Shown: piece by piece, positions 1 to 64,000 of the stretch
Numbering within the stretch: position 1 is the stretch's first letter
How the letters are laid out: each line of letters begins with the position of its first letter
Sequence record: OP172791
DNA: 64,000 nt
Reading direction: 5' to 3' (one strand)
From: Escherichia phage ECO340P1
The notes under the pieces: generated by a model
What the model was told of the DNA's origin: nothing
Database searches by the model: none
What the model saw: only the letters and a program-made list of their open reading frames with translations
Made by a program: the position numbers and the translations under genes

Positions 1-1
1 G

Positions 2-355
2 GTTGATGTAATCTTTGCAGTAGATTCTGTTCCGGCAGTGATCGCAGTAACACAAGAACCTCTGCTTGTATTCTCTTCGATGTTATGTGCAATCTTAGGT
101 CTACGTGCTCTGTTCTTTGTTCTTAGTGTTGCACTGAAGTATCTGGTTCACTTGGAGAAAGCAGTTATTGTGGTTCTGGTGTTTGTAGGTGTTAAACTAA
201 TGTATCACCCGTTTGCAGAAACGTTACATGAAAAAATGAGCTTCCTGCCAGCGCACATTGATCCAACTATTAGTATGTATATTGTCCTGGGCACATTAGC
301 TCTTGGTGTTATTGCAAGCTTTATCTTCCCTGAAAAAGAAGAAGCTACTGTTTAA
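2..355 (+). CDS. terC: TerC-family integral membrane protein, C-terminal fragment (5' end lies outside the window)
   Basis: Frame from nt 2 translates VDVIFAVDSVPAVIAVT...AILGLRALFF, matching the TerC-family DSxPA and AILGLR signatures; hydrophobic throughout; stop at 353-355. Confidence 0.7.
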   Translation, partial: VDVIFAVDSVPAVIAVTQEPLLVFSSMLCAILGLRALFFVLSVALKYLVHLEKAVIVVLVFVGVKLMYHPFAETLHEKMSFLPAHIDPTISMYIVLGTLALGVIASFIFPEKEEATV

Positions 356-361
356 TAAATG

Positions 362-387
362 AGCCTCCTTCGGGAGGCTATTTTATA
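362..387 (+). terminator. Rho-independent terminator after the TerC-like gene
   Basis: Stem AGCCTCC / GGAGGCT with TTCG loop, followed by ATTTTAT. Confidence 0.6.
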
Positions 388-397
388 GGAGAGATTT

Positions 398-748
398 ATG
401 AGTAATTTTGATGAAATTCAAGAACTTGTTTGGGATTTATCTGGTGATGTGGATTACATTTCAGATTATCTTTCAAAAGTTTACCCTGGGGTAAGCGTTA
501 TGATTGTGACCAAAGATCCAATTAATTTGCCTCCTAATGTTGTAGCTTGTTGTGGAAGTGGTTCAGGAGAAGTAGAGCCTGTATCTCGTTGGGAATTAAC
601 TAAAGCTGTTTCAAAACGAAACGGTGAAGTTTTGAATATTGATATTGAGCAAATATGGACTTCTCCAGCAGCCAAATGGAATGATCCAAATGGTTGGGAT
701 TTGTTCTTCTGGGATAATGAGACTGATGATGAGGTGTTTTTAAAATGA
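398..748 (+). CDS. hypothetical protein
   Basis: 116-aa ORF with ATG start directly after the terminator; no recognisable motif. Confidence 0.5.
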   Translation: MSNFDEIQELVWDLSGDVDYISDYLSKVYPGVSVMIVTKDPINLPPNVVACCGSGSGEVEPVSRWELTKAVSKRNGEVLNIDIEQIWTSPAAKWNDPNGWDLFFWDNETDDEVFLK

Positions 749-990
749 AATACTTGTTGGTTGTGTTTGAAAATATCTGTTTTGCAATAGGGTTGTTTGT
801 TGTAATTTTTGTATTGACAAGCGTAATCAACGGCAGTAAAGTGAGTTTATACCGAGATGGAGAGCAACTTTATTGCTTCTCTGGAGATTTCAAACACAGA
901 TGTATTAATAGCCAAAACGAGGAAAGCAAATATGAAAAAACTAGCCCTGATTTTAATTGGTTGTATCTTTTTAACAGCTTGCGAGGATGA
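745..990 (+). CDS. hypothetical small membrane protein
   Basis: 81-aa ORF with hydrophobic N-terminus; overlaps the lipoprotein start at 932 by 59 nt, so uncertain. Confidence 0.3.
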   Translation: MKYLLVVFENICFAIGLFVVIFVLTSVINGSKVSLYRDGEQLYCFSGDFKHRCINSQNEESKYEKTSPDFNWLYLFNSLRG

Positions 991-1369
991 AACAAATCCT
1001 GCACAATACCAACAACCTCCTCAACAATACGCTCAACAAGGATCTGACGGAGATACAACTATTATCAACAATGGTGGCGGTTCTAGTAGTAGCGGTGTTG
1101 GTGAGTTTGCTACAGGTATGTTGTTAGGGCATATGATGAGTGGCGGTAGTAATCGTAGCAGTGGGGATTATAACGATAACAGAACGATTATTAATAAGCA
1201 TTATAATACACCTAAACCGAAAACTAATTTTTATGGTAAGCCTAAACAAGAGATAAAAACTTATGAAAAGCCGAGACAAACTTTTAAAACAAATAGTAGC
1301 TATACAACTCGTAAATCTTACAATAGCCCTTTAAGTAAAAAGAGTTCATCTCGTAGCAAGCGACGTTAA
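932..1369 (+). CDS. lipoprotein (signal peptide with lipobox LTAC)
   Basis: Internal ATG at 932 preceded by AGGAAAG; N-terminus MKKLALILIGCIFLTAC is a classic lipoprotein signal; Q/G/S/N-rich body and basic C-terminus. Confidence 0.6.
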   Translation: MKKLALILIGCIFLTACEDETNPAQYQQPPQQYAQQGSDGDTTIINNGGGSSSSGVGEFATGMLLGHMMSGGSNRSSGDYNDNRTIINKHYNTPKPKTNFYGKPKQEIKTYEKPRQTFKTNSSYTTRKSYNSPLSKKSSSRSKRR

Positions 1370-1383
1370 TAAGGAGAAAAACA

Positions 1384-1977
1384 ATGACAATTTCTATTCG
1401 TACTTCCATTACAGGTGTTAAAAGTTTGCCTAATGCTTTGCAAATCACACGTGCTTTGAGGGATACGTTCTCTGCTGTGGATGAGCATAAGATGCTCGAT
1501 AATCTCTCAAATTGGCCCTATTTTCATTATTTTAAAAATGAAGACGACGAGTTTATAGACGCTGTTTCTTACGGTTATGATTTCGGTAAGGAGGTTTCTC
1601 CTGAAGAATTTGTAGCTATGGTGTTCCCAAACGGTTTGCCTACTCGCAGTAAACGTAAAAAAGGACCAAAAAACAAGAAACGTGCTACTAATAAAGCTAC
1701 CATTTTCTTTACTGATGGCACACAATATACGATTAAAGATTTTGAAGAGGTATCTTATACAGCAGGTGGGAGTCTTTCTTTCTACACCATCAAAAAACAA
1801 AACTATACGTTCAGCCATGTTTCTAACATGATTGAAATGTTAGTAGAAGATATTGAAAGCGTGGCTGTGTTAGGTATGCATAAAAGCTTTTTAATTACAA
1901 ATATTTCAGATTTCAGTGCAAGTTTATCTGGCCCTGATTTTGAAGCCACGACCACGCATTTCGCTTTTAAGGTGTAA
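1384..1977 (+). CDS. hypothetical protein
   Basis: 197-aa ORF with GGAGA RBS; no motif recognised. Confidence 0.5.
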   Translation: MTISIRTSITGVKSLPNALQITRALRDTFSAVDEHKMLDNLSNWPYFHYFKNEDDEFIDAVSYGYDFGKEVSPEEFVAMVFPNGLPTRSKRKKGPKNKKRATNKATIFFTDGTQYTIKDFEEVSYTAGGSLSFYTIKKQNYTFSHVSNMIEMLVEDIESVAVLGMHKSFLITNISDFSASLSGPDFEATTTHFAFKV

Positions 1978-1980
1978 GTT

Positions 1981-2571
1981 ATGCATACCGAGAGAGACTT
2001 GCAACTCTTGTGGTGGGAAGTGATGCAGGAAATAAAAGAAGATTTTCCTGTTTACTACAACATGTTACGTGAAGCAGGATATAAAGCTTGTGTTAGAAAC
2101 AAAGTGAATAACTCTTTCGGTTGGTGCAACTACCGAGATAAAATTGTTGTTGTAAATTGGCACTTGCATAAGAACTCCACAAGAGATATGATCGTGGATA
2201 CAATGAAGCACGAAATTGCTCATGCTATTGATGGTTGTATGGGTAAGTTTAGTAGGCACGGTGCTCATTGGCAAAAACTGGCAGCAGAATTAGGGGCTAA
2301 TCCTAAAGCCACTTCCAAAGAGCCGTTGAACCACGAATATAAATATGTTCTTGTTCTGGTAGATAGGTTTGCGACAAGATGTGTTAGAGGTTATAATCGT
2401 AAACCTAATCGCATGTACCCAGGTAAGCAACCTAATATGTGGTTGAAATCAGATAAAGAAGGGACCGAAGGAAAATTATGGTTGTATAAATGGGACGATT
2501 GGGTTAAAGTAGCTAAAGAGTACGGTGTTTCACCATATATAAGAGATGCAGAAGAGGAGAATGAAGAATGA
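1981..2571 (+). CDS. SprT-like zinc metallopeptidase domain protein
   Basis: HEIAHAIDGCMGKFSRHGAHW: HExxH plus downstream His and Trp, as in the SprT/WLM family. Confidence 0.5.
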   Translation: MHTERDLQLLWWEVMQEIKEDFPVYYNMLREAGYKACVRNKVNNSFGWCNYRDKIVVVNWHLHKNSTRDMIVDTMKHEIAHAIDGCMGKFSRHGAHWQKLAAELGANPKATSKEPLNHEYKYVLVLVDRFATRCVRGYNRKPNRMYPGKQPNMWLKSDKEGTEGKLWLYKWDDWVKVAKEYGVSPYIRDAEEENEE

Positions 2572-3680
2572 CAAGTCCATTTTTAAAAGCAGCTACTGGT
2601 GGTCAGAAGAAGCCTGAAATGAGCGTATTTGCTGCAACAACAGATGCAAGTAAATCTGTATTCGCTCCAAGCGTGTTAGATGCCAGTCCTGTTTATGCAC
2701 CAGCGGCACCGCAAGAAGTTCCAGTTTTGCCTTCTATGACCCGACAAGAGATTGAAGAGATTGGGGCAGAGGCAGGAACAACCTTGCGTTCCTTGAATGC
2801 CGAGGTGTTAAAACATCAACGTAGTAATCAAGGCGATCAGATGAGTGAACGACTCACAGCTTTGATTAAACAGGCAAAACAACTTGATCCAAACTCTATT
2901 AAACAAAGCAAGGGTATTACTAAACTCATTAAAAAAGTTATGGGTATGAAAGAAGACCTGTTCGGGGAGTTTGATAATGTTAATAACCGTATTGAAGAGT
3001 TGGTAAAGAACCTTCAAATGGATATTCGCAAAGAAGAAGATTCCTTGGTATATCTTGAAAAGCTGCATCAAGCTATTGGACAATATGCTGCAAGTTTGAA
3101 CCGAGATATGCAGCTTCTAACAGCAACCTATGAAAAAGAAGAACAAGCTTTGGCTGCTCTTCCAGAAGATGCAGTAGAACAGCGACAAGTGATCCGAGAT
3201 ACTTTGGATCTTCTGGAGATTCGTATTGCAGATTTAAAAGCATTGCGCCTACTGTGTGTCCAAATGGGACCGCGTGTACAAGGTATGCAAAAAGTTTCTG
3301 CAAGCTTAATGCGATCTGCGCGTAACATAGTAAATAATGTTATTCCTGCTTACTCTGCTAACTTCTCAATGTATATCGAGAGCTTACGTCAAATGAAAGC
3401 AGCAGAGACGCAGAATAACGTTCTTGATGAATTTAACCTGGCAATTAAACTGGGTAGCGATCTTGCCACACAGAATCAGATCGAAGCAGCAGCACTGGCT
3501 AACCGTCAAGTGTTGGATATTGAAACTCTGCGTCACGATCAGGAAAACTTGGTTAAGATGCTGGAAGAAACTAACCGCATCAATACGGAAGCCCGTGCTG
3601 CTCGTGTTGATTATATTAATGAAGTTCAATCTCTGGAAGACGGGATGGTAGCTGCTGTGAAACGAGGGCTTGGTAAATGA
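2568..3680 (+). CDS. TelA-like (toxic anion resistance) coiled-coil protein
   Basis: 370 aa, heptad-rich and charged, size and composition typical of the TelA/KlaB family; sits between TerC and TerD-family genes. Confidence 0.4.
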   Translation: MTSPFLKAATGGQKKPEMSVFAATTDASKSVFAPSVLDASPVYAPAAPQEVPVLPSMTRQEIEEIGAEAGTTLRSLNAEVLKHQRSNQGDQMSERLTALIKQAKQLDPNSIKQSKGITKLIKKVMGMKEDLFGEFDNVNNRIEELVKNLQMDIRKEEDSLVYLEKLHQAIGQYAASLNRDMQLLTATYEKEEQALAALPEDAVEQRQVIRDTLDLLEIRIADLKALRLLCVQMGPRVQGMQKVSASLMRSARNIVNNVIPAYSANFSMYIESLRQMKAAETQNNVLDEFNLAIKLGSDLATQNQIEAAALANRQVLDIETLRHDQENLVKMLEETNRINTEARAARVDYINEVQSLEDGMVAAVKRGLGK

Positions 3681-3874
3681 GAATCCGTATCTATATAATT
3701 GATGAAGACATTGGTGTCCGTTATGATGACGAAAAACGATTCGCACCGATGGGAGGCATATATCCCCCAAGTGTTCTAGCAGTTTGTCGTGATTGTTATA
3801 TTTATGAAGGTTGTCGTAACTTCCGTAAATTCGAACTCCTTGCAGATATTGACTTCAATGAGGAGGAGGAGTAA
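3677..3874 (+). CDS. hypothetical protein
   Basis: 65-aa ORF, start overlaps the upstream stop. Confidence 0.35.
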   Translation: MRIRIYIIDEDIGVRYDDEKRFAPMGGIYPPSVLAVCRDCYIYEGCRNFRKFELLADIDFNEEEE

Positions 3875-4047
3875 TGAAAATATTACGAGTGAATATTGAA
3901 ACTGCTTGGTGTGGATGCAATGAGGTTGTTGATATTGAGATTGAAGAGGATATGTCTCAAGAAGATATCGAAGATCTTGCAAAAGAAACATTCCAGGATT
4001 ATTGTAACTACGGGTTCCATATTTTAGAGGAGGGAGAAGATGTTTAA
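3874..4047 (+). CDS. hypothetical small Cys-containing protein (57 aa, below the ORF-track cutoff)
   Basis: ATG at 3874 overlapping the upstream TAA, GGAGGAGGAG RBS, open to TAA at 4045-4047. Confidence 0.3.
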   Translation: MKILRVNIETAWCGCNEVVDIEIEEDMSQEDIEDLAKETFQDYCNYGFHILEEGEDV

Positions 4048-4243
4048 CTACGAGAACGACCCTAACATTATCCAGTTAACTCGACAAGAACTGATCACAA
4101 TCATGGAAGATGCTTTTATCGATGGGTGGAAGACTCAAAACTATGATTGGAGTGGCCCAGAAGACTTTCTGCGTCTTCATAAAGAGTATGACGAGTCCAG
4201 TGAGACGACTATTGCCATTGACGATCTTAAGGCAGGTGTATAA
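4040..4243 (+). CDS. hypothetical protein
   Basis: 67-aa ORF, start overlaps the upstream gene end. Confidence 0.4.
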   Translation: MFNYENDPNIIQLTRQELITIMEDAFIDGWKTQNYDWSGPEDFLRLHKEYDESSETTIAIDDLKAGV

Positions 4244-4812
4244 TGGGTTGCTTTAGTTTTCTGTGTAAGGAGTCGGGCAAAGCTGCCCTCTCCACCTCTT
4301 TCGATGGATCTCCTTGTTATCTCTTTCTACTGAAAGATGGAAAGGTTATCGAAGAGATGCACGGCAATTATGATAGTTATGGGCGTGTCTTCTCCAGTAA
4401 GCAGGATGCTCACGGGAACAGAGAAAGCTTTAAATGGACTATACCTTGGAGCGACGTTTGTGATCTTATGTTCTCTGTAAACCGTGGAGACGGTATTGCT
4501 ATGGTTTTAGCAGAACACTTTACAGGAGAAGCCCCCACAGAACGATCCGAGGATGATCCTAATCAAGGTTGGGGAGACGGAGACGGAGAAGAAGAAGAGG
4601 ATTATTTCTACAGCACCGAAAATAATATTTTCAAACGTGTTGACAACCCTTATCATAAAGTGCATAATGTCCTCACTGAAACAGAAGACGACAAAATGGA
4701 AATTGAAGAAGATGATCCTCTTGTAACACTTCCTATAAGTGAGTTACAAAAGATCACTAAGGAAGCTTACGATTTGGGCTTCAAAATTGGTAGAGGAGGT
4801 ATGCGTGTTTAG
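4243..4812 (+). CDS. hypothetical acidic protein
   Basis: 189-aa ORF with a D/E-rich central region. Confidence 0.5.
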   Translation: MGCFSFLCKESGKAALSTSFDGSPCYLFLLKDGKVIEEMHGNYDSYGRVFSSKQDAHGNRESFKWTIPWSDVCDLMFSVNRGDGIAMVLAEHFTGEAPTERSEDDPNQGWGDGDGEEEEDYFYSTENNIFKRVDNPYHKVHNVLTETEDDKMEIEEDDPLVTLPISELQKITKEAYDLGFKIGRGGMRV

Positions 4813-5083
4813 ATTCAATATTCAAGAAGAAAAAAGTCAAGATTTACCTATTGCTTTCGAAGATCTTGACGTAGGGGCAACATTCATGTATTATGATGCC
4901 TATGAAGACGCAGGGTTGGATACCTACCGTAACTTGGTGTTCATTAAAAATTCCACAAACAGTGCGATTTGTATTAATGGATCACTAGCACAACGAGGCT
5001 ATACTCATTGCATCCCACCAGATACAAATATGGTGGAAGTAGATTTAGAAGTTACCAATATTACACTTAAGAAGGAGAAATAA
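4805..5083 (+). CDS. small conserved protein, paralog of 6105-6374
   Basis: GTG start at 4805 after AGGAGGT; shares LDVGxTFxY...GLD...VxLxVTxITLK with the 6105 ORF. Confidence 0.5.
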   Translation: MFRFNIQEEKSQDLPIAFEDLDVGATFMYYDAYEDAGLDTYRNLVFIKNSTNSAICINGSLAQRGYTHCIPPDTNMVEVDLEVTNITLKKEK

Positions 5084-5084
5084 T

Positions 5085-5879
5085 ATGTCCGAGAAAATCA
5101 GCCTGAAAAAACGTCAAGAAAACCTTGCTTTCTCTCTGAAAAAGAATAAGAACCTGAATGAAGGTAAGATTGTTCTTCGTGTAGCATGTGCTCTAGATAT
5201 TTCTGGTAGTATGCATGGTCTATATTCTAGTGGGGTAGTGAGTGATTTTGTAGGTAAACTGCTTCCTTTTGGTATGCTGTTCGACGATAATCAACAAATT
5301 GATATGTGGGCCTTCAATACGAGTTCCCAAGAGCTTACTCCAGCAACAGCAGACGTTTACGATGACTATGTTGGTAAATGTATGCGTAATGTTCGTATCG
5401 GAGGTGGAACAAATTACGCCCCTGTAATGGCAGATATCTACGATGAGTATTTTGGCACTGTTACCAAATATATTACCACTAAACAAGTGGTACAAGAGGA
5501 GGCTCCAAAGAAAGGCTTCTTTAATCGTCTGCTTGGTAAAACTGAAACAGTGTCTGTAGAGCGTGAAAAAGTTGTAGCTGTATCTGAACCAGGTGCTGAC
5601 GTTACCCCTGGTGTTGTATTCTTCCAGACGGATGGTGAGAATGGTGATCCTAGTGCTGTTCGTCGTCTTATTGAAGAGAATAAGAATAAACCTATTTATT
5701 GGTTCATGGTTGGCGTTGGTAATGAGAAGTTTGGGTTCCTGAAAGAACTGGCAAATGCTTATGATAATGTTGGTTTTATTGGCATTAAAGATTTAGACTT
5801 GACAGATTCAGAGCTTTATGACAAACTCTTATCTGAGGAGTTCGGAGAGTGGGTTGTTAAAGTAGGTGCTAAAAAATGA
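5085..5879 (+). CDS. vWA domain protein (vWA-TerF/TerY-like)
   Basis: TerD-like KISLKK N-terminus followed by a MIDAS motif DISGSM and a vWA-like fold pattern. Confidence 0.6.
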   Translation: MSEKISLKKRQENLAFSLKKNKNLNEGKIVLRVACALDISGSMHGLYSSGVVSDFVGKLLPFGMLFDDNQQIDMWAFNTSSQELTPATADVYDDYVGKCMRNVRIGGGTNYAPVMADIYDEYFGTVTKYITTKQVVQEEAPKKGFFNRLLGKTETVSVEREKVVAVSEPGADVTPGVVFFQTDGENGDPSAVRRLIEENKNKPIYWFMVGVGNEKFGFLKELANAYDNVGFIGIKDLDLTDSELYDKLLSEEFGEWVVKVGAKK

Positions 5880-6124
5880 TCGACGAGCTTGCCTCTCAAG
5901 TCATAGAAAATTATTGGCGCGAGAGAGAAGCTTTCATTATGCGCAGTCTCAAAGAGTATTTCATTGGGACTGTGCGAATGGAAGATATTGTAAGTAGAGT
6001 GGAGATTCATGTATGGCCCGATTATGAAGAATGGGTTGACAAAGAAAATGAAAATGCTATAATTCTTCGTATATACAAACCGGAGATAACATTAGGAGGA
6101 AGAAGTGTTAAACTTCGAAATTGA
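5876..6124 (+). CDS. hypothetical protein
   Basis: 82-aa ORF, translationally coupled to the upstream gene. Confidence 0.4.
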   Translation: MIDELASQVIENYWREREAFIMRSLKEYFIGTVRMEDIVSRVEIHVWPDYEEWVDKENENAIILRIYKPEITLGGRSVKLRN

Positions 6125-6374
6125 TGAGCAAAAAGTAAATAAACGATGCCTTACCATTAAAGATTTGGATGTAGGAGATACTTTCGTCTATGAAAATGCA
6201 TTTGACGAAAATGGTTTAGACCTTAGTGAAATCATTGTTTATTTAAAAGTAGATGATGGGGAAAATGATTATTCTGCTGTAGAACTAAACCATCATGCAC
6301 AATTAGTATCAATCCAAAACACATCTAAGCTTTTGGAAGTAGAATTGACTGTAACTGGTATTACACTTAAATAA
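6105..6374 (+). CDS. small conserved protein, paralog of 4805-5083
   Basis: GTG start after AGGAGGA; same conserved motifs as the 4805 ORF. Confidence 0.5.
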   Translation: MLNFEIDEQKVNKRCLTIKDLDVGDTFVYENAFDENGLDLSEIIVYLKVDDGENDYSAVELNHHAQLVSIQNTSKLLEVELTVTGITLK

Positions 6375-6389
6375 TAGAGGAGACAAAAG

Positions 6390-6992
6390 ATGACTGATAA
6401 AATTTCCCTGAAAAAAGGCTCTAGCGAAAAAATTTCCCTGAAGAAAGTTGCTCCGGCTCTGAAAGAACTGCGCCTGGAATTCTCTTGGAAATCTGATTCT
6501 AAACTGGATCTGGATGTAAGTGCACTGGTTTGTCGTCACAATGCCGCTGGTAATCCTGAAATGCTGTCTGCACGTCATCTGGTTTGCTATGCTAACAAGT
6601 TTGATCCTGAACGTTCTACCTTCGCTGGTGACGATGTTCGTGATGGAACTGGCAGCATGGAGCAGATTGATATTACTCTGGCTAAAATCTCTCCTGATGC
6701 ACAAGAGATTGCCTTTGTTCTGACCATTGATGATGATACAGGTCTGAAACGTTTTGGTCATGCTTCTGAAGGTATGCTTAAAATCTTCGACTCCGAGCGC
6801 AATGTGGAAATTCTGGATTTTGACTTCCTGGCTCCTGAAGTAGCTGGCAACACAATCTGCCACGTGGCTTCCTTGGTTCGTGAAGATGGGGAATGGAAGC
6901 TGAAAGCATATGGTGTAGGTAAAGCTGGTCTGGATATTTGTGATGTGGTGATGGCCTTCGGTGGTAAAAAAGAATGGTATGAATGTCCATAA
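6390..6992 (+). CDS. terD: TerD-family protein (TerD/TerE/TerZ-like)
   Basis: KISLKKG...KISLKK repeat, LDLDVSALV, GDDVRDGTG and EWKLKAYGVGKAG match the TerD-domain signature regions. Confidence 0.8.
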   Translation: MTDKISLKKGSSEKISLKKVAPALKELRLEFSWKSDSKLDLDVSALVCRHNAAGNPEMLSARHLVCYANKFDPERSTFAGDDVRDGTGSMEQIDITLAKISPDAQEIAFVLTIDDDTGLKRFGHASEGMLKIFDSERNVEILDFDFLAPEVAGNTICHVASLVREDGEWKLKAYGVGKAGLDICDVVMAFGGKKEWYECP

Positions 6993-7010
6993 TAATTAAC
7001 AAATGATTTT

Positions 7011-7030
7011 GAGGGGGAGAAATCCCCCTC
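7011..7030 (+). terminator. GC-rich hairpin after the TerD gene
   Basis: Perfect 8-bp stem GAGGGGGA / TCCCCCTC with GAAA loop; weak U-tract. Confidence 0.5.
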
Positions 7031-7059
7031 TTGCAATAAAGCCTCTATCGTGTTATACT
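7031..7059 (+). promoter_or_regulatory. sigma70-like promoter (TTGCAA-N17-TATACT)
   Basis: -35 TTGCAA at 7031-7036, 17-nt spacer, -10 TATACT at 7054-7059, upstream of the 7092 gene. Confidence 0.55.
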
Positions 7060-7091
7060 AGAAATTCGTTAACTTAAAAAGGAGGCAAAAT

Positions 7092-7613
7092 TTGCTGATA
7101 AAAAACTTTGTAACAGTTGCGTTACTATCCTTAACTGCTTTTACATTTACACCTGTTGTGGCGAAAGCCGAAGCTGCAAACGTAAAAACCGCTAAAGTAG
7201 TTCACAAATGTACAAAGCAATATAATGATAAAATTCTATTAGCTTGTGCAATTTACGCAGAAGGTCGCGGTCTGGGTAAAAAAGGAATGAATGCCGTTGG
7301 GAATGTGGTAATCAACAGAAGAAATGATACCTACTTCCCTAACACAGTCAGAGGAGTCTTGTTCCAGAAAGGACAATTCTCATATGCGAAAACTTTTAAC
7401 GTAACAGAGAAAGATAAGTGGCAGGAAGCAAAAGCAATAGCGGAACGTTTACTTTATTTAGAGAAACATTTTCCTGAATTGCGGTCTGTTTTAGATGTTA
7501 CTAAAGGTGCTCTATACTTCAAGAAACGGAATATAAGGACAAACTGGGAACGTGATATGCGTCTTGTTTATCGAGATAAAGTGCATGGTTTCTATCTACC
7601 AAAGGGGAGTTAA
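7092..7613 (+). CDS. secreted cell wall hydrolase (SleB/Hydrolase_2-like), candidate endolysin
   Basis: TTG start after AAGGAGG; N-terminal signal peptide ...VVAKA/EA; motifs AIYAEGRGLG...VGNVVINR...FPNT...QFSY typical of SleB-family hydrolases. Confidence 0.6.
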   Translation: MLIKNFVTVALLSLTAFTFTPVVAKAEAANVKTAKVVHKCTKQYNDKILLACAIYAEGRGLGKKGMNAVGNVVINRRNDTYFPNTVRGVLFQKGQFSYAKTFNVTEKDKWQEAKAIAERLLYLEKHFPELRSVLDVTKGALYFKKRNIRTNWERDMRLVYRDKVHGFYLPKGS

Positions 7614-7614
7614 A

Positions 7615-7899
7615 ATGCAAGAAGATAATACTGTTGTTGTAGCAAGTTACCTGGTTGTCGGTCTTACCGAAGAGGACGTATACTACACCCGTAAGCATTT
7701 GGAAGCATACGCTACTTTGTTTATGGAAGATGAAAAGGATGTAGATAAATATAGCATTGATATGATCAACGACAGTATTTATCCTTGTATGGTTCTTAAA
7801 GTAGATGCTGTGTTGTGGGAGCGTTTTGCAAGGACTCATGATGCTGTAGAATGCTCCGCAGTAATGTCTCAAAACAACATTTTAGGGGAGATTCATTGA
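7615..7899 (+). CDS. hypothetical protein
   Basis: Internal ATG at 7615 with AGGGGAG RBS chosen over the upstream ORF-track start. Confidence 0.4.
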   Translation: MQEDNTVVVASYLVVGLTEEDVYYTRKHLEAYATLFMEDEKDVDKYSIDMINDSIYPCMVLKVDAVLWERFARTHDAVECSAVMSQNNILGEIH

Positions 7900-8129
7900 T
7901 GGGAGAAGTCATTGAAGTCAATTTTCGCACTAAACAGAAAGTGCAAAAATATGTCGTTATTAAAAACATTTGCGTTGTCTGCTTCAATACAGTAATATAC
8001 GACTCACGACGCGGAGAAAACGAAAATGAACCTTACATTGAAATTTCTAAGAACAAAGGTCAATGTATTTGTAAGAACTGTGCAGTAGCTATTAAGGAGG
8101 TTGTAAATGAAAACGCTTGGGACCAATGA
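7899..8129 (+). CDS. small Cys-rich (zinc-ribbon-like) protein
   Basis: ATG at 7899 overlapping the upstream TGA; CVVC...CICKNC cysteine pairs. Confidence 0.4.
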   Translation: MGEVIEVNFRTKQKVQKYVVIKNICVVCFNTVIYDSRRGENENEPYIEISKNKGQCICKNCAVAIKEVVNENAWDQ

Positions 8130-8298
8130 AACTGGCGAAATCTCTCTTCAAGAAGTGACAAACGACAAGCTGATTAAACTACGGGATGTAGCTCGTGACC
8201 ATCTCCAAGAATCTTTTAAAGAATATATGGAAGCACGAGATCGTGTGATCCAGATTCAACAAGAAATGATTAAACGTGGGATTGTAGCTGACAGTTAA
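8107..8298 (+). CDS. hypothetical protein
   Basis: 63-aa ORF. Confidence 0.35.
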   Translation: MKTLGTNETGEISLQEVTNDKLIKLRDVARDHLQESFKEYMEARDRVIQIQQEMIKRGIVADS

Positions 8299-8314
8299 TA
8301 TAACGGAGGGGAGA

Positions 8315-8878
8315 ATGATTTATTATATTACTCCCTATCTGACAGGAAATATCGGCAAGGCTATCAATGAAGCCATTGCCGTTCTTCCAGATGATAGTTG
8401 GGTGTGTTTAAGAGATACCGATACAATGTTCCTCCTACCTGATCAACCATCTATGCTTGAAGAGCTTGTTATGTCAAATCCGCCTTTTGATGTAATAGGT
8501 GCAACTTGTAACAGGTTAGGCAGTGGTTATCAGCTTTTCTCTAACCAAATTAACGATGATCCAGATATTCTAAACCATATAGAATATGCTAAGATTGCAA
8601 GAGAATATCATAAAGTGAGTGTTGAAGAAGTTCCTTTCGGAACACCTCTAGCAGGTTTCTTCTTGCTTTTTAGAAAATCATTGTGGAATGAAATTCCTTT
8701 CGAAGAAAAATCTATCCAATTCGACTTAATTTTCTCTCGCACTTTACATGAAAAAGGAAAGAGGTTAGGATTGATGCGGGGAATGTATCTGTTTCACATT
8801 TACAGATTAGGTCAAACAAATCCTCAACGGTCTATACATCATTTATTACACTGTCATGATCACAGTAAAACTATTTAG
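8315..8878 (+). CDS. hypothetical protein, possibly glycosyltransferase-related
   Basis: 187-aa ORF with GGAGGGGAGA RBS; first gene of a glycosyltransferase block; no firm motif. Confidence 0.4.
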   Translation: MIYYITPYLTGNIGKAINEAIAVLPDDSWVCLRDTDTMFLLPDQPSMLEELVMSNPPFDVIGATCNRLGSGYQLFSNQINDDPDILNHIEYAKIAREYHKVSVEEVPFGTPLAGFFLLFRKSLWNEIPFEEKSIQFDLIFSRTLHEKGKRLGLMRGMYLFHIYRLGQTNPQRSIHHLLHCHDHSKTI

Positions 8879-8886
8879 GAGAGAAA

Positions 8887-9570
8887 ATGGAAAATATTAA
8901 AATTGGAGTGGGTGTTATCACTGTAGGTGTCCGTCCACTTAAAGACTACCTTGTAACAGATCCACGTGCAGATTTTCGAGTATTCAACGATCCAGATCGT
9001 AAAGGTGTAGCTTATGCCAGGAATGAACTTATGCACCAGTTTTATGAAGAAGGTTATGATTATTGGTTTATTTTTGACGACGATTGCTACCCAGTCATGG
9101 AGGGATGGGAAACATACTTTGTAGGTCAAGCTGTCTCTGGAGGATGGGATTTCTTTGGTATGCCGGAGTATTTCAAAGATAAAGTTGTTGGAAGCAAAGG
9201 AGAAGTTATTCTCTGGGAACTTGCAATGTGTCAATTTGCAATGTATTCTCGTGCCGTTGTTGAGAAGATGGGTTATTTCCGTCCTTACACTCACGGCTAT
9301 GGTTTTGAAGATGCTGAATGGGGACACCGTTTGCAAGCTGCTGGTTTGAATCATGGTATTCAGGCAACACCTTGTCCACTTCGTATCATGGCTTATATCC
9401 ACCCAGACGATGTTTTTGGAAACAATCCTATGCCTTTTGCTAATCTGACAAAAGAAGAGAAAGAAGCTGCTATCGGGATTAACTGGGAAGAATATAAAGC
9501 ATCTTTAGAGGATATTAAAAATGGGAAAATCCGAATTTCCTATGAGGAGGCACTGGCACATGTCAAATAA
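8887..9570 (+). CDS. glycosyltransferase, GT-A fold (family 2-like)
   Basis: N-terminal beta-alpha-beta region GVGVITVGVR and DxD-type motif FDDDC. Confidence 0.55.
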   Translation: MENIKIGVGVITVGVRPLKDYLVTDPRADFRVFNDPDRKGVAYARNELMHQFYEEGYDYWFIFDDDCYPVMEGWETYFVGQAVSGGWDFFGMPEYFKDKVVGSKGEVILWELAMCQFAMYSRAVVEKMGYFRPYTHGYGFEDAEWGHRLQAAGLNHGIQATPCPLRIMAYIHPDDVFGNNPMPFANLTKEEKEAAIGINWEEYKASLEDIKNGKIRISYEEALAHVK

Positions 9571-10507
9571 AAAATGGTCTAAACTAAAAATTGATGCAAA
9601 ACCTCATAGCGGTTGTGACTATCATCGTATTGTTATGCCATTTAACAACAATAATTTTCAACCTAAGAAAGATATTGTTGTGTTTAACCGTATCCACTCT
9701 AAAGGTGCAGAATACGTTTTATCTTTGAAACGTCAAGGTGTTAAGGTTGTTGTAGATTTAGATGATTTTTACCAACTTAATCCAGAGCATTATTTAGCAA
9801 GTCTATACGAGTCAAACACTCATGCTATTGTAGCTATGGTTAAGCTTGCTGATGTGGTTATTGTGACTACAGAATATTTGGCATATAAGATCCGTCACTT
9901 AAATAGAAATGTCGTTGTGATCCGAAATGCACTTCCTTTTGATAGCGGACAATTCACTTTGTCAAATGATCGTTCATCCGGTACCCCTGTTGTATGGGCT
10001 GGCGGTGCTAGTCACGAACCAGATTTACGACTAGTCTCTAATACTTTCGATGATGAACTTCTTACTATTGCGGGATATGAAGCATCACAAAGCATCACGG
10101 GACAAGAGTGGATTAAGATTCGCAGAAATTTACCAAATGCCAAATATAAAGCTGCTGTAAAAGATTTAGATAATTACATGAGTGTTTACGAAAGTCATGC
10201 TATTGCTATAGCTCCTTTGGTAGACAATGATTTTAATAATTGTAAAAGTAATCTCAAAATCCTGGAAGCTGGAGCAAAAGGTATTCCGATTATTTGTTCT
10301 AAGGTATTACCTTATTTTAACCCTGTAGATGCTCGCGCTGTTGCTTACGCAGAGAATAAAGCAGAATGGCATTACGAAATTGTTAAGCTTCTTCGCAATC
10401 CAAACTATCGGGAAGATCGTGGCTTGTTCTTGGCTGAACATGTTCGAACACATTATAATCTGGCAGATGCAAACGAGTTGCGACGCCAGGTTATTGAAAG
10501 TTTGTAG
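9560..10507 (+). CDS. glycosyltransferase, GT-B fold (GT1/GT4-like), paralog of 10515-11459
   Basis: ATG at 9560 after GAGGAGG; C-terminal KSNLKILEAGAKGIPIICS resembles the GT-B nucleotide-sugar binding motif; clear paralogy with the next gene. Confidence 0.55.
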   Translation: MSNKKWSKLKIDAKPHSGCDYHRIVMPFNNNNFQPKKDIVVFNRIHSKGAEYVLSLKRQGVKVVVDLDDFYQLNPEHYLASLYESNTHAIVAMVKLADVVIVTTEYLAYKIRHLNRNVVVIRNALPFDSGQFTLSNDRSSGTPVVWAGGASHEPDLRLVSNTFDDELLTIAGYEASQSITGQEWIKIRRNLPNAKYKAAVKDLDNYMSVYESHAIAIAPLVDNDFNNCKSNLKILEAGAKGIPIICSKVLPYFNPVDARAVAYAENKAEWHYEIVKLLRNPNYREDRGLFLAEHVRTHYNLADANELRRQVIESL

Positions 10508-10514
10508 GTGAAGT

Positions 10515-11459
10515 ATGGGACAAATAATTCTTGACAATCGTAACGGAATCAATTATAGTGTCTGCGATTTCCATAGGGTAGTGCTGCCTTACTCAAGGCA
10601 GTTCTCTTCACAACCTAAATACAACGTTTTCGTTTTTAACGGAGTGCCAACAAAAGGTAAAGAGGGCTTTTTAGCCCTTAAAAACCTAGGCTTTAAAATG
10701 GTTATGGATTTGGATGACTCTTTAGTTATTCCAAAAGGACACATGTTAGAAGGTATTTTTGAATCAGGTATTCGTGAACATTTAAAATGGTTTTTAGAGC
10801 ACAGTGATCTTGTTACAACTACGACACCTGCCTTGCAAGTTGAACTTTCACAATACAATGATAATGTGCACATAATCCCTAATGGACTTCCTTATGACGA
10901 AGGTCAATTTGTGTTGACCCGTGATCGCTACTCCAAAACTCCATTAGTCTGGGCTGGAAGTGAAACACATAAGCAAGATTTGGCTATCTTGCCCGATTTT
11001 GGTAAAGATCTTACAATATGTGGTTTTCGTAGGGATTCTGAAGTTTTAAGTAGTCGTGAATGGTCTGTAATCAGAGAAAATGTAGCACCAACTTGTGTTT
11101 ATGAAGGTGTAAGACCATATGCCAACTACATGGAATCTTACGATGGTCATCAAATCAGTCTTGCGCCACTGATTGATAACGTGTTTAATAATGCAAAAAG
11201 CAATCTTAAAATTCTTGAGGCAGGTGCTAAGGGTTTACCTTTGATCTGTTCTCCTCGTGAGAATTATCATACACAAGAGTTTAAAGATCTGTTGTTCTTT
11301 GCTGAAACACCTTCCGAGTGGAAAGATATTACGGAATACTTATTAAGTGCTCCCGATGTTTGCATGGAGAAAGGATTAGCATTAGCTAAGTATGTCAGGA
11401 CTCATTATCACATTGATGTGTTGAATGAGCGTCGTAGACTTTTATTTGAGGAGCTATAA
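10515..11459 (+). CDS. glycosyltransferase, GT-B fold (GT1/GT4-like), paralog of 9560-10507
   Basis: Shares CDYHRIVMPF/CDFHRVVLPY, PVVWAGGASHEPDL/PLVWAGSETHKQDL and KSNLKILEAGAKG motifs with the upstream gene. Confidence 0.55.
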   Translation: MGQIILDNRNGINYSVCDFHRVVLPYSRQFSSQPKYNVFVFNGVPTKGKEGFLALKNLGFKMVMDLDDSLVIPKGHMLEGIFESGIREHLKWFLEHSDLVTTTTPALQVELSQYNDNVHIIPNGLPYDEGQFVLTRDRYSKTPLVWAGSETHKQDLAILPDFGKDLTICGFRRDSEVLSSREWSVIRENVAPTCVYEGVRPYANYMESYDGHQISLAPLIDNVFNNAKSNLKILEAGAKGLPLICSPRENYHTQEFKDLLFFAETPSEWKDITEYLLSAPDVCMEKGLALAKYVRTHYHIDVLNERRRLLFEEL

Positions 11460-11737
11460 TGATTAACACTTTTGATTTTGAATACACCACTCGTAACGGG
11501 AAAGCCTTAGTTGTGGAGGTGGATTACTATTATGAAGAGCCTAACCCGCTTTCTCGTGAAAGTGATTGGGATTACCACGGAGGGCTTTTAATTGACGGTA
11601 TTCGTTTTTATGAAGGCTCTACAGAAGTTTTTGAAAAAGATTTAAATGTAACTGTAGCAGAAATTGCTTTCCAATTTAGAAAGCATATGGAAGAACTAGA
11701 AGCAGAATATATGATGGAGACTAACGAACCATTTTAA
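11459..11737 (+). CDS. hypothetical protein
   Basis: 92-aa ORF with overlapping start. Confidence 0.4.
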   Translation: MINTFDFEYTTRNGKALVVEVDYYYEEPNPLSRESDWDYHGGLLIDGIRFYEGSTEVFEKDLNVTVAEIAFQFRKHMEELEAEYMMETNEPF

Positions 11738-11749
11738 CAGGAGAACAAA

Positions 11750-13528
11750 GTGTCGCACATTATAACTAAATATGGATTTGATGTTGATCTTAGCAAGGAA
11801 GGGCATACAGGTTGTCCGCGCTGCATGAAAAATGGCAAGGATCGCTCTCGTAATAACCTGATGGTTTATGGATTAGATTCTAATGGAGAGCATAAAGGTG
11901 CTAAGTGCTTTGCGTGTGAATACACTATTCCTAGCGTAGAATGGTTACGAGAAAATGGTGAAGTTTTAGAAGAAGAGGAGGAGATTGTGGGTTCGGAATT
12001 TAATAAACAGATTCATCGTAAAATTGTTCAAGAAACATCAACCAACCCACGTGGTTATCGAGGAATTAAAGAAAAAGTTTCATCTTTCTATGGTGTTCGT
12101 TATGAATACCGTCAGGAAGGGGATCAGATGGTAGTAGAAAGTTGTTTATATCCGACTACTATCGGTAAAGAATTGGTTGGTTTTAAGCGTCGTATTCATC
12201 CTAAAGATTTCAGTAAACCTATTGGTCAAGTAGGTAAAGATGTAGATCTTTTTGGACAAATTCGTTTTGCAGACCGTTCTCATACTGTGGTAATTACAGG
12301 TGGTGAACACGATGCTCTGGCAGCTTATCAAATGCTATCTGAAAACTTGGACAACAAGTATGAACTTCCAGCAGTAGTTAGTGGCACAACTGGTGAAACC
12401 AGTATGTATAAACAAGTTCAGGCACAATATCCTTTCTTTGAAAAATTTAAGAAGATTATTGTTTGCATGGATAATGACAAAGCAGGTAATGAAGCATTTG
12501 AAAATATTGTTAAGGTGCTGCCTCGTAACAAAGTCTACCGTATGCAGATGGATCTTAAGGATGCCAATCAGTATCTGGAAGAAGGTCGTGCAAAAGATTT
12601 CGTAAAAGCTTTTTGGAGTGCTCGTCTATACACCCCAGCAGGTGTTTATGCTTCTAATGTCTTGTATGAAGCTGCATTAGAATGCTTGGAATCCAAGATG
12701 ATTACCTTGCCTCCTTTTATGCGTGTAGCTGCAAACATGCTGGGTGGTGGTTTAGTAGAGGAAGAGATTACAGTCATCCTGGCAAAGACCAGTATCGGTA
12801 AAACTTTAATGGTGAACGAGATCACCAAACATATTATTGTTGCGCACCCAGAACATACCCTAGGTATCCTGTCCTTGGAAGCAACTTATAAGAAATATTC
12901 TCGTAACCTGTTGTCCTCGTTCCTGCATATTCCTCTACACAGGAAAACACCGGAAGAGAAATTTCAAATCTTGGAAGAGAATAAAGAAAAAATCCTAGAT
13001 TTTTACGAAAGAGAAGATGGATCACCACGTTTTTATGTGTGTGATGATCGTGGAGCAGATGTGGAGTCTATCAAAGAAAAAGTTTTGGAGATGATCATCT
13101 ATTTTGGAGTAACAATTCTTGTTATCGACCCTTATTCTGATTTGCTTTCTGGTATGGATGTTCAAGCCCAGGAAGAGTTAGCAACATGGTTGAAGCGCAT
13201 CATGAAAGAGTATGCTATAACTATTATCGTCATCTCACACGTTAAGAAATCGGCTAATGGTGGCAATGAACACTTAACAGAGGACGATGCAATGGGTAGT
13301 AGTTTCTTGGCTAAAGGTGCTGGTATTACCTTGGCTTTGGAACGAGATAAAGCCGCTGAAGACCCTGTAGAACGCAATACGACTCATTGCTTTATCCTAA
13401 AAAACCGTGAGTTCTCGGAAACTGGTCCGGCAGGGCAGTTTTACTATGACATTAGAACTGCAACTCTGCATGACAAAGAGCAGTATTTCAACAATCCTGC
13501 TAATTTGCCTACGGATAGCAACTATTAA
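11750..13528 (+). CDS. bifunctional DNA primase-helicase (T7 gp4-like)
   Basis: GTG start after AGGAGA; N-terminal zinc ribbon CPRC...CFAC, TOPRIM motifs (GGEHDALAAY, CMDNDKAGNEA), helicase Walker A KTSIGKT. Confidence 0.85.
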   Translation: MSHIITKYGFDVDLSKEGHTGCPRCMKNGKDRSRNNLMVYGLDSNGEHKGAKCFACEYTIPSVEWLRENGEVLEEEEEIVGSEFNKQIHRKIVQETSTNPRGYRGIKEKVSSFYGVRYEYRQEGDQMVVESCLYPTTIGKELVGFKRRIHPKDFSKPIGQVGKDVDLFGQIRFADRSHTVVITGGEHDALAAYQMLSENLDNKYELPAVVSGTTGETSMYKQVQAQYPFFEKFKKIIVCMDNDKAGNEAFENIVKVLPRNKVYRMQMDLKDANQYLEEGRAKDFVKAFWSARLYTPAGVYASNVLYEAALECLESKMITLPPFMRVAANMLGGGLVEEEITVILAKTSIGKTLMVNEITKHIIVAHPEHTLGILSLEATYKKYSRNLLSSFLHIPLHRKTPEEKFQILEENKEKILDFYEREDGSPRFYVCDDRGADVESIKEKVLEMIIYFGVTILVIDPYSDLLSGMDVQAQEELATWLKRIMKEYAITIIVISHVKKSANGGNEHLTEDDAMGSSFLAKGAGITLALERDKAAEDPVERNTTHCFILKNREFSETGPAGQFYYDIRTATLHDKEQYFNNPANLPTDSNY

Positions 13529-13547
13529 GGGCTTCGGCCCTTTTATT
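13527..13547 (+). terminator. Rho-independent terminator after the primase-helicase
   Basis: Stem AAGGGC / GCCCTT with TTCG loop, followed by TTTTATT. Confidence 0.65.
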
Positions 13548-13558
13548 AAAAATACCTG

Positions 13559-13587
13559 TTGACAACTTTGCGGAAGGGACTTATACT
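13559..13587 (+). promoter_or_regulatory. strong sigma70-like promoter (TTGACA-N17-TATACT)
   Basis: Consensus -35 at 13559-13564, 17-nt spacer, -10 TATACT at 13582-13587. Confidence 0.65.
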
Positions 13588-13620
13588 TGTCTCATCAACC
13601 AAACAAGAGGAGAAGTAAAA

Positions 13621-14052
13621 ATGCGTATGACAATCGATCTGAATGCAAAAGTTAAAGCTGCTGGTGCTCTGGGTGCTGGTGTTATTAAACACAAACAAGC
13701 GTTGGCATTTGCCATCCCACATATGATTGTTGAGGATCATCCTGAAGAGTTTGCTGTAAAAGTTGTTGAGAACAATGTCTCTGTTATTGAACATCTTCCA
13801 ACTGGACGTTCTTACCGTGTTGTTTCTTCTAAAGGTTTCCGTTTCGATGTAAGCCCTTCTTTCACAAAAGGTGCTGGTCGTAGTAAAGTGGGTATTCTTT
13901 CTTACAAATATTATATCGATAAAGTTGCAGATGGTGTTGCATTCTGTCGTGTAAGTGAAGGTAAAGTAGATATCATCTTTAAAAATACTAAAAACATGGT
14001 TATTTCTGATGATGGTAAAGTTGACCTCACTATTGAGTTCGCTAACAACTAA
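13621..14052 (+). CDS. hypothetical protein (behind the strongest promoter in the window)
   Basis: 143-aa ORF with AGGAGAAG RBS; no motif recognised. Confidence 0.5.
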   Translation: MRMTIDLNAKVKAAGALGAGVIKHKQALAFAIPHMIVEDHPEEFAVKVVENNVSVIEHLPTGRSYRVVSSKGFRFDVSPSFTKGAGRSKVGILSYKYYIDKVADGVAFCRVSEGKVDIIFKNTKNMVISDDGKVDLTIEFANN

Positions 14053-14061
14053 GGAGGACTA

Positions 14062-14856
14062 TTGAGCAAGTTGAACACACTTGATCAATATTACACTAAC
14101 CCCGCTTATGCGGGGTTCTTATGTGATAAGATCAAAGAAATTTTTGGAGAGGAAGCTAACTACGTAGAACCATCTGCGGGAGAAGGAGCTTTCTCTTCTT
14201 GTTTTAAAAACATAACTTCTTTTGATATTGACCCTAAGTTTGAAGATTGTATTGAGGCAGATTTTTTAGCTCAATCTGTTGAGTCTGTTGGTAGTGTAAC
14301 TGCTTTTGTCGGTAATCCTCCATTTGGAAAAAATGCTAGTCTTGCCATTAAATTCTTTAACCATTGTGCTGAAATGCTGGATAACGAAGGTGGTATTTGT
14401 TTTATCTTGCCTCGCACATTTCAAAAAATCTTTTTTGCACACAAGCTAAATCCCCATATGCATCTTCTTTACGAAGAAGAATGTCCAAAAGGATCTTTTA
14501 TTCTTCATGGAGAACCTTGGGATGTTCCTTGTGTATTCCAGGTATGGATTAAACGCAACGAGAAGCGTTCTCCCGTTGTTTTAGGAGAGAATCGACTATT
14601 CGTATTAGGTAACAGTAAAGACTACGATATAGCCGTTAGGAGAGCGGGAGCAAGTGCAGGTAAAGTGTTATCAGAAGAAGATTCTTTATCTGAAGCATCT
14701 ACCTATTTTTTAAAAGCCTTGACTTCTGATCTTAAAACGCGTATCATTGAGGCTTACCCGTTACTTAAAGCTGAAGCTAGTAAAACTGCGGGAGTAAGAA
14801 GTTTAAGTTTAAAAGAACTTCAGTGGGTTCTGGAGAACATTAGAAAGGAGGAATAG
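14062..14856 (+). CDS. DNA amino-methyltransferase (N6-adenine or N4-cytosine)
   Basis: TTG start after AAGGAGGA; SAM-binding-like EPSAGEGAF and catalytic NPPF motifs. Confidence 0.6.
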   Translation: MSKLNTLDQYYTNPAYAGFLCDKIKEIFGEEANYVEPSAGEGAFSSCFKNITSFDIDPKFEDCIEADFLAQSVESVGSVTAFVGNPPFGKNASLAIKFFNHCAEMLDNEGGICFILPRTFQKIFFAHKLNPHMHLLYEEECPKGSFILHGEPWDVPCVFQVWIKRNEKRSPVVLGENRLFVLGNSKDYDIAVRRAGASAGKVLSEEDSLSEASTYFLKALTSDLKTRIIEAYPLLKAEASKTAGVRSLSLKELQWVLENIRKEE

Positions 14857-17453
14857 TGAGTAAGTTTACATGGGATATTGAAGCAAACGGATTGTTGAAT
14901 AATGACACTATTGATTATTTAGCTAGTCCTTATCGTCTCAAAGACACATTTCAAATGCACTGTATTGTCTTAGAGAACCATGAAACAGGAGAAATAGTAG
15001 CTTTCCACGATGGCCCTAAATACATCTTTGATGGGCGTCCTTACGAAGAGTCAGATGGTAAATACACATATGTTCTTAAAGAGTATGTGGCGCAAGATTA
15101 CACACATTTTCAACTAAAAGATTTCCCAGATTTTATTAATCATGAAGGTTATTTTAAAGACAAGCCTGAATATCTAGTTGAAATGGCTGTGGCTCACAAC
15201 GGTATCAACTACGACTGGTTGGCTACAAAACTGTTTTATGGATTAGATTACAGTGTTAAATATAATACGTGGGGCAAAAATAAGGTAAAACTTATTGACT
15301 CCTTGATTTTGAGTAAAGTGTTAAACCCAGATCGAAAGATTGAGGGCAAATCAGGACATAGCTTGGCAGCACTTTCTCGAAAAGCAGGTGGTGATGTAAA
15401 AATAGATTTCCGTAAAGAGATTCCAGAAGAAGATCGATTTAAGACTTTTGCTGCGGATATGCTTTATTACTGTATCTATGACAACAAAGCCAATACGAGC
15501 GTATATAATTACCTTATGGAAGAATGGGGTGATTATGATAAATGGGAAGGTCCATTTGAACTTGAACAACGTGTAGCAGACATTATTACACGCCAGGAAC
15601 ACCGTGGGTTTGCTTTTAACATGAAACAAGCAGAAGAGAACCTTGCTTTTTTGGATGCAGAAATGGAGCGTCTTCGTTTACTCGTTGAGCCTATTTTGCC
15701 ACCTAAACCAGCAACAAAAGGTTATCTTAAGGCTTTTATTCCACCTAAGTTGCAAATTAAAAAGAACTTAGAGCCAACTAACCATATGATCAATTTTGCT
15801 AAGAAACATGATGGTCATTTGGAAGAGAGGGATGGCGATTGGTGGTTAGTTATGTTGGGGAAAGAGTGGAAACTGCCAGTTGCAGCAGATGAGCCTCTAT
15901 GTGATCCTAACATTCCTGCAACATTGAACGATACAACCCATATTAAAAACTGGCTTGTAGGATTAGGTTGGGTACCGTCTGAATATAAAGATAAAGACTT
16001 GACGCTTAAATCTGGCACCAAAATTAAAAAGAGCGAGGAAGAACTTCAGAAAGGTATTAGAGCTTACGTTGAGCAAACTCTATCTTCTAATTTTTGTCAG
16101 GATCGTTGTGATCATCTGGAGTGCACACCGGAAACTTTGGAAAGGAAGATTCAAGAGCGTATAGCAAAAGGTAAAGGTCGCGGTCTTAAAGTATTGACTA
16201 ACCCATGTTTTACCAAAGGTCAGGAAAAAGAAATTTGTCCTAACCTGCAAGCTTTGGGTGAGAAATTTCCTTATGCTACACAGATTGTAGAATACTTAAC
16301 GTATAAGCATCGTAGGAACTCTATTTTAGGTGGCGGTGCTGATTGGGAAGAAGATGAAGAAGATCAAGAATACGATAAAGGTTTCTTAGCCGCAGTAAGG
16401 GCGGATGGGCGTATTCCTACACCAGCCGCTACATGTGATGCTGCAACCTCTCGTATGAAACATAGATCTGTAGCTAATATTCCTCGTGTCACATCTTTGT
16501 TTGGATGGGAGATGCGTAACTTGTTTGGTGTAGAGGTTCCTAAATACTTCCAGATCGGCTACGACTTCGACTCTTTGGAAGCAAAAATTGAATCACATTA
16601 CTGTTGGCGGTACGAGCCGGAGCCACACGAGTATTGTAACGCTCTGTTGTTAGAGAAACCTAATGATGTTCACACAATGATGGCAAAACGTATCACTGAA
16701 ACTATTGGACGTAAATTTGAACGTAGTCCTGCTAAATCTGTTAAGTATGGTATTACCTATGGTGCACAAGCCGACAAGGTTGCTAAAACAATTGGTAGCG
16801 ACAAGTTTACAGGTCAATTGGTGTTCGATGCTTTCTGGGAAGCTGCATTCCCATTGGCGCGTCTTAAAGAACGTTTAAACGATTTCTGGGTTAAGACTGG
16901 TAAACAATATGTTTTGGGTATTGACGGTCGTAAGGTTCCTACTCGTTCTGCTCACGCGATTCTTAACTCTCTGTTCCAAAGCGGTGGGGTTATCTGTGCT
17001 AAACGTGCAATGGTTATTTATGATGACATGATCGAAGAAGAAGGGCTAAGTGTTGACTTCTTTAAAGATGACTGGAAGAATAAAGACTTCGTGCAACAAA
17101 TGATTGCATATCACGATGAAGCCCAGCTTGAAGTTTCTCGTAACCTTGTAGAATTCAAATGGTTTTCACCTGAATCATTAGGTTGGAAGAAAGTAGACGA
17201 TCCTGAAGAACAAAAGAAAATTGATAAAGAATGCCTTGCTAAAGTCGAAGAATGGAAGCATAATAAGGAAAAAGAGACAGGGCAAATTTGGGCTAACATT
17301 CATGAATCTCCCAAAGGTGGATGGTTTACAGCCTATAGTCGGGCAGGTGAACTTGCTGCTTTAGCTGTTACTAAAGCTGGAGAATTTTACAATCTTAATG
17401 TTCAGCTTACTGCTGGATATGACGTGGGGAATTCCTGGGCCAGTTGTCACTAA
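14856..17453 (+). CDS. family A DNA polymerase with 3'-5' exonuclease domain
   Basis: Exo I motif TWDIEANGL; polymerase motifs YDFDSLEAKI (A), KSVKYGITYGAQ (B), YHDEAQLEV (C). Confidence 0.85.
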   Translation: MSKFTWDIEANGLLNNDTIDYLASPYRLKDTFQMHCIVLENHETGEIVAFHDGPKYIFDGRPYEESDGKYTYVLKEYVAQDYTHFQLKDFPDFINHEGYFKDKPEYLVEMAVAHNGINYDWLATKLFYGLDYSVKYNTWGKNKVKLIDSLILSKVLNPDRKIEGKSGHSLAALSRKAGGDVKIDFRKEIPEEDRFKTFAADMLYYCIYDNKANTSVYNYLMEEWGDYDKWEGPFELEQRVADIITRQEHRGFAFNMKQAEENLAFLDAEMERLRLLVEPILPPKPATKGYLKAFIPPKLQIKKNLEPTNHMINFAKKHDGHLEERDGDWWLVMLGKEWKLPVAADEPLCDPNIPATLNDTTHIKNWLVGLGWVPSEYKDKDLTLKSGTKIKKSEEELQKGIRAYVEQTLSSNFCQDRCDHLECTPETLERKIQERIAKGKGRGLKVLTNPCFTKGQEKEICPNLQALGEKFPYATQIVEYLTYKHRRNSILGGGADWEEDEEDQEYDKGFLAAVRADGRIPTPAATCDAATSRMKHRSVANIPRVTSLFGWEMRNLFGVEVPKYFQIGYDFDSLEAKIESHYCWRYEPEPHEYCNALLLEKPNDVHTMMAKRITETIGRKFERSPAKSVKYGITYGAQADKVAKTIGSDKFTGQLVFDAFWEAAFPLARLKERLNDFWVKTGKQYVLGIDGRKVPTRSAHAILNSLFQSGGVICAKRAMVIYDDMIEEEGLSVDFFKDDWKNKDFVQQMIAYHDEAQLEVSRNLVEFKWFSPESLGWKKVDDPEEQKKIDKECLAKVEEWKHNKEKETGQIWANIHESPKGGWFTAYSRAGELAALAVTKAGEFYNLNVQLTAGYDVGNSWASCH

Positions 17454-17471
17454 TCTAACGTATTGTTTTAT

Positions 17472-17492
17472 AAGGGGCTTCTGCCCCTTTAT
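17472..17492 (+). terminator. hairpin terminator after the DNA polymerase
   Basis: Stem AGGGGC / GCCCCT with TTCT loop, then TTTAT. Confidence 0.5.
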
Positions 17493-17502
17493 AGGAGAAG
17501 AT

Positions 17503-17694
17503 ATGAGTTACGATTTAGATTGTTTTGGTATGCCTTACCTACCAGATGAATTTGAAGGTAAAGAAGAACGTGAATGGGACGATGGGGATATCCGTTGTTG
17601 GTCTTGTGGTAAAGATATGTCTTATGAACAACATATGCACAATGATGGTTTCTGCATACATTGCTATAATGAAATTGATCTGGAGGAAGATTAA
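17503..17694 (+). CDS. small Cys/His zinc-binding protein
   Basis: ATG at 17503 after AGGAGA; CWSC...CIHC pairs. Confidence 0.4.
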   Translation: MSYDLDCFGMPYLPDEFEGKEEREWDDGDIRCWSCGKDMSYEQHMHNDGFCIHCYNEIDLEED

Positions 17695-17855
17695 TGGGAA
17701 ATGGTATCATGATTTGCTATAAAATTGTGCGTATTGTCGGAGACGAAATTACCACTCGGTATTTTATGATAGAGTCTCAAGCCGATGAGGTTTACAATGA
17801 CTGGCTTGAAAAAGGTGGATACGATTTTGTATCTAAAGAAACTTTCCGTTTAGAA
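17694..17855 (+). CDS. hypothetical small protein (53 aa, below the ORF-track cutoff)
   Basis: ATG overlaps the upstream TAA; open through 17853. Confidence 0.25.
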
Positions 17856-17871
17856 GTATAAGGAGAAAACA

Positions 17872-18090
17872 ATGCGTAAATTAGTGAGCTTTAATGTTTC
17901 AATTCTTGTTGATGAACAAAATGAAGATGTTATTAAAGGTCTTGCAAATAAGATTGCAGGTGGAATGACGGAAGCTGAAGTGTGGGAAGAATGTGCTCGA
18001 CTTTATGAGGAAGGTGTTATTGAGGTCTTGGGGGATGAGATTAATATGGACGATGTTGTAAAAGTAACTGTGGAGCGTATCAATGACTAA
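17872..18090 (+). CDS. hypothetical protein
   Basis: 72-aa ORF with AAGGAGAA RBS. Confidence 0.45.
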   Translation: MRKLVSFNVSILVDEQNEDVIKGLANKIAGGMTEAEVWEECARLYEEGVIEVLGDEINMDDVVKVTVERIND

Positions 18091-18676
18091 ATCAAAACAA
18101 ATCAATATTGCCAAAGAAATTCTTACCGTATTAAAGATCGCTGATCCTAATTCTGTCTTGGCTGGCGGTGCTGTTCGTGATTGGCGTATTCTTGATATTG
18201 CTGGACGTGATCTGGATTTCTATACATCCCTTCCTGCACATCGGACTGAAGAACAAATACAAGGATTAATTGCATCTGCTTTAATGGGAACCAATATTCG
18301 TAAACTAGGAAACAAAGAGGCTTCTGACAATTATGAAGGTGTTACTGGTCTTAAACACGTTTTTGAGTTTGAACGTGATGGTCAGCTTTGCAACCTTATG
18401 ATTATGGAACCAAGCGTAATGACAACCTTTCTAAATGAGTTCGATCTGTCCATCTGCCAGGCTGCATTTGATGGGAAGGATTGTTATTATTCTAAAGATT
18501 TTGAAACAACCTTGGAAACAGGGATCTGCTTCTTGCACAAAGACGTTAGAGAAGATGCCAAACACGTTATTAAAATTGCTACACGTTTCCCATATCTTCG
18601 TTTTGTGAAAGAGGTTAAGGTTCCACGTCCACCTCAAGTAGATACCAGATTGGAAGAAGATGATATTCCTTGGTAA
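18083..18676 (+). CDS. nucleotidyltransferase (Pol-beta superfamily, CCA-adding enzyme head-domain-like)
   Basis: LAGGAVRDW...GRDLDF matches the GGxVRD ... DxD signature of tRNA nucleotidyltransferase / poly(A) polymerase head domains. Confidence 0.55.
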   Translation: MTKSKQINIAKEILTVLKIADPNSVLAGGAVRDWRILDIAGRDLDFYTSLPAHRTEEQIQGLIASALMGTNIRKLGNKEASDNYEGVTGLKHVFEFERDGQLCNLMIMEPSVMTTFLNEFDLSICQAAFDGKDCYYSKDFETTLETGICFLHKDVREDAKHVIKIATRFPYLRFVKEVKVPRPPQVDTRLEEDDIPW

Positions 18677-18703
18677 TTAAAGCTTGACAATATTAAACAT
18701 TTT
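18674..18703 (+). promoter_or_regulatory. sigma70-like promoter (TTGACA-N18-TAGGAT)
   Basis: -35 TTGACA at 18674-18679, -10-like TAGGAT at 18698-18703. Confidence 0.45.
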
Positions 18704-18721
18704 ATGATAGGATAGCATTCA

Positions 18722-19114
18722 ATGACTGAACGTTCTAAGATAGCTGTTGAAACTGTTTATGGAAACTATACCAGTTTGACACTAGTTGAGAAAAATGTTG
18801 TAGGTCTTGACAACTCTTTTTATTTTCAAATTTTGGTTATTCAAGGTGGAAACAAGAAGCTAACTGCTCGTGTTGAAACATCTGAAATAATTGAAACCAC
18901 TGTTACAAACAAAGAATTCATTTCACTGCAAGATACAATCCGAAACGTTATAGACGAAGAAGGCAAAGCTGCCACAATTAAACTCGGAGGTTTCCCAGTG
19001 CAAATAGTTCATTTTCCTAATGGTGAAATTGGAGTTGGAATAGGTAAAGGTAAATACCTGTTAGAGCAAGATGATATGGAAAGACTCCGTTCTTTCTGTG
19101 CAAAATTAATGTAA
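18722..19114 (+). CDS. hypothetical protein
   Basis: 130-aa ORF downstream of the promoter. Confidence 0.45.
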   Translation: MTERSKIAVETVYGNYTSLTLVEKNVVGLDNSFYFQILVIQGGNKKLTARVETSEIIETTVTNKEFISLQDTIRNVIDEEGKAATIKLGGFPVQIVHFPNGEIGVGIGKGKYLLEQDDMERLRSFCAKLM

Positions 19115-19130
19115 TGTAGAGGAGATAATA

Positions 19131-20018
19131 ATGTCCGTAATTAATACTGAAACTGATCGTAAAGGCAAAACCGTAACTTATGCAACTGGTATCGTAGACT
19201 ACGTTAAACTGGATAAATTCGCTGAACCTAAAACTTTTCATTGGGAAGGAAAAACGATTGTTTCAACTCACCGAGCTTCTCTTGTTCTGAAAGAGAAAGG
19301 TGCTAAACCAGATGAGAAAGGTGTTTGGATTTCTCTTGGTGACATTGAACTGAAAGAAGGTTATGAAAACCTGCAAGTCAAAGAAGGTGATAATTGGATC
19401 ACTATTGAAAAAGGTGTAGAAGTAAGTATTGATATTGATCGCGTTGATAATAAAGGCGGTAAAACTTACTACAATACTAAAAAATCTCGTATTACAGTAT
19501 TGTCTACCGATGGTGTTCAGAAGTCTAACAAATCTTCTGGCAATAAAGGTTCCAACGATGCTGCTCCTAAGCAATCCTATAAAAAACGTGATACTGTAGG
19601 TCTGGAAACTGGTCACGCAGTAAATGGTGCACTGGAACTGATTCGTAATGGTGTTAAAGGCGATGCTTTCGATATCGCTGGGGTTGTTCAATCTGCAACT
19701 GTCACGCTGAAATCGGAAATTGCTGAATCTCGTGGCGTTGATATTAATGATTATGATCTTGGGGCATCTGTTGGTCACGCTATTCTTAATGCTTGTAAAG
19801 ACCATACCATTAAGACTGTATCTGTAGAAGATCTGATTGACTCTGCTCGTAAAGTTCTAGCTCTGTCTGATAAAGTTGCTGCTGCCATTCGTGGTTCCGC
19901 AGAACAACCTAAGAAAGAAGAGAAGAAAGAAGTTAAAAAGCCTGAACCACAACCAGAACCAACTCCAAGCAATCAAGAAGAACCTCCAATGGACTTCGAT
20001 GATGATATTCCATTCTGA
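19131..20018 (+). CDS. single-stranded DNA-binding protein with acidic C-terminal tail
   Basis: C-terminus MDFDDDIPF is identical in pattern to the bacterial SSB protein-interaction tail; preceded by a Pro/Glu-rich linker. Confidence 0.6.
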   Translation: MSVINTETDRKGKTVTYATGIVDYVKLDKFAEPKTFHWEGKTIVSTHRASLVLKEKGAKPDEKGVWISLGDIELKEGYENLQVKEGDNWITIEKGVEVSIDIDRVDNKGGKTYYNTKKSRITVLSTDGVQKSNKSSGNKGSNDAAPKQSYKKRDTVGLETGHAVNGALELIRNGVKGDAFDIAGVVQSATVTLKSEIAESRGVDINDYDLGASVGHAILNACKDHTIKTVSVEDLIDSARKVLALSDKVAAAIRGSAEQPKKEEKKEVKKPEPQPEPTPSNQEEPPMDFDDDIPF

Positions 20019-20050
20019 TCTTATTGATTTATAAAGAGTTTTTATAAAAG

Positions 20051-20080
20051 AAAAGGGAACCTTTGCGGGTTCCCTTTTTT
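20051..20080. terminator. bidirectional Rho-independent terminator between convergent early and late blocks
   Basis: AAAA-GGGAACC-tttgcg-GGTTCCC-TTTTTT, with A-tract and T-tract flanks, between the SSB stop (20018) and the tail fibre stop (20082). Confidence 0.7.
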
Positions 20081-20081
20081 A

Positions 20082-22757
20082 TTAGTCGTAATATTTCAAA
20101 CCTGTAATGAACTTCGATCCCCAATCCGCACTTGCGGCGGTGAACGTCAACATCCAAGTTGTAGCTGTACCAGTGAAGACCTCTCGTTGCACAGTACCAT
20201 CAGTGTGGTAAATGTCCACGCCAGTATGTCCATTCTTAGGAATAGTGAAGGTAACAGCACTGGTAGTGTCTCGTGCATAAGAACAAACAAATGGTGTCCC
20301 CGCCCAAACTGGATTTGTCATATCACCCATCTCAAGCTGTGGAACCCAAGCAATAAGACCTGCCGTACCATCTCCTGCGAAAGTGTCTGATCCACTTGCA
20401 TTCAAAGCTATAATCTCATAGGTTATAGATGCTTGTTTGGCAACTGTCACTTTGTGTAGAATTACACGATACCAACCGTTCCCCATATCGATTATGTTTG
20501 CATCTGCACCTGTAAATGTTCCAGCTACAAGATCATAAGTCCCTTCGTTAATCTCATCTCCTGAAGTCAATTTGAGTTTCACTTTAGTGATCCCGTCTGG
20601 CTTCAAGAATACGGATGCCGCCCAGTGCTTACCTGCTGTAATATCAGAAGCTGTATTCACTGCTGATAAAATATGTTGTCCTGAAGTTGTAGAAGGTGTT
20701 AACTTGTAAGTGTTAGCCGTAGTTCCAACCGGAGAGTTGATTGTTGATGCTGTGACTGTCAAGTTCGTCTTCAACCACGGGGAAGCTGTTGTCAAGTTAT
20801 TGTTGATAAAGATATGTGTACGGTTGGCTGCTACAACACGTCTACCTTGTGGAGTTGTACCAACATATTCTAAAGGTGCTACGGGAGCAGAACTCTCTGT
20901 AGGTACAAGGATATCTCCAGAAGCCCTGGCATAACGGTTACTCCTGTTGACCTTTACATCCGCCGGAATAGTTTCTTGCGTCAAATCATAGTCCATCACA
21001 ATGACCACAGCATTCACTGTGAGATAAGAACTATCTTCGGCAGTTACCACACCTTGATAAGTTGCTCTACAACCGATACGACAACCTCCATCAGCAACCG
21101 CTGTAATAACGCCTGTAACGGGGTCAACTGTTGCTACCGTAGGGTCATTAGAGAAATACTCAACAACCACACCAGGTAAGCTTGCTGCTCCTGTTGGCGT
21201 TATTTCTGCTACCATTGTTTGTGTTGTTCCTACATCCATCGCAGATAAGCTAGGAGTGTAAACGCTCAATGTTGAAGCATATCCTCCAGAGGTATCTGAT
21301 AAAGTTGTTCCTTCAGCGTTTAAGGCTGTCATACCTGCATCAAAACCACCTTCTGCATGGAAAGTCATTAAACCAGTAGATGATATTGTCATGTTTGCAG
21401 GGGCAGAAGAAGTGTATTTAATATTGAAAAGTTTACCTCCTTCTGGGCTAACAGAATGTGTCAACTGTTTAGTTCCACCTACAATACAAATTCCTAAAGA
21501 ATCTGTAGTTAAGCCAGTTGCCAGAATATCACCCGTAATCACGGAGCTTGCTATTGGTGTGAATTTATTATAGTTTAGACCACTATTGAACAGATACGAG
21601 GCTTTCCCATCTTTCCAAATACCGGAATAATACATATCCCCGTTATAAACGAAAAAGGTTCCTTGATAACCTAATTGGTTAGTAATATCCATATTCAGCG
21701 TATGAACGCTTGTGAGCTTGTTTATATCCCAGGAACCCACTCCTTCAGGTTTAACTGGTTTTCCCACTTGGAGTGGATCTCCGCTCGCAGAATCATACCC
21801 CAAACCTAAGTTTGCAGTGTAGTTCTTACCAATAGCCCACAAGGAATTGTTGATCCCAACGAAAAAAGAGTGGCGGCTTGGTGGAAATTTCCATGTTGAG
21901 AAACCTGCTGCAAAGGTATCCAGTTTAGTGTAGGTTGTTTCTGTATTAGACCTGACATATAAGTAGTTTACCGTGCCCGTACCACCGGAGGTATCTCCTA
22001 CAACTATTGTCTGGGAAACTGTATTGATGTAATCTTTGACATACACTGTTTCAGTAGCGGATATCGTGGCATTGACAAAAGCGGTTGTTGTGTTATTATT
22101 ACCTGCTAAACCTTTACTAGCTCCACAAACACGCAAGGTTCCCACATTGTTGACATAAGAGCATTGGTTGTAACCTGCATCAAAAGCAACTGCTGAACTT
22201 GTTATCTGACGAGGAGTAGAAACTTCGTTAGTAGTGCTTGCACCTAAACTACCTACTGTGTTTTGACCCGATCCATAAAGAACACCACTATTCATTAACC
22301 AGAGAGTATTGTTATACCCTCCTTTAACCTCTTTAAGATTGGCTAAAGAAATAGTCCCTGTTATTACAGATGGAAAGCTGGTCCAAGTAGTTACACATGC
22401 ATCCGTACCACCTGCTGCTATAGATCCTACCAACCCTGCTGTCAATCCTGAATATTGCCATCCCCCACTGTTAGTTTTAATAACAAAACAACGATCTGCG
22501 GTAAACACATCCGCTACTACAGTAGAAGCTAAGTGGAAATTATTGAATCGTGCACTACGAGTTCCATCTGCAATCTCACCAAAGAGGTTTGCGCCTTGAG
22601 TAAACAATCTACCATCATTAAGCAAAATTGCCAAACTGCTGTTAGAATTACCAGCGTTATCTGGGTAATCTAAAGTAATTACTTTTTTAACAATACCTGC
22701 TGGCAGAGGAACGACACCAGTGCTGGTCATAATAGTAAATATTGGAATTGGAAACAT
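20082..22757 (-). CDS. tail fibre / receptor-binding protein
   Basis: 891 aa, Gly/Thr/Ser/Asn-rich beta-type composition; last gene of the tail fibre block. Confidence 0.6.
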   Translation of the reverse strand: MFPIPIFTIMTSTGVVPLPAGIVKKVITLDYPDNAGNSNSSLAILLNDGRLFTQGANLFGEIADGTRSARFNNFHLASTVVADVFTADRCFVIKTNSGGWQYSGLTAGLVGSIAAGGTDACVTTWTSFPSVITGTISLANLKEVKGGYNNTLWLMNSGVLYGSGQNTVGSLGASTTNEVSTPRQITSSAVAFDAGYNQCSYVNNVGTLRVCGASKGLAGNNNTTTAFVNATISATETVYVKDYINTVSQTIVVGDTSGGTGTVNYLYVRSNTETTYTKLDTFAAGFSTWKFPPSRHSFFVGINNSLWAIGKNYTANLGLGYDSASGDPLQVGKPVKPEGVGSWDINKLTSVHTLNMDITNQLGYQGTFFVYNGDMYYSGIWKDGKASYLFNSGLNYNKFTPIASSVITGDILATGLTTDSLGICIVGGTKQLTHSVSPEGGKLFNIKYTSSAPANMTISSTGLMTFHAEGGFDAGMTALNAEGTTLSDTSGGYASTLSVYTPSLSAMDVGTTQTMVAEITPTGAASLPGVVVEYFSNDPTVATVDPVTGVITAVADGGCRIGCRATYQGVVTAEDSSYLTVNAVVIVMDYDLTQETIPADVKVNRSNRYARASGDILVPTESSAPVAPLEYVGTTPQGRRVVAANRTHIFINNNLTTASPWLKTNLTVTASTINSPVGTTANTYKLTPSTTSGQHILSAVNTASDITAGKHWAASVFLKPDGITKVKLKLTSGDEINEGTYDLVAGTFTGADANIIDMGNGWYRVILHKVTVAKQASITYEIIALNASGSDTFAGDGTAGLIAWVPQLEMGDMTNPVWAGTPFVCSYARDTTSAVTFTIPKNGHTGVDIYHTDGTVQREVFTGTATTWMLTFTAASADWGSKFITGLKYYD

Positions 22758-22767
22758 TTAAACCCTC

Positions 22768-22795
22768 CATAAAAAGAAAGCCCCTTTCGGGGCTT
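22768..22795 (-). terminator. Rho-independent terminator after the collagen-like fibre gene
   Basis: Minus-strand hairpin AAGCCCC-gaaa-GGGGCTT followed by TTCTTTTTAT. Confidence 0.6.
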
Positions 22796-22798
22796 CTG

Positions 22799-24823
22799 TT
22801 ATCGTGTTACAACAACCATGTCCACGATATTACCCACACCAGGATACGTTAATTGCAAAATTGTTACTGCGTTAGCAGTAGTTGCTATTTCTGTATCATT
22901 CAGTGCTCCATAAGACGCATCTAGTGTAACCGTGTGTCCCGTTGTATCTTGAATCAAATAAATCATTGCTGAAAATGCTTTAGGTTTTGTAGATCCAGTG
23001 ACACCAGGCCATGCTCCAACTGTCAGAGCGTCAGTTACTGTAACAACATACATATTGGAAGTTCCAGAAGGAGTCCAAGATGCTCCAGAGTTGGCAGTAG
23101 TTGTTTCAAGTTCCATGAAACCTGCTGTAACTTTAGTTGGTGTTATAGCTTCTGTAGGATCTGATCCTGATATTTCGATCCAGTTCCCATCAGAACGACC
23201 ATACGTCAAGCCGTCTTGAGGTGCTTCTGGTATACTAGGAAGAGTTCCTATAAGTGTCCACGTAGAAGAATCTGTTTTCTTGAACACTGCTCCAGTGGTA
23301 GTATTGAAGGCGTAATCATTGATAACACCATCTCCTGCGACTGGATTAGTTGTTGCTACAAACCACTGTGCGCCGTCCTTACCGTTGGTCCCATCTGTAC
23401 CGTTGGTTCCGTTTGTTCCAGGATCACCCTTATCTCCTTTATCCCCTTTTTCACCTTTGTCGCCTTTAATACTTCCCATGTCAACAAAAGATGCGGAATT
23501 GGTGTCTTGATCGTAGGTATAGATATAAAGATTACTAGTATCTTCAGTTAAGTAGGCATCACCATAGTTATTATAAACAGGGAGAGCTTCACTGTTCGGA
23601 ACATGACCTTTAGCTGTAATTGATGTTCCTCCAAGACTGCCAACATTCATCCATTCTGTAGCATCTTGAACCCAAACATACAAATCATTATTAATTTTAT
23701 ATGCATCACCTACTTCTCCAGTAGGAGGAAGTTCAGCTTCACTGTTCAGAACCCCGATAATCTCTAAGCCTGATCCTGTTGCACCCACTGGTCCTTGTGG
23801 ACCTAGTTCACCTTGTGGACCTCGCTCTCCTTGATCACCCTTGTCTCCTTTTGGACCTTTAAGTGAGTCAATAAAATCTACTTCTGTCCCTTCATTACCA
23901 GCATCCAGCCAACTTTGATATGCAGATTTCCCTTCATCTCCATCTGTTCCATCAAGACCGTCTTTACCTGCCTCACCTTGTGGACCTTGAGGACCAACAA
24001 TATTACCCATGTTGACCCAAGCTGTCCCATTAGAGACATAAAGATTACCATTGATAGAATAAGCTTGGCTTACGTTTTCAGAGTTAGGTTGTGGTAAGTT
24101 ACTTGTAGAAGGTAAATCCCCACGATAATCAAAACCGTTGGCGTTAACACCAGGTGCTCCCTGTGGCCCTGTAGGACCAACATCACCTTTATCACCTTTT
24201 ATAGAGGTAAGAAAGTCATAAACAGATCCTGTATTACCATCTGCCAACCATACCTCATAAGCTGATTTCCCTTCTGGTCCAAGAGAAGAAATAAGTTTCC
24301 AAACAGAACCATCCCAAGCATAGATTACATCGCCTACGATATAACCGTCCCCTGCAACGTTACCTGTAGATGGTAGCTCACTAGTGCTTGCTAATGATCC
24401 TTTAATATTAAGTTGAGCACCAGTATCTCCTTTCAAAGAAGCAAGCCATTGTGCTTCTGTTCCAACAAAACCATTATCAAGTGCGATCTGATAAGCTGAT
24501 TTACCAGCTTCAGGTATTGTTTCCGACAGATCATCGATCTGTTGCTGCACTGCCGTAAACTTGGCATTGATAATTGCTATATCATCAGCGGTCCCAACAT
24601 TTTGCCATGCAAGGGAAGAAATACCACCTGTGGTGGCTGGTGTAGAGTTTGCTGGAACTACTTTAGGAAAAGTTCCTTTCCATTGGTAATAATTCCCTTC
24701 TGCTGCTAACAGCAAAACTTCACGGGAATTACGTAATGTAAAACCTGCCTCAAAACTGCGACGTTTTCGATAAGTAGCTTCTACCAGATCGGCTATCGCA
24801 CTATTAGGTCTTGTTAAATTCAT
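22799..24823 (-). CDS. tail fibre protein with collagen-like Gly-X-Y repeats
   Basis: Several runs such as GDKGDVGPTGPQGAPG and KGDKGEKGDKGDKGDPGTNGTNGTDG, interspersed with repeated GKSAY modules. Confidence 0.65.
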   Translation of the reverse strand: MNLTRPNSAIADLVEATYRKRRSFEAGFTLRNSREVLLLAAEGNYYQWKGTFPKVVPANSTPATTGGISSLAWQNVGTADDIAIINAKFTAVQQQIDDLSETIPEAGKSAYQIALDNGFVGTEAQWLASLKGDTGAQLNIKGSLASTSELPSTGNVAGDGYIVGDVIYAWDGSVWKLISSLGPEGKSAYEVWLADGNTGSVYDFLTSIKGDKGDVGPTGPQGAPGVNANGFDYRGDLPSTSNLPQPNSENVSQAYSINGNLYVSNGTAWVNMGNIVGPQGPQGEAGKDGLDGTDGDEGKSAYQSWLDAGNEGTEVDFIDSLKGPKGDKGDQGERGPQGELGPQGPVGATGSGLEIIGVLNSEAELPPTGEVGDAYKINNDLYVWVQDATEWMNVGSLGGTSITAKGHVPNSEALPVYNNYGDAYLTEDTSNLYIYTYDQDTNSASFVDMGSIKGDKGEKGDKGDKGDPGTNGTNGTDGTNGKDGAQWFVATTNPVAGDGVINDYAFNTTTGAVFKKTDSSTWTLIGTLPSIPEAPQDGLTYGRSDGNWIEISGSDPTEAITPTKVTAGFMELETTTANSGASWTPSGTSNMYVVTVTDALTVGAWPGVTGSTKPKAFSAMIYLIQDTTGHTVTLDASYGALNDTEIATTANAVTILQLTYPGVGNIVDMVVVTR

Positions 24824-24857
24824 TTATCTCTCCTATCATTAGACCATTCTATTGGAA

Positions 24858-24882
24858 GAAGAGGGGGAATCCCCCCCTCTAT
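24858..24882 (-). terminator. GC-rich hairpin after the tailspike gene
   Basis: AGAGGGGG / CCCCCTCT stem; weak T-tract. Confidence 0.45.
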
Positions 24883-24886
24883 TCCA

Positions 24887-27800
24887 TTAGGTTGTTGGCA
24901 CATCTACTACTGGCGTTGGGCGAATAACTGCAGTATTACCTACAGAAACATTACTGGAATCATTAGGTATGGTTTTAATTCTAACTCCAGCACTTGTAGG
25001 CGTTACAATTGGATCTGCAATGTCTATTTTAACTGGGTTAGTCCACGTATCATTATCTTGATAAGGTGCACGAGTAATAACTGTGTCCAAATCTGCTCCA
25101 CCTACGCCAGCACCAGGAATACGGATACGTGTCCCTGCTGACAGAGGGTAATGATACAACCAAGAAGCATTTGTTGCTGTCCCGTTAGGAGTCAAGTTCT
25201 GTGTCAGGAAGGTATCTCCTGCCTGTGTAGCTCGAATACCGAAAGCTGGGATATCTGGAATATATGCCCCACTTGTTGTTACAAGGAAGAACGTATTATC
25301 CGCCTTGACTATCATATCACCTTTGTCAAACTCTTTCCCTGTTGGGAAATGCATTCCATCAATGTTTCGACTAGGATTAGGCTCTAAGTAATAAACTTTG
25401 CCCGTTGTCCCTACAATAGCTCCAATACCACCTGCGATATTGGTATACATATTAGCTTCAACATTACAGTTGACACGATGAATATCCGAGTAACGGCAAC
25501 GGCTCCACTGTGGACGACCAGTAACCATCGTCTTGCCATCTGGGTAACAGTTTACGTTAACCATTTCAAGAACAGATTTTTCTCTACGGAAGAATCCATC
25601 ATAAAATGTCCCTGGACCAGATTCAGGTTGACCAACACAATCGAAGATATTACAGGTGATGTTAGACATTGAAAGCCAAGAAGCTATACCGAACAACTGC
25701 AATGCAGCGCAACGAATATTTTCAAAGCTAACTCTGTTTTCATAACCTGGCCCAGCGGAAACTCCCGCAAAAACACGCCCAGTTTTGGTGTGAATGTTAC
25801 GAACAGAATAGTTAAAACATGGATTTGAAGGTCTGCCCTGTGCCGGAACTACCGGATTACCCTCTTCGTCCAGAACTGCGTTAGTTCCCCACTCCAAATA
25901 AATCATACGGATATTACTTGCAAGTGTGCTACCGTCTGTTTTAGGCTCTCCATAAACACCGTCAATCGTAAAATCTTTACTTCCGTACATTACAACTGCG
26001 CCAGTTGCCAAACCTGTCCCAACAGATACAGTCTGATCTGGATCGCCATGAATGTTTTCGATAGAGATATTACGACCAACTTCTACGTGGACAATCTGAC
26101 GACAACGTTTTGCAAAAACGTTACGAATTGTAATATTCTTGCAATATTGATCATCAGGGATTCCGTAACCATATGGTCCTTTACCAGCTACACCGATACC
26201 GATACCCCAGTTGGACAGAGGAATAGGAGCGTTAGTCCCATCGATATTAGACAGGTAAATATTCTCAATCACACAACCATCGTCATAATGTTTATTGATG
26301 ACGTTCAGTTCTATTGCATCACCTTGCATGTCCATGAAGGTAAGGTTACGGAAGACACCACGTGTTACTGGTTCCCCTGTTCCTTGTTGAAGGATGCCAT
26401 ACAACCCGTTTTTAAAAGTACAGTTATCAATTTCAAAAGTACCTGATATTGGGTTGCCTTGGAATACCAAGCTACCAACTTGACCTGCGCGAGGAGCACC
26501 GTCCCACAAACAATCGAACATGCGCACAGCACCACCCCAATACATAACACGAGAGTTACGGAAAGTTGTGCCTTCTACTGTAGCATTTTGCACACGATAG
26601 TCGCGTTGACCACGGAACACACCCCCACGCAAAGTGATACCTTGAATATCAAAAGAGCTTGTCGTGAAAGTCATATCGCAACCGTAAGCATCGAGAATCT
26701 TGCTTTTCGAAGATTTTGCTGCTAACAGTGCCGCTTGGAAAGCTGCTTCTGGTGTGGTATAGGTAGTTGTATTGTTAGCAAATTCGGACAAGTAGACAAC
26801 ATCGAATAAATCGTTGTATGTTCCACCACGAGGGGTTAACAGTCCTTCTGTATTAGTCAGAACCCATGCATTTGGACCTAATCCTCCGCTCGTCTCCAAG
26901 GTATCGGAAGCCAAAATACTTTTTGGTAAACTTCCAGCCCAACGATAACGACCAGCGCCACGTCCAATCGTCTGATTTTTAGCTGTCAGAGTTACATTAT
27001 TACCAAAGCTTGTAGGCAAATGAACAAACTGTCCACGCTCAACAGCCAGTGCAGAAAGGTCTACAGATCCTCCAGAATAAGTCATTACTCCAGAAACAGA
27101 CAAGGATGTTAAAGTGCCTGTAATGTTAGGAGGTAATGTGTAGGAAGACTGCGCTACCGGATCATACAGAGCTTTAATCCCTGTTAACGATTGACCTGCT
27201 GTTGCGTAAGCCACCTCATCATCTAACAAACCATACTTACGAGCAATAGTTTGCAGAGGGACTTTATCCATGCTTTCTGTTAGTTCTTCCGTTTTTGTTT
27301 CTAAACTAACAAGACGGTTCTCTAGATTAGGATCTGTATCTGCTGAAGCTACGATTTTGCCAATATAAGCAAAAAGTTTGTTTGGCAGTCCTGTTGCAGG
27401 ATCGTGTCCCAAAGGTTCAGATAAGATGATCTTACTATCTTCTATACGGAAAGCTTCCCCCAGAACCTGAATAACACCATTGATCGTAACAATAGCACTA
27501 TCAAAGATGTAAGGAGGACTAATTACTGTTTCATAACCAGTTGCACCAGAATATACCCAAGGGGTGACTTCTGTTGCCAATTGTTCTGTCTTCAGTCCCC
27601 ACAATACCCAGTTGTTATCTCCTACTGGAGTCCCTTGCATAGGGATTGGGTTAACCAATGTAGCGTTAGGGGCATAGTAATAACCGCTCAATACTCCATT
27701 CTGGAAATAACGAAGTTGGTTAAAAACTGTTTCGTTTGTGCCTTGCGCCCAATCCAATGGGCTTTTAAAGAAAAAGTTGTCAACAAGGGCTTTTCTCAGG

Positions 27801-27940
27801 GTTGGTATCAACCCTGATTCTGTTTCAATACTCTCTGTAGCACTTCCATTAATAACATCATGGAGTTGGTTAGATGAGAAAATAACCAGGTCTACGCCCT
27901 GTTCGAGAGACGTTGCTGGATATGTTGGGAATGTTGCCAT
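24887..27940 (-). CDS. tailspike protein, probable right-handed beta-helix depolymerase
   Basis: 1017 aa; central region has periodic N/G/V/I-rich repeats (NITIRNV, NISIENI, NIRMIYLE) typical of parallel beta-helix tailspikes. Confidence 0.55.
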   Translation of the reverse strand: MATFPTYPATSLEQGVDLVIFSSNQLHDVINGSATESIETESGLIPTLRKALVDNFFFKSPLDWAQGTNETVFNQLRYFQNGVLSGYYYAPNATLVNPIPMQGTPVGDNNWVLWGLKTEQLATEVTPWVYSGATGYETVISPPYIFDSAIVTINGVIQVLGEAFRIEDSKIILSEPLGHDPATGLPNKLFAYIGKIVASADTDPNLENRLVSLETKTEELTESMDKVPLQTIARKYGLLDDEVAYATAGQSLTGIKALYDPVAQSSYTLPPNITGTLTSLSVSGVMTYSGGSVDLSALAVERGQFVHLPTSFGNNVTLTAKNQTIGRGAGRYRWAGSLPKSILASDTLETSGGLGPNAWVLTNTEGLLTPRGGTYNDLFDVVYLSEFANNTTTYTTPEAAFQAALLAAKSSKSKILDAYGCDMTFTTSSFDIQGITLRGGVFRGQRDYRVQNATVEGTTFRNSRVMYWGGAVRMFDCLWDGAPRAGQVGSLVFQGNPISGTFEIDNCTFKNGLYGILQQGTGEPVTRGVFRNLTFMDMQGDAIELNVINKHYDDGCVIENIYLSNIDGTNAPIPLSNWGIGIGVAGKGPYGYGIPDDQYCKNITIRNVFAKRCRQIVHVEVGRNISIENIHGDPDQTVSVGTGLATGAVVMYGSKDFTIDGVYGEPKTDGSTLASNIRMIYLEWGTNAVLDEEGNPVVPAQGRPSNPCFNYSVRNIHTKTGRVFAGVSAGPGYENRVSFENIRCAALQLFGIASWLSMSNITCNIFDCVGQPESGPGTFYDGFFRREKSVLEMVNVNCYPDGKTMVTGRPQWSRCRYSDIHRVNCNVEANMYTNIAGGIGAIVGTTGKVYYLEPNPSRNIDGMHFPTGKEFDKGDMIVKADNTFFLVTTSGAYIPDIPAFGIRATQAGDTFLTQNLTPNGTATNASWLYHYPLSAGTRIRIPGAGVGGADLDTVITRAPYQDNDTWTNPVKIDIADPIVTPTSAGVRIKTIPNDSSNVSVGNTAVIRPTPVVDVPTT

Positions 27941-27943
27941 TAA

Positions 27944-28279
27944 TTACCCCTTATTCTGTGTACGTTTAACTATGTCATCTAGCATCATTTGGATAGTCGC
28001 ATTCTTGAGGTCCATAATCTTTTCAATTTTTTGCTCAAGGGTGTTATTATTTGCCATTAATGTAGAGTTAATTTGATTTAGCATCTGGGTAAGTTCGGCT
28101 TTAGTTGCATAAGTTGATTCAACAAAGACCAACTTCTTCTCTAGCTCTCGACTTTTCTCCTCCATTTCCTCAAGATCAGAGCCGAATTTATCCATTTTTT
28201 GTTTGAAAAAGAACCAGATGACTCCGATTAAAGGGATTATTGCATCCTTTGCAAGTCCCCATGCTTCTTGAAATTCCAT
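27944..28279 (-). CDS. small membrane-anchored coiled-coil protein
   Basis: N-terminal hydrophobic segment AIIPLIGVIWFFF followed by a charged coiled coil. Confidence 0.35.
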   Translation of the reverse strand: MEFQEAWGLAKDAIIPLIGVIWFFFKQKMDKFGSDLEEMEEKSRELEKKLVFVESTYATKAELTQMLNQINSTLMANNNTLEQKIEKIMDLKNATIQMMLDDIVKRTQNKG

Positions 28280-28288
28280 AGTGATCCC

Positions 28289-28834
28289 TTATTCTGTCGG
28301 TAATGTAGGCCAATCTATAGCGTAAGGATAGTCTTTTTGAAGCGGAACACGATTTAGTTTAACTACATAAACTTGAAGATTTTTAAGATAAGCTAATTCG
28401 TCTTCAGTAGCCATTTCTAAATCTTTAGCATACTGTAAAGGTGTTATAAGTGCTACCGCTGTTTCTTGTAAAGAGCGAATTTTTGCACTAGCTTGTGTCA
28501 TCAACTCTTCACGGGAATACTCTTTATCCTTAAGAGTTAAGGTTTCTAAATCCAGAACCTTGTTCCTAATATCCTCAAAAGTATCTATATTAAAGTCTAC
28601 TTGTGCTATAGAAAGATCTTCAGGGCAAAGTAGTGTAGGATCAGTATTCCAAAACACAATACGATTTTGATCATCAAAAACGACTTTCATTTTATCGTTA
28701 TTGAATTCTGTGCTACGTAAATCATACCAATCGTAACCTTGATCGCAACGAAGAAAAAGAATGTTCTCTGCTTCTACCAATTCTTTTAGTTCAGGGTCTT
28801 CAGGAATATATTTTTTAAAGTTTGTAAATATCAT
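28289..28834 (-). CDS. tail fibre assembly protein (Tfa family chaperone)
   Basis: C-terminal region APLQYAKDLEMATEDE...YVVKLNRV...IDWPTLP parallels the lambda Tfa C-terminus (APLQDAADLEIATKEE...LLNRV...IEWPAVP, recalled from memory). Confidence 0.8.
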   Translation of the reverse strand: MIFTNFKKYIPEDPELKELVEAENILFLRCDQGYDWYDLRSTEFNNDKMKVVFDDQNRIVFWNTDPTLLCPEDLSIAQVDFNIDTFEDIRNKVLDLETLTLKDKEYSREELMTQASAKIRSLQETAVALITPLQYAKDLEMATEDELAYLKNLQVYVVKLNRVPLQKDYPYAIDWPTLPTE

Positions 28835-29896
28835 TTAGCCTCCAATATCGTACCAGTTTCCGTTAACGTTGCGCTGGAGGCGTTTGAAGTAAACCCCACC
28901 GATGTTATCCGCAGAGCTACGTCCTGTTTCCTGTACGATAATACCAGAAAGAACATAACCAGAAGAACAGATATAAGTCCAAGAAACCTCGTTCCCTGGT
29001 GGATAATACACACCTTGGCTAGTATAACGAATATCTCTTACAAAGGTTCCGTTAGCATAATTGTAGTTATTTGTAATCTGACTTTGATGATTACTTTCTA
29101 CATTGTTTATACGGGAAGAAAGGTTGCTGTTAACATTATTCAAGTTATTTTGAACAGTGTTAATATTCGTCTGCAATGTGTTCTGAAGGGAAGTCAAACG
29201 AGAGTTCAGATAATCTAAACGAACTAAAGCATTTCCGTTAGAAGTATCTTGTCCACTGTTTGATCTTGGATTATCTATTAGAACATAACCTGCATCATAT
29301 AAACGAACACCTGCCGATACACTACCTGTGCTAGGATTTCTACGATAAATATAAAGCTGACCTCCGCTTTGATACTCGGCAGAAATCTCACCATTTGTTT
29401 GTCCTGCAAAGTTTTTGAAGAACAGTGTTGCAGGATCTGTTGTGGAAGTACCGTTAACATAAACATCGCCACCATAAATAGCACCACCCGCATCACGTTT
29501 TACCAGCACGTTTGGTGTTACTGTTGAACTAGTGGCATCTGTAATGTTTGCCGACAAGTGATTATGACTGTTATCTTGAACCTGGATAGATAAAGTAACT
29601 TCTTTGTTACCGTTCCAAGTGGCCTCACCAGTAGCATCACCTGCCATTGTAATCTTAGTTCCCACTAAAGGCAAGTAGGTATTAGGTAAAGTTGGAAGAA
29701 AATCATCCACCAAATAGCGAATCCATAAACCGATATTATTAAGAATCCAGTTCATTTCTTCGCAAGTCATGATTTGACCATAATCCATACCAACTGTGCG
29801 GATGGTTTCTTTAGGTCTAATTTTGTTTGTGTTTAAAGTTCCTGGGAGCGTTACAGTTTGTGTAGCCCAGTCAGGATAATATATTGGCTTCGCCAT
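28835..29896 (-). CDS. tail fibre protein
   Basis: 353 aa, N/S/T/Q-rich, immediately upstream of the Tfa gene. Confidence 0.55.
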   Translation of the reverse strand: MAKPIYYPDWATQTVTLPGTLNTNKIRPKETIRTVGMDYGQIMTCEEMNWILNNIGLWIRYLVDDFLPTLPNTYLPLVGTKITMAGDATGEATWNGNKEVTLSIQVQDNSHNHLSANITDATSSTVTPNVLVKRDAGGAIYGGDVYVNGTSTTDPATLFFKNFAGQTNGEISAEYQSGGQLYIYRRNPSTGSVSAGVRLYDAGYVLIDNPRSNSGQDTSNGNALVRLDYLNSRLTSLQNTLQTNINTVQNNLNNVNSNLSSRINNVESNHQSQITNNYNYANGTFVRDIRYTSQGVYYPPGNEVSWTYICSSGYVLSGIIVQETGRSSADNIGGVYFKRLQRNVNGNWYDIGG

Positions 29897-29905
29897 TTAA
29901 ACTCC

Positions 29906-30535
29906 TTAATCTATTTGCTTGAGAAGCGTACACATGCGTCCTGTTTCATCCCCAGTAGATTCCATGTACAGGGAACCTAAACCACCAATACCATGAGGCG
30001 GTTTGGTAGCATAATAAGAACTAAAACCAAAAGCTGATCCTGCTTTTGCTCCAAGACGGTAGCTACTAATAATAGGGAAAACACTTAGCAACTGCTCTAA
30101 AGCTTGATCAGATTGAAGACACAGGTTGTAGAAAAACACATCAAAGGTTTTATTCAAACCTACGTAAGTATTAAGCGTTTCACGCTCTGTTCCTGTGAAA
30201 CGGGCGAAGATATCAATTATGTCGCCACGAGTCCCCGATGAGGCTACGCGGTAAGCCCTGATTTTTAATATTGTTCTATACTCTTCATCATCAGAGCCAT
30301 TACGTTCGATCCCCATTTCTTCCCCTAGAATATCTAGGTATTTGCCTGTGGCTGTAGAGATCAAGCGGTGTTTAGCAAGATAGATCATTGCCTGATCTAT
30401 CTTTTGCTTTTCACTGGATACGATGTAGAGGAGCTTGACAATGTTAGGAGAAGATTTAAAATCTTCAATCAGAAGGTTTTTAACATCTTCATTGATACTG
30501 GCCCAAGTTGTTACATGGTCAACACTCACTGCCAT
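29906..30535 (-). CDS. putative baseplate protein
   Basis: 209-aa ORF between baseplate J-like and fibre genes; assignment by position only. Confidence 0.35.
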   Translation of the reverse strand: MAVSVDHVTTWASINEDVKNLLIEDFKSSPNIVKLLYIVSSEKQKIDQAMIYLAKHRLISTATGKYLDILGEEMGIERNGSDDEEYRTILKIRAYRVASSGTRGDIIDIFARFTGTERETLNTYVGLNKTFDVFFYNLCLQSDQALEQLLSVFPIISSYRLGAKAGSAFGFSSYYATKPPHGIGGLGSLYMESTGDETGRMCTLLKQID

Positions 30536-30537
30536 TT

Positions 30538-32025
30538 TTACACTCCATACTCGTAAGAAATGTTATCAAGGTCAAAAGAAGGGACAACATTATAAGCAGG
30601 AACTATATTATTCTCTGTATATTTACTGTCATCCTCAGTATTAAGTTTAACATAAACACGAAGAGAAGTCAAGCGTCCAAAAGCAAGTGCTGCATAAATA
30701 ACACCTTTGATTTGATCGTTCGTTACTGAAGAACCTAACTCAAAGTAAGCTTGCAGGTTTTGCAAAGCTTCTACGATGTTTTGTTTTTCTGTTCCACTTA
30801 AAGTTGTTCCGTTGACAGTTTGATAAACAAGTTTTACGGAATACATAGCAGAAGCACCAGGAGAGAAGCGAATAATTTCTTGTCCTCCATCTTCTGTTGT
30901 AACTGTTATGTTAGTTGTTCCGTGTGTCAAAGTGTTGATTGGTTTGGTTTTATAGATAACATTTGCAATTTCTTCTGCACTGCCACCATAAACTATAGTC
31001 TGGAAAGTCATAGCTGGAGCATGTTCTTGATCGTGTAATGTGGGGTTATCGTAGATTTTCACTTTGGTAACACCATCTGTAAGCAGCAGTGCTTTCACAA
31101 TAGCTGCTCGTGTCCCCGCATTAGCTTCATCCACATTATCATTGAAACGAGAGCGGAATTCTGCATCTGTCTCAACATCTCGACCAGGAGAAAACGAATA
31201 GAAGTTACCACTATCAAGATAACCTGTAAAGGTAGAAGATATCCCTGTAATAGACTCCACACCCACCGGATTGTATCCTTTCTCTGCTGCAACTACCGGA
31301 ATTTCACTCCATTTGGTTCCAACTGGAACACTAGCATAAAATTTGATAGGAGTTACTAGTCCCACTGGAGTATCGCTGGTTAAAGAAGTAAAACCAATTG
31401 ACAAGTTACCAGAATCAGAAAATACAAGACTACGATCAGCTTCTGTTAAATTCGCCTTGATAAAAGTTTCAAGATCGGTTATAAATGTAGAAGAACCAGG
31501 TGCAAGTGTTTTACTGTTTAGTCCTCCATCCACCGCACTTTGTGCATAAAAAGTAATATTTGGAACACCTGTAGCAGTTGCATTAGCACGGGAGATTTGA
31601 TAAGCTGCAATCTTAGCATTCAACATAGTTGGTGTGCTAACATAGTAGTTCATATCACTATCAGAGTTGAAATAAATATCTGTGCCTAGCTCATAAGTCC
31701 AAGCTGCTTTGTTATTACTCTTAACATATGCATAACCTGTACTTGCTGCTGCACCTGCTCGATAGAAACCGCGTTTAGAAAAGATTTCATCAAGATAAAT
31801 ACCTTCTGCACCATCCAGTGTTTGAGTATTATAAACACCTTGCATACCTTCCCACAATGTGTAATCTGTGTATGCAATTATTCTAAACAGTTGTCCGATC
31901 ACAGTATCTTCCGAAGTGGCTGCATCTGCACCAAATGTGTTTTTTACTGCTGTCATGTAGTTGTTTAAAACATCGTCAAAAGTCGGGATTACAAATCCCG
32001 CATCTGTCAAACCATATTCGTCCAT
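30538..32025 (-). CDS. baseplate J-like protein
   Basis: 495 aa; N-terminal region resembles Baseplate_J family starts; position in the baseplate block. Confidence 0.5.
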   Translation of the reverse strand: MDEYGLTDAGFVIPTFDDVLNNYMTAVKNTFGADAATSEDTVIGQLFRIIAYTDYTLWEGMQGVYNTQTLDGAEGIYLDEIFSKRGFYRAGAAASTGYAYVKSNNKAAWTYELGTDIYFNSDSDMNYYVSTPTMLNAKIAAYQISRANATATGVPNITFYAQSAVDGGLNSKTLAPGSSTFITDLETFIKANLTEADRSLVFSDSGNLSIGFTSLTSDTPVGLVTPIKFYASVPVGTKWSEIPVVAAEKGYNPVGVESITGISSTFTGYLDSGNFYSFSPGRDVETDAEFRSRFNDNVDEANAGTRAAIVKALLLTDGVTKVKIYDNPTLHDQEHAPAMTFQTIVYGGSAEEIANVIYKTKPINTLTHGTTNITVTTEDGGQEIIRFSPGASAMYSVKLVYQTVNGTTLSGTEKQNIVEALQNLQAYFELGSSVTNDQIKGVIYAALAFGRLTSLRVYVKLNTEDDSKYTENNIVPAYNVVPSFDLDNISYEYGV

Positions 32026-32288
32026 TAGTCATCCTCTTTGGTAGATTGTGATCTGCCCCAACGTAAATCAATAAGATTTTTCATGAGGCGAGAAGGGGTT
32101 ATCATGAAAACAAAAGCCCAACCCATCCATTCAGGAATTTCTTTTTCTATTCCTAAAAAGATAAACATGCCTGTCATAACCGACATGCCTACAGCGTTCC
32201 AGACTTTCGTAGAGCTTACCCCGTTGCCGGGGTAAGTGCAGAACATTCCACGAATAAATTTTTTAAAACCGTTTTTCTCTTTAGCCAT
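32025..32288 (-). CDS. small two-TM membrane protein (holin-like)
   Basis: 87 aa with two hydrophobic segments and a charged C-terminus RWGRSQSTKEDD. Confidence 0.3.
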   Translation of the reverse strand: MAKEKNGFKKFIRGMFCTYPGNGVSSTKVWNAVGMSVMTGMFIFLGIEKEIPEWMGWAFVFMITPSRLMKNLIDLRWGRSQSTKEDD

Positions 32289-32309
32289 GAGTACCTCTAA
32301 GTGAGATAT

Positions 32310-32337
32310 AAAGATTGAAATACCGCCTAAGCGGTAT
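32310..32337 (-). terminator. hairpin with T-tract just upstream of the holin-like gene
   Basis: Minus-strand ATACCGC-ttag-GCGGTAT followed by TTTCAATCTT. Confidence 0.4.
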
Positions 32338-32624
32338 TATTTACTTTCTAGGGTTGCAAGCCTTTCTTCAAGAGCTTTTAACTTTTTACGTTGATAAGCC
32401 ATCTCAATAAAAAACATTTGGTCAGCGCGGATACCCCATCGCGATCCTGCTGGAGTTATTTCGATAGTTTCTACAACATCTTCTACGATTGTTACTGGAT
32501 TACCTTACAACCTTCCCCTTCATCAAATAAAGGGATTTCTTTTTGTCCCGTAACAACACTATCGTACATAACAGGGTATTCATCATAACACAGAAAAGCA
32601 TACTTACAATCTTAGTTATTTTAT

Positions 32625-34235
32625 TTATACTATATTGATGGTCCCCGATATACTTATGGCTCTTGCTGAACCGTCAGATACATCTGTCCAGTGTGCGTAC
32701 CGAGTAGTTCCATCTATGAATGTTAATAAGAACTTAGCTGTATTATCTGACACCACCTCTAAGGAAACATCGTATAATTGTTTAGCTGAGTTTGCTGTAG
32801 CATAGTAAAATGCGTACAGGCCGCCCCTAACTGTACCTCCAAATCCAGATTTAATGCCATAAACAGGAGCTATATTTACAATTACATCACCTGTTGCTGA
32901 CGGTATAGCTGCTACTGTTGTAGCTATGGAAAAACTTAATGTGTTATACCATATTCCAGAGGTCAGAGTTTGGCTCGACATCGTTACACCATCAGCACTT
33001 GCAAGAACAGCCCCTGAATTGGGTCCAAAGGTCATTCCTGTACGCATTTTTTCAGCATATCCATAACCTGAAATGTGATTTCTGGCTATCCCTGAATTGT
33101 TTTCAAATGAAATCCATATGTCTGTTACATATTGCTCACCCGAAACCTGAAAATCTTTTATTGTCGATCTTTGAGTCGTGGTGATCATTGGTAAGGTACT
33201 TTTTGCTACTGTGTCATGTCTGGACGGTAATACAAGAATCCCATCAAGAACGCAGTCCCATGCATCACAAATTACACCAACCCCACCATTACTTCTAGAT
33301 GGTGCATTATTGGTGTTTTTCCTTACCGGAGTATCAAGAATAATATTTGAATATGTAGAAAAACCTGCGTTCTCTGTGATTACGATACCAACATTCATCT
33401 TCCCCATCACGCCTACGCGATTATCAACAGTGTTTCCCCAGGGGTGTGCTTTATCAACCACATTTGCGCTCTTATTAAACTTTAGCCCAATTGAATAACC
33501 AACTGGCGAAAGTTCACTAAACCAACTGTCAGTTGAATTACTTTCAAATCCTACAGAGTTATCAAGCCTTGTATTTGCTACAACCATCGTGAATTTGCTG
33601 GCTTTTCCTTCGTAGTTGTTCGTCTCATAGAACCCGCCATTATTAAAACCGATGATTGCCCCTCCTTCGTAAGTCCATCCGTAGCAATGGCGAACACAAA
33701 CACCTTTAGCAGAAATACCTGTTGTGTAATCCTCTGCTACTAAGAAGAGGTTATAGCAATTTGTTTTGTTAGCTTTAGTAAAGTGATGGGAACTGCTGTA
33801 TGTAGGAGTATCTGCTCCACCATCCATTATATAAGCATATTCAGCAGTTAATCCTGACTTAACTTTAGCTACAGCGTTCCATCGCACAGTTACATTCTCT
33901 TTGTGCATAATAGGAAGGGATGTAAAGAGTATGTCCTCATTGACGAATAGTGTTCCACCACCATTAGCTGACAACTCAGACATCGCGGCGTTAAAACCTT
34001 CTTCTCCGGCCCCCCATCCCCGTACATCACCTTCATCTCTCCAGCGTGACATTTGAAGTTCTGGGTACTTGGTAGCTCCAGAAATATCTTTTAACTGGGT
34101 GGCTAAAACCACCCCAGTGTCAGTAAGAAAGTTGGAAACTGTGCTTTTAACAGTCTTATCAGGTTGGTCTAAAACCAGGTAATCAGAACCATTAACTTTT
34201 GATGTTTCGGGTAAATTAGTAATTGTAGTTGACAT
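32625..34235 (-). CDS. tailspike / tail fibre protein
   Basis: 536 aa; N-terminus TITNLPETSKVNGSDYLVLDQ typical of tailspike adaptor regions; Gly/Asn/Thr-rich body. Confidence 0.55.
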   Translation of the reverse strand: MSTTITNLPETSKVNGSDYLVLDQPDKTVKSTVSNFLTDTGVVLATQLKDISGATKYPELQMSRWRDEGDVRGWGAGEEGFNAAMSELSANGGGTLFVNEDILFTSLPIMHKENVTVRWNAVAKVKSGLTAEYAYIMDGGADTPTYSSSHHFTKANKTNCYNLFLVAEDYTTGISAKGVCVRHCYGWTYEGGAIIGFNNGGFYETNNYEGKASKFTMVVANTRLDNSVGFESNSTDSWFSELSPVGYSIGLKFNKSANVVDKAHPWGNTVDNRVGVMGKMNVGIVITENAGFSTYSNIILDTPVRKNTNNAPSRSNGGVGVICDAWDCVLDGILVLPSRHDTVAKSTLPMITTTQRSTIKDFQVSGEQYVTDIWISFENNSGIARNHISGYGYAEKMRTGMTFGPNSGAVLASADGVTMSSQTLTSGIWYNTLSFSIATTVAAIPSATGDVIVNIAPVYGIKSGFGGTVRGGLYAFYYATANSAKQLYDVSLEVVSDNTAKFLLTFIDGTTRYAHWTDVSDGSARAISISGTINIV

Positions 34236-34243
34236 TTTTACTC

Positions 34244-36397
34244 CTATATATAAAATTTTTGTGTTGTTACTAAATCTTCTCCAGATTTAGTGGCTAATGT
34301 AATTCCACTTATGGTGGCAATCTCAACATTTACCTGTTTAAGAGTGATATCCTGTAAATAAACGTTCAAAGGCACGTTACCCATATAGAAAACTTGGGAT
34401 TGAGAATTAACTACCGTGATAGAATCGTGCATTATTTGAGGATAGGCCCATATATATTGTGTAAGTCCATTGAACTTATTGGCGTTCAACACTATGTTAC
34501 CTATAATCATCTTCCAAAGATATGTGCGGTAGTTTGATTCAGGATCAAAGCCATACAAAGGTGCAAGAGTAGCATCTGGAACAAAACCTGCAAGATAGTG
34601 AATATCAGAATATTCAAAACCTAATTTTTCATGTGGTATGGTAATTGCATCAAATGCTTTCATCATTTTACCTTCCAGAAGCCAGTCGTAACACTCCGAA
34701 CAGTAAAAATCAAAAGCTTCAGGAATGTAGTAATCAGACGGAAAGTTAACTTTCTCCATCAACCCGTTGCCAATAATTGATGGTAAGAATGGAAGCAATG
34801 TTACTTTAGCTCCTGGATAAGTTGCTCTAGTATCTGTTGCAAACTTTGTAACTCTTAACCCTAGTTTACGAGACAAAAATGCATAGTATTCGTCAAATGG
34901 CGTTCCTGTTTTATAATTATCTATTGTTCCTGCATCTTGTGCAAATAAGCCTGTTTCTGTATTGAATGCCAGTTTGGTAGTGTAATCATATATACAAGGC
35001 ATTTTACTTGCTGTATTATACCACCACCAAGGTTCACCAATTTGAATGACGACTGGAATATTGTTAGCTTGAGAAATAGATGCTATTTTGTTAATAACAT
35101 TTTGCAAATATTCCATACCTTCATCAATTGTTGGAGATAACACATAACTAGGCGGCTCATAACCTGTTGCTGCAAGAGCATCGTTCCAATCATGTTGAAC
35201 CCATTCTACAGGACAAACTGTGCTCATCAACTCAAAACTCAAAGAGTTCATTATTGTGTAGCCATTTTCATTAGCTATAGAATGGAAACTGTTAAGCCAA
35301 GCTTCTGTAGCCGGATTCAGGAAAACAGATCTATTCAAAGCCCAAGATGTTCCGTTCCATGAGAACTCATAATAGTGAGACATTCCGTTGTAATGGTTAA
35401 TCATTCCACGATAACCTAGTGCATATGTATTATAAATAACTCTCTCTGGAGTCAGGTTATACATATCATCATAAGATGTGCACATGCGAATATCATGTTC
35501 AGGCTGGACAAGGTTGCTGACTTTCATCATACTGTAACCAGAAGTAGGTTCAAGAAGAGTGAAAGTAAACCAAGCCTCTTGACTGGCAATAGGCACAATC
35601 TCTTCTATTTCTTCATACCTTGCTGTAATCAAAGAGAAGAAAATATTATCTACAGCACTCATATCCAAAGGAATATCATTATTAGGGCCAGAAAAGATAT
35701 TACCAAAATCTAACTTGATTGTGGCTGTTTTACCATCTTCTGAAATATCTGAAGCGTAGAATCCTAAACTGACATAATGAACACTTTTATCCAAGAGAGT
35801 TACAGTCAAAGTCGGCACCAAAGGTTCTTCTTTAAAACCTGGCATGTTTTGACTAATTTCCATTTTAAACCAAAGTTTCTCTGAACTTAAATCTGTGTGG
35901 GGTAAATACCCAACACCTTTGTGATCATATTTGTCAACTGTGCTCCAGATAACCCCTGCCAAACCTGCTGTTGTTCTGTTTACAAATCTTGCAGTAAAAG
36001 AGTCTCCATGAGATACAATAGAACAACTTTCCGTTGCTTGAGAATCTATTGTCCAATACATAGGAGAGAACATTTTAACGTCTTTTGTAGTCCAAGTTAT
36101 TGGAGTAGTATTTTCTTGGATAGTAGTTATAATACAATTGATGGTTGTTTCAACCATCATGTTATTTTGACTAATCCCTGAAACTTGGAGGGAGAAGTTA
36201 AGATCTATTGAGTTCTTTGGTCGTTCAAATACTTCAACCACAATAGTAGCAGAATCAGCATCATCAGGGAACACAAGTGTTCCCGATTTTGCAATATAAT
36301 CTCTACCAGCGACTGCTGTTCCATCAACAGTCGTGTAGTTAAATGAACTCGCATTTACTCTCTTGTCTCGCGTGACAGTAAATATAGCTTGTTTCAT
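34244..36397 (-). CDS. tail-associated protein with N-terminal Calx-beta domain
   Basis: FTVTRDKRVNASSFNYTTVDGTAVAGRDYIAKSGTLVFPDDADSATIVVEVFERP fits the Calx-beta signature. Confidence 0.55.
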   Translation of the reverse strand: MKQAIFTVTRDKRVNASSFNYTTVDGTAVAGRDYIAKSGTLVFPDDADSATIVVEVFERPKNSIDLNFSLQVSGISQNNMMVETTINCIITTIQENTTPITWTTKDVKMFSPMYWTIDSQATESCSIVSHGDSFTARFVNRTTAGLAGVIWSTVDKYDHKGVGYLPHTDLSSEKLWFKMEISQNMPGFKEEPLVPTLTVTLLDKSVHYVSLGFYASDISEDGKTATIKLDFGNIFSGPNNDIPLDMSAVDNIFFSLITARYEEIEEIVPIASQEAWFTFTLLEPTSGYSMMKVSNLVQPEHDIRMCTSYDDMYNLTPERVIYNTYALGYRGMINHYNGMSHYYEFSWNGTSWALNRSVFLNPATEAWLNSFHSIANENGYTIMNSLSFELMSTVCPVEWVQHDWNDALAATGYEPPSYVLSPTIDEGMEYLQNVINKIASISQANNIPVVIQIGEPWWWYNTASKMPCIYDYTTKLAFNTETGLFAQDAGTIDNYKTGTPFDEYYAFLSRKLGLRVTKFATDTRATYPGAKVTLLPFLPSIIGNGLMEKVNFPSDYYIPEAFDFYCSECYDWLLEGKMMKAFDAITIPHEKLGFEYSDIHYLAGFVPDATLAPLYGFDPESNYRTYLWKMIIGNIVLNANKFNGLTQYIWAYPQIMHDSITVVNSQSQVFYMGNVPLNVYLQDITLKQVNVEIATISGITLATKSGEDLVTTQKFYI

Positions 36398-36405
36398 TTT
36401 ACCCC

Positions 36406-39282
36406 TTACTCAGTAACGTCCACACTAATGTTTGCCATTGTCAAAACAGTAAGTGCAGGAATATTGCTCGAATCCAAAACAGGTAATGCATTTTGGGGAT
36501 TAAGTTTTTTGTATAAAGCATACAACCCAAAACCACGTAACAACTCTCCAGCGTGGAAGCCAAAGAAGACTCCGTTATCACTGTCTGGTCTAGGAGCGGC
36601 ACTCCAACAACCATTCATAACGTGATTAGGACCAAGAACAATATAATTTTCCTGAATAAGTTCAAAACAGCGGTCTGCTACTATTTTAATGTTAGGAATT
36701 TCTGAATCATATCCAGCCATCCCCATTATAGCACATCCCGCCATAAAGAGCGCAGACATGTGACTTGTAAAGTCATCTACAGGCGCAGCCACTTCTCCGT
36801 TAGGATAAAATATTGTTGGTGTTCTTCCTTCGTTGTTATCTTGGAACCACTTCAGATAGTTGATCCAGTTTTTACAAACTGTTAAAAGTTTTTCAGGAAC
36901 TTCTGCTCCTCGTTGTTTCAGTTCGTATACTGTATGACACGCACAGAAGAATGCTCGTGCTTCATAACCATCCCAAGCTTTATCGTTCCAATGATACATT
37001 GTGAACTCATTCTTGTTTCCGTATTTATGAGCATCCCAACGATCCCAAACATAAGCTTGTGCCATTGGCCCAGGCATTACAGGGGCAAACTTATTATAAA
37101 ACCACATTTGTGAATCATATAAAAAGTCTATACTGTTGTTCATACGAACCCAGTCAATATCTCTCCCTTTAAAACAATATAAGGATGGGTATTGATAACC
37201 TGGGTAAGGAATACCACGCCAACCGTCATATAATGCTGTATTAGGATCACTAATATTGGAAAATGGAATGATTCCTGGAGTATAATTCAAACTGTCAAGT
37301 TTGTAGTCCAGTATTGTACAATCTCCAAGTTTTGCTGTATAAGGATTTTCAGATGAAACTGTAACCCTGAAATACATTGTGTAATCATCACCAGCGGCTG
37401 AAGAATACAAAGATGGGATATCGTTAACGCAATAAAAGTCGATTGCCCCTGTCAAGCCATTTGCAGGTTCAGAATCCAATGCAATGTTGATCTGATCAAC
37501 AGCAGTCAGGTTTATTGACGAAGGTTTTGTCTCTGTGTCATCGTGATTAGGTTGCCAAGTACTTAATTTGAAATCAGCAGGACTTAAAGCTTTAGTAACC
37601 CATGCAGAATTTGTTTTTTCTAACATAGCCCACCATCTCCAACCTGCGGAATCCGTAATAGTGATGTTAAAATCATCTGCGTATGAACGATACGTAATAG
37701 ATTTTAAATTGGCTGTTTTAGTTGGTGTTAACCAAAACCCAATAGTAAAACCACCATCTGAATCCATATTAGCAGAAACTATCTGATCACTATTTGTCCC
37801 AGCAATACCAGTTGCATATTTATATTGTATCACAGTATTGCTTCCCCAGTCAACAATGATTCTAGGTTCAGCAATAATATATACACCACCTCCAGGAGGT
37901 TCAGTGCGCATAAAACTGGATAAAGGTATATCCATCTTAGTCATATTAGCTGCACCAAGAGGTAAGCCACAACGATATGTCACTGTGTCTGTTTCACTCT
38001 TAGTCTTGCTTAATTCTAACTCTGGACGGAAAAGAACACCTTCCCCTGCATCATCTACGCCTTGAAACTCAATACGTAGTTTTGAATTCTGATCCACTCT
38101 GAACCAAACTGCCTGTTGTTCTAGAGTTGTTTGTGCTGCAACATCTTGGCGAATTACTGTGTATCCTAATTCGTCACGAGAATATTTAGGTATTGCTGTA
38201 GATGGGTATGAGTAATCATAAGAAATACCATCTGTAAAAGGAATTATTGCTGTCGTAGATCTACGGAAGAATTTATCAAACATATCGATGTTTGAGTAGT
38301 CTTGACACAGCAATAAAGAAGATTGCCAGCAAAGCCAGTATTTTCTCTCTCCTGTGATCTGATACATCAAGTAGTTTGCATCACACCACCACGTTTCAGC
38401 ATCGGAAGCATTATCTTGATAACCTAACTCTACCGGAACGTTTACAGGACGGTTATGCCACATCTCATTACGTTTAAGTAGATACCCACCGTGTTCTACA
38501 GGGTTGCATGTAGCATAGTTGAATTTATAGTCACCGTTCACAGAAGCGTTTTTAAGTTGCACTGTTCCATATTCTGCAAAGCTATGACCAGTAGATAAAA
38601 TGTTACCATCCCAATCAACTTTACGTCCTAGACGGTCTATAATCCATTCAACGTCCCACTGATCTCCATATTCTTTCCAGTTGGTTGAACCATCTGGGTT
38701 AGTTGCATACACTGTTGCGTTAACAGAGTTCCAACCAAGATTACCATTGAAAGCAAACCAAGCTTTATCTAAGTATTCTCCCCAGTGTGGCGCACCTTTA
38801 GGAATAATAGTCCTTCCGTTAATCCAAGTCATCATGCTACCTTTGAACCCACCGTGCGTAGGATACCCATCATCTGTGAGAGGGTAATGTGCTAAACGTG
38901 GTTCTTTACCATTGATGATCCAGTTGGGACGATATTTAGCCGGAGGATCAGGAATAGGTTGGCCCCCGAAGAAGTGATCTATATAAGCTTGCCAATACTT
39001 CTCGGCAGATTCAAGATATTTTTTATCCCCTGTAGCCAAATATGCATAAGCAAAACCAGTGATAAGCACAGATTGACCTTCGGTAGTAGCGTCACCGTTT
39101 GGTTGCCCTTCCTGCGCTGTCCAGTTAATAAAGTGTCTGTTGTTCGCCAATACGTTTTGTGGGTTGATAATGTAATGCTGAACCGTAGGATCTATGGTAA
39201 GCCCAGTATTTCTTTCCAAAAACTGAACCAACCCTTCAATCAACTGAAACGTGTTGTCAATATTGTGCTTAACTCTTGACAT
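36406..39282 (-). CDS. large tail-associated protein with glycoside-hydrolase-like (alpha/alpha toroid) regions
   Basis: 958 aa; W/Y/G-rich segments such as GFAYAYLATGDKKYLESAEKYWQAY; fold assignment is tentative. Confidence 0.45.
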   Translation of the reverse strand: MSRVKHNIDNTFQLIEGLVQFLERNTGLTIDPTVQHYIINPQNVLANNRHFINWTAQEGQPNGDATTEGQSVLITGFAYAYLATGDKKYLESAEKYWQAYIDHFFGGQPIPDPPAKYRPNWIINGKEPRLAHYPLTDDGYPTHGGFKGSMMTWINGRTIIPKGAPHWGEYLDKAWFAFNGNLGWNSVNATVYATNPDGSTNWKEYGDQWDVEWIIDRLGRKVDWDGNILSTGHSFAEYGTVQLKNASVNGDYKFNYATCNPVEHGGYLLKRNEMWHNRPVNVPVELGYQDNASDAETWWCDANYLMYQITGERKYWLCWQSSLLLCQDYSNIDMFDKFFRRSTTAIIPFTDGISYDYSYPSTAIPKYSRDELGYTVIRQDVAAQTTLEQQAVWFRVDQNSKLRIEFQGVDDAGEGVLFRPELELSKTKSETDTVTYRCGLPLGAANMTKMDIPLSSFMRTEPPGGGVYIIAEPRIIVDWGSNTVIQYKYATGIAGTNSDQIVSANMDSDGGFTIGFWLTPTKTANLKSITYRSYADDFNITITDSAGWRWWAMLEKTNSAWVTKALSPADFKLSTWQPNHDDTETKPSSINLTAVDQINIALDSEPANGLTGAIDFYCVNDIPSLYSSAAGDDYTMYFRVTVSSENPYTAKLGDCTILDYKLDSLNYTPGIIPFSNISDPNTALYDGWRGIPYPGYQYPSLYCFKGRDIDWVRMNNSIDFLYDSQMWFYNKFAPVMPGPMAQAYVWDRWDAHKYGNKNEFTMYHWNDKAWDGYEARAFFCACHTVYELKQRGAEVPEKLLTVCKNWINYLKWFQDNNEGRTPTIFYPNGEVAAPVDDFTSHMSALFMAGCAIMGMAGYDSEIPNIKIVADRCFELIQENYIVLGPNHVMNGCWSAAPRPDSDNGVFFGFHAGELLRGFGLYALYKKLNPQNALPVLDSSNIPALTVLTMANISVDVTE

Positions 39283-39755
39283 TAAATAACTCCTGCTAAA
39301 ACTAAGCTACCTGTCCAAGTTGCACCATTATCATAACTGATAAACTCAAAAGTGTCTGTTGCACCTTGACGATAACTCAAAACTGGGGGACGACCAAAAC
39401 TCCATTTTACAGAAGAAGGCCATACGACTTTATTTGCACCACTTCCTTGACGCAAAGCTAAAGTAAAGTTTAAAACTGCATTTGTTGCTACTGGAATATT
39501 AGTAAAACTAATTGTGCACGTTGCAGAAGATAAAGTTGCTGAAAAATATTCTGCTGAACTAATATCTAATGCCAAGGTGCTAGTTACTGTTCCCCGTGCA
39601 TTCAGACGGTTTCTAGTTACCCCTGCACCACTCAACAGCACTTTCAAAGAAGTTTTCTTTGTTATTCCAGCCTGATCTGTTACAAAGAAATCTGTATCAG
39701 ATACAGAGGTTGTTTGTGTAAGATCAGAAATTTTGATCGTAGTTAAATCTGCCAT
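39282..39755 (-). CDS. hypothetical tail/baseplate protein
   Basis: 157-aa ORF, Thr/Ser-rich, coupled to neighbours. Confidence 0.4.
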   Translation of the reverse strand: MADLTTIKISDLTQTTSVSDTDFFVTDQAGITKKTSLKVLLSGAGVTRNRLNARGTVTSTLALDISSAEYFSATLSSATCTISFTNIPVATNAVLNFTLALRQGSGANKVVWPSSVKWSFGRPPVLSYRQGATDTFEFISYDNGATWTGSLVLAGVI

Positions 39756-40381
39756 TACTCTTCTACTCCTGTCATAGCTGTTATACCGAAATCATTGTTT
39801 GTAGCTAATGCATCACCTTTTTCGTTAACCATGATTCTTTCCACTGCTGACTCTGTGGACCATTCATTCCACCAAGTAGAGTAGGTATCACGTGGCAAAC
39901 CAACAAAGTTGATAAAGCGATAAAGTCTATTCGAATTCTCAACAATACTGTAAGCTTCACAAATGATCGCTGCATTGTCTTCGCCAGCTTCAGGGTAAAT
40001 AAACTCTTCAGAAGGTTGAGTATTGAATATAGATGTTACTGTATCTGCTCCAACTGTGACCATAACTGTCATTGAGTAATAACGTTGGTCCATATCATAA
40101 GCAGATTTATAACTGTTTATTGTATCGATGTAAACGTTTTTGGCAATCTCTGCTAAAAATATTCTGTCTACAATATCTTTCTTTCTGGCAACACCAATAA
40201 TCTCTTGTAAGTAAGGAACACCAAAGTTAGTATTTAAAAACCACTCCCCACGATACGTGTTCAGAGTTATCCCAAGAGTTTGTGCTGCAATTTCTGTTCT
40301 GGTTGTGGTAAGGACCAAATCCCCATCGTCCATGATGAGGTCGTTGTTTGGTCCAAGTTTTAAGTCAAAAGGGATTCCCAT
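39755..40381 (-). CDS. baseplate wedge protein (gp25/gpW-like)
   Basis: N-terminus GIPFDLKLGPNNDLIMDDGDLVLTTTRTEIAAQTLGITLNTYRGEWFLNTNFGVP resembles the GPW_gp25 family. Confidence 0.5.
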   Translation of the reverse strand: MGIPFDLKLGPNNDLIMDDGDLVLTTTRTEIAAQTLGITLNTYRGEWFLNTNFGVPYLQEIIGVARKKDIVDRIFLAEIAKNVYIDTINSYKSAYDMDQRYYSMTVMVTVGADTVTSIFNTQPSEEFIYPEAGEDNAAIICEAYSIVENSNRLYRFINFVGLPRDTYSTWWNEWSTESAVERIMVNEKGDALATNNDFGITAMTGVEE

Positions 40382-40382
40382 G

Positions 40383-41117
40383 TTAGGCTCCTGTTGGTTT
40401 TAAGGACTCGGCACTTGAGCTACCGCTCTGAATGTTACGAACCGTGTGCGTGTGAGTATGGAATCCGATGCCATTACCATCTGTCATCAAACCGTTCTGA
40501 TCTATTTTAAGACCATTGATATCTGCTACGCCGCCTTTGAAAGTTAAATTACCACCTTTTAGATCCAAAGTCCCTGTGCCATCTGTAATAGTAATACCGG
40601 AGGTAGTAATGTCTATTTTCATCCCTTGACTATTCCATATTGAAATATTACCTGTAGGGTCGAAAGAAGCGTACGTGTTTTTGTTATTAGAAATAACTAC
40701 CTTTTCAGAATCTACAGCTTCTGTTGAATCTGTTCCTGTAGCTATTTTGGGAATAAAACAAATAGGGTATAATCCACAAGGCTGCATAAAAGTGGATGAT
40801 GAAGAAGTTTCCCCACTAGTTTGCAGTGCATTAGAAGGATCTCGTTCAGAAAATATAACGGTCCCTAAATCTCCTGATTTAATAGGGAATGAGATTCTTC
40901 CTGTCCCACCACCATTAACCATGAAAGGAACATCTTCAAAAGTAGGATAATCTATTTCATCTTCACTAGATCGTGTGTTTTTAACAATAGATTCTAAGGT
41001 GACAGTCTTAGCACCATAATTAACGCCAGTCACACGGACTGGCAAGGCTGTATGGACTTCTGCTAATTGTTCTGTCATTAAGCCACGCATTGCTGTGACA
41101 AAATTCAATGCATCCAT
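40383..41117 (-). CDS. baseplate spike / hub protein (gpV-like)
   Basis: OB-fold-like N-terminus and Gly-rich C-terminal repeats; position after the wedge gene. Confidence 0.45.
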   Translation of the reverse strand: MDALNFVTAMRGLMTEQLAEVHTALPVRVTGVNYGAKTVTLESIVKNTRSSEDEIDYPTFEDVPFMVNGGGTGRISFPIKSGDLGTVIFSERDPSNALQTSGETSSSSTFMQPCGLYPICFIPKIATGTDSTEAVDSEKVVISNNKNTYASFDPTGNISIWNSQGMKIDITTSGITITDGTGTLDLKGGNLTFKGGVADINGLKIDQNGLMTDGNGIGFHTHTHTVRNIQSGSSSAESLKPTGA

Positions 41118-42127
41118 TATTTCTCCTTAGTCATTATTTCAGACACGGATACACACTCCACTTCAGTAACCCACTCTTTACCTTCTTTATCTCCGTTGTG
41201 AGAAACAGAAACTACTTTAAATGGACCATCATAATCTCGGCTTTTTAACCAGATTGTTTTTTCTGGTAATATTGCACCATTCATTTGGCATTTGAATTTA
41301 ACACCATCTGTAGGTTTCTTTGCCTTCTTAGATGACTTGGTAACTTTTTTAGTAGGTTTTATATCGTTGTGGAATGGTTCTGGACTTCCTATCAGACCAG
41401 TTTCAGGGCTAATGTAGGCGCTACGTGCACTAGACATTTGTGAACGAGGAGTGACATAAACAGATCCATCTTGTATTGACACATTGTGATCAATACTTTT
41501 ACAAATATGTTCTAGGTAATGTGAAGTGTTTCCACACATAGCTGTTGCTGAGGATAAGGTTTGATCATTATCTACGTGTATATTACCTTCTGTAGTTCCT
41601 AAATCCTTTACCAAATCTGTCACAACACGTTTGATTTTAGTTCCTTTTGGATAACTGCGGCTTGTTCTTGCTTCTGCAATGTTAATACCGCCATCCAAAC
41701 AGTGTAAAGTGGTTTTCCTGTCTACCGAGTCAAAAGTATCACTAACCCACTGGATAGTTCCTTTGAAGACCATAACCAACTCTTCACCTTCGTATCCTAC
41801 CGCTAAAGCAACAGCCAAGTTATTTCGGATACCACGGTTTATATAGTTAACAGTATCATCCGAAAGGTTATAAACTACAATCTCTGCTTGGTTAGGATCT
41901 TTGTTATTATCTTTCTTAATACTGAAGGTTATTTGATGGTCTTGCAACAAATACAAATTAGAAGAGGATTTTTCTGTTGTTCCTAACTTGGTATCCAAAT
42001 CTACTGTAGATTTAAATGCCGAGTTCTTAGTTCTCTTCTGTATTGTGTTTGTGGCAGAACCAATTAATAATTTGTATGCCCTGTTTAAATTAGGGGCAGG
42101 AGCTTTTGTATACTCTCTTTCTGCCAT
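41117..42127 (-). CDS. putative baseplate hub protein (gpD-like)
   Basis: 336-aa ORF in the expected position; weak assignment. Confidence 0.35.
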   Translation of the reverse strand: MAEREYTKAPAPNLNRAYKLLIGSATNTIQKRTKNSAFKSTVDLDTKLGTTEKSSSNLYLLQDHQITFSIKKDNNKDPNQAEIVVYNLSDDTVNYINRGIRNNLAVALAVGYEGEELVMVFKGTIQWVSDTFDSVDRKTTLHCLDGGINIAEARTSRSYPKGTKIKRVVTDLVKDLGTTEGNIHVDNDQTLSSATAMCGNTSHYLEHICKSIDHNVSIQDGSVYVTPRSQMSSARSAYISPETGLIGSPEPFHNDIKPTKKVTKSSKKAKKPTDGVKFKCQMNGAILPEKTIWLKSRDYDGPFKVVSVSHNGDKEGKEWVTEVECVSVSEIMTKEK

Positions 42128-42136
42128 ATTATCTCC

Positions 42137-42550
42137 TTACGCCTGATTAGGTTTGTTATCAATATAAACCAATACAAAACGTTTATCTCGACCTGTAGTT
42201 GTATACCCAGGACGACCATTAATCTTAACTGTATCTACTATATACAATTGACCATCTGGCACACTTTCAAGATATTTATAAGGTTTAAGAAGATCTAAAC
42301 CATTTGTAACTTTGAAACTTATACTTGGATCATCTCCAGATAATCCAATCTGACATTGCCAAGACTCGTCCCTAGTGTTCCACCTTAAACGAATGTCATA
42401 ATCAACTCCATCCAATGTAACTGTATATGTTTGATCAGGATACTCTTCAGTTTTCAGATACCATGCAAAATAAGTAGAATGGTCCTCTAGATAAACTGCA
42501 CTGTAGCCTGTATTACTTGTAGACCTTGTTGTTTTAGAATAAGTTGTCAC
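42137..42550 (-). CDS. hypothetical tail protein
   Basis: 137-aa ORF. Confidence 0.4.
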   Translation of the reverse strand: MTTYSKTTRSTSNTGYSAVYLEDHSTYFAWYLKTEEYPDQTYTVTLDGVDYDIRLRWNTRDESWQCQIGLSGDDPSISFKVTNGLDLLKPYKYLESVPDGQLYIVDTVKINGRPGYTTTGRDKRFVLVYIDNKPNQA

Positions 42551-42552
42551 TA

Positions 42553-43254
42553 TTAACCTCCGTTGTTTGTTGGGGTATTAGTAGCTTCAGCAGTTCTTAC
42601 TGTAATATCTGACTTAGGACCATTCGAAGCAACTTGACCTTTCACATCACCACCAGTCGATTTATTTGGTGCTGTTTTTACAGCAATAGCATTAGTAGTG
42701 GCCTTAGAAACGAGACGGATTTGTTCAAACTCTAAATCAAATTGCATAGCAAATTCAGATTTATAATCATAAGAGTAGCCTTTGAGAATAACATTTTCAA
42801 AAGTCCTGTGTTCTGTCAAAAGAACTATTGGTTGTCTTGACTCAAATATTTGATCTAGATATTCTATTGCTTGAGAAATCCTTGCCCCATTTACACCTGC
42901 ACTGTATAATTGATCTCGCATAAGCCGAATTGGTGTTTCGGTAATTATACCTGAAAGTTTAAATCTGTTGTTTTTTATTTGAACGTGGTCACTTACATCC
43001 GATCCTGATTCTACTGGAAAACTTGTAACATCTGCCTCACGAGTTACACCTACTTCAGGGACCGAATCGAAAGTAATTGCTTTAAAGTTTTGAATGTATT
43101 GATCACTTGAACTATTATAAACACTTGCTAAAATGCAGAAACCATTATCACCCTTTACAGTAGATGCCGAGGTATTTTTATTCTCGGTAGAGTTGATTTC
43201 CTGTTCTGCCTTATAGACGGCTCTCACCGACTGTTGTGGAGTCATTGCTGCCAT
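42553..43254 (-). CDS. hypothetical tail protein
   Basis: 233-aa ORF, first gene after the tape measure. Confidence 0.4.
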   Translation of the reverse strand: MAAMTPQQSVRAVYKAEQEINSTENKNTSASTVKGDNGFCILASVYNSSSDQYIQNFKAITFDSVPEVGVTREADVTSFPVESGSDVSDHVQIKNNRFKLSGIITETPIRLMRDQLYSAGVNGARISQAIEYLDQIFESRQPIVLLTEHRTFENVILKGYSYDYKSEFAMQFDLEFEQIRLVSKATTNAIAVKTAPNKSTGGDVKGQVASNGPKSDITVRTAEATNTPTNNGG

Positions 43255-43313
43255 GATAACCTCGTAGTAATGATAATGCCAAAAGGAAGATGCAAGATCT
43301 TCCCATATTGATT

Positions 43314-43343
43314 ATTGTAACACATATAGAAACTTCGTGTCAA
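43314..43343 (-). promoter_or_regulatory. sigma70-like promoter (TTGACA-N18-TACAAT) for baseplate genes
   Basis: Minus-strand -35 TTGACA (43338-43343), 18-nt spacer, -10 TACAAT (43314-43319). Confidence 0.55.
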
Positions 43344-43350
43344 GGGAAAC

Positions 43351-43376
43351 GAAAAAACCCCGCCGAAGCGAGGTAT
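43351..43376 (-). terminator. strand-specific Rho-independent terminator after the tape measure gene
   Basis: Minus-strand CCUCGC-uucg-GCGGGG (one G-U pair that works only on this strand) followed by TTTTTT. Confidence 0.55.
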
Positions 43377-43380
43377 TTTA

Positions 43381-45366
43381 TTAACCACCAGTGTTAGATT
43401 GTCCACTTAGAGTTGAAAGAGATAAACGTTGGAAAATGCTATTTCCGCTATTTTGAATTCTTGCATCAAGAATATTTCCAAACTCTGAAGAAGGGCTGAT
43501 CGTAACTTTGATAAGATCACTTGGTATTGCTACCGTATTCTCAACAACAGGTTGATTACGAGCCAAACTTACATTAGGTGTATATGCCGACTGACGTAAA
43601 TCTTCCAAAGGGTTTCCGAAACCGAAGGTTTGTGATCTGGTTTCTTCTCCTCTTATAGCACGACCAACATCTCGTGTATCTAAACCAGTGGCATTAAATA
43701 TCCAATCTGCTATAGTATTTGGTATTATTTGAGATGCGTCATTCACCTTATCTAATATAGATTTGTTAGGATCTGAATTTTTACCAAAAGTATCAGGGAA
43801 AGTTTCTTTTAACCAGTTATTAAAAGATCCAAAACCATCTCCTAATTCTTTAGCAAACCCTGTAAGCTGGACAGTTGTCTTACCAAGTTCTTCACCTAAA
43901 TTTTTGGCGAACTGATCTAACACTTTAACGTTATCCAACCAACCATCATCTTTAGGTAAAGCTTTTACAAAACCTTCTAAGAAATGGTTCTGCATACCTT
44001 GACCTACAAGTTGAACTGTTGCAGCAAAACGAGTAAACTCTTTAGAAGCGTCTATTTGTTCTTGAGTTAATGTTGCACCTGTTCTTTGAAGCATTTTCAA
44101 TGTTTCATTGTATCCTTCGCCGTTTTTACTAAACATTCGTTGGTAGTGCATAAGGTCGTCACCAAGGTTTTCAAGAAGTCGCCCGATTTGAGCAGAGTTC
44201 ATACCTCGACGCTCACCTTCATTAACAGTAGCCTGAATAAAAGCTAAAGGATCGTTCTGTAAAGGTTTAAGTTGTTCTGGATTCCATCCAAACAAGTTCA
44301 TAATGTCATTTATGCCATTATCACCGCCTTTCCACTTCCCTTCTTTCTCATTCCATTTTGAGGCTAAAACTGTATTACCAAGACGTTCACGAACGTCTTT
44401 AATATTATCTATTGACTTAATAATATTTGCAGAGTCTACACCGTTCTGTTCACCCCAAGCTGTCATCGTTAAAATAGAGTTGGCGTTTGTCTGAACGTTT
44501 TCAGCGCCACGGCTTACAAGTTTAATTCTTTCGTTAGTATTCATCAAAGTGTTACCAACTACAGAACCACCTGCAAACAGCCCAGCACCTATTAAAGAGG
44601 ATGCAATCATGCGTGGATTAAGACCTGCTGCACCTTCTTTTAATTGTCCATATCGACGATCACGATCACGTTTTTGTTGAGCTAATTCACGCTTACGGTT
44701 GCGTTCTATATCTCTAAGTTCACGATTTCGCATACGTATACGCATTTTAGCTTCTGCTTCTAGCTCTCTACGAATACGGCGACGACCGCGAACCTCGTCT
44801 TCTATTTCAGCATTCTTTTCACGATGAGATCTGCGTAAGGCATCTAACTGGTGAGCAAGAGCTTGGTTCATACGTTGAAGAGTTATTTCACCCTTTTTGT
44901 ATTGCTCTACAGCTTTACCCATAACGTCTCTAGCTTCTTGCATAGCGCCAGGACTAGCTTTACTAAATGCTCTTGCTCGATAGTTAAAGTTCTGCAAACG
45001 AAGATTACCTAAATCTTCCCTACGTGCTGCTGCTTTAGCTTCGCGTTCAGCAGCTTTACGAGCTTTTTCTTCTTCTCTTCCTTGCGGGGTTTTAGGAGTT
45101 CTAGGTCTACCAGATCCGCCTACAGGAGCACCCGCTCCAGCGGGAGTAGGTGCTCGCATAGGTTTTTGACTTTGAGTTTGAGCTTTCTTAAGTTCACGCT
45201 CAATCTCTTTCATTTGTTGTCTAAACTTGGTCATGTTCATAGTGGGTTGCATTTTATTTGCAAACTTCTGAACACTCAACACGGCATCTTTTGCTTCCTT
45301 GAGACTGTTCTTGTCCACCTTAAACGTAACCACGTTACTAATTTTGGAGGCGTTAATTTCTAACAA
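43381..45366 (-). CDS. tail tape measure protein
   Basis: 661 aa; Arg/Glu-rich coiled-coil N-terminal half, Gly-rich hydrophobic segment GAGLFAGGSVVG, located downstream of the chaperone pair. Confidence 0.7.
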   Translation of the reverse strand: MLEINASKISNVVTFKVDKNSLKEAKDAVLSVQKFANKMQPTMNMTKFRQQMKEIERELKKAQTQSQKPMRAPTPAGAGAPVGGSGRPRTPKTPQGREEEKARKAAEREAKAAARREDLGNLRLQNFNYRARAFSKASPGAMQEARDVMGKAVEQYKKGEITLQRMNQALAHQLDALRRSHREKNAEIEDEVRGRRRIRRELEAEAKMRIRMRNRELRDIERNRKRELAQQKRDRDRRYGQLKEGAAGLNPRMIASSLIGAGLFAGGSVVGNTLMNTNERIKLVSRGAENVQTNANSILTMTAWGEQNGVDSANIIKSIDNIKDVRERLGNTVLASKWNEKEGKWKGGDNGINDIMNLFGWNPEQLKPLQNDPLAFIQATVNEGERRGMNSAQIGRLLENLGDDLMHYQRMFSKNGEGYNETLKMLQRTGATLTQEQIDASKEFTRFAATVQLVGQGMQNHFLEGFVKALPKDDGWLDNVKVLDQFAKNLGEELGKTTVQLTGFAKELGDGFGSFNNWLKETFPDTFGKNSDPNKSILDKVNDASQIIPNTIADWIFNATGLDTRDVGRAIRGEETRSQTFGFGNPLEDLRQSAYTPNVSLARNQPVVENTVAIPSDLIKVTISPSSEFGNILDARIQNSGNSIFQRLSLSTLSGQSNTGG

Positions 45367-45386
45367 AGTATGTTCCTCGTGTTGGA

Positions 45387-46135
45387 TTAAACAAGTTTCT
45401 TAAACAAATCTGACATTTTATTTGTCTGGTTTTGATGTTTTCTCTTTATTGAAGTGTCTTTAACATACATGGCTTCAACATACTCTTCGTATGTTAAATA
45501 CTCATATAGTTTTAAAAGATAATCTACACCGTAGTTATCCAATGTTTTCAGTGTTTCCGAGGTATCTTTAACGACTTTGCAAAGAATAACCTCATACCAC
45601 TTCAAAGTAAGGGTTTTCGTTGCTATGTCGATAGCATGTTCAATCGCAGGTGTTAATTTGCTGCTAAACTCGTCATCGCCTGAAGCTGTGTGAACAGTTT
45701 TCCGAAACCTCGTTTGAAAAAAGGGCCGTAGTTTACCTCCAGAACTTTAGCAGTAAGATCTAACACTAGTTCTGGGTGAGCCATAAATAATTCATCAAAA
45801 TTTTCTGCAACGTTATAACCGTCTTGAGTATAAACCTCATCTAAAATTTTACGCAAAAAGACAGTTAAATTCTTTTCTTCCAAACCTGCAAAAAGTTGGA
45901 TCAATGCCATAGCAATACGTGACTCAAGGTCTTCGTCTGCGGACATTGTTGCTGTGCTATACATAGTCATAGGAACAACCAGAACACTACCTAATTCTGG
46001 AATCCTGTCAAACACTTTAGATGGACTCCACTTCATAATACGGAAAGTAACAGATCTGTTTCCATCTAACGGAATCTCAACTACTTCTTCTGGTCGAGCA
46101 TATTTTTGAATTGTGTTATCTTGTTCTTGTGACAT
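45387..46135 (-). CDS. tail assembly chaperone GT-like fusion via programmed -1 frameshift
   Basis: Slippery heptamer T_TTT_TTC in the 0 frame; the -1 frame is open from the slip site to the stop at 45387 and includes the 72-aa ORF-track product. Confidence 0.5.
45653..46135 (-). CDS. tail assembly chaperone (G-like, 0-frame product)
   Basis: 160-aa ORF between tube and tape measure; ends 48 nt before the -1 frame ORF. Confidence 0.6.
   Translation of the reverse strand: MSQEQDNTIQKYARPEEVVEIPLDGNRSVTFRIMKWSPSKVFDRIPELGSVLVVPMTMYSTATMSADEDLESRIAMALIQLFAGLEEKNLTVFLRKILDEVYTQDGYNVAENFDELFMAHPELVLDLTAKVLEVNYGPFFKRGFGKLFTQLQAMTSLAAN
45716..45722 (-). other. -1 ribosomal frameshift slippery site (T_TTT_TTC)
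   Basis: Codons CCT TTT TTC (P F F) of the G-like ORF form a canonical X_XXY_YYZ heptamer. Confidence 0.5.
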
Positions 46136-46150
46136 ATTTTCCTCTCTAAT

Positions 46151-46174
46151 GATAAAAAGGGCATTTCTGCCCTT
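46151..46174 (-). terminator. Rho-independent terminator after the tail tube gene
   Basis: Minus-strand GGGCAG-aaa-TGCCC hairpin followed by TTTTTATCATT. Confidence 0.6.
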
Positions 46175-46180
46175 TATTTA

Positions 46181-46660
46181 TTATTGAATTGTCAGAGCAG
46201 AGATTGAGTTAAGGGTGCTCAAACCTACACCAACTTCATTACGCAGAAGGCTTGCATCTTTAAGACCAATAACCCATTGGTTCTCTGTAATCATTTCGCC
46301 AATAGTATCTTCAGGCTGACTTTGAATCCATCCAATCGTGCTAATGTAATAGCCACGTGGGTCTTCTAAATAAACACTGAACGCTACTTGACGAGTAGAA
46401 TACATTGTTTGTGCATATGTTGCAAGTACTTCGTTAGCTGGAGATGTGCGTTGCAAAGACATTGTGAGTGTTCCCAAACGGTTACGACTCAAAGCTAGTG
46501 AAACGTCGCCATCAGTCCCTGCATAAGGGTTGATAATATCGTTAGATTTAGCAATAACGATTTTAGTATCAGCCGCAAAACCCCACGGTTCCCAACCACC
46601 TAATGAAAGGATAACTTGAGATGGGTCGTAGGCCATTACGCCAGTAAGCATTTTATCCAT
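46181..46660 (-). CDS. tail tube protein
   Basis: 159-aa ORF directly downstream of the sheath gene. Confidence 0.55.
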   Translation of the reverse strand: MDKMLTGVMAYDPSQVILSLGGWEPWGFAADTKIVIAKSNDIINPYAGTDGDVSLALSRNRLGTLTMSLQRTSPANEVLATYAQTMYSTRQVAFSVYLEDPRGYYISTIGWIQSQPEDTIGEMITENQWVIGLKDASLLRNEVGVGLSTLNSISALTIQ

Positions 46661-46706
46661 TATAGATCCTCTTTATTTTGATAACGGGGGCTTAACCCCC
46701 GCCGTA

Positions 46707-48080
46707 TTAGTTTGCAGTACGGTTAGTCAGGACGTTGACCTGAACTTTAACGTAATGGAAGAAGCCAGCGTAAACATATTCAATCTTCATCCCATCTACC
46801 AGACGAGCATTGATTTGCGCATCAGTCATATCGGCACGAGAAGGAATATAAACAATAGGTTTCAGATCGACACGCAAACCAGTCTCTTCAGAAGTAACAA
46901 CTTCATTAGCGATGGAACCGTTGAGGATACCTACTTGGATCGGGTTAGCCAGAACAGCTTGTCGAATCAAAGCCAGACCGTTTGAAGTAGCACGAACACC
47001 ACCACCCAGCATAGACTGTTGTTTAAACAGTGTAAACAGTGATTCTTCTGTGCGAGCTTTAAACCACAAAGCATGAACAACATAGTCAACAAAGAAACCG
47101 CTAACCATCAATCCATCACGATAGAACAGAGTTCCGTGCTCTTTACGATAGATGTTGCCGTTCTGTTGAACAATATTGTTTTCCGAAGTCTGATCCAGTT
47201 TCTCGATCTCTACACCTACCAGTGTTTTACCGTGAAGAGTAGTTAAACCAGGTTGACGAGAACAGATTGCACCAACAACTGCTGCTTCTGGGAATACAGA
47301 ATCTGCATCGGTCATCCACAAAGCAAAGCAAGTGTTATTATAACCGAGGTCATTCAGTCGTTCCAGAACGTTATCTTCTGCTTTCGTTTTAATTCCAGGT
47401 TCAGAGCTAGAGAAGAAGTAAACTTTATCATTCTCTTCTACCCATGCAGCCAAAGCTAGAACATCTTCTGTTTCATGGGAATCTGAAAGGGTCCAGAACC
47501 AGCTACTATCGATATCATGCAGAGCAGCAATATCTTCCGTAATAGCATTAGCATAGACAGTTTCTTGAGTGAAACCTGTGCTGTCAATAGAACCAAACTT
47601 ACCTTCTACTGGAGTGAAAGTCATTGCAGCGCCGTTGTTAGCTACTGTAAACAGTGGGCCATAAACAAGATCTGCATTGATCATTTCAGTCAGACCAACT
47701 ACAATCTCTTGTGCAGTTGCAGTGTCATCAGCAATGAATTTAAATTCTTTTTTCTTGGTACCATTTTTGATGGTAATTGTGTAAGTTGCACTATCTTCTA
47801 CGATTGGAGTTAGAGTAAAGTTTGTAACTTCACGCTTACCAACCATGACTTGATCTGGTGGGAACAAACCGTTAAACAGTTTGACTGCCATAATATACGC
47901 TGGATCATTTAATCCATAACCTGCTTCCAAAAGTGCATCGGAAGAAGAGTAATATTGAATCGCTTCGCCAGTTACGTTCTGACCTGTAAGGATCAGGGGA
48001 ATATCGAACTGGGTTTCACGAATTGATGTAGCACCATACAGTAAAGTTACGGTTGCTACCTTTTCACGAAAAGTTGCCAT
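46707..48080 (-). CDS. tail sheath protein
   Basis: 457 aa; contractile-sheath-like composition and position upstream of tube, chaperone and tape measure. Confidence 0.65.
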   Translation of the reverse strand: MATFREKVATVTLLYGATSIRETQFDIPLILTGQNVTGEAIQYYSSSDALLEAGYGLNDPAYIMAVKLFNGLFPPDQVMVGKREVTNFTLTPIVEDSATYTITIKNGTKKKEFKFIADDTATAQEIVVGLTEMINADLVYGPLFTVANNGAAMTFTPVEGKFGSIDSTGFTQETVYANAITEDIAALHDIDSSWFWTLSDSHETEDVLALAAWVEENDKVYFFSSSEPGIKTKAEDNVLERLNDLGYNNTCFALWMTDADSVFPEAAVVGAICSRQPGLTTLHGKTLVGVEIEKLDQTSENNIVQQNGNIYRKEHGTLFYRDGLMVSGFFVDYVVHALWFKARTEESLFTLFKQQSMLGGGVRATSNGLALIRQAVLANPIQVGILNGSIANEVVTSEETGLRVDLKPIVYIPSRADMTDAQINARLVDGMKIEYVYAGFFHYVKVQVNVLTNRTAN

Positions 48081-48114
48081 TTATGCTCCTGTTAGAAACT
48101 TAATTCCAATGAGT

Positions 48115-48774
48115 TTATTCGGTAGGGTTGTTAAATAATGATCCATTTTGATTGACTGACGAGTATTCGCCTGGAACCAAAGTAATTGCATAAACCCTGT
48201 TTAGAATTAAATCTAAAGGGATAGGATCATTGTAACTATCTCTGAATGAACGGATGTGCATGTTGATTGCTTCTATTGGTGTAGTAGCAATATCTTCAAT
48301 ACTCATACGAGTGTTGAACGTCATAACCATACGCGCTCTTAATTCAGTCTTATCTCCGTCTACAATTGTATTGGCTTGAGCTATATTGGAGGCTCCTAAA
48401 AAACCAAGACCTTTAGAATAGAGATGTTTGTATTTTAATTCCTCTGCACCACGGAGAGCAGCCAGAACATAGCTCATCAAAGTGGTAGGTCTTCCACGAT
48501 AGGCTACAAGTTCAATCTCGTAGGTATTATCCATCTCGTAGGAATACATATCATTTTGAATAGAGCTTCGGTAAGACCAACCTCCAGAATCGCTGGAAGT
48601 GATAATACGTAGTGCTAGGTAAGGAGTATCCGGTTTAATGAATGGCTTATCCATAACATAGACTGGCAACCCCACTAATTCTTGAAGGAAGCCACCTATA
48701 TTTAAGTAGATGGCATTTTCGTATGCTTCTATTTGTTGGTAAATATTAGCCAAAGTTTCCTCCTTCTGTTCCAT
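48115..48774 (-). CDS. putative tail completion / neck protein
   Basis: 219-aa ORF between neck genes and sheath. Confidence 0.4.
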   Translation of the reverse strand: MEQKEETLANIYQQIEAYENAIYLNIGGFLQELVGLPVYVMDKPFIKPDTPYLALRIITSSDSGGWSYRSSIQNDMYSYEMDNTYEIELVAYRGRPTTLMSYVLAALRGAEELKYKHLYSKGLGFLGASNIAQANTIVDGDKTELRARMVMTFNTRMSIEDIATTPIEAINMHIRSFRDSYNDPIPLDLILNRVYAITLVPGEYSSVNQNGSLFNNPTE

Positions 48775-49195
48775 AAGACCAGGAGTTGTTTTGATCGTCT
48801 AATATTGCAACACAGTGATGATGGACTAAGAAAGATGTTCTGGTCCAATCTTTAAGGGAATAAACAGAATACCATTTACCATCTATCAATATCTGATCTG
48901 ATAACTGTTCTGTTCCTTGTTGTAACCCCTTCATTTCTGTTTTAGTCCAGAAACTATATTGAGCCTTAGATCTGTAACCTTCGGGTAGTGCATTCAGTGT
49001 TTTACCAGATATCGGTTGTAAGCTTGCCGCTTCAATAGTAAATGGTTCATATTCTACACTACTTTCTAAGTTAGCAATAACTGAACCAACGGCCTCTTTG
49101 TAGACTCGTCTACGACCTTGGTATTCAGTTAGATCAAGGAGAGTAAATTGATCTAGTAACACTTGTATCTCCTTTTTAGTATACATCAAAAACAA
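48746..49195 (-). CDS. putative neck / head-tail joining protein
   Basis: 149-aa ORF. Confidence 0.4.
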   Translation of the reverse strand: MFLMYTKKEIQVLLDQFTLLDLTEYQGRRRVYKEAVGSVIANLESSVEYEPFTIEAASLQPISGKTLNALPEGYRSKAQYSFWTKTEMKGLQQGTEQLSDQILIDGKWYSVYSLKDWTRTSFLVHHHCVAILDDQNNSWSYGTEGGNFG

Positions 49196-49207
49196 AGTTT
49201 ATGCAAG

Positions 49208-49696
49208 TTATTTTTTAGACTTGCTTTTTGTGATTTTTGTTTCGATTGCATTTATCATGTGTGCCGTATCTATTAAGATATGATTAGAATAGTTGCCTTT
49301 ATCTTGTCGTATCTTAATTGTCACAGGAGATAAAGGACGATAACGTTGCATTGCAATCGCTTGAGCTATTCCTTCTCTAGAGGCTCTCGCTATAGGCTCA
49401 AAAACAGCCAACCCAACATTGTTCATTAGGTAATTTGCAAAAACCTGCTTCATCTTTTTAGCGATATTGTTCTGTGAGATAACAGCACCATCTGTTATAA
49501 AAGGGCGAGCAGGTATGTTGTTTGTTTCATTACCATATTGTTGAATAGCTGCTATTGCAGGAATAGTGAGATCTGATTCAGGATGCCTTTTGTTTGTTAA
49601 AAAACCAGCTTCGATTTGAACTTGTTCAAGATCCATCATCTTTTTGATAATGGTTTCCCAATCTGTATCGTCACCTGGTAAGATCTCACTTTCCAT
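49208..49696 (-). CDS. putative head completion / neck protein
   Basis: 162-aa ORF. Confidence 0.4.
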   Translation of the reverse strand: MESEILPGDDTDWETIIKKMMDLEQVQIEAGFLTNKRHPESDLTIPAIAAIQQYGNETNNIPARPFITDGAVISQNNIAKKMKQVFANYLMNNVGLAVFEPIARASREGIAQAIAMQRYRPLSPVTIKIRQDKGNYSNHILIDTAHMINAIETKITKSKSKK

Positions 49697-50244
49697 TATT
49701 TGTCCCTACGATAAAAAGAAACAGGTCCGTAATTTCGCAAATAATTAACGTTACGTGTATTACGATCAACACTTGCAACATTACCAAGACCATTCACAGA
49801 GTTAGGATCGCTGTTTACTCGATCAATCTCACGAGCATCCACACCGCCAATAAGAACTTTGCTGGTTGCTCCTCGTCCTGCCGTGCACCCAGGGATCACC
49901 ATAAGACCATTTAAATAGTTATGATAGATATCTTCCCACGGAGATTTATAAGTGACTTGACCGTTGTTAAATTTAACTTCAACTTCGACTTCACCCATCT
50001 TTTCTCTGCGGGACATAGCTCCTCCTGTTTGAGTACTGTTGTTAAGAACATCGTTGTTCCATAAATACTCTAAAACAGAAATCAAGCTGTTCCACAATAC
50101 TGCACACTTATCCTTATCTTCATTCCCTATGATATCAATCCAAGTTTGGATGATCTGAATCAGCATTGCATCTGGCAATACTTCTTGAGAAGGGTTATAA
50201 ACAAGAATTCTGATCAGTGGTGCCAACTCTACCGCATTCAGCAT
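49696..50244 (-). CDS. putative head-tail connector protein
   Basis: 182-aa ORF, coupled to neighbours. Confidence 0.4.
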   Translation of the reverse strand: MLNAVELAPLIRILVYNPSQEVLPDAMLIQIIQTWIDIIGNEDKDKCAVLWNSLISVLEYLWNNDVLNNSTQTGGAMSRREKMGEVEVEVKFNNGQVTYKSPWEDIYHNYLNGLMVIPGCTAGRGATSKVLIGGVDAREIDRVNSDPNSVNGLGNVASVDRNTRNVNYLRNYGPVSFYRRDK

Positions 50245-50253
50245 AAGCCCACC

Positions 50254-50652
50254 TTATTTTTTACGAAGGGAACGTTTTTTAGCTGGAGTGTCTACCGCTT
50301 CTACTTTTAAAACTTCTTCTTTGATTTTTACAGGTGCATAGTCTTCGTAACTTACAAGATAGTAACCCATGTGTTCTTCACTTGCAAAAGGATGCACAAG
50401 AATACCTGTTTCTTCTCTCAAACGCGTGAGGAAGTGAATGAAGTTTCCACCTAATGCAATACGACCATCTTTCAGATAGAAAGACATTGGTGGCGCAGAT
50501 ACTAATGTTTTATCAGCATCAATCAGTGGTGAAAGCGATTCGAAATCACGAATCATTTCGTGATAACTAAAGTAACGTTTCAATTCTGGGTTTGACATAT
50601 CAATCTCCTCGTTGTAAACTCTTATTGTAAACAGAAAAGGCTCGCCCATCAC
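50254..50652 (-). CDS. hypothetical head-proximal protein
   Basis: 132-aa ORF immediately downstream of the capsid gene terminator. Confidence 0.4.
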   Translation of the reverse strand: MMGEPFLFTIRVYNEEIDMSNPELKRYFSYHEMIRDFESLSPLIDADKTLVSAPPMSFYLKDGRIALGGNFIHFLTRLREETGILVHPFASEEHMGYYLVSYEDYAPVKIKEEVLKVEAVDTPAKKRSLRKK

Positions 50653-50662
50653 GGACGAGCCT
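50630..50662 (-). terminator. Rho-independent terminator after the major capsid gene
   Basis: Minus-strand 9/10-bp stem around GGCTCG...CGAGCC followed by TTTTCTGTTT. Confidence 0.55.
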
Positions 50663-50682
50663 CTAATCTTAACAGAGTTCTA

Positions 50683-51684
50683 TTAAGCCGTAGTCAGTTT
50701 AACTACCAGTTCTGGACGGGTGTTAACTGCGAGCAGCGAGAATTCAGACTGAAGCTGAATAGTGCGGTGCTGGCTGATCATGAAGGTATACAGTTCACGA
50801 GCTTGGGTGTTAGCCAGTTCTGGAGTATCCGCAGGAGCGTAGTGCGCCTGGAACATACCTTCGATACCCATAGGCAGAACATATGCTTCACCAGCAGGGA
50901 TGTTACCGTGGATATCTTCAATGTAAGTTACACCGTTCCATTCGAACACCTGAACATCCATGTTACCGCTAAGGCGATCACGCAGAAGGTTAGGAGTTCC
51001 CTGGAAATACTGATATGCCTGGCGAACAAATGGAGAGTTAACCAGAGATGCGAAAAATTCACGAGAACACAGAGCTACGATACGAGTAGCGGTAGAGCCA
51101 TCTTGTTTAGTATCGATGATGTAAGCACGAGCTTCTTTCTCGATAGTGGCTGCTGGAGAAACAGTGGTAGAAGCAAAGTCTACAGCAACAGATTTCTGGG
51201 TAGCACCCCATTCGGTATACCAGTTGTATGCAGAGTTAGCTGCACCACCTACGCCGTTATAGGCACGACCCATAACTGCTTCTGCAAAGATTTTCTCTTT
51301 GGTTTTTGCTACGTCACGCAGAATCTGGGACATATAGCGGTTAACAACTTCAGCGTCTGTGCGCAGAGAGTCATTGATTCCTGCCATTGCAAAGCTACGG
51401 AAAGATTGAATATCTTGAGCTTTGATGTTTTTATCCAGAGGGAAGAACGGAATGCGGAACGCTTTCAGTTCTGGATTTTTCATGCTCAGGAAGTTACGCT
51501 CACCACCACGCTCACGAGCGGAGATCAGAGCATCTTCAGCTTTTTCTTTACCGATTTCAATAGCGGTAGTTGAATGATAGTCAACACTGAACAGATTCAG
51601 GCTGGCAATCAGTGTATCAGGGGAATCCTGAAGTTCGATCATAGGGCTGAAATCTACAACCTGATCTAAAATTACTGCTGGCAT
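50683..51684 (-). CDS. major capsid protein (lambda gpE-like family)
   Basis: 333 aa; C-terminal region NTQARELYTFMISQ...LVVKLTTA parallels lambda gpE (NTQARGLRTYGCIQ...FVSVQLA, recalled from memory). Confidence 0.8.
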   Translation of the reverse strand: MPAVILDQVVDFSPMIELQDSPDTLIASLNLFSVDYHSTTAIEIGKEKAEDALISARERGGERNFLSMKNPELKAFRIPFFPLDKNIKAQDIQSFRSFAMAGINDSLRTDAEVVNRYMSQILRDVAKTKEKIFAEAVMGRAYNGVGGAANSAYNWYTEWGATQKSVAVDFASTTVSPAATIEKEARAYIIDTKQDGSTATRIVALCSREFFASLVNSPFVRQAYQYFQGTPNLLRDRLSGNMDVQVFEWNGVTYIEDIHGNIPAGEAYVLPMGIEGMFQAHYAPADTPELANTQARELYTFMISQHRTIQLQSEFSLLAVNTRPELVVKLTTA

Positions 51685-51705
51685 TATATTAATCTCCTAT
51701 TAAAA

Positions 51706-52104
51706 TTAAGAAGTGAAAACGACTTTTTCGGTCAGTTTCAGATCATGTGTTTCCAGTGCTGCTACGCCAGCGTCATCTACCAGGGAGCCATCTTTGTAGT
51801 ATACTGCAAAGCGGTTCAGAGTAAGATCACGTACGCCAACAACTGCGGTGAAAGTGTCACCTACTGCTACATCGTCAATACCGAACAGAGCATCAGTCCA
51901 AATCAGAACTTTAGCAGCATCGGCAGCTTCAGCTTTAGCAGCTTCAGTGTTGTCAGCTTTCAGGATAGAACCAATTTTCATGGTTGCTGTTTTAACCAGG
52001 TTAACTTCACGTACACAGTGTCCAAGGTCAGAGCTAAACACTCCACCCAGAACCAGGTGTCCGAATTCCTGGCGAGAGTTAGATAAAGTAATTCCTTTAG
52101 CCAT
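51706..52104 (-). CDS. head decoration protein (gpD-like)
   Basis: 132-aa ORF immediately upstream of the major capsid gene, Ala/Gly/Val-rich. Confidence 0.5.
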   Translation of the reverse strand: MAKGITLSNSRQEFGHLVLGGVFSSDLGHCVREVNLVKTATMKIGSILKADNTEAAKAEAADAAKVLIWTDALFGIDDVAVGDTFTAVVGVRDLTLNRFAVYYKDGSLVDDAGVAALETHDLKLTEKVVFTS

Positions 52105-52123
52105 TTAATTTAATCTCCTAAGA

Positions 52124-53239
52124 TTATTGTTTCTGGGCTTTTTTAAGTTCAGCAGCTTTCTGACTAATCAGTTCAGAAGAAGATTTAGCTACAGGTTGAG
52201 TATTGATCACGTCAACACCACGTTCTGTTCCAAATTCTTTCTTAACTGCGTCCACTTCTGCACGTGCTTTTTCGAATGCTTTGACGATAGTTTCAGCGAT
52301 ATCTTTATTGTCTACCAGATATTTAACGAGAGCTTCAACTTTGTCTTCTTCTACGAAAGAATAGGATTTAACAACAGTTGTATATTCTTCTTCGATACGA
52401 GCTTGTTCAGCTTTACGAAGTTCTTCTGCTTCCTGTTCTGCCTTAGCGATTTTTTCCTGTGCTTCAAGTTCTGCGGCTGCACGTGCATCTGCGGCTGCTT
52501 TTTCTACAGCTTCAGCGATCTGTGCTTTCATCAGTTCTTGGAATTCAGCAGATTTCAGGAATTCTTCTTTGTTGATATTTTCCAAAGGGGTTTCTCCTTT
52601 ATTGATTCCAGTTGTGTTTGCAGATTTATCACCTGCGGGGTTAGCCTCTGCATCCACAGAGTTTGTATTAGCTTTAGCGTGAGCTTTCACTAAATAATCT
52701 TTAACTTGACTTTGTTTCAAGGAACTCTTAACGAGATTACTCAAAGCATCGTCTAAAACGTCCTCAAAGAAATCAATGGAGATCATTACATCACCATCAA
52801 CAACTTGATAATCAGTAACACGAACAACAGGTTTAGCAACCTCTTCAACTTCAACATTCAGTCCGTCAACTTTAAAGCCAACAGAGAACATACCGTTATC
52901 TGAACAGAAAATTGCAACGTTCGCATCGAAGTCAGCATCAATAACGTAAACCCAATCCCAACCAGCTTCAAATTTTTCACGCACTTTTTCAGAAATGCGA
53001 TCCATCACTTGTTGAATATAGCTTTTACGTAACTCTGTAACATCTTCTCCCATTTTAGTGAGAGCTTCTAACTTTTCAAAAGTTATGTCTGGAGATCCGT
53101 CTGACTTAAATAAAAGGGGGGTATTGTAACCAGATGCCGCTCCACCTTGAAAATCAAAAGTGTAAGCAATATGAGCACCTAGTGACTCTTCCGTAGCTTT
53201 TCCTGAAAAGTCTACGTTAGTTAAATATGTATTTGCCAC
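52124..53239 (-). CDS. scaffolding protein
   Basis: 371 aa with a long A/E/K-rich coiled-coil C-terminal half; sits between protease-position gene and decoration gene. Confidence 0.5.
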   Translation of the reverse strand: MANTYLTNVDFSGKATEESLGAHIAYTFDFQGGAASGYNTPLLFKSDGSPDITFEKLEALTKMGEDVTELRKSYIQQVMDRISEKVREKFEAGWDWVYVIDADFDANVAIFCSDNGMFSVGFKVDGLNVEVEEVAKPVVRVTDYQVVDGDVMISIDFFEDVLDDALSNLVKSSLKQSQVKDYLVKAHAKANTNSVDAEANPAGDKSANTTGINKGETPLENINKEEFLKSAEFQELMKAQIAEAVEKAAADARAAAELEAQEKIAKAEQEAEELRKAEQARIEEEYTTVVKSYSFVEEDKVEALVKYLVDNKDIAETIVKAFEKARAEVDAVKKEFGTERGVDVINTQPVAKSSSELISQKAAELKKAQKQ

Positions 53240-53241
53240 GA

Positions 53242-53721
53242 TTAGTCCTTCTTGACTTTAACGCCCATTGCGCCTATACTCAAACCTTTAAGAACGCCGT
53301 CTTTACGAGCTTGATATAATTCAGGGTCGTTGAATTGGATTTTAACGAGGGGAGTTCCTTCCACAACGAGTTCGTCACCAATGTAACAATCGACTTCATT
53401 TACCCAAGCTTTAATTGGAGCAAACTTATCGGTGTTCTTCATGTGACCAAGATTACCGCTAATATTGGTAATATTCTCATTGAAGTTGTCAACCATCTTC
53501 CTGATTTCCAAATCAGACATGCGCTCTCCGTGGAGATCGTCTTCTTCAGGTGGACAATACAAGACCTCAATAACCTGCATCTTTTCTTCATCAAATTTAT
53601 TTTGTTTGACTAGAGTTTCAGGTTTTTGAGATGGTATAGAATCTTGTTGGGATTCAGAATTCTCTTTAAAACCAGCGAAGGTTTTGAAGAGTTCCCACAG
53701 TGTATCTTTATTGAGTTCCAT
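53242..53721 (-). CDS. putative prohead protease or head morphogenesis protein
   Basis: 159-aa ORF in the canonical portal-protease-scaffold position; no catalytic motif confirmed. Confidence 0.3.
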   Translation of the reverse strand: MELNKDTLWELFKTFAGFKENSESQQDSIPSQKPETLVKQNKFDEEKMQVIEVLYCPPEEDDLHGERMSDLEIRKMVDNFNENITNISGNLGHMKNTDKFAPIKAWVNEVDCYIGDELVVEGTPLVKIQFNDPELYQARKDGVLKGLSIGAMGVKVKKD

Positions 53722-53757
53722 TTGAAACCTCTTAAAAACAGATATCCCATAAATCTT

Positions 53758-53786
53758 AGTCTACAGGATATTTGTTGTTTTGTCAA
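53758..53786 (-). promoter_or_regulatory. sigma70-like promoter (CTATTGACAA-N17-TAGACT)
   Basis: Minus-strand -35 at 53781-53786 within the recurring motif CTATTGACAA; -10 TAGACT at 53758-53763. Confidence 0.45.
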
Positions 53787-53814
53787 TAGAAAAATTAAAA
53801 AATATTAAATATTT

Positions 53815-55380
53815 TTAATTCGACAGGTTTTGTGCTGAAGGATCTAGAGCAGAAACAGTATCAGACGTTCCAGTTCCCGCTGTAGCTAAACCATCTCCTG
53901 ATCGTGAAGTTTTGTCAGGCATATAGTTATCCATGAATTCAAAGAATTTCTCTTTATTGGCAACAATATCATCAGGGATGCGATATTCAAAACCAATTTT
54001 TTCAAGAAACTCGTTAATAACTTCTGGGGTTAAAGGTATCGCACCAGAGGCTACCAACTGCTGAATAGCTTTAGCATTTACTTCAATATCAGGATCACCC
54101 ATTTCACCACTGACAAACTTAGGCATATCTTCATCAGAAAGGAAGATATTGTTTAGTCGTAGTGTTTGAGGGATCAGTTGAGAGTTTATAGCTTCTACAA
54201 CAATATCTACATCTCGCTCAATAAAATGAGACAATAGTGTTTGTTTGTTGTCAGAAAGCGCAAAACTTCCTGCATCACCATCACCCATAATCAACACACC
54301 CGCACCAAAGCGGTTATAAATATCTAGCTTGCGTTGTTTGATTAGTGCTTGAGTGTCAAACTGTTTACCCGTGCCATCAACACCTTGGAATACAAGATCG
54401 TATTGACGCATCACTGTGCCTTCATAAACGTCTGAAGGCAATACCATGTAGGCTTGCTCACCAGAGTGCAGGTTAGCGATGTTGGCTTGGAGAACTCGAA
54501 GAGATTGTGCTTCATCCCCCGCAGGATCTAAAGATGCCCTGTTTAGAATGTCACTTGGAACCTTAAGAACTGGCATACCGCCTAAATCTTTAGATACCCC
54601 AATAACCTCAAATTCCTGAATAAGAGATTTTTCACGCCAGCTACGATATACAGCTAAAAGCGGACTAACTCCTAATGGGTTATTCTCTGTAATGTTGCTA
54701 CCAACAAATAAAACTTTACTGAAAGGGATTTCTTTAATACCCGTTTCTAAAGTTGTATTACCTGGAGCTAACATCGTATTGGTGATATTCTGGTTAACAG
54801 ATAGAATAGAACGTCCGTCTGCCGAATATGTAAAAGGTTGAGCCATGTGAAGAGTGTCTTGTGGTCTAAAAGCCAGTTTGGTTAATCGCCAATACCCAAA
54901 GTAAGGACTTTTAGGATCTTCATCCAACTCATAAACTTTCTCTGCGAATGCAAAACCATATTGCTTATATGTCAAAAGTGATCTAACATATTGACGTAGA
55001 GGGGCTTGCATATTGCGCAACATGTAATCAATAAACTTAGCAGCTTTTCTTGACTTTGCCGAGTTTACATTGTATTTTATCTTGAAATCAAAGAATGCTC
55101 TATCTACAAAGATATATGTAGCGTCAAGAGCAGTAGCTACATCAGGGTCTTCACCCATCTCTTTAAAAGTGCGAATACATTCTGGGAAACGAGTCTCATA
55201 AGGTTGCATGAAATTCGTAAATGCTTTGATTGAGTTTAATCCGATCGTTCCTATTTCAGGTGACAGGAGTAACGTTTTCTCTTTCTCTGCCTCTTTTGTT
55301 GGAGAGAGAGCAGCTTTATTTGCAGCACCTTTGTCCCAGTATTCTGACTTTTTAGTGTACGTTCTTTTTCCTGTTGACAC
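53815..55380 (-). CDS. portal protein
   Basis: 521 aa, between terminase and head maturation genes. Confidence 0.65.
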   Translation of the reverse strand: MSTGKRTYTKKSEYWDKGAANKAALSPTKEAEKEKTLLLSPEIGTIGLNSIKAFTNFMQPYETRFPECIRTFKEMGEDPDVATALDATYIFVDRAFFDFKIKYNVNSAKSRKAAKFIDYMLRNMQAPLRQYVRSLLTYKQYGFAFAEKVYELDEDPKSPYFGYWRLTKLAFRPQDTLHMAQPFTYSADGRSILSVNQNITNTMLAPGNTTLETGIKEIPFSKVLFVGSNITENNPLGVSPLLAVYRSWREKSLIQEFEVIGVSKDLGGMPVLKVPSDILNRASLDPAGDEAQSLRVLQANIANLHSGEQAYMVLPSDVYEGTVMRQYDLVFQGVDGTGKQFDTQALIKQRKLDIYNRFGAGVLIMGDGDAGSFALSDNKQTLLSHFIERDVDIVVEAINSQLIPQTLRLNNIFLSDEDMPKFVSGEMGDPDIEVNAKAIQQLVASGAIPLTPEVINEFLEKIGFEYRIPDDIVANKEKFFEFMDNYMPDKTSRSGDGLATAGTGTSDTVSALDPSAQNLSN

Positions 55381-55481
55381 TTGTTCCTCCAGTCAGGTAT
55401 AAAATCGTTAAGGCAAGGCTGTATTATATACAACCTCACCTATCTAGTTATAATACACTTTAAAGTGACTTTTGTCAACAA

Positions 55482-64000: not shown

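Follow-up and report, generated by a model that had tools for sequence, protein, structure and literature searches.

The single-stranded DNA-binding proteins (SSBs) of bacteria end in an acidic tip, and their partners recognise the free carboxylate of its terminal Phe. In phage T7, it is the tail of gp2.5 that contacts the T7 polymerase and helicase-primase. The SSB of phage HK620, called a distant SSB homolog, has the tip NDYPPF, which is required for the stimulation of Sak4. Phage SSBs are also emerging as a main infection signal for a number of defences, among them Retron-Eco8, AbpAB, DARNA and DRT9, to which DRT10 can be added for the PHROG 4477 family. In an April 2026 preprint, the protein Bas52_0087 was described as the “SSB-like” trigger of DRT10 (UG17), a reverse-transcriptase defence (bioRxiv 10.64898/2026.04.29.721553). 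DRT10 activation requires Bas52_0087, and the defence is modulated by SbcB dosage; SbcB overexpression weakens it, and the authors propose SbcB competition or displacement (bioRxiv 10.64898/2026.04.29.721553). The Stephanstirmvirinae are restricted by DRT10 as well (bioRxiv 10.64898/2026.04.29.721553).

Here, we describe a member of this family encoded in the window, by which we mean the whole stretch of 64,000 nucleotides of Escherichia phage ECO340P1 (OP172791) that was analysed. We propose, with a probability of roughly 70%, that the gene encodes the phage's replicative SSB and that, in a replication module of the T7 type, this protein fills the role that gp2.5 has in T7.

Gene and genomic context

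The window comes from a Phapecoctavirus (a phAPEC8-like myovirus of the subfamily Stephanstirmvirinae, with a size of 149 kb). The SSB-like gene is the last in a same-strand cluster which runs in the order primase-helicase, methyltransferase, family A polymerase, small ORFs, nucleotidyltransferase, 130-aa ORF and SSB-like gene. The features that concern us are the following:

11750-13528, plus strand: T7-like primase-helicase (Toprim plus DnaB_C, gp4-like)
14856-17453, plus strand: family A polymerase
18083..18676, plus strand: minimal CCA-type nucleotidyltransferase of 197 aa (PHROG nucleotidyltransferase families; GGAVRD...DLD motif)
18684-18713, preceding the 130-aa ORF: promoter-like site TTGACA-18-TAGGAT, a consensus match only, with a number of such sites not above shuffle expectation
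18722..19114, plus strand: 130-aa ORF, PHROG 16560 (unknown function), 17 nt 5' of the SSB-like gene
19119..19124, plus strand: Shine-Dalgarno sequence GAGGAG, 6 nt 5' of the SSB-like ATG, read from the sequence
19131..20018, plus strand: SSB-like coding sequence, 295 aa and a TGA stop, with an ATG start (ORF list and sequence)
20051..20078, no strand assigned: GC-rich hairpin with flanking A and T runs, from a terminator scan and scored on the minus strand
20082-22757, minus strand: tail-fibre gene, convergent with the SSB-like gene

The start at 19131 is supported by the homologs, since all of them begin M-[SP]-V-I. The DNA of the gene is 100% identical to that of the gene in phage ABPW7 (OP562383), and its label in Phapecoctavirus records is “single-stranded DNA-binding protein” in some and “hypothetical protein” in others. 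The downstream hairpin is palindromic, carries a T-run on both strands and separates the convergent SSB-like and tail-fibre genes; it is likely a bidirectional terminator.

The company kept by this gene is conserved in distant phages. Among three relatives with 29-35% identity, on unrelated 76-95 kb phage contigs, two have the primase-helicase followed by Pol A and then, after between one and three small ORFs, the SSB-like gene, and the third has the same genes nearby. A gp5.9-like gene adjoins in some relatives. The near-identical genome of ABPW7 has no further gene annotated as an SSB, and when E. coli SSB and T7 gp2.5 were used as phmmer queries on every ORF of 50 codons or more, the tail of this ORF was the only match; annotation and these single-sequence phmmer runs make up the whole of the search for a second SSB. 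Within the cluster, the nucleotidyltransferase two genes upstream also ends in an SSB-tip-like tail (...EEDDIPW), and 10/10 of its homologs (59-98% identity) share a [DE]-D-x-[IF]-P-W end despite the varying linker before it.

Domain architecture and family membership

The protein divides into the following segments, all on the plus strand:

19131..19505 (residues 1-125): N-terminal OB-fold domain, putative ssDNA-binding core
19506..19586 (residues 126-152): basic, Ser/Gly/Asn/Lys-rich disordered linker
19587..19892 (residues 153-254): four-helix domain, a duplicated helical hairpin
19893..19982 (residues 255-284): Lys/Glu/Pro-rich intrinsically disordered linker
19983..20015 (residues 285-295): C-terminal tip PPMDFDDDIPF, the same as the E. 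coli SSB tip

This division differs from that of the earlier note, which had treated the N-terminal 200 residues as a single domain: there are two, with a disordered linker between them, namely a beta domain spanning residues 1-125 and, at about 153-254, a four-helix domain that had been missed. The AlphaFold model of the N-domain has a pLDDT of 90.7 and a pTM of 0.81, and its 60 best matches in the PDB are without exception nucleic-acid-binding OB folds; about 20 of these 60 are SSB or mitochondrial SSB chains, and others include RPA32/70/14, PriB and the PolC OB domain. Based on this model, the N-domain is most likely a very divergent OB fold. Structure prediction had been suggested beforehand as a check, with the lack of an OB or DNA-binding fold counting against an SSB, and that outcome did not materialise. 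The OB domain also carries conserved aromatic and basic residues. In the linker that follows (pI 9.9), residues 133-149 have a pLDDT below 50, and in the second linker, 255-284, the pLDDT is 46-60, the mean identity within the family is just 25% and the length varies. This second linker had been described as Pro/Glu-rich, which is correct as far as it goes; it is also rich in Lys.

The arrangement in the AlphaFold model, an OB domain, a disordered linker and an acidic tip with terminal Phe, is the layout of an SSB. Several hallmarks of a canonical SSB can be recognised in the protein: the predicted OB-fold core, the disordered linker, and a D-D-D-[IL]-P-F tip with the stop codon straight after the Phe. 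As for membership in PF00436, the SSB family of Pfam, we rejected it because the searches with Pfam, PHROGs, phmmer and a profile against the PDB failed to reach the core and matched the tail only. Pfam hmmscan of the protein itself gave no match at all, and among 67 aligned family members it gave zero matches to PF00436 at E<=1; the family profile run against all PDB sequences found SSB tails and no core. The earlier impression that the N-terminal part does not resemble the sequence of E. coli SSB is therefore borne out by Pfam, by phmmer against the PDB and by the family profile.

The family to which the protein does belong is PHROG 4477 (“unknown function”; E=3e-97), a group of 318 representative clusters at E<=1e-3 that is present in 337 phage records of the collection searched. 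It is without a Pfam entry, and most of its GenBank records are hypothetical. Its G-H-A-x-N-x-A and G-A-S-V-G-H-A-x-L-N-A motifs are both present in the window protein. These lie in the helical domain, where the full motifs read D-x-x-G-x-E-x-G-H-A-V-N-G-A and Y-D-L-G-A-S-V-G-H-A-x-L-N-A and where D154, G157, G161, H162, A163, G211, G215 and A217 are invariant or nearly so. The internal repeat of the domain is detected by hhalign with a probability of 92%. Even the most distant members of the family keep the four-helix domain, and in distant members the OB module is replaced by smaller beta domains; the duplicated-hairpin four-helix domain is the family-defining module. Its function is putatively that of an oligomerisation or cooperativity domain. 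A BFVD fold search returned only uncharacterised phage homologs.

Two further observations concern the limits of the family. Distant members with other N-terminal domains were scanned with Pfam for a canonical SSB OB fused to the helical domain and gave no matches; one apparent case, a match of the helical domain to the “SSB” of Salmonella phage 40, was rejected as such a fusion, as it reflects a fragmented Vequintavirinae assembly. Long-form homologs (365-425 aa) contain an extra small beta domain of about 55-110 residues, depending on the lineage, inserted in the region of the 126-152 linker. In the alignment, this second beta (“OB”) domain is missing from the window protein and from all forms of 275-320 aa, which makes it a feature of a subfamily, not of the whole family.

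Bas52_0087 (QXV84166.1, from the Vequintavirus Escherichia phage RudolfGeigy/Bas52) is likewise a member of the PHROG 4477 family. BLASTP aligns it with the window protein in two colinear segments, the OB at 35% identity (E=8e-13) and the helical domain plus tail at 33% (E=9e-16). Both of the two Bas52_0087 substitutions that escape DRT10 fall in the helical domain, and one of the escape sites, D252, aligns with D154 of the window protein, a residue that hardly varies in the family. This homolog has been called SSB-like independently and tied genetically to host ExoI and ssDNA metabolism, which supports the same assignment as the genomic context does.

Conservation of the C-terminal tip

The C-terminal end of the protein reads ...PSNQEEPPMDFDDDIPF. 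When compared with PDB sequences by phmmer, the only region aligned was residues 269/270-295, and the matches were E. coli SSB and a close relative, in both cases through their tails. PPMDFDDDIPF, the C-terminal stretch, is the same as in E. coli SSB at 11/11 positions, and PSN precedes the tip in both; the bacterial pattern first noticed in the tail is thus an identity. In three homologs the identity to the E. coli SSB tail reaches 15 residues (PSNEPPMDFDDDIPF).

Among the 120 listed homologs, which are 29-99% identical to the query, all 120 keep the xPF tip, 70 have DDDIPF and 27 the entire PPMDFDDDIPF, and P294 and F295 are invariant across the family. Mean identity to the query in these 120 homologs reaches 85% in the final 11 residues, compared with 25% for the neighbouring linker and 46% for the folded domains. 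The tip is the best-conserved segment of the family as represented by these homologs, and the possibility, raised at the outset as a refutation, that the tail would prove not to be conserved can be set aside. Distant members show changes of F to W and of I to L, V or C, with tips such as DDDLPW and EEELPW.

We also considered whether the tail was captured recently from a host ssb gene. Within the last 98 nt, only 39-56 nt match the 3' ends of ssb genes, most of them plasmid-borne, at 81-92% identity, and these matches are found in 558/5426 E. coli genomes. Since the peptide is fixed and both sequences are AT-rich, such a match cannot separate transfer from convergence, and we do not count it in favour of a capture. 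PHROGs 18154 and 7364, which carry the annotation SSB, are matched as well, through the tail alone. Host-type tips are therefore common in phage SSBs, and the suggestion of the earlier note that this is a phage SSB mimicking the host interaction hub is supported in substance by fold, tail, context and homolog genetics, but the word “mimicking” may overstate it.

In 17/120 homologs, about 15 extra residues (15-16; APIGLQY...) follow the terminal Phe of the IPF; the window protein has none. Such an extension would bury the free carboxylate; some phages may then do without the tip, or the gene calls may differ from the mature protein. We rejected the extension as a functional extra motif, as it goes together with the insertion, immediately behind the Phe codon, of a gene for an HNH homing endonuclease. 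The ribosome-binding site and start codon of the HNH gene overlap the extension, which we treat as a by-product of the insertion.

Proposed role and comparison with known SSBs

In the role that we propose, the OB domain (1-125) would bind ssDNA through conserved Trp, Tyr, Lys and Arg residues, the four-helix domain (153-254) may mediate self-association or cooperative binding, and the flexible Lys/Glu/Pro linker would present the tip. As host SSB carries an identical tip, that of the phage protein is expected to fit the same hydrophobic/basic pockets of host partners (ExoI/SbcB, Pol III chi, PriA, RecQ, RecO, DnaG, RNase HI and others), and it may possibly dock onto the phage polymerase or primase-helicase as well. 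With such docking, phage ssDNA coated by the protein would be serviced by host enzymes, in competition with the host SSB for them. Defence systems could then read the protein as an infection signal, as DRT10 appears to do for the Vequintavirus homolog, because it would be abundant, essential and a perturbation of host ssDNA metabolism.

A more far-reaching proposal would be that the duplicated-hairpin four-helix domain and the host-type tip together set a new class of SSB, and that the tip is in addition a portable address label carried by more than one phage protein. If so, the SSB-like protein and the DDIPW nucleotidyltransferase would connect phage enzymes to the host pockets (e.g. that of ExoI) reserved for the host SSB, or obstruct these pockets. 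The cluster would then be a small “SSB-tip mimicry” system, not just an SSB gene, which would explain its monitoring by reverse-transcriptase defences. We consider this doubtful at present and put it forward tentatively.

Alternatively, the tip might be the active part of the protein and the OB an anchor only, with many host-type tips acting as decoys that titrate or redirect ExoI/SbcB, RecQ and PriA from the host SSB, so that phage DNA ends are protected or host replication restart is shut down. Such a takeover of host functions would fit a tip that is more conserved than either folded domain and identical to the host's over 11 residues, the tie between a homolog and SbcB in the DRT10 preprint (bioRxiv 10.64898/2026.04.29.721553), and the tip-like DDIPW tail on the nucleotidyltransferase of the same cluster, as if several tip bearers were deployed. 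It leaves unexplained, however, why the OB fold is conserved along with its aromatic and basic residues, why the synteny with primase-helicase and polymerase is tight and deeply conserved, and why a 149 kb phage with its own replisome apparently lacks another SSB. For these reasons we find it improbable as the main function, although the two roles are not exclusive, and a true SSB with a host tip would do both.

The tail could instead serve mainly within the phage replisome, contacting Pol A and the primase-helicase as the tail of gp2.5 does, in which case its identity to the host tip would be incidental or would make host and phage SSBs interchangeable at the phage fork. The binding of the gp2.5 tail to T7 polymerase and helicase-primase is an established precedent, and the genes for a gp4-like primase-helicase and Pol A always accompany the SSB-like gene. 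The tolerance of the tips for F-to-W and I-to-L/V/C changes suggests that they co-evolve with a partner which the phage brings along. Yet 11 residues of identity with E. coli, let alone the 15 of PSNEPPMDFDDDIPF in three homologs, are more than an unspecific acidic tail ending in an aromatic residue would require, and the tail sequence of gp2.5 is different, and we give this explanation a low probability. Finally, a recombination mediator or single-strand annealing protein, in which OB and tip would load onto SSB-coated DNA or recruit recombinases without general SSB function, is very unlikely: phage SSB tips do stimulate annealases (e.g. that of HK620 SSB acts on Sak4), but the matches to RecO and DdrC are no better than dozens of unrelated ones, the conserved neighbours are replication genes with no recombinase gene adjacent, and proteins that dock on SSB carry the pocket for the tip, not the tip.

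That phage SSBs can have host-like tips is already known, and the family was flagged in the 2026 preprint; the replicative SSB proposed here is not a new kind of system. What this study adds is a domain map (OB, duplicated-hairpin helical domain, linker and tip), the location of both DRT10 escape sites in the helical domain, the synteny with a T7-like replisome, and evidence for the host-identical tip as the most strongly selected segment. The PHROG 4477 family becomes the SSB candidate of the phAPEC8-like and rV5-like myoviruses and their relatives, a large and therapeutically relevant group. These results may also provide constructs to test how phage SSBs enter the host SSB interactome and how defences discriminate them from the host SSB.

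With the bacterial SSBs of PF00436, including those of E. coli, plasmids and prophages, the window protein shares the OB core, the disordered linker and the acidic tip. Its core is without detectable sequence homology to theirs, its linker is Lys/Glu/Pro-rich whereas that of bacterial SSB is Gly/Gln/Pro-rich, and the four-helix domain of about 100 residues between OB and tail is absent from canonical SSBs. Oligomerisation is probably achieved through this helical domain and not through an OB-OB tetramer. HK620 SSB is likewise a phage SSB whose last six residues resemble DDDIPF; it differs in that the only match of the window protein to SSB families is its tail, and in that this tip is an exact host copy, not a variant. 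T7 gp2.5 offers a similar genomic module, with gp4-like primase-helicase and Pol A, and a similar plan of OB core and acidic C-terminal tail ending in Phe. Its kinship could be claimed on sequence or close structural similarity, and neither was found (phmmer with the gp2.5 sequence; no Pfam match); gp2.5 lacks such a helical domain, and the tail of the window protein is of the host type (DDDIPF), not the gp2.5 type. In Bas52_0087, by contrast, the entire plan recurs: an N-terminal OB, the duplicated-hairpin helical domain with its GHA motifs, and a disordered tail ending in FDDDIPF. The two differ at the position of Y351, which is Ala250 in the window protein, and in length. Bas52_0087 has 408 aa, with about 110 extra residues between the OB and helical domains that include the second small beta domain counted as a second OB fold in the preprint (bioRxiv 10.64898/2026.04.29.721553), and the window protein is the short form without them.

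The SSB-like gene and its C-terminal tip

The gene for the SSB-like protein lies exactly where the earlier note placed it, at 19131..20018 (+), running from ATG to TGA and encoding 295 aa, with a Shine-Dalgarno sequence (GAGGAG, + strand) 6 nt 5' of the ATG. The phage is a Phapecoctavirus (Stephanstirmvirinae), a phAPEC8/ESCO5-like myovirus of ~149 kb. At the DNA level, phage ABPW7 carries an identical gene (100%), and 65 records have it at 95% identity or more; its label there is 'hypothetical protein' in some and 'single-stranded DNA-binding protein' in others.

The protein ends in ...KKPEPQPEPTPSNQEEPPMDFDDDIPF. Its final 11 residues are the same as those of E. coli SSB, and the PSN before them is common to both, confirming the SSB-type tail that had been proposed. 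Across all PDB chain sequences, the only part with significant similarity was residues ~270-295, which resemble the tails of E. coli SSB and a close relative. Among 5.8 billion proteins searched, 137 homologs were found, of which 120 were listed. The tail might have proved poorly conserved, which would have counted against the original proposal; instead, an xPF tip is kept in 120/120 listed homologs, as the extreme C-terminus in 103 and followed by a short extension of 15-16 residues in 17. DDDIPF is found in 70 of these homologs, DFDDDIPF in 56, the full PPMDFDDDIPF in 27 and the E. coli SSB 15-mer PSNEPPMDFDDDIPF in three. Mean identity of the listed homologs to the window protein is 92% over the last 6 residues and 85% over the last 11, 46% over both the OB domain and the helical domain, and 25% over the two linkers. 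Since P294 and F295 are also invariant in the family alignment, purifying selection is strongest on the tip. On this sequence evidence, the tail match to host SSB is not a matter of chance. Within the last 98 nt of the gene, only 39-56 nt match ssb 3' ends, mostly plasmid-borne, a DNA match that appears compatible with ancient module capture and convergence alike.

In several relatives, an HNH homing-endonuclease gene directly follows the Phe codon, at a site corresponding to just past window position 20015:

L002 (Logan contig SRR26961125), 3905-4399: HNH homing-endonuclease gene
L007, L008 and L009 (BASEL phages Bas58, Bas54 and Bas51), from ~1636: HNH homing-endonuclease gene

With some of these insertions the stop codon is lost and the protein grows by 15-16 residues (such as APIGLQYGRNFLHCF; APIGLQY...), and alleles bearing the endonuclease have recoded tips (DDSIPF, FCDDIPF). 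The position of these genes directly behind the tip codons, together with the recoding, suggests a homing site in the conserved tip-coding sequence itself. The comparison further suggests that masking the C-terminal Phe is tolerable in some phages. No endonuclease gene is present in the window allele, which retains the canonical tip.

Fold, family and DRT10 escape sites

Pfam gave no match for the protein, nor did any of 67 aligned family members hit an SSB family. The best PHROG (4477, E=3e-97) is labelled 'unknown function', two SSB PHROGs match over the last 45-50 residues only, and the family profile against PDB found SSB tails and nothing for the rest of the protein. These searches thus link the tail alone to SSBs, and the N-terminal domain is as unfamiliar as the earlier note held. 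An AlphaFold2 model built from the 67-sequence alignment (mean pLDDT 82.5) contains the following segments:

Residues 1-125: all-beta domain, pLDDT ~90
Residues 133-149: disordered basic linker, pLDDT <50
Helices 156-172, 179-201, 208-223 and 232-253: four-helix domain, pLDDT ~95
C-terminal 40 residues: disordered

Structure prediction had been named beforehand as the check for an OB fold, and the fold matches of the modelled beta domain are indeed OB proteins, SSBs among them.

Fold matches of the beta domain
PolC OB domain: 6.9
RPA32: 6.8
B. subtilis SsbB with bound ssDNA: 6.7
E. coli SSB (1kaw): 6.3
Bartonella, Plasmodium, Thermus, Helicobacter, Mycobacterium, mitochondrial and other SSBs: 5.7-6.6
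RPA70N, PriB, Stn1, Asn/Asp-tRNA synthetase anticodon domains: 5.7-6.6

In this domain, positions shared by 60% of the family or more include Trp 66 and 89, Tyr 113 and 114, His47 and seven Lys/Arg, a set that would fit the residues expected on an ssDNA-binding face.

The four-helix domain is the signature of the family. Most invariant or nearly invariant positions sit in it (D154, G157, G161, H162, A163, T190, K194, G211, G215, A217). When residues 150-204 were aligned with 205-256 by hhalign (probability 92%, E=5e-7), ...G-L-E-T-G-H-A-V-N-G-A... was paired with ...G-A-S-V-G-H-A-I-L-N-A...; the two halves are homologous, so the domain consists of a helical hairpin duplicated in tandem. The family is small: an exhaustive HMMER search through 1.84 billion cluster representatives found 318 clusters at E<=1e-3 and 216 at E<=1e-10. 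Its most distant members have a beta domain of ~70 aa instead of the large OB domain, sometimes followed by a Gly-rich linker, and still possess the helical domain and acidic tail, with tips including EDDIPF, EDDLPF, DDGLPF, DDDLPW and EEELPW. A Pfam scan of these members with the shorter beta domain found no match in any.

A homolog, Bas52_0087, is connected with phage defence. In Vequintavirus Bas52, mutants escaping DRT10 (UG17), a reverse-transcriptase/SLATT system, carry D252V or Y351C in this protein, whose helical domain the authors read as an oligomerisation interface; the dosage of host SbcB (ExoI) modulates the defence, and Stephanstirmvirinae are also restricted (bioRxiv 10.64898/2026.04.29.721553, April 2026 preprint). 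Bas52_0087 (QXV84166.1, from MZ501102) aligns colinearly with the window protein over the OB domain (35% identity, E=8e-13) and over the helical domain and tail (33%, E=9e-16), but has ~110 extra residues between the two domains, including a 'second OB', that the window protein lacks. The escape sites were mapped through the Bas58 ortholog, whose residues at both positions are those of Bas52_0087. The counterpart of D252 is D154, a nearly invariant residue where the helical domain begins, and that of Y351 is A250 in the last helix of this domain; both escape sites therefore lie in the helical domain.

The replication-module neighbourhood

The SSB-like gene is the final gene of a same-strand cluster:

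8315-11459 (+): four glycosyltransferase-like genes (PHROG glycosyltransferase families)
11750-13528 (+): fused primase-helicase
Between primase-helicase and methyltransferase (+): 143-aa ORF
14062-14856 (+): Dam-like methyltransferase
14856-17453 (+): family A DNA polymerase, 865 aa
Between polymerase and nucleotidyltransferase (+): three small ORFs
18083-18676 (+): minimal nucleotidyltransferase
18722-19114 (+): 130-aa ORF, directly before the SSB-like gene
20051-20078: palindromic GC-rich hairpin flanked by A and T runs, between the SSB-like gene and convergent tail-fibre genes

The gene's link with a T7-like replisome is old. In two relatives at 29-35% identity, on unrelated phage contigs of 76-95 kb, a primase-helicase (Toprim/DnaB_C) comes first, followed by Pol A, one to three small ORFs and the SSB-like gene, and a third distant relative has primase-helicase, Pol A and SSB-like gene within 5 kb. 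A T7 gp5.9-like gene adjoins in one distant relative; in another it lies downstream at a distance of a few kb. Annotation of the rest of the near-identical ABPW7 genome includes no other SSB, and phmmer with E. coli SSB and T7 gp2.5 as queries against all ORFs of at least 50 codons found the SSB-like ORF only, via its tail.

The minimal CCA-type nucleotidyltransferase (197 aa, GGAVRD...DLD motif), two genes upstream, ends in ...RLEEDDIPW, an SSB-like tip with Trp for Phe. A [DE]-D-x-[IF]-P-W end is kept in 10/10 homologs at 59-98% identity (mostly DDIPW, with EDIPW and DSFPW as single cases) behind a linker that differs in length and sequence, and is absent from both homologs at ~32%. Because F-to-W tips occur within the SSB-like family, this enzyme may be a second tip-bearing protein of the cluster. 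It may also be related to ten clustered tRNA genes at 59060-60982 (-; Met x2, Ile, Pro, Gln, Gly, Thr, Asn, Ser, Arg). A 92-aa ORF (11459-11737, +) directly 5' of the primase-helicase ends in ...EAEYMMETNEPF, an acidic, weakly tip-like tail with a Pro-Phe end that may be a chance resemblance. The glycosyltransferase genes, two of them phrog_7162 paralogs, stand just 5' of the primase-helicase and the methyltransferase adjoins the polymerase; together they may form a DNA or surface-glycan modification module. The annotated polymerase orthologs are longer than the window ORF (1110 aa in ESCO5, 1189 aa in L002, which has an additional 198-aa gene right behind it). The coordinate offset indicates a block of ~735 bp in ESCO5 that is absent from the window; this may be an intein, a homing-endonuclease gene or an additional domain. 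A 370-aa ORF at 2568-3680 (+) matches over its full length a PHROG annotated 'tellurite resistance' (E=1.5e-139).

Proposed role and comparison with known SSBs

We propose, with a probability of roughly 0.7, that the SSB-like protein serves a T7-like replication module as its replicative SSB. The OB domain would bind ssDNA, the duplicated-hairpin helical domain would supply self-association or cooperativity, and the flexible linker would hold out a tip with exactly the host SSB sequence. In SSB-Ct recognition, the terminal Phe enters a hydrophobic pocket while its carboxylate and the Asp residues lie on a basic rim. By this mechanism, the tip is expected to bind host proteins that interact with SSB. 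It could also contact the polymerase or primase-helicase of the phage, much as T7 uses the gp2.5 tail. The protein may alternatively be a tip decoy, or its tip may be purely phage-internal in the manner of T7; both alternatives overlap with a replicative SSB rather than excluding it. That the protein is a recombination mediator is a less favoured reading than the replicative SSB.

Phage SSBs with host-like tips are already well known, and the HK620 SSB tip NDYPPF is required for Sak4 stimulation (cited HK620 paper). The Bas52_0087/PHROG 4477 family is without a curated domain model, and no report of its biochemistry was found in the literature searched. New relative to that literature are the domain map, the internal duplication within the helical domain, a synteny with primase-helicase and Pol A that extends to distant relatives, figures showing how far conservation of the tip exceeds that of the other segments, and the placing of both DRT10 escape sites in the helical domain. 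In predicted function the window protein is likened to bacterial SSB and to T7 gp2.5, but by sequence it falls outside both families and belongs, as a short form, to that of Bas52_0087 and PHROG 4477.

Follow-up and report, generated by a model that had tools for sequence, protein, structure and literature searches.

A phi92-type host-recognition locus in the phAPEC8-like Escherichia phage ECO340P1 with a chimeric tailspike in the gp143 slot

[quoted passage not shown] On the phi92 virion several different sets of fibres have been visualized by cryo-EM (PMC13450770; Schwarzer 2012, as cited in PMC8594841). In this structure the J/I wedge is the platform for fibre attachment, gp143 forms the tip of fibre I, gp147 is fibre III and gp140 was named as a fibre-like candidate, while fibre II and the arm density of fibre I have no fitted protein and gp141 and gp142 were not considered (PMC13450770). 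Elsewhere gp141 and gp142 are listed as glycosidases and gp150 as a colanidase (PMC5380687).

Two other described systems share parts with the locus studied here. In phage N4 the gp64-gp65 heterodimer is a receptor-binding sheath (PMC13434306). N4 and the phi92-like phages have homologous deacetylase-type spikes (NGR glycan), and both N4 and this phage group need the wecB/NGR glycan pathway (PMC8669472). The modular O-antigen tailspikes of Kayfuna-, Kutter-, Justusliebig-, Lederberg- and Uetakeviruses consist of an anchor and an exchangeable body with the same linker motif as found here, which was described as an HGT motif conserved in spike genes (PMC10408124). That study covers neither the spike subtype reported below nor Phapecoctavirus.

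The window, i.e., the whole stretch of 64,000 nt that was analysed (record OP172791), shares 97.8% DNA identity with phAPEC8 and belongs to Phapecoctavirus. The first-pass annotation had pointed out six long ORFs as an unusually large arsenal of fibres and spikes. All six are present on the minus strand with exactly the coordinates given there (891, 674, 1017, 536, 717 and 958 aa), and so are the shorter fibre and the Tfa chaperone that had been listed with them (Table 1). The ORFs are genuine genes and not chance; annotated phAPEC8 proteins are 99–100% identical to each of the six products except the 536-aa one. However, the arsenal is not unusually large, as phages of the Stephanstirmvirinae and Vequintavirinae normally have this set. 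Six "lateral tail fiber proteins" are already annotated in curated records of relatives, and a multi-fibre apparatus has already been published for phi92 and its relatives and is thus not new as a general phenomenon.

The gene order is that of phi92 and phAPEC8: spike, gp25-like gene, gp140-143, gp144 and J/I wedge, followed by short fibre and Tfa, gp149, gp150, gp151 and the terminal gene. The order shared with phi92 starts at the central spike and extends through the rest of the module, which holds orthologues of the gp140-gp152 set, and the six ORFs pair gene for gene with gp141, gp142, the gp143 slot, gp150, gp151 and the gp152 slot. There are also differences from phi92. The gp143 slot holds an endosialidase in phi92 and a podophage-type spike body here, the colanidase-like spike exceeds its phi92 counterpart by 213 aa and contains an additional TSP-type N-terminal module, and the terminal gene encodes the 202-aa gp152 in phi92 and an 891-aa propeller/Ig/adhesin protein here. 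Compared with phAPEC8 (gp086-gp098) every protein of the module is 99–100% identical with one exception, gp095 (921 aa, endosialidase-type), which is exchanged for a 536-aa chimeric spike. A promoter scan was uninformative (50 sites found, 51 expected).

Table 1. Features of the host-recognition locus with coordinates in the window and the evidence for their assignment.
Feature	Coordinates	Strand	Evidence
891-aa protein ("TfpM1"), gp152 slot	20082..22757	-	Pfam, PDB
674-aa collagen-like fibre, phi92 gp151 orthologue	22799..24823	-	60% identity (blastp)
1017-aa tailspike, phi92 gp150 counterpart	24887..27940	-	PDB, Pfam, PHROG, blastp
181-aa Tfa/gpK-type tail fibre assembly chaperone, gp148 position	28289..28834	-	Pfam Caudo_TAP E=3.2e-13
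353-aa short tail fibre, phi92 gp147 orthologue	28835..29896	-	75% identity (blastp)
gpI-like DUF2612 wedge protein, phi92 gp146	29906-30535	-	Pfam DUF2612; 87% identity
J-like baseplate wedge protein, phi92 gp145	30538-32025	-	Pfam Baseplate_J; 80% identity
Degraded remnant of displaced gp095/endosialidase-type gene, 3' part	32289..32624	-	blastn, blastx
536-aa chimeric tailspike, gp143 slot	32625..34235	-	tblastn, mapped DNA junctions
5' recombination junction, 71 nt	34009..34079	-	overlap of blastn segments
717-aa protein, phi92 gp142 orthologue	34244..36397	-	77% identity (blastp)
958-aa protein, phi92 gp141 orthologue	36406..39282	-	83% identity (blastp)
157-aa small fibre-like or adaptor protein, gp140 orthologue	39282..39755	-	83% identity (blastp)
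208-aa gp25-like sheath initiator, phi92 gp139	39755..40381	-	PHROG_120 baseplate wedge subunit 6e-20; 73% identity

Three of the genes had been described as inserted between a wedge-like and a J-like baseplate gene. This layout is correct, with the 208-aa gp25-like gene as its upstream border, but it is the conserved ancestral arrangement of the group and is also found in phi92 and in rV5-type and SSE121-type phages. The rV5-type phages have both the 958-aa and the 717-aa gene, the SSE121-type phages only the 958-aa gene. A recent insertion was rejected for these two genes, as both are conserved in phi92. Of the three genes, the only one in an optional slot is the 536-aa gene.

The locus is very probably the late-gene module by which a phAPEC8-like myophage recognizes its host, and one more case of the phi92-type multivalent adsorption apparatus. 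The proposed multi-specificity adsorption apparatus for surface polysaccharides agrees with the synteny and homology to the phi92 locus, and sequence and structure searches found a receptor-binding or carbohydrate-active domain in six of the six proteins, so that a reading of them as internal baseplate or structural proteins that lack such domains does not apply. By analogy to phi92, where cryo-EM shows several different appendages, the J/I wedge would carry several of them at once, and we infer that several fibres and spikes are displayed together on one virion of this phage. The adaptor domains and the phi92 structure also suggest a branched topology. In such an apparatus the 353-aa short fibre with its Tfa chaperone would make the last contact with the cell surface, probably with the LPS core, and the 958-aa six-hairpin-barrel protein together with the N4-Gp64/65-like TIM-barrel protein of 717 aa would form a conserved non-fibrous glycan-binding or -processing unit adjoining the wedge. 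The 536-aa spike would be plugged into an optional slot via its short conserved N-terminal anchor for strain-specific recognition, probably of O-antigen. The colanidase-like β-helix spike (1017 aa) and the collagen-like fibre (674 aa) would be a second set that handles exopolysaccharide, and the 891-aa propeller/Ig protein would provide a third exchangeable adhesin tip.

Across Phapecoctavirus genomes the module is 97–100% identical except at only two positions: one is the slot of gp143 and the other the tip at the C-terminal end of the 891-aa protein. Host-range variation in the genus is concentrated at these positions, which are the sites to engineer or to read for host-range prediction. It is somewhat unlikely that the apparatus is effectively monovalent for each host, that most parts are tools for glycan penetration (capsule, colanic acid, O-antigen) and that "multi-specificity" is overstated. 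All relatives tested in BASEL need wecB and LPS outer-core glucose in K-12, and effective monovalence was proposed for that strain (PMC8594841); in addition, the genus shows almost no variation in five of the six proteins. However, selection for different hosts is evident in the exchangeable spike of the gp143 slot and in the C-terminus of the 891-aa protein, which varies, and the host range of phi92 follows its endosialidase (PMC13450770, PMC10269720).

The 536-aa spike has a modular build of an anchor and an exchangeable body that is used by other phages, and the junction between both could be mapped. The anchor (aa 1 to ~52–75) is of the phAPEC8 gp095/phi92 gp143 type, and the N-terminus of the protein is 70% identical to phi92 gp143 over aa 1–112. 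The DNA encoding the body (aa ~44–536) is 93% identical to a Kayfunavirus spike gene. In tblastn the body matched the tail protein of Kayfunavirus PH1061 with 93.7%, pO91 with 86% and Hafnia and Salmonella phages with 67% identity, and spikes of P22-like prophages are 82% identical. PH1061 is a podophage in which the same body is annotated as tail protein. In other phages and prophages the same spike body is preceded by four different anchor types: it follows T7-type, TSP1/Gp66-type and P22 head-binding N-termini, and it occurs at 65–94% identity behind PF03906+PF18668, PF18668 and PF09008 anchors.

On the DNA level the blastn segments are phAPEC8-like at 34009-34498 and PH1061-like at 32625-34079, in agreement with the protein alignments. 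The 71-nt stretch where both overlap is found in either parental type and codes for the conserved linker ...GATKYPELQMSRWRDEGDVRGWG.... The chimera would have originated by recombination at this conserved linker (ATKYPELQ..RWRDEGD.RGWG) with a spike body that circulates among Kayfunavirus, P22-like, Kuttervirus and Hafnia phages. Of gp095 the first ~75 codons and the last ~98 codons remain in this genome, the latter in degraded form. This 3' part is 95% identical to the 3' end of phAPEC8 gp095 in blastn, and blastx detects 98% identity over aa 867–921 and 83% over aa 824–863 in another frame, with stops. As judged from these alignments it is a now non-coding remnant of the C-terminal chaperone region of the displaced gene, which accounts for the 337-bp gap after the 536-aa ORF. 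A truncated or frameshifted endosialidase was considered for the 536-aa ORF and rejected, as it is a complete chimera with the donor-type stop codon. Also the idea that the chimera is unique to this genome was rejected, since a Logan contig (L011) carries the same chimera and remnant at 93.8% nucleotide identity.

In difference to the spikes described in PMC10408124 the body here went into a Phapecoctavirus, which is a genus unnamed in the text of that paper, and a 3' part of the displaced gene is still visible after the swap. The slot gene is thus a clean natural exchange of a spike body, from a podophage-type spike into a large myophage, in which both junctions and the leftover are visible, and the swapped-in body is the sole local peculiarity of the module. 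Variability at the gp143 position has been reported (PMC10269720), and in Mt1B1_P17 and phiWec190 no gene occupies the slot. The endosialidase is absent here, and as the slot is variable or empty in relatives, this enzyme defines phi92 itself and not the family.

Beta-helix-type spikes had been expected among the six proteins. This is supported for the 1017-aa protein and only weakly for the 536-aa protein. The AF2 model of the latter has a moderate pLDDT of 65 with a pattern of short strands across aa 94–390. The top Foldseek matches are the spikes Det7, HK620 and CBA120 TSP2, which are all β-helix proteins; E-values are 1e-6 to 1e-4 with a prob of ~1, but TM scores reach only 0.2–0.3. The body is a tailspike module that is exchanged widely and, going by this model, probably a β-helix. 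The spike showed no catalytic motif, and its predicted specificity is probably for O-antigen.

The six proteins had all been called fibres or spikes. This does not hold for two of them, the 958-aa protein, a globular six-hairpin-barrel protein, and the 717-aa protein, which is N4 sheath-like. The confident model of the 958-aa protein is a compact globular monomer and not a trimeric fibre. It contains a discontinuous (α/α)6 six-hairpin barrel (helices ~6–104, 293–335 and 699–926) with β-sandwich, CBM-like domains inserted at ~120–290 and 350–660. Compared with six-hairpin glycoside hydrolases (GH8, GH76, GH105, GH88, GH48) the barrel is split by these two large β-domain insertions. The glycosidase-like character ascribed to one of the proteins is therefore supported by the fold of the predicted structure. 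The structural matches are glycoside hydrolases with at most 14% identity, and at the sequence level the protein belongs to no named GH family: no Pfam family was found at E<=0.01, hence no Pfam GH match, and the PDB sequence search gave no match. The protein falls at 100% identity in a cluster with 478 member sequences.

We regard it as unlikely that the 958-aa protein, and perhaps also the 717-aa protein, are structural scaffolds of the baseplate periphery with inert enzyme-like folds, which would leave only three to four true receptor-binding proteins among the six. The extreme conservation of the 958-aa protein would suit a scaffold, as it is 83% identical in phi92 and 73% in SSE121 (where the J protein has 32%), and 958-like proteins are still 42–55% identical in phages or prophages of Pseudomonas, Stenotrophomonas and marine bacteria. 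The same is true for the lack of allelic variation in the genus, the predicted compact monomer, the missing sequence-level GH family match and a natural protein (P0087) in which a P2 gpI-type baseplate domain (Tail_P2_I) is fused to a 958-like body. However, the combination of a six-hairpin barrel and CBM-like inserts is typical of carbohydrate-active proteins, and many Asp, Glu, Trp and His residues are invariant. Klebsiella phage FKP3 has no 958-like protein, so it is dispensable as a baseplate part, and the module also occurs in a SU10-like podophage and is thus portable across tail types. Moreover, the fusion partner of a 958-like protein is a homologue of the receptor-binding sheath of N4. 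As far as sequence conservation goes, a scaffold or a conserved target would fit as well as an enzyme. The 958-aa protein is probably a scaffold that is anchored on the baseplate and binds or processes glycans.

The 717-aa protein had been named a Calx-beta protein. This domain is present but covers only aa 4–82, and the bulk consists of NCTSP_N (107–292) and TIM-barrel_NCTSP (299–658). The Pfam E-values of the domains are 4.6e-79, 2.2e-16 and 7.4e-11, and NCTSP_N and TIM-barrel_NCTSP lie above the gathering scores (60.1 and 266.4 bits, cut-off 27). In the PDB sequence search N4 Gp64 (9lc0_M, 6e-30) and Gp65 (9lc0_I, 2e-12) were matched. The TIM-barrel region of Gp64 and the N-terminal domain of Gp65 (PDB 9lc0, 9yf4) are common to the 717-aa protein. 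In contrast to N4, both modules are in one polypeptide here, a Calx-beta domain is added and the phage is contractile-tailed without a short-tail sheath; nothing corresponds to the larger part of Gp65 (1382 aa, 10 domains). A sheath role is implausible because the phage, being collinear with phAPEC8 and phi92, is a myophage and has a contractile sheath of its own, and the name NCTSP denotes homology and not function here. The 717-aa protein is likely a conserved unit that binds or modifies a glycan (NGR/wecB-dependent).

A natural fusion of a 958-like and a 717-like protein (P0096), in the same order as here, indicates that the two proteins pair. It is possible, and we propose it tentatively, that they form a non-fibrous, heterodimeric, wedge-anchored "arm" like N4 Gp64-Gp65, with the spike of the gp143 slot at its tip. 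If true, this would identify density of the phi92 baseplate, namely the arm of the L-shaped fibre I and/or fibre II, and the arm would be a portable glycan-processing module common to myophages, N4-like phages and SU10-like podophages. The fold and fusion evidence makes gp141/gp142 a concrete and testable candidate for the unassigned density.

The 1017-aa spike is composed of an anchor (aa 1–215) with 75% identity to phi92 gp150 in blastp, a TSP-type N-terminal module (aa ~226–399) that is missing in gp150 and a β-helix enzyme domain (aa ~426–1000) with 33% identity to gp150. The latter matches the crystal structure of phi92 gp150 (PDB 6e0v) over aa 426–1000 with E=1.4e-79. Tail_spike_N (Pfam) and "colanic acid degradation" (PHROG) were assigned as well, and the N-terminal domains of CBA120 TSP1/3/4 and G7C gp63.1 were matched with 1e-24 to 1e-30. 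With no more than 33% identity between this enzyme domain and the colanidase that has been characterised, the substrate may differ.

The predicted collagen-like fibre is confirmed by the 674-aa protein, which has a Pfam Collagen match (E=3e-12, 46.5 bits, cut-off 27.2) and four G-X-Y runs of 6, 8, 10 and 11 triplets. It starts with a Tail_spike_N adaptor (aa 12–77) and ends with a C-terminal tip domain (aa ~557–674); in the PDB its N-terminus matches many spikes and its C-terminus tail fibre 9cuy_g. The 674-aa and the 1017-aa protein share the TSP1/Gp66-type N-terminal domain (PF18668) with the branched spike complexes of Ackermannviridae (CBA120 TSP1-4) and G7C gp63.1/gp66, at aa 12–77 of the 674-aa protein (E=1.9e-19) and aa 302–361 of the 1017-aa protein (E=2.3e-9), and both match N-terminal modules of CBA120 TSP1/3/4 and G7C gp63.1. 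No T4 gp10-like (XD) docking domain, the type that forms the branch points in those complexes, was found among the general Pfam and PDB sequence matches of the six proteins.

The 891-aa protein consists of an RCC1-like β-propeller (Pfam, aa ~1–400), Big_2 Ig-like domains (~400–590, 62% identity to phi92 gp152) and a C-terminal adhesin module (585–891) related to the head spike fibre of RcGTA (PDB 6tb9, E=5.6e-14). In SF1-1, Mt1B1_P17 and phiWec190 the N-terminal 584 aa are kept and the C-terminus is replaced, and the C-terminal module recurs in other phage tail proteins. That this protein decorates the capsid or neck, outside the tail adsorption apparatus, is improbable: the resemblance to the Rhodobacter gene transfer agent head fibre, the frequency of Big_2 domains in capsid decoration proteins, the classification of PHROG_215 ("structural protein with Ig domain") under head and packaging, the location at the extreme module end behind a terminator-like hairpin and the absence of the large version from phi92, which has only a 202-aa Ig protein, are outweighed by the presence of the C-terminal module in annotated tail proteins or lateral tail fibres of Justusliebigvirus, Kagunavirus and RcapMu, by the contiguity with tail fibre genes and by the swapping of the C-terminus between close relatives like a receptor-binding tip, and even on the head the protein would still be an adhesin.

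Of the smaller proteins the Tfa chaperone was placed at gp148 solely from the order of the genes; tblastn gave no match to phi92 at E<=1e-5. The 157-aa protein had no match in the PDB sequence search and is assigned to the PHROG "tail fiber protein" (2.4e-68). The 353-aa short fibre matches a PHROG tail fibre with 9e-108 and the short tail fibre 9cuy_c in the PDB with 4.9e-23.

In a megablast of positions 20000-40000 against 50,697 phage records, 93% of the query aligned at 97.8% identity to Escherichia phage phAPEC8, which is the type species of Phapecoctavirus (Stephanstirmvirinae); query coverage reached at least 80% in 65 records. The remaining 7% without phAPEC8 coverage is a single gene, encoding the 536-aa protein. 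All six long fibre/spike ORFs listed in the first-pass annotation were found on the minus strand with exact coordinates, and the shorter fibre (353 aa) and the Tfa chaperone (Caudo_TAP, E=3e-13) are present as well. All of them are genuine genes, and each but the 536-aa ORF is 99-100% identical to an annotated phAPEC8 protein. The three genes placed between wedge-like and J-like baseplate genes lie between the gp25-like sheath initiator and the J-like gene. The GC skew changes sign at ~20 kb, where replication genes on the plus strand (DNA polymerase, nucleotidyltransferase) meet the late structural module on the minus strand.

The multi-fibre observation is confirmed, and its reading as a multi-specificity, presumably branched adsorption apparatus for surface polysaccharides is supported overall by phi92 homology, domain content and literature. 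The arsenal had been called unusually large; in phages of this group it is normal and has been amply described. Six tail fibre genes, those for the 958-, 891-, 353- and 157-aa proteins among them, are described in PMC12695924. Because the 'nanosized Swiss army knife' concept has been published (BASEL 2021; PMC8594841) and six products in the curated record of phage PaulScherrer are annotated as lateral tail fibre proteins, their domains being of glycosidase, deacetylase, collagen and intimin type, the finding as such is already known. For phi92, the concept goes back to Schwarzer et al. (2012) as cited in PMC5380687, where two glycosidases (gp141, gp142), a colanidase (gp150), a fibre (gp151) and an endosialidase (gp143) are listed. 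Specific to this region is a new pairing of alleles, in which a Kayfunavirus or P22-type spike body is joined to a Phapecoctavirus anchor, and this swap in the 536-aa gene belongs to a known type of spike exchange.

Adsorption genes and associated features, with counterparts and identities; the phi92 map was built from the annotated phi92 record, tblastn and blastp
Feature	Coordinates	Strand	Counterpart	Identity
244 aa			phi92 gp138, central spike	72%
208 aa, gp25-like	39755-40381		phi92 gp139, sheath initiator	73%
157 aa			phi92 gp140	83%
958 aa	36406-39282	minus	phi92 gp141	83%
717 aa	34244-36397	minus	phi92 gp142	77%
536 aa	32625-34235	minus	phi92 gp143 slot	70%, only aa 1-112
87 aa			phi92 gp144	83%
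495 aa (J-like) + 209 aa (gpI-like, DUF2612)	30538-32025 + 29906-30535		phi92 gp145 + gp146, wedge	80% + 87%
353 aa			phi92 gp147, fibre III	75%
181 aa			phi92 gp148 position (Tfa), by gene order	without tblastn match
111 aa			phi92 gp149	76%
1017 aa	24887-27940	minus	phi92 gp150, colanidase	75% anchor, 33% enzyme domain
674 aa	22799-24823	minus	phi92 gp151	60%
891 aa	20082-22757	minus	phi92 gp152 slot	62%, only aa 411-587 vs 202-aa gp152
Upstream tract of chimera	34009-34498		phAPEC8 DNA	95.9%
Spike-body tract	32625-34079		PH1061 DNA	93.3%
Downstream tract	32001-32622		phAPEC8 DNA	95.3%
5' junction overlap	34009-34079			
gp095-type remnant (337-bp gap)	32289-32624	minus	phAPEC8 gp095, aa 824-921	
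Palindromic hairpin	32319-32338			
Hairpin after 674-aa gene	22777-22796	minus		
Hairpin after 891-aa gene	20051-20078	minus		
Tape measure gene	43381-45366		phAPEC8 and Mt1B1_P17; phi92	95%; 42%
tRNA cluster	59060-60982	minus		

The 536-aa protein resembles phAPEC8 gp095, an endosialidase-type protein of 921 aa, and phi92 gp143 only from aa 1 to ~112. Its aa 44-535 are 93.7% identical to a tail protein of Kayfunavirus PH1061 and 86% to phage pO91, and the body shares 67% with the spikes of two further phages, a Hafnia myophage and a Salmonella member of the Ackermannviridae. In a large protein collection the same type of body (65-94%) follows T7-fibre (PF03906+PF18668), TSP1/Gp66 (PF18668) and P22 head-binding (PF09008) anchors, and many of these proteins are located in E. 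coli prophages. Among the E. coli examples are P22-like prophage spikes (P0143-P0203) with 82% identity. At the DNA level, the PH1061-like tract is flanked on both sides by phAPEC8-like sequence, and its end coincides exactly with the stop codon. The 5' junction is a 71-nt overlap of the two similarities, encoding GATKYPELQMSRWRDEGDVRGWG, the conserved end-of-anchor motif at which, according to PMC10408124, the spike genes of Kayfuna-, Kutter- and Justusliebigviruses probably recombine. Behind the chimera, the final ~98 residues of a gp095-type protein can still be read from a gap, broken by stops and a frameshift. This gap is the degraded 3' end (C-terminal chaperone region) of an endosialidase-type gene, which the exchange of the spike body left in place. 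Just past the former stop codon of this remnant lies a palindromic hairpin.

The gp143 slot is optional: it is empty in Mt1B1_P17 and phiWec190, and in SF1-1 and PaulScherrer it is occupied by other spikes; its variability has been recorded before (PMC10269720). The chimera is not peculiar to this genome, as both it and the remnant recur in a Logan contig (L011), with a nucleotide identity of 93.8% that falls to 72-79% around 33200-33500. Beta-helix spikes had been predicted from the sequence, which holds for the enzyme domain of the 1017-aa protein; for the 536-aa protein the AlphaFold2 model is mediocre (pLDDT 65), and the best Foldseek matches are all β-helix tailspikes (Det7, HK620, CBA120 TSP2, K2-2), with low TM.

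The protein noted for glycosidase-like regions is the 958-aa one. It has no sequence match in Pfam or PDB, and its AlphaFold2 model (32-sequence alignment) is confident and compact (pLDDT 85.7, pTM 0.81), with a barrel formed by helices ~6-104, 293-335 and 699-926, β-domains placed between them, and CBM11/CBM22-like β-sandwiches detected by Foldseek. With this architecture, the protein is not a fibre. Its invariant acidic residues include D333, D336, E388, D750 and E913. It is 73% identical to its counterpart in the Salmonella phage SSE121 (Seunavirus), whereas the core baseplate neighbours (J, I, hub, spike) are merely 27-35% identical (J protein 32%), which suggests either horizontal gene transfer between subfamilies or exceptional constraint. 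Related proteins (42-55%) are encoded by prophages or phages whose hosts are Enterobacter, Pseudomonas, Stenotrophomonas and marine bacteria.

For the 717-aa protein, the Calx-beta domain reported earlier is present at the N-terminus and covers only aa 4-82. Beyond it, NCTSP_N (E=2e-16) and TIM-barrel_NCTSP (E=5e-79) were detected, with matches to the solved virion structures of phage N4 Gp64 (E=6e-30) and Gp65 (E=2e-12), whose heterodimer forms the receptor-binding non-contractile sheath of N4 (PMC13434306). Homologous glycan-deacetylase-type spikes are common to N4, Vequintavirinae and phi92-like phages (mBio 2021, BASEL; PMC8669472, PMC8594841), all of which need wecB and the NGR glycan (PMC8669472, PMC8594841).

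Both proteins are joined in P0096, a database protein of 1557 aa in which a 958-like body (aa 13-960) is fused to a 717-like NCTSP body (aa 968-1538), in the same order as the genes here. Its gene (6691-11364 on a contig from Logan SRR10874396) belongs to an SU10-like podophage and lies one gene downstream of an SU10-type adaptor gene; therefore the 958/717 module crosses tail morphotypes (myophage, N4-like, SU10-like). In another protein, P0087, a P2 gpI-type baseplate domain precedes a 958-like body. From these natural fusions we infer that the two proteins form one baseplate-anchored complex. Klebsiella phage FKP3 (Justusliebigvirus) carries no homologues of the 157-, 958- and 717-aa proteins, and the interval from the gp25-like gene to gp144 contains a lone 665-aa 'tail fiber protein'; baseplates in the subfamily can therefore assemble without the gp140-142 unit.

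The 1017-aa spike shares its anchor (aa 1-215) with phi92 gp150 and, unlike gp150, carries an N-terminal module of the CBA120 TSP1/3/4 and G7C gp63.1 type (aa ~226-399, E 1e-24 to 1e-30; Pfam Tail_spike_N at aa 302-361). Its aa 426-1000 match the gp150 crystal structure 6e0v (E=1.4e-79); at the identity of this domain, colanic acid may or may not be the substrate. The predicted collagen-like fibre is the 674-aa protein, with collagen repeats in Pfam (E=3e-12) and 6-11 triplets in each of four G-X-Y runs; in it, a Tail_spike_N adaptor at the extreme N-terminus (aa 12-77) precedes the collagen-like segments and the C-terminal tip is related to the solved tail fibre 9cuy_g.

In the 891-aa protein, an RCC1-like propeller (aa ~1-400) is followed by Big_2 Ig domains (aa ~400-590) and then, at aa 615-831, by a C-terminal domain with homology to a head spike fibre, that of the gene transfer agent of Rhodobacter capsulatus (6tb9, E=5.6e-14). 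Across the genus, conservation reaches 97-98% for aa 1-584, and the last ~300 aa gave no tblastn match (E<=1e-5) in SF1-1, Mt1B1_P17 and phiWec190. The C-terminal module recurs in a Justusliebigvirus 'lateral tail fiber protein' (63%) and in Kagunavirus minor tail proteins and an RcapMu tail protein (25-29%). The C-terminus thus behaves like an exchangeable adhesin tip, which may sit on either tail or head. Strong terminator-like hairpins flank the gene, in agreement with terminators annotated in phAPEC8, and its expression level may be distinct from that of the remaining module. In Shigella phage SF1-1 (19794-22465) the counterpart, besides its different C-terminal module, is annotated as two overlapping CDS (104 and 786 aa), which could reflect a frameshift or sequencing error.

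By homology to phi92 and from the literature, the J/I wedge would hold several appendage types together; fibre III, which points downward, would be the gp147 orthologue, and the far end of the L-shaped fibre I would bear the gp143-slot spike (PMC13450770). The 958/717 pair would be a conserved binding or modifying unit for a widely shared glycan and may also be the arm holding the slot spike, whereas the 1017-aa spike and 674-aa fibre would form a second set directed at exopolysaccharide and the 891-aa protein would provide a third, exchangeable adhesin. Host range would evolve via cassette exchange at two positions only, the gp143 slot and the 891-aa C-terminus. In the 2026 phi92 cryo-EM study gp15, gp140, gp150 and gp151 were tried for fibre II without fit, and gp141 and gp142 were left out of consideration (PMC13450770). 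That gp141 and gp142 form an arm, which would account for unassigned phi92 baseplate density (the arm of fibre I or fibre II), is a tentative proposal, somewhat more likely to be wrong than right; the assignment of such proteins to this density is the one point here that bears on current research.

Genomes of ~98% identity over 20000-40000 are filed as 'Acinetobacter phage vB_AbaM_ABPW7', 'Campylobacter phage B15' and similar, and 'Klebsiella phage ZCKP1'; the hosts named in these Phapecoctavirus records seem doubtful, or else contamination or unusual claims about the host lie behind them. The tape measure gene is the most divergent among the conserved tail-module genes, with neighbouring tail genes at 99-100% identity. 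The tRNA cluster comprises ten genes (Met x2, Ile, Pro, Gln, Gly, Thr, Asn, Ser, Arg).

Follow-up and report, generated by a model that had tools for sequence, protein, structure and literature searches.

A segmented collagen-like protein, probably a side tail fiber, of Escherichia phage ECO340P1, with Gly-X-Y runs that differ by whole triplets among relatives

Does a gene of Escherichia phage ECO340P1 with stretches of Gly-X-Y triplets encode a collagen-like tail fiber, and do the nucleotide repeats beneath those stretches allow the fiber to vary in length? An initial annotation had proposed both from a 64,000-nucleotide stretch of the phage genome (record OP172791), which was analyzed here at its full length and is called the window. 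The open reading frame (ORF) concerned, at positions 22799 to 24823 on the minus strand, specifies 674 amino acids (aa) and fits exactly the interval assigned to the proposed fiber. The window is from a Phapecoctavirus (Stephanstirmvirinae); at the nucleotide level, the gene is 98.7% identical to that of phage BI-EHEC and 98.1% identical to phAPEC8 gp087 (NC_020079, 96254-98278, "tail fiber protein"), and the ORF product shares approximately 60% amino acid identity with phi92 gp151. The PHROG 15437 (tail fiber) profile matched aa 1 to 674 with an E value of 0, covering positions 1 to 655 of the 656 in the profile. Judged by these matches, the ORF encodes a collagen-like side tail fiber orthologous to phAPEC8 gp087 and phi92 gp151. 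Both the gene and its collagen-like nature were already known, as they are annotated across dozens of phage genomes; its GenBank names include "tail fiber," "collagen triple helix repeat protein" (PV191315), and, in the BASEL phages, "lateral tail fiber protein with type I collagen domain."

The ORF closes the baseplate and fiber gene block, with a 1017-aa colanic-acid-degrading tailspike before it and an 891-aa RCC1-like/Big_2 tail protein after it, and its place next to the colanidase tailspike is conserved in phAPEC8 and phi92. Terminator-like hairpins stand on either side of the gene. In a cryo-EM study of phi92 (2026), gp151 was not fitted to fiber II or to other density, and its function was termed uncharacterized (PMC13450770).

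Gly-X-Y triplets follow one another without interruption in four runs of the protein, 6, 8, 10, and 11 triplets long (35 in total), and the string by which the initial annotation had exemplified them, KGDKGEKGDKGDKGDPGTNGTNGTDGTNGKDG, lies in run 4 (aa 454 to 486). When the protein was shuffled 2000 times, the longest run was 2.5 triplets on average and 7 at most, and the number of triplets in runs of at least 4 averaged 0.7, compared to the 35 observed. The Pfam Collagen family (PF01391) scored 46.5 bits against a cut-off of 27.2, and when all six frames of the 64-kb window were scanned, runs of at least 5 triplets occurred in this ORF alone. The glycine register was also kept on careful alignment: across 12 orthologs, the glycine columns of runs 1 to 3 were 94 to 100% conserved, whereas conservation in the protein was lowest at the X and Y positions. 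Gap blocks within the collagen columns, 13 distinct ones, were without exception multiples of 3 aa (from 3 to 27 aa), compared to sizes of 1, 2, or 5 aa for the 12 gap blocks outside these columns, and the collagen columns held 51 of the 70 gap columns, though they make up 17% of the alignment. Altogether, the proposed Gly-X-Y runs are present and far beyond chance, and the strong evolutionary signal argues firmly that the ORF is collagen-like, with runs that would be expected to form triple helices.

Among the X and Y residues of the runs, 30 of 70 are charged and 10 of 70 are proline, and 7 of the 35 triplets are KGD or KGE. Such triplets are reported to stabilize the triple helix and to lie beside its interruptions in collagens of bacteria and viruses (PMC11923368), and collagen-like tail fibers of prophages form experimentally stable trimers with triple helices and trimerization-domain caps (PMC3368898). 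In the AF2 monomer model, pLDDT was below 35 in every collagen run. Because proline is scarce and the runs are short, their stability probably depends on the nodes that flank them. Collagen rises by 0.286 nm per residue; at this value, the four runs, if triple-helical, would span approximately 5, 7, 8.6, and 9.4 nm, or about 30 nm altogether.

The runs are embedded in a modular protein (Table 1), whose order from the N to the C terminus is N-terminal domain, coiled coil, A1, B1, A2, run 1, B2, run 2, A3, run 3, B3, B4, run 4, B5, foldon, and tip, where A stands for the GKSAY modules and B for beta modules of about 48 aa. The Gly-X-Y runs had been described as alternating with repeated GKSAY modules; three GKSAY copies were confirmed (at aa 107, 185, and 298) and the alternation is roughly right, but the true order includes the B modules. 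Two kinds of element had been named, and the ORF has six; four to five 48-aa beta modules, a T4-foldon homolog at aa 531 to 552, and a C-terminal beta-sandwich tip had been missed. The N-terminal domain matched Tail_spike_N (PF18668; aa 12 to 77) with 70 bits against a cut-off of 25 and an E value of 1.9e-19, and PDB matches linked this region to tailspikes, CBA120 TSP1/3/4 among them, in the parts nearest the particle. The helix that follows in the model (aa 79 to 102) is probably a coiled coil, which would be trimeric. At the level of sequence, the proposal of a tail fiber is thus well supported, by the full-length PHROG match, the Tail_spike_N domain, the location at the end of the baseplate and fiber block, the conserved glycine columns, and the gaps of 3n residues.

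Table 1. Features of the collagen-like ORF and its surroundings, in window coordinates
Feature	Positions	Strand	Basis
Whole ORF, 674 aa, predicted collagen-like side tail fiber	22799..24823	(-)	PHROG 15437, orthology to phAPEC8 and phi92
Tail_spike_N domain, aa 12-77, putative particle-proximal anchor, common to tailspikes	24593..24790	(-)	PF18668
Short alpha-helical segment, aa 79-102	24518..24589	(-)	Helix in AF2 model
GKSAY module A1, aa 104-134, predicted helix-turn-helix	24422..24514	(-)	Two short helices in AF2 model
Beta module B1, ~48 aa	24275..24415	(-)	Four strands in AF2 model, pLDDT ~75-82
GKSAY module A2, aa 182-212	24188..24280	(-)	Module repeat
Collagen-like run 1, 6 triplets, aa 210-227	24143..24196	(-)	Gly-X-Y periodicity
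Beta module B2	23993..24136	(-)	Module repeat
Collagen-like run 2, 8 triplets, aa 277-300	23924..23995	(-)	Gly-X-Y periodicity
GKSAY module A3, aa 295-325	23849..23941	(-)	Module repeat
Collagen-like run 3, 10 triplets, aa 323-352	23768..23857	(-)	Gly-X-Y periodicity
Beta module B3	23627..23770	(-)	Module repeat
Beta module B4	23462..23620	(-)	Module repeat
Collagen-like run 4, 11 triplets, aa 454-486	23366..23464	(-)	Gly-X-Y periodicity; two imperfect 9-bp tandem arrays
Degenerate fifth beta module B5, aa 487-527	23243..23365	(-)	
Foldon-like beta hairpin IPEAPQDGLTYGRSDGNWIEIS, aa 531-552	23168..23233	(-)	hhalign, phmmer
C-terminal beta-sandwich tip domain, aa 557-674	22802..23155	(-)	PF26209 (precomputed annotation), AF2 model
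Terminator-like GC hairpin and T run, directly past the stop codon	22777..22796	(-)	Also annotated in ASO2A and phAPEC8

The three A modules are about 30 aa long, with the consensus GxxGxSAYxxAVxxGFxGTxxxWLxSLKG and two short helices each in the AF2 model. The B modules, four clear and one degenerate, have the consensus GxGLxIxG..LP..GDxY.I...Y.W...W.N.G...GPxG and are modeled as four strands with a pLDDT of approximately 75 to 90. A Pfam scan of the isolated A-plus-B region returned no family for either module. In 120 homologs, we counted 631 B modules, 594 A modules, and 885 collagen runs (median length, 8 triplets), 76% of which led straight into one of these modules; because the homologs were chosen by similarity to the query, these figures on module grammar are biased. 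The B module has hundreds of occurrences in phage fiber proteins, where it adjoins short collagen runs. When a profile of the A module was compared with the PDB, it matched only 14 residues of designed ankyrin repeats (GKTPFDLAxDNG; E values of 0.0015 to 0.05), and the match was treated as a probable resemblance in helix-turn-helix pattern rather than homology. An hhalign comparison of the B module with the T4 foldon reached a probability of just 10%, over 14 columns, and homology between the two was therefore rejected, leaving aa 531 to 552 as the sole foldon homolog.

A tentative idea, which we hold to be possible but would not bet on, is that the 48-aa B module is an autonomous trimerization and registration node for collagen helices. 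If this is true, it would be a viral counterpart, convergent or distantly homologous, of the trimerization domain of collagen XV/XVIII, a beta-alpha-beta-beta-beta fold of roughly 54 aa next to a collagen helix; together with the foldon, it would account for the chaperone-free folding of many short, proline-poor triple helices; and it would provide a new compact building block for engineered segmented collagen fibers. As widespread, unnamed nodes, the A and B modules may interest designers of recombinant collagens.

Beyond the last beta module, aa 531 to 552 aligned to the 27-aa foldon of T4 fibritin with an hhalign probability of 96.9% (E value of 2e-10; 59% identity over 22 aa), and phmmer matched the region to fibritin chains with an E value of 1e-4. 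These alignments clearly point to a homolog of the T4 foldon. Pfam scans of the ORF product gave no match to PF07921 (Fibritin_C) even at E values up to 10, and the foldon region and the tip, each scanned in isolation, returned no family at all. In T4 fibritin the foldon is C-terminal and follows a coiled coil, whereas here it is internal, following a beta module and preceding a tip domain of 120 aa; in other proteins, the motif occurs in tandem repeats of up to 14 copies. Pairing collagen with foldon is a means by which engineers nucleate triple helices. The ORF shares this pairing with engineered fusions (PDB 1NAY, 9GFR), its foldon lying approximately 45 aa past the last collagen run. The tip domain (aa 557 to 674) has a pLDDT of 82 to 93 in the AF2 model. 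When homologs of the last 147 aa were sought by word index, only three fragments came back, and an exhaustive search was used instead, in which the domain was invariably C-terminal in approximately 25 other protein clusters. It is common to the fibers of rV5-like phages and resembles the C terminus of the putative tail fiber 9cuy_g of phiTE.

As for length, the initial annotation had suggested that recombination-prone nucleotide repeats allow it to vary. When triplet numbers were compared across related phages, run 1 was fixed at 6 triplets in 25 of 25 orthologs and relatives, and the other runs differed among orthologs by whole triplets, ranging from 5 to 11 in run 2, from 8 to 10 in run 3, and from 3 to 13 in run 4. 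Because run 1 never varies, some run lengths appear to be constrained. At closer range, the gene is exactly 2025 bp in approximately 95% of some 55 close relatives, and three micro-indels were found among close relatives, all of them in run 4. ASO2A has a 9-bp deletion of one GTN triplet (window 23412-23420) and iGC_PHA_EC001 an 18-bp deletion of two KGD triplets (window 23430-23447), and ECGD1-type alleles of the sister genus have gained 9 bp by insertion relative to phi92 (from 6 to 7 triplets). Both deletions, which are the two in Phapecoctavirus, lie where TRF detected imperfect 9-bp tandem arrays, of which run 4 has two.

At the DNA level, however, the repeats are weak: exact direct repeats in the gene reach 15 bp at most, and TRF counted 2 to 5 imperfect copies, matching at 72 to 100%, in the 9-bp arrays. 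With 10 adjacent identical pairs of glycine codons compared to 11.6 expected (P = 0.31), we found no evidence that glycine codons are scrambled so as to avoid DNA repeats. Judged by the 9- and 18-bp indels, whole-triplet slippage does occur, but slowly, and the constancy of gene length in some 95% of close relatives points to gradual length change rather than a rapid switch. Altogether, fiber length variation by repeat number is real but modest; the term recombination-prone is overstated, considering how few relatives depart from 2025 bp and how short the longest exact repeat is, and the recombination proposal finds support in a weakened form only. The strict rule of 3n indels, together with the hot spot in run 4, makes the gene a clean natural experiment on the evolution of fiber reach.

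Change of another kind was seen in phages anhysbys, nepoznato, and WPEC1, which are 96 to 100% identical to the window except in a patch of about 300 bp (gene nucleotides 930 to 1230, window ~23594-23894), where identity drops to 50 to 70%. The patch spans run 3 and B3 and leaves both the length and the 10 triplets unchanged; it is a cassette exchange via homologous recombination. Two further records, EP57 and SKA64, were left out of the evidence for length variation. The 486-bp in-frame deletion in EP57 was considered and rejected as a product of repeat-mediated recombination; because its junction is without microhomology, the genome measures just 130.7 kb, and both neighbors of the collagen ORF are shortened, as are many genes of this genome, the deletion may be an assembly problem. 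In SKA64, a 76-bp duplication of A1 breaks the reading frame and was discarded as a functional module duplication.

We consider it probable, at roughly 80%, that the protein is a homotrimeric, segmented, collagen-like side fiber of a multi-fiber adsorption apparatus whose shaft evolves triplet by triplet. In this model, the Tail_spike_N domain and a short coiled coil would attach the fiber to the particle. The shaft would be a series of short collagen-like triple helices, four in number (6, 8, 10, and 11 triplets), acting as stiff spacers over about 30 nm and separated by small folded nodes, i.e., the GKSAY helix-hairpin modules and the 48-aa beta modules. Nucleation of the short helices, and their register, would most likely be owed to the foldon and to both kinds of node, with the many KGD and KGE triplets adding stability, and the tip domain would be the likely distal end that contacts a receptor. 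Over evolution, shaft length would shift by in-frame whole triplets, with one step being approximately 0.86 nm; slippage where 9-bp units are imperfectly repeated in tandem would account for part of this change, and modules would also be swapped as cassettes by homologous recombination.

That the Gly-X-Y stretches are not triple helices but linkers or hinges, flexible and rich in glycine, connecting globular trimeric nodes is a reading to which the shortness of the runs (6 to 11 triplets), their low proline, and the very low model confidence would lend themselves, as would the GenBank note for phi92, which predicts a coiled-coil center with collagen unmentioned. We regard it as highly improbable, however: a linker has no need of glycine at every third position or of indels restricted to multiples of three residues, the enrichment in KGD and KGE is typical of triple helices (PMC11923368), and triple helices have been demonstrated in related proteins from prophages (PMC3368898). 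Only slightly less improbable is that the protein belongs to the head, neck, or whiskers rather than to the baseplate as a tail fiber, since the N-terminal family PF18668 occurs in baseplate-attached tailspikes, the gene ends the baseplate and tail-fiber block between the colanidase tailspike and another tail protein, and the tip domain is common to the tail-fiber proteins of rV5-like phages and phiTE.

A closer competitor concerns the meaning of the triplet differences and not the fiber itself. These could represent near-neutral drift in a tolerant spacer rather than adaptive tuning of reach, with large differences arising mostly by cassette exchange and not by slippage. The fixed length in most close relatives, the fast evolution of the X and Y positions, the short and imperfect DNA repeats, and the 300-bp patch, in which run 3 and B3 were swapped without a change in length, are all consistent with such drift, and we give it a chance not far below even. 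Against it stand the constancy of run 1, which suggests that some lengths are constrained, and the three independent micro-indels, all of which fall in run 4 and two of which, those in Phapecoctavirus, lie in its 9-bp arrays. A collagen-like side fiber with a shaft changing in whole triplets remains our preferred reading, and in kind it is a known, ordinary phage fiber that had been correctly observed.

Gly-X-Y repeat number varies among strains in BclA of the Bacillus exosporium, where it sets filament length. BclA and the bacterial proteins Scl1, Scl2, and Lcl have helices without hydroxyproline that are stabilized by charge pairs, as is proposed for the ORF; they are, however, cell- or spore-surface proteins with a single long run, in contrast to the four short runs found here. 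The NCBIfam models for Scl1, Lcl, and Scl2 matched the ORF product below threshold (60 bits versus a cut-off of 400), and neither an LPXTG anchor nor a C1q-like domain was detected in it. Among structures, the best Foldseek match of the AF2 model was the capsid spike gp52 of Pseudomonas phage Pa223 (PDB 9NY6; E value of 2.2e-5), a beta-rich trimeric spike whose C terminus forms a knob, to which phi92 gp151 has also been matched (PMC13450770).

Nearer in kind are the EPclA-type side tail fibers of E. coli O157:H7 prophages (Ghosh et al. [quoted passage not shown] (1998) as first noting collagen-like sequences in phage tail fibers. EPclA fibers are built from PfN, PCoil, PfC, and Pf2 domains (PF08400, PF06820, PF03406), whereas in the ORF A and B nodes divide the collagen into four short runs, and Pfam scans of its product found no PfN (PF08400), PfC (PF06820), or Pf2 (PF03406). 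The closest counterparts are phi92 gp151 and phAPEC8 gp087, full-length orthologs that likewise follow the colanidase tailspike and share the order of modules, from which the ORF differs in nothing essential; the runs of phi92 have 6, 6, 9, and 6 triplets, compared to 6, 8, 10, and 11 in ECO340P1. The domain map presented here, with its anchor, segmented shaft, foldon, and tip, can guide the fitting and mutagenesis of both of these fibers.

The fibre genes of the related phages anhysbys, nepoznato and WPEC1 match that of the window at 96-100% identity outside one patch of about 300 bp (gene nt 930-1230), where identity falls to only 50-70%. The extent of this patch is that of collagen run 3 together with B3, one of the 48-aa beta modules, and its length in the three phages is exactly equal to that in the window. 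The patch is a recombined cassette.

In Escherichia phage SKA64 (OM362897), the first GKSAY module is tandemly duplicated over 76 bp (gene nt 319-394), which breaks the reading frame, and the fibre protein annotated in the record comprises the downstream 549 aa only. This could be a real module duplication combined with a one-base sequencing error, or else an assembly artefact. In Escherichia phage vB_EcoM_EP57 (OR544956), a 486-bp in-frame deletion, with no microhomology at its junction, takes out run 3, the beta modules B3 and B4, and the greater part of run 4. The EP57 genome measures just 130.7 kb, and the fibre genes on both sides of this one are likewise far shorter than their counterparts in relatives, which suggests either that the assembly has collapsed or that the phage itself is heavily deleted.

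The collagen-like fibre gene was also found in records whose labels name phages of Campylobacter, Acinetobacter, Klebsiella, Pseudomonas and Serratia, with 80-99% identity to the gene of E. coli Phapecoctavirus or Justusliebigvirus; these labels may be wrong about the host, or the phages may be polyvalent. As for annotation, the phi92 record (NC_023693) marks a predicted coiled coil at the centre of the ortholog gp151 and labels its N terminus a potential capsid-binding domain, with no mention of collagen. Annotations given later to members of this family disagree with that description.

The foldon-like motif, a homolog of the T4 fibritin foldon, follows the pattern EAPxDGxxYxRxxGxW, which recurs in tandem in many uncharacterised proteins, a single protein having up to 14 matched stretches. 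The motif seems not to be confined to the role of a C-terminal cap but to act as a general repeat of fibre shafts.

Positions in the window of the features discussed
Feature	Position	Strand	Relation to collagen-like fibre gene
Tail protein, 891 aa	20082-22757	minus	downstream
Foldon-like motif	23168-23233	minus	within
Divergent patch	about 23594-23894		within
Colanic-acid-degrading tailspike, 1017 aa	24887-27940	minus	upstream

Of the neighbouring products, the tail protein joins Big_2 Ig-like domains with an RCC1-like beta-propeller region, an unusual pairing in one virion protein. The tailspike carries an internal Tail_spike_N domain (aa 302-361) behind a 300-aa N-terminal extension. Other fibres could dock on this extension, as on the platforms of branched tailspike complexes.

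Follow-up and report, generated by a model that had tools for sequence, protein, structure and literature searches.

The closest described relatives of the protein analysed here are phi92 gp142, rV5 gp034 and phAPEC8_00170 (Stephanstirmvirinae, Vequintavirinae), which share the same three-domain architecture and gene position. In rV5 the gene comes after the wedge gene, not after gp141, and the rV5-type and some of the phi92/phAPEC8-type copies lack a C-terminal extension of 34 amino acids. The family has been called a 'glycosidase' (PMC5380687, citing Schwarzer 2012) and a 'lateral tail fibre with sugar deacetylase domain' (PMC8594841). In a 2026 cryo-EM study of phi92, no protein was assigned to fibre II or to the base of fibre I, and gp141 and gp142 were neither considered nor placed in density (PMC13450770). 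The second point of reference is phage N4, whose non-contractile sheath proteins gp65 and gp64 (PDB 9LC0, 9YF4, 9YF5) contain a homologous beta-sandwich and TIM barrel but no Calx-beta domain. The two N4 proteins form a six-fold sheath around the tail of a podovirus (PMC13434306), whereas the phage studied here is a myovirus with a contractile sheath. Both this phage group and N4 depend on wecB/nfrB, i.e. on the NGR glycan (PMC8669472).

We analysed a window of 64,000 nucleotides from Escherichia phage ECO340P1 (sequence record OP172791); all features described below lie on its minus strand. The ORF list and translation give a protein of 717 aa at 34244..36397, with its ATG at 36397 and its stop codon at 34244-34246, exactly where the initial annotation had placed it. 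The DNA of this ORF is 97-98.6% identical to that of Phapecoctavirus phages, and the protein belongs to the family introduced above, with 76.9% identity to phi92 gp142 and 43% to the rV5 ortholog. The gene sits within the baseplate/tail-fibre gene block of a phAPEC8-like myovirus, next to genes for the baseplate hub, the spike, the sheath initiator and the wedge, and the gene order is the same as in phi92.

The C-terminal enzyme part

Behind the N-terminal Calx-beta domain (aa 1-92, 36122..36397) lies a linker of aa 93-106 (36080..36121), which shows a semi-conserved TP(I/L)xW motif in the alignment and where the pLDDT of the model falls to 75 in the block 91-100. It is followed by a beta-sandwich (NCTSP_N, aa 107-292, 35522..36079; Pfam PF23844, E 2.2e-16, 60.1 bits) that matches residues 51-114 and 346-416 of N4 gp65, and by a TIM barrel (TIM-barrel_NCTSP, aa 299-658, 34424..35503; PF23845, E 4.6e-79, 266.4 bits), the cut-off being 27 for both. 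Residues D310, D311, E455 (in GEPWWW) and E568 (in SECYDW) of the barrel are invariant in the alignment. Sequence searches retrieve the N4 chains 9lc0_M (gp64, E 6e-30) and 9lc0_I (E 2e-12), and the full-length AlphaFold2 model (pTM 0.88) superposes on N4 gp64 with E 3e-21 and a TM score of 0.62 in Foldseek. The description as a tail protein thus agrees both with orthology to phi92 gp142 in a baseplate/tail-fibre block and with the homology of the C-terminal 600 aa to the solved N4 gp64/gp65.

On the question of 'deacetylase' versus 'glycosidase-like', an hhalign comparison of the family profile with E. coli PgaB was not significant (probability 0.14), the likeness being structural only. The 717-aa protein would be a virion tail enzyme or a glycan-binding protein with the C-terminal 600 aa as its working part, and the probable target of this part is NGR, a surface glycan that depends on wecB/nfrB; the basis for the glycan role is published genetics on this phage group (PMC8594841, PMC8669472, PMC5380687). 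The gp142 ortholog is unlikely to form a sheath as the N4 proteins do, because its phage is a myovirus with baseplate and sheath-initiator genes beside the ORF. The name 'non-contractile tail sheath' given in GenBank has been carried over and does not fit a myovirus with a contractile sheath. The rV5 proteomics paper and its supplements nowhere mention gp34, and virion incorporation of the gp142 family therefore rests on homology.

A Calx-beta domain lacking strand A and the calcium ligands

The N-terminal Calx-beta domain, which had initially been put at residues about 5-60, is found by Pfam (PF03160) at residues 4-82 with E 7.4e-11 and 42.5 bits against a gathering score of 27; the isolated domain scores 47.4 bits. 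With the isolated domain as query, phmmer retrieves the calcium-binding domains of CALX and NCX1 from the PDB sequences at E 1e-7 to 1e-5, while an NCBIfam search returned merely a sub-threshold exchanger match. Structure prediction bears the assignment out. The AlphaFold2 model of residues 1-100 (pLDDT 81.7) superposes on solved Calx-beta domains, namely CALX CBD1, NCX1 CBD1 and CBD2 and integrin beta4, which account for all of the first 32 Foldseek matches in the PDB (TM 0.62-0.83, with 0.75-0.83 for the best 15; rmsd about 2 Å for most). The signature motif DGTA-x-AG-x-DY between strands C and D is intact (V24-D-G-T-A-V-A-G-R-D-Y34), and T27, A28, R32, D33 and Y34 are invariant across nine aligned family members. 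Given the Pfam score, the PDB matches, the Foldseek results and the signature motif, the Calx-beta match is far above chance.

A phmmer search of the 100-aa domain against 1.84 billion representatives gave 13,163 proteins at E<=0.001. The best 150 of these are long, and each matches the domain over 7 to 42 stretches, the pattern to be expected of Calx-beta repeat proteins; the search is therefore uninformative on N-terminal architectures. That the match merely reflects the chance likeness of a generic Ig-like beta-sandwich, as its restriction to positions 24-104 of the 119 in PF03160 might suggest, is ruled out by a score 15 bits over the gathering score, the intact signature, the repeat-like proteins among the best 150 representative matches, and a Foldseek ranking in which generic Ig-like folds (pilus chaperones, complement) first appear behind the Calx-beta structures at E>0.02 and a TM score of about 0.5.

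The Pfam match begins at profile position 24 of 119, and the protein starts where strand B of NCX1 starts, 16 residues into CBD1. The domain therefore has six strands (B to G), not the seven of a complete Calx-beta fold. Six strands are seen in both AlphaFold2 models, full-length and 1-100 (residues 3-10, 17-25, 38-43, 49-56, 66-73 and 85-90). Strand A is absent from every phage copy, i.e. from the E. coli-phage family, from the GH48 proteins of an Erwinia myovirus and an Erwinia podovirus and from a stand-alone protein of 117 aa. Compared with a full-length Calx-beta HMM, the copies begin at position 23-26, with the exception of the divergent rV5 copy, whose match begins at 37. A miscalled start codon is ruled out as the source of the missing strand. 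The stop codon of the gp141 ortholog lies just 8 nt before the ATG, the start point is common to all gp142 orthologs in the alignment, and the annotated start is backed by a Shine-Dalgarno-like AAGGGG (36402..36407), read directly from the sequence, which overlaps that stop codon and ends 4 nt before the ATG.

In NCX1 CBD1 calcium is bound by E385, D421, D446, D447, I449, E451, E454 and D498-500 (PMC3386913). One of the seven alignable positions is conserved, D421, whose equivalent D33 is invariant; the other six are lost. The equivalent of D447 is Arg, His or Lys in 8 of 8 aligned members of the E. coli-phage family (R59 here), that of E451 is Ser or Thr (S63) and that of E454 is Leu, Ile, Val or Arg (L66). 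With the loss of strand A there is no equivalent of E385, the DDD motif following strand G has none either, and the positions of D447, E451, E454, DDD and E385 are not conserved among the orthologs. The first 100 aa of the phage protein contain 11 acidic residues, compared with 27 in the 139-aa CBD1 of NCX1.

These replacements speak against a calcium-binding role of the Na+/Ca2+-exchanger kind, in which adsorption or the conformation of the fibre would depend on calcium; calcium-dependent attachment was the main idea of the initial annotation. The common fold with NCX1/CALX CBD1 and the invariant D33 would fit such a role, as would the equivalent of D446 (E58), which 5 of the 8 members from E. 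coli phages have, and an acidic residue at positions 93-96 in 8 of 8 copies. If the C-terminal tail of the upstream gp141 ortholog supplies strand A, its terminal Glu would also fall near the E385 position, but the phi92 gp141 tail ends in Lys instead. The Calx-beta fold of integrin beta4 is stable and functional in the absence of calcium, and Alonso-Garcia et al. are said to have described it in 2009 as lacking an exchanger-type calcium site and serving protein-protein contacts. Overall we regard calcium-dependent attachment as very improbable. Judging from its ligand positions the domain does not appear to be a calcium sensor, and the label 'Calx-beta' should not imply calcium binding here.

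Proposed pairing of the Calx-beta domain with upstream proteins

The gene directly upstream (36406..39282) encodes a protein of 958 aa that is assigned by phi92 gene order as the ortholog of gp141 and belongs to PHROG 2871 'tail protein'; it has no match among the PDB sequences and none in Pfam. We propose this protein as the partner of the Calx-beta domain, and its C-terminal tail of 28 aa (NALPVLDSSNIPALTVLTMANISVDVTE, 36409..36492) as the putative donor of strand A, based on co-occurrence and strand-A likeness. The tail is carried by 4 of 120 listed gp141 homologs, only those of the phAPEC8/phi92 type. Across the phage records, 122 contain the gp141-type tail and likewise 122 the phi92/phAPEC8-type Calx-beta domain. 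The gp141 relatives on contigs L009 and L010 (73-76% identity) lack the tail, and these contigs also lack a gp142 gene. This is complemented by a natural fusion of gp141-like and NCTSP domains (P0365, 1557 aa), in which a 20-aa linker stands in place of both the gp141 tail and the Calx-beta domain, while beta-sandwich and TIM barrel are kept. An unsplit ancestor, with the partner running into a complete Calx-beta domain, was not seen among the 120 listed gp141 homologs or 39 wedge homologs.

A parallel arrangement is found in rV5 and on contigs L016 and L018, where the gp142-type protein directly follows the wedge gene and the wedge protein ends in a motif like that of the gp141 tail (e.g. ...DNISVDATE versus ...ANISVDVTE in ECO340P1). 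Calx-beta is on record for the gp142-type proteins of rV5 and L016; that of L018 is aligned at the N-terminus, with no Calx-beta match recorded. Wedge orthologs that are not followed by a gp142-type gene have no C-terminal extension. Two apparent exceptions, L012 and L019, contain a stop-ridden remnant of the lost gene; on contig L013 the wedge extension is present and no Calx-beta gene lies within 4 kb.

When tail and domain were joined in a virtual fusion, the start of the Pfam match moved from 24 to 14 for the ECO340P1 pair, with a gain of 1.0 bit compared with 0.4 for a shuffled tail. The shift was from 35 to 9 for the Henunavirus pair (+3.7 bits) and from 25 to 6 for the rV5-type pair (+3.0 bits), the 'rV5' acceptor in these fusions and in the initial ranking tests being the family member P0009, not rV5 gp034. 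A full-length HMM built for this analysis was used to score the last 7 peptide windows of each tail alongside 9,298 control peptides; the top-scoring window surpasses 99.66-99.94% of the controls, depending on the tail. The tail from ECO340P1, in the top 0.34% of these controls, gives the weakest signal of the set; it ranks 65 of 18,553, which corresponds to p of about 0.02 allowing for the 7 windows. The Henunavirus motif ranks 1 of 4,173, and a candidate donor motif in the Erwinia podovirus only 26 of 3,904.

The view that Calx-beta is uncommon in phage tail proteins is roughly right: it occurs in 264 of 50,697 phage records, nearly all from this one family plus 13 Erwinia phages, and 7 entries of the BFVD viral structure set match the domain at E<=0.001. 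In a related Vequintavirinae phage the gene at the corresponding place encodes another enzyme, GH48, with the same Calx-beta domain at its N-terminus. The Calx-beta-GH48 protein is 56% identical over its full length between the Erwinia myovirus and the Erwinia podovirus. Its presence in a podovirus rules out an anchor specific to myovirus baseplates, and we therefore considered docking onto a partner protein.

We propose that the Calx-beta domain is a connector that fastens the gp142 ortholog non-covalently to the gp141 ortholog, and give this reading a probability of about 0.6. The sandwich would be made without its first strand, and the gp141 tail, apparently strand-A-like and presumably dedicated to this joint, would insert and complete the fold. 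The similar tail on the wedge protein gp035 may fit into the same socket in rV5-like phages. Of the earlier suggestion that the domain anchors the protein to the baseplate, anchoring as such is retained, presumably onto the gp141 ortholog here and onto wedge gp035 in rV5-like phages.

Alternatively, Calx-beta could be an accessory part of the enzyme, a spacer or carbohydrate-binding beta-sandwich that docks onto nothing. The co-occurrence with the gp141 tail could then reflect block inheritance instead of contact, since the coding sequences are adjacent on the DNA. Many glycosidases have N-terminal beta-sandwiches, the full-length model retrieves enzymes with a beta-sandwich and a TIM barrel in Foldseek, its pTM suggests a fixed domain arrangement, and the full-length conservation of Calx-beta-GH48 indicates that the domain travels with its enzyme. 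The weak strand-A signal of the ECO340P1 tail points the same way, and the donated strand may be unnecessary because AlphaFold2 models the six-strand domain confidently alone (pLDDT 82-92). On the other hand, the enzyme part does not need the domain: P0365 and N4 gp64/gp65 are without it, and so are the TIM-barrel homologs from Acinetobacter; the alphaproteobacterial homologs lack it as well. Further, gp141 and the wedge protein, which are unrelated to each other, bear similar C-terminal motifs wherever a Calx-beta protein follows, and the 117-aa protein, which consists of the Calx-beta domain alone, is encoded in a baseplate gene block. We therefore judge a purely accessory role unlikely.

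If the domain is indeed a connector to gp141, the opposite end of gp142 may continue the chain. The 34-aa extension (aa 684-717, 34247..34348) is found by alignment only in genomes with a tailspike in the next gene slot, in 80 phage records comprising this phage and 79 others. It is absent in Schickermooser, ESCO32 and rV5, all three without a tailspike gene; its aa 694-717 are modelled with pLDDT <50. In ECO340P1 the next gene (32625..34235, the phi92 gp143 slot) encodes a tailspike-like protein of 536 aa with PHROG tail-spike matches. Its first 76 aa are near-identical to phi92 gp143 and phAPEC8_00171 in the alignment, and about the first 54 aa are the part common to most other such tailspikes; the N-terminal part recurs at >=80% identity in 77 phage records. 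Two further fibre proteins of the window contain the Pfam domain Tail_spike_N. We infer physical contact, strand insertion and chain order from sequence and gene patterns, which suggest the chain baseplate - gp141 - gp142 - tailspike.

More tentatively, split Calx-beta could serve as a general plug-and-socket connector, in which strand A ends one virion protein, strands B to G open the next and the fold is rebuilt across two chains. Strand A would be supplied by gp141 here, by the wedge protein in rV5-like phages and, in Erwinia phages, by a motif inside a cellulase fibre. This might allow tail enzymes to be swapped, chained and fused between myoviruses and podoviruses, and gp141-gp142 might form the so far unassigned proximal part of the phi92-type side fibres. 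The phi92-, phAPEC8- and rV5-like phages, which have a broad host range and several side-fibre sets, are candidates for therapy. If true, the connector, with the gp141 tail in gp142 Calx-beta and the gp142 extension on the tailspike N-terminus, would provide a testable wiring diagram of the fibre network and handles for swapping receptor-binding enzymes.

Comparison with known systems

The phage domain has the same fold as CBD1 and CBD2 of NCX1 and Drosophila CALX (TM 0.75-0.83, rmsd about 2 Å) and the same DGTA...DY signature. It differs from them in lacking strand A with its Glu ligand, and in its extracellular, virion-borne setting as opposed to a cytoplasmic regulatory loop. The Calx-beta domain of integrin beta4 (PDB 3FQ4, 3FSO, 3H6A) has the same fold at the same level of similarity, but it has all seven strands.

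For the proposed joint, the nearest analogies are donor-strand complementation in chaperone-usher pili and the beta-strand 'handshake' of contractile sheath subunits, in which an incomplete beta-sandwich or sheet is finished by a strand of another subunit. There is no homology to either system, and the contact proposed here derives from sequence and gene patterns. The phi92 sheath initiator itself uses a beta-strand 'handshake' (PMC13450770), and pilus chaperones are the first, weak non-Calx structural neighbours of the domain in Foldseek.

The N-terminal domains of the CBA120 TSPs, G7C gp63.1-gp66 and Pfam Tail_spike_N likewise combine a conserved N-terminal module with exchangeable C-terminal enzymes and the docking of one tail protein on another. 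These adaptor modules of branched receptor-binding complexes have a different fold and belong to spikes that are trimers. The likeness of gp142 is to the sheath subunits of N4, which form gp64-gp65 heterodimers (PMC13434306).

The N-terminal domain and its calcium site

The gene at 34244-36397 (-) is a single ORF of 717 amino acids, whose ATG lies 8 nt after the stop of the upstream gene and is preceded, 4 nt upstream, by a Shine-Dalgarno-like AAGGGG. A Pfam search places a Calx-beta domain at residues 4-82 (E 7.4e-11; 42.5 bits against a cut-off of 27), followed by NCTSP_N at residues 107-292 (E 2e-16) and TIM-barrel_NCTSP at residues 299-658 (E 5e-79). The Calx-beta domain, proposed in the initial annotation, is real. 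This is further supported by PDB sequences, where the isolated N-terminus hits calcium-binding domains from CALX and from the Na+/Ca2+ exchanger NCX1, and by an AlphaFold2 model of residues 1-100 (pLDDT 81.7), for which the first 32 Foldseek matches are all Calx-beta domains (TM 0.75-0.83 for the best 15, rmsd about 2 Å for most). The full-length model reaches a pLDDT of 91.2 and a pTM of 0.88. The assignment is not new, as it is already in public annotation (Pfam tables and one GenBank record).

The calcium ligands of NCX1 CBD1 are E385, D421, D446, D447, I449, E451, E454 and D498-500 (PMC3386913). We aligned seven of these positions to the 717-aa protein, and the HMMER alignment agrees. D421 corresponds to D33, which is invariant in the other E. 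coli-phage family members, while E385 has no counterpart here or in those relatives. The other positions are E58 for D446 (E, Q, T or P in the relatives), R59 for D447 (R, H or K), K61 for I449 (K, A or V), S63 for E451 (S or T) and L66 for E454 (I, L, V or R), and the alignment to CBD1 reveals no DDD motif after strand G. Since the ligand positions are mostly replaced and this motif is absent, the canonical site is gone, and it is partly filled by basic residues. Judged from the alignment, the calcium site is thus degenerate, and we find nothing in support of the calcium-binding role initially suggested for the domain.

A proposed connection to the upstream tail protein

The Pfam match begins at position 24 of the 119-position profile. 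All phage Calx-beta copies start at NCX1 strand B, 16 residues into CBD1, and both AlphaFold2 models contain six strands. With our own Calx-beta HMM, which includes strand A (consensus of this region PTLSVSDVTVTEGDSGTGEAVFTVTLS) and was built from 185 repeats of large bacterial proteins, matches of the phage copies at the loci analysed start at 23-26, except for the divergent rV5 copy (start 37). In the literature searched we found no description of such a strand-less form or of its pairing with a partner tail.

The best explanation for the Calx-beta domain is that it connects its protein to the tail protein encoded upstream, and donation of a strand by that upstream protein is a possible way in which it could work. 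The upstream protein, the gp141 ortholog (36406-39282, -; 958 aa), ends in ...NALPVLDSSNIPALTVLTMANISVDVTE, after which the gp142 ortholog begins with MKQAIFTVTRD. Among the 120 gp141 homologs listed, the conserved core ends about 25 residues past an FFGF(H/W)xGE motif, and only the four phAPEC8/phi92-type clusters have this 28-aa tail beyond it. In the phage collection the tail occurs in 122 records and the phi92/phAPEC8-type Calx-beta domain (at least 60% identity) also in 122; in the remaining 72 phage records that have a gp141 homolog, the match is confined to the core. Two contigs (L009, L010) carry gp141 relatives of 73-76% identity without the tail, and neither has a gp142 gene. In a SU10-like podophage contig (L011, 6691-11364), a single chain of 1557 aa (P0365) comprises a gp141-like core, a 20-aa linker, NCTSP_N and the TIM barrel, with tail and Calx-beta domain both absent. 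Thus, the pair is present where the proteins are separate and absent where they are fused or gp142 is missing, a pattern that a non-covalent connector would show.

Neither Pfam and NCBIfam nor the PDB sequences give a match for the gp141 ortholog itself. As a tail protein it is widespread: homologs occur in myoviruses, in jumbo phages (121Q), in podophages (7-11, GAP52) and in many Enterobacter and E. coli genome records, presumably as prophages.

Wedge-protein tails and likeness to strand A

A parallel pair involves the baseplate wedge protein. In rV5 the gp142-type gene comes after the wedge protein gp035, which extends past its conserved core with ...TTIYCESITVNATRQEG. Related wedge proteins end in ...YVDNISVDATE (L016) and ...CESIVVDATIVTEA (L018), and their genes are directly followed by that of a gp142-type protein of 687 or 692 aa. 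The L016 protein has a recorded Calx-beta domain; for the L018 protein only NCTSP domains are recorded, but it can be aligned at its N-terminus with rV5 gp034. The wedge orthologs of phi92-type genomes and of L009, L014 and L015 are without the extension, and no Calx-beta gene comes after them. At L012 (4690-4902) and L019 (4190-4413) the wedge extension is degenerate, there is no gp142-type gene, and the 212-223-nt gap after the wedge gene holds a stop-ridden NCTSP TIM-barrel remnant (tblastn E 1e-11 and 8e-8), which indicates that these phages have recently lost the gp034/gp142 gene. The exception is a wedge protein (L013, 4001-4672) that ends in a strand-A-like extension (GYIMTISDAVISMV), with neither a Calx-beta gene nor a remnant of one within 4 kb.

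In the slot that follows its wedge genes, Erwinia phage pEp_SNUABM_01 (Henunavirus, Vequintavirinae) encodes three proteins: a fusion of wedge protein and cellulase, a protein of 806 aa that joins a Calx-beta domain at its N-terminus to a GH48 domain, and a protein of 117 aa that consists of a Calx-beta domain alone. The C-terminal end of this stand-alone protein has a strand-A-like motif of its own (PVISISDAVLTTV).

Virtual fusions of tail and acceptor, the Calx-beta domain without strand A, were scored against the Pfam profile. The match start moved from 24 to 14 for the window pair (+1.0 bits), from 25 to 6 for the rV5 type (+3.0 bits) and from 35 to 9 for Henunavirus (+3.7 bits), with no extension for the N4-like Erwinia phage Fifi450 (about 0 bits); as controls, a shuffled tail gave 24 to 20 (+0.4 bits) and a gp146 tail 24 to 23 (-1.1 bits). 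With our own HMM, we scored the last seven 16-residue windows of each upstream protein and compared the best one with 9,298 control windows from proteins of this phage. The controls scoring at least as well amount to 0.34% for the window, 0.06% for phi92, 0.14% for rV5, 0.16% for L016 and 0.13% for L018. With either Calx-beta acceptor, the motif PPVGIIISISDAVLTES of the Henunavirus wedge-cellulase protein is the top-ranking of 4,173 windows, and a second motif adjoins it upstream, so that two donors may serve two acceptors. The identification of these tails with the missing strand A is suggestive, not decisive, because the systems have part of their ancestry in common and the motifs in the Erwinia phages had been spotted by eye ahead of the scoring.

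Relatives, neighbours and modular use

At the DNA level the gene shares 97-98.6% identity with E. coli phages of the genus Phapecoctavirus. The 717-aa protein shares 76.9% identity with phi92 gp142, at a locus of the same gene order, and 43% with the rV5 homolog. GenBank labels of its orthologs disagree ('non-contractile tail sheath', 'tail assembly protein', 'capsid and scaffold', 'Calx-beta domain protein', 'putative tail fiber'). About 21 MG0656xx records named 'Campylobacter phage' carry rV5-like or phi92-like coliphage sequence at the gp142 locus, and their host label, C. jejuni, seems doubtful.

Homology links the beta-sandwich and TIM barrel to gp65 and gp64 of phage N4 (Foldseek E 3e-21). 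These two proteins build the six-fold non-contractile sheath of that podovirus, and gp65 serves as its receptor-binding protein (PMC13434306). In the BASEL study, where the homology to gp64 was noted, the protein was described as a lateral tail fibre carrying a sugar deacetylase domain (PMC8594841), and in a review both phi92 gp141 and gp142 are given as glycosidases (PMC5380687). A follow-up of the BASEL work showed that wecB and nfrB, i.e. the NGR glycan, are needed by N4, by Vequintavirinae and by phi92-like phages alike (PMC8669472). Residues D310, D311, E455 (GEPWWW) and E568 (SECYDW), among those invariant across 41 homologs, would be compatible with a putative sugar-processing site; the barrel may hydrolyse or deacetylate glycan or only bind it.

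The last 34 residues of the 717-aa protein (34247-34348, -) are almost identical in phi92 gp142 and phAPEC8_00170 and absent in Schickermooser, ESCO32 and rV5. The tailspike in the next slot, near-identical over its first 76 residues in this phage, phi92 and phAPEC8, is likewise missing from these three; an independent paper reports that ESCO32 lacks the gene at the gp143 position (PMC10269720). In the phage collection 80 records have the extension and 77 the N-terminal part of the tailspike (about 54 aa; 34074-34235, -) at 80% identity or more. The two may form another connector pair or mark the boundary of a cassette. A 1097-aa protein (P0356), in which a P2 gpI-like wedge domain (PF09684) is fused N-terminally to a gp141-like protein, hints that gp141 attaches to the wedge. 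Together with the co-occurrence of extension and tailspike it suggests a chain wedge - gp141 - gp142 - tailspike which, if true, would fit phi92 fibre I, an L-shaped fibre tipped by the endosialidase (PMC13450770). Three further fibre proteins of the gene block are encoded at 20082-22757 (-; 891 aa, RCC1-like repeats and Big_2), 22799-24823 (-; 674 aa, Tail_spike_N and collagen repeats) and 24887-27940 (-; 1017 aa, Tail_spike_N and beta-helix).

A two-gene cassette of GH5 cellulase and Calx-beta-GH48 (52% and 56% identity) is common to an Erwinia myovirus (Henunavirus; L001, 1323-6339) and an Erwinia N4-like podovirus (L007, 3727-8418). The Calx-beta-GH48 proteins of pEp_SNUABM_01 and Fifi450 can be aligned from end to end at 56% identity, while the partner cellulase proteins are alike only after the first 230-267 residues. 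Docking of the Calx-beta protein therefore seems to involve what its partners have in common, not lineage-specific virion parts.

The combination of Calx-beta with NCTSP domains is confined to members of the Stephanstirmvirinae and Vequintavirinae. In contrast, homologs in Acinetobacter prophages are without Calx-beta, alphaproteobacterial homologs have a C-terminal DUF2460 in its place, and N4 gp64 and gp65 have neither.
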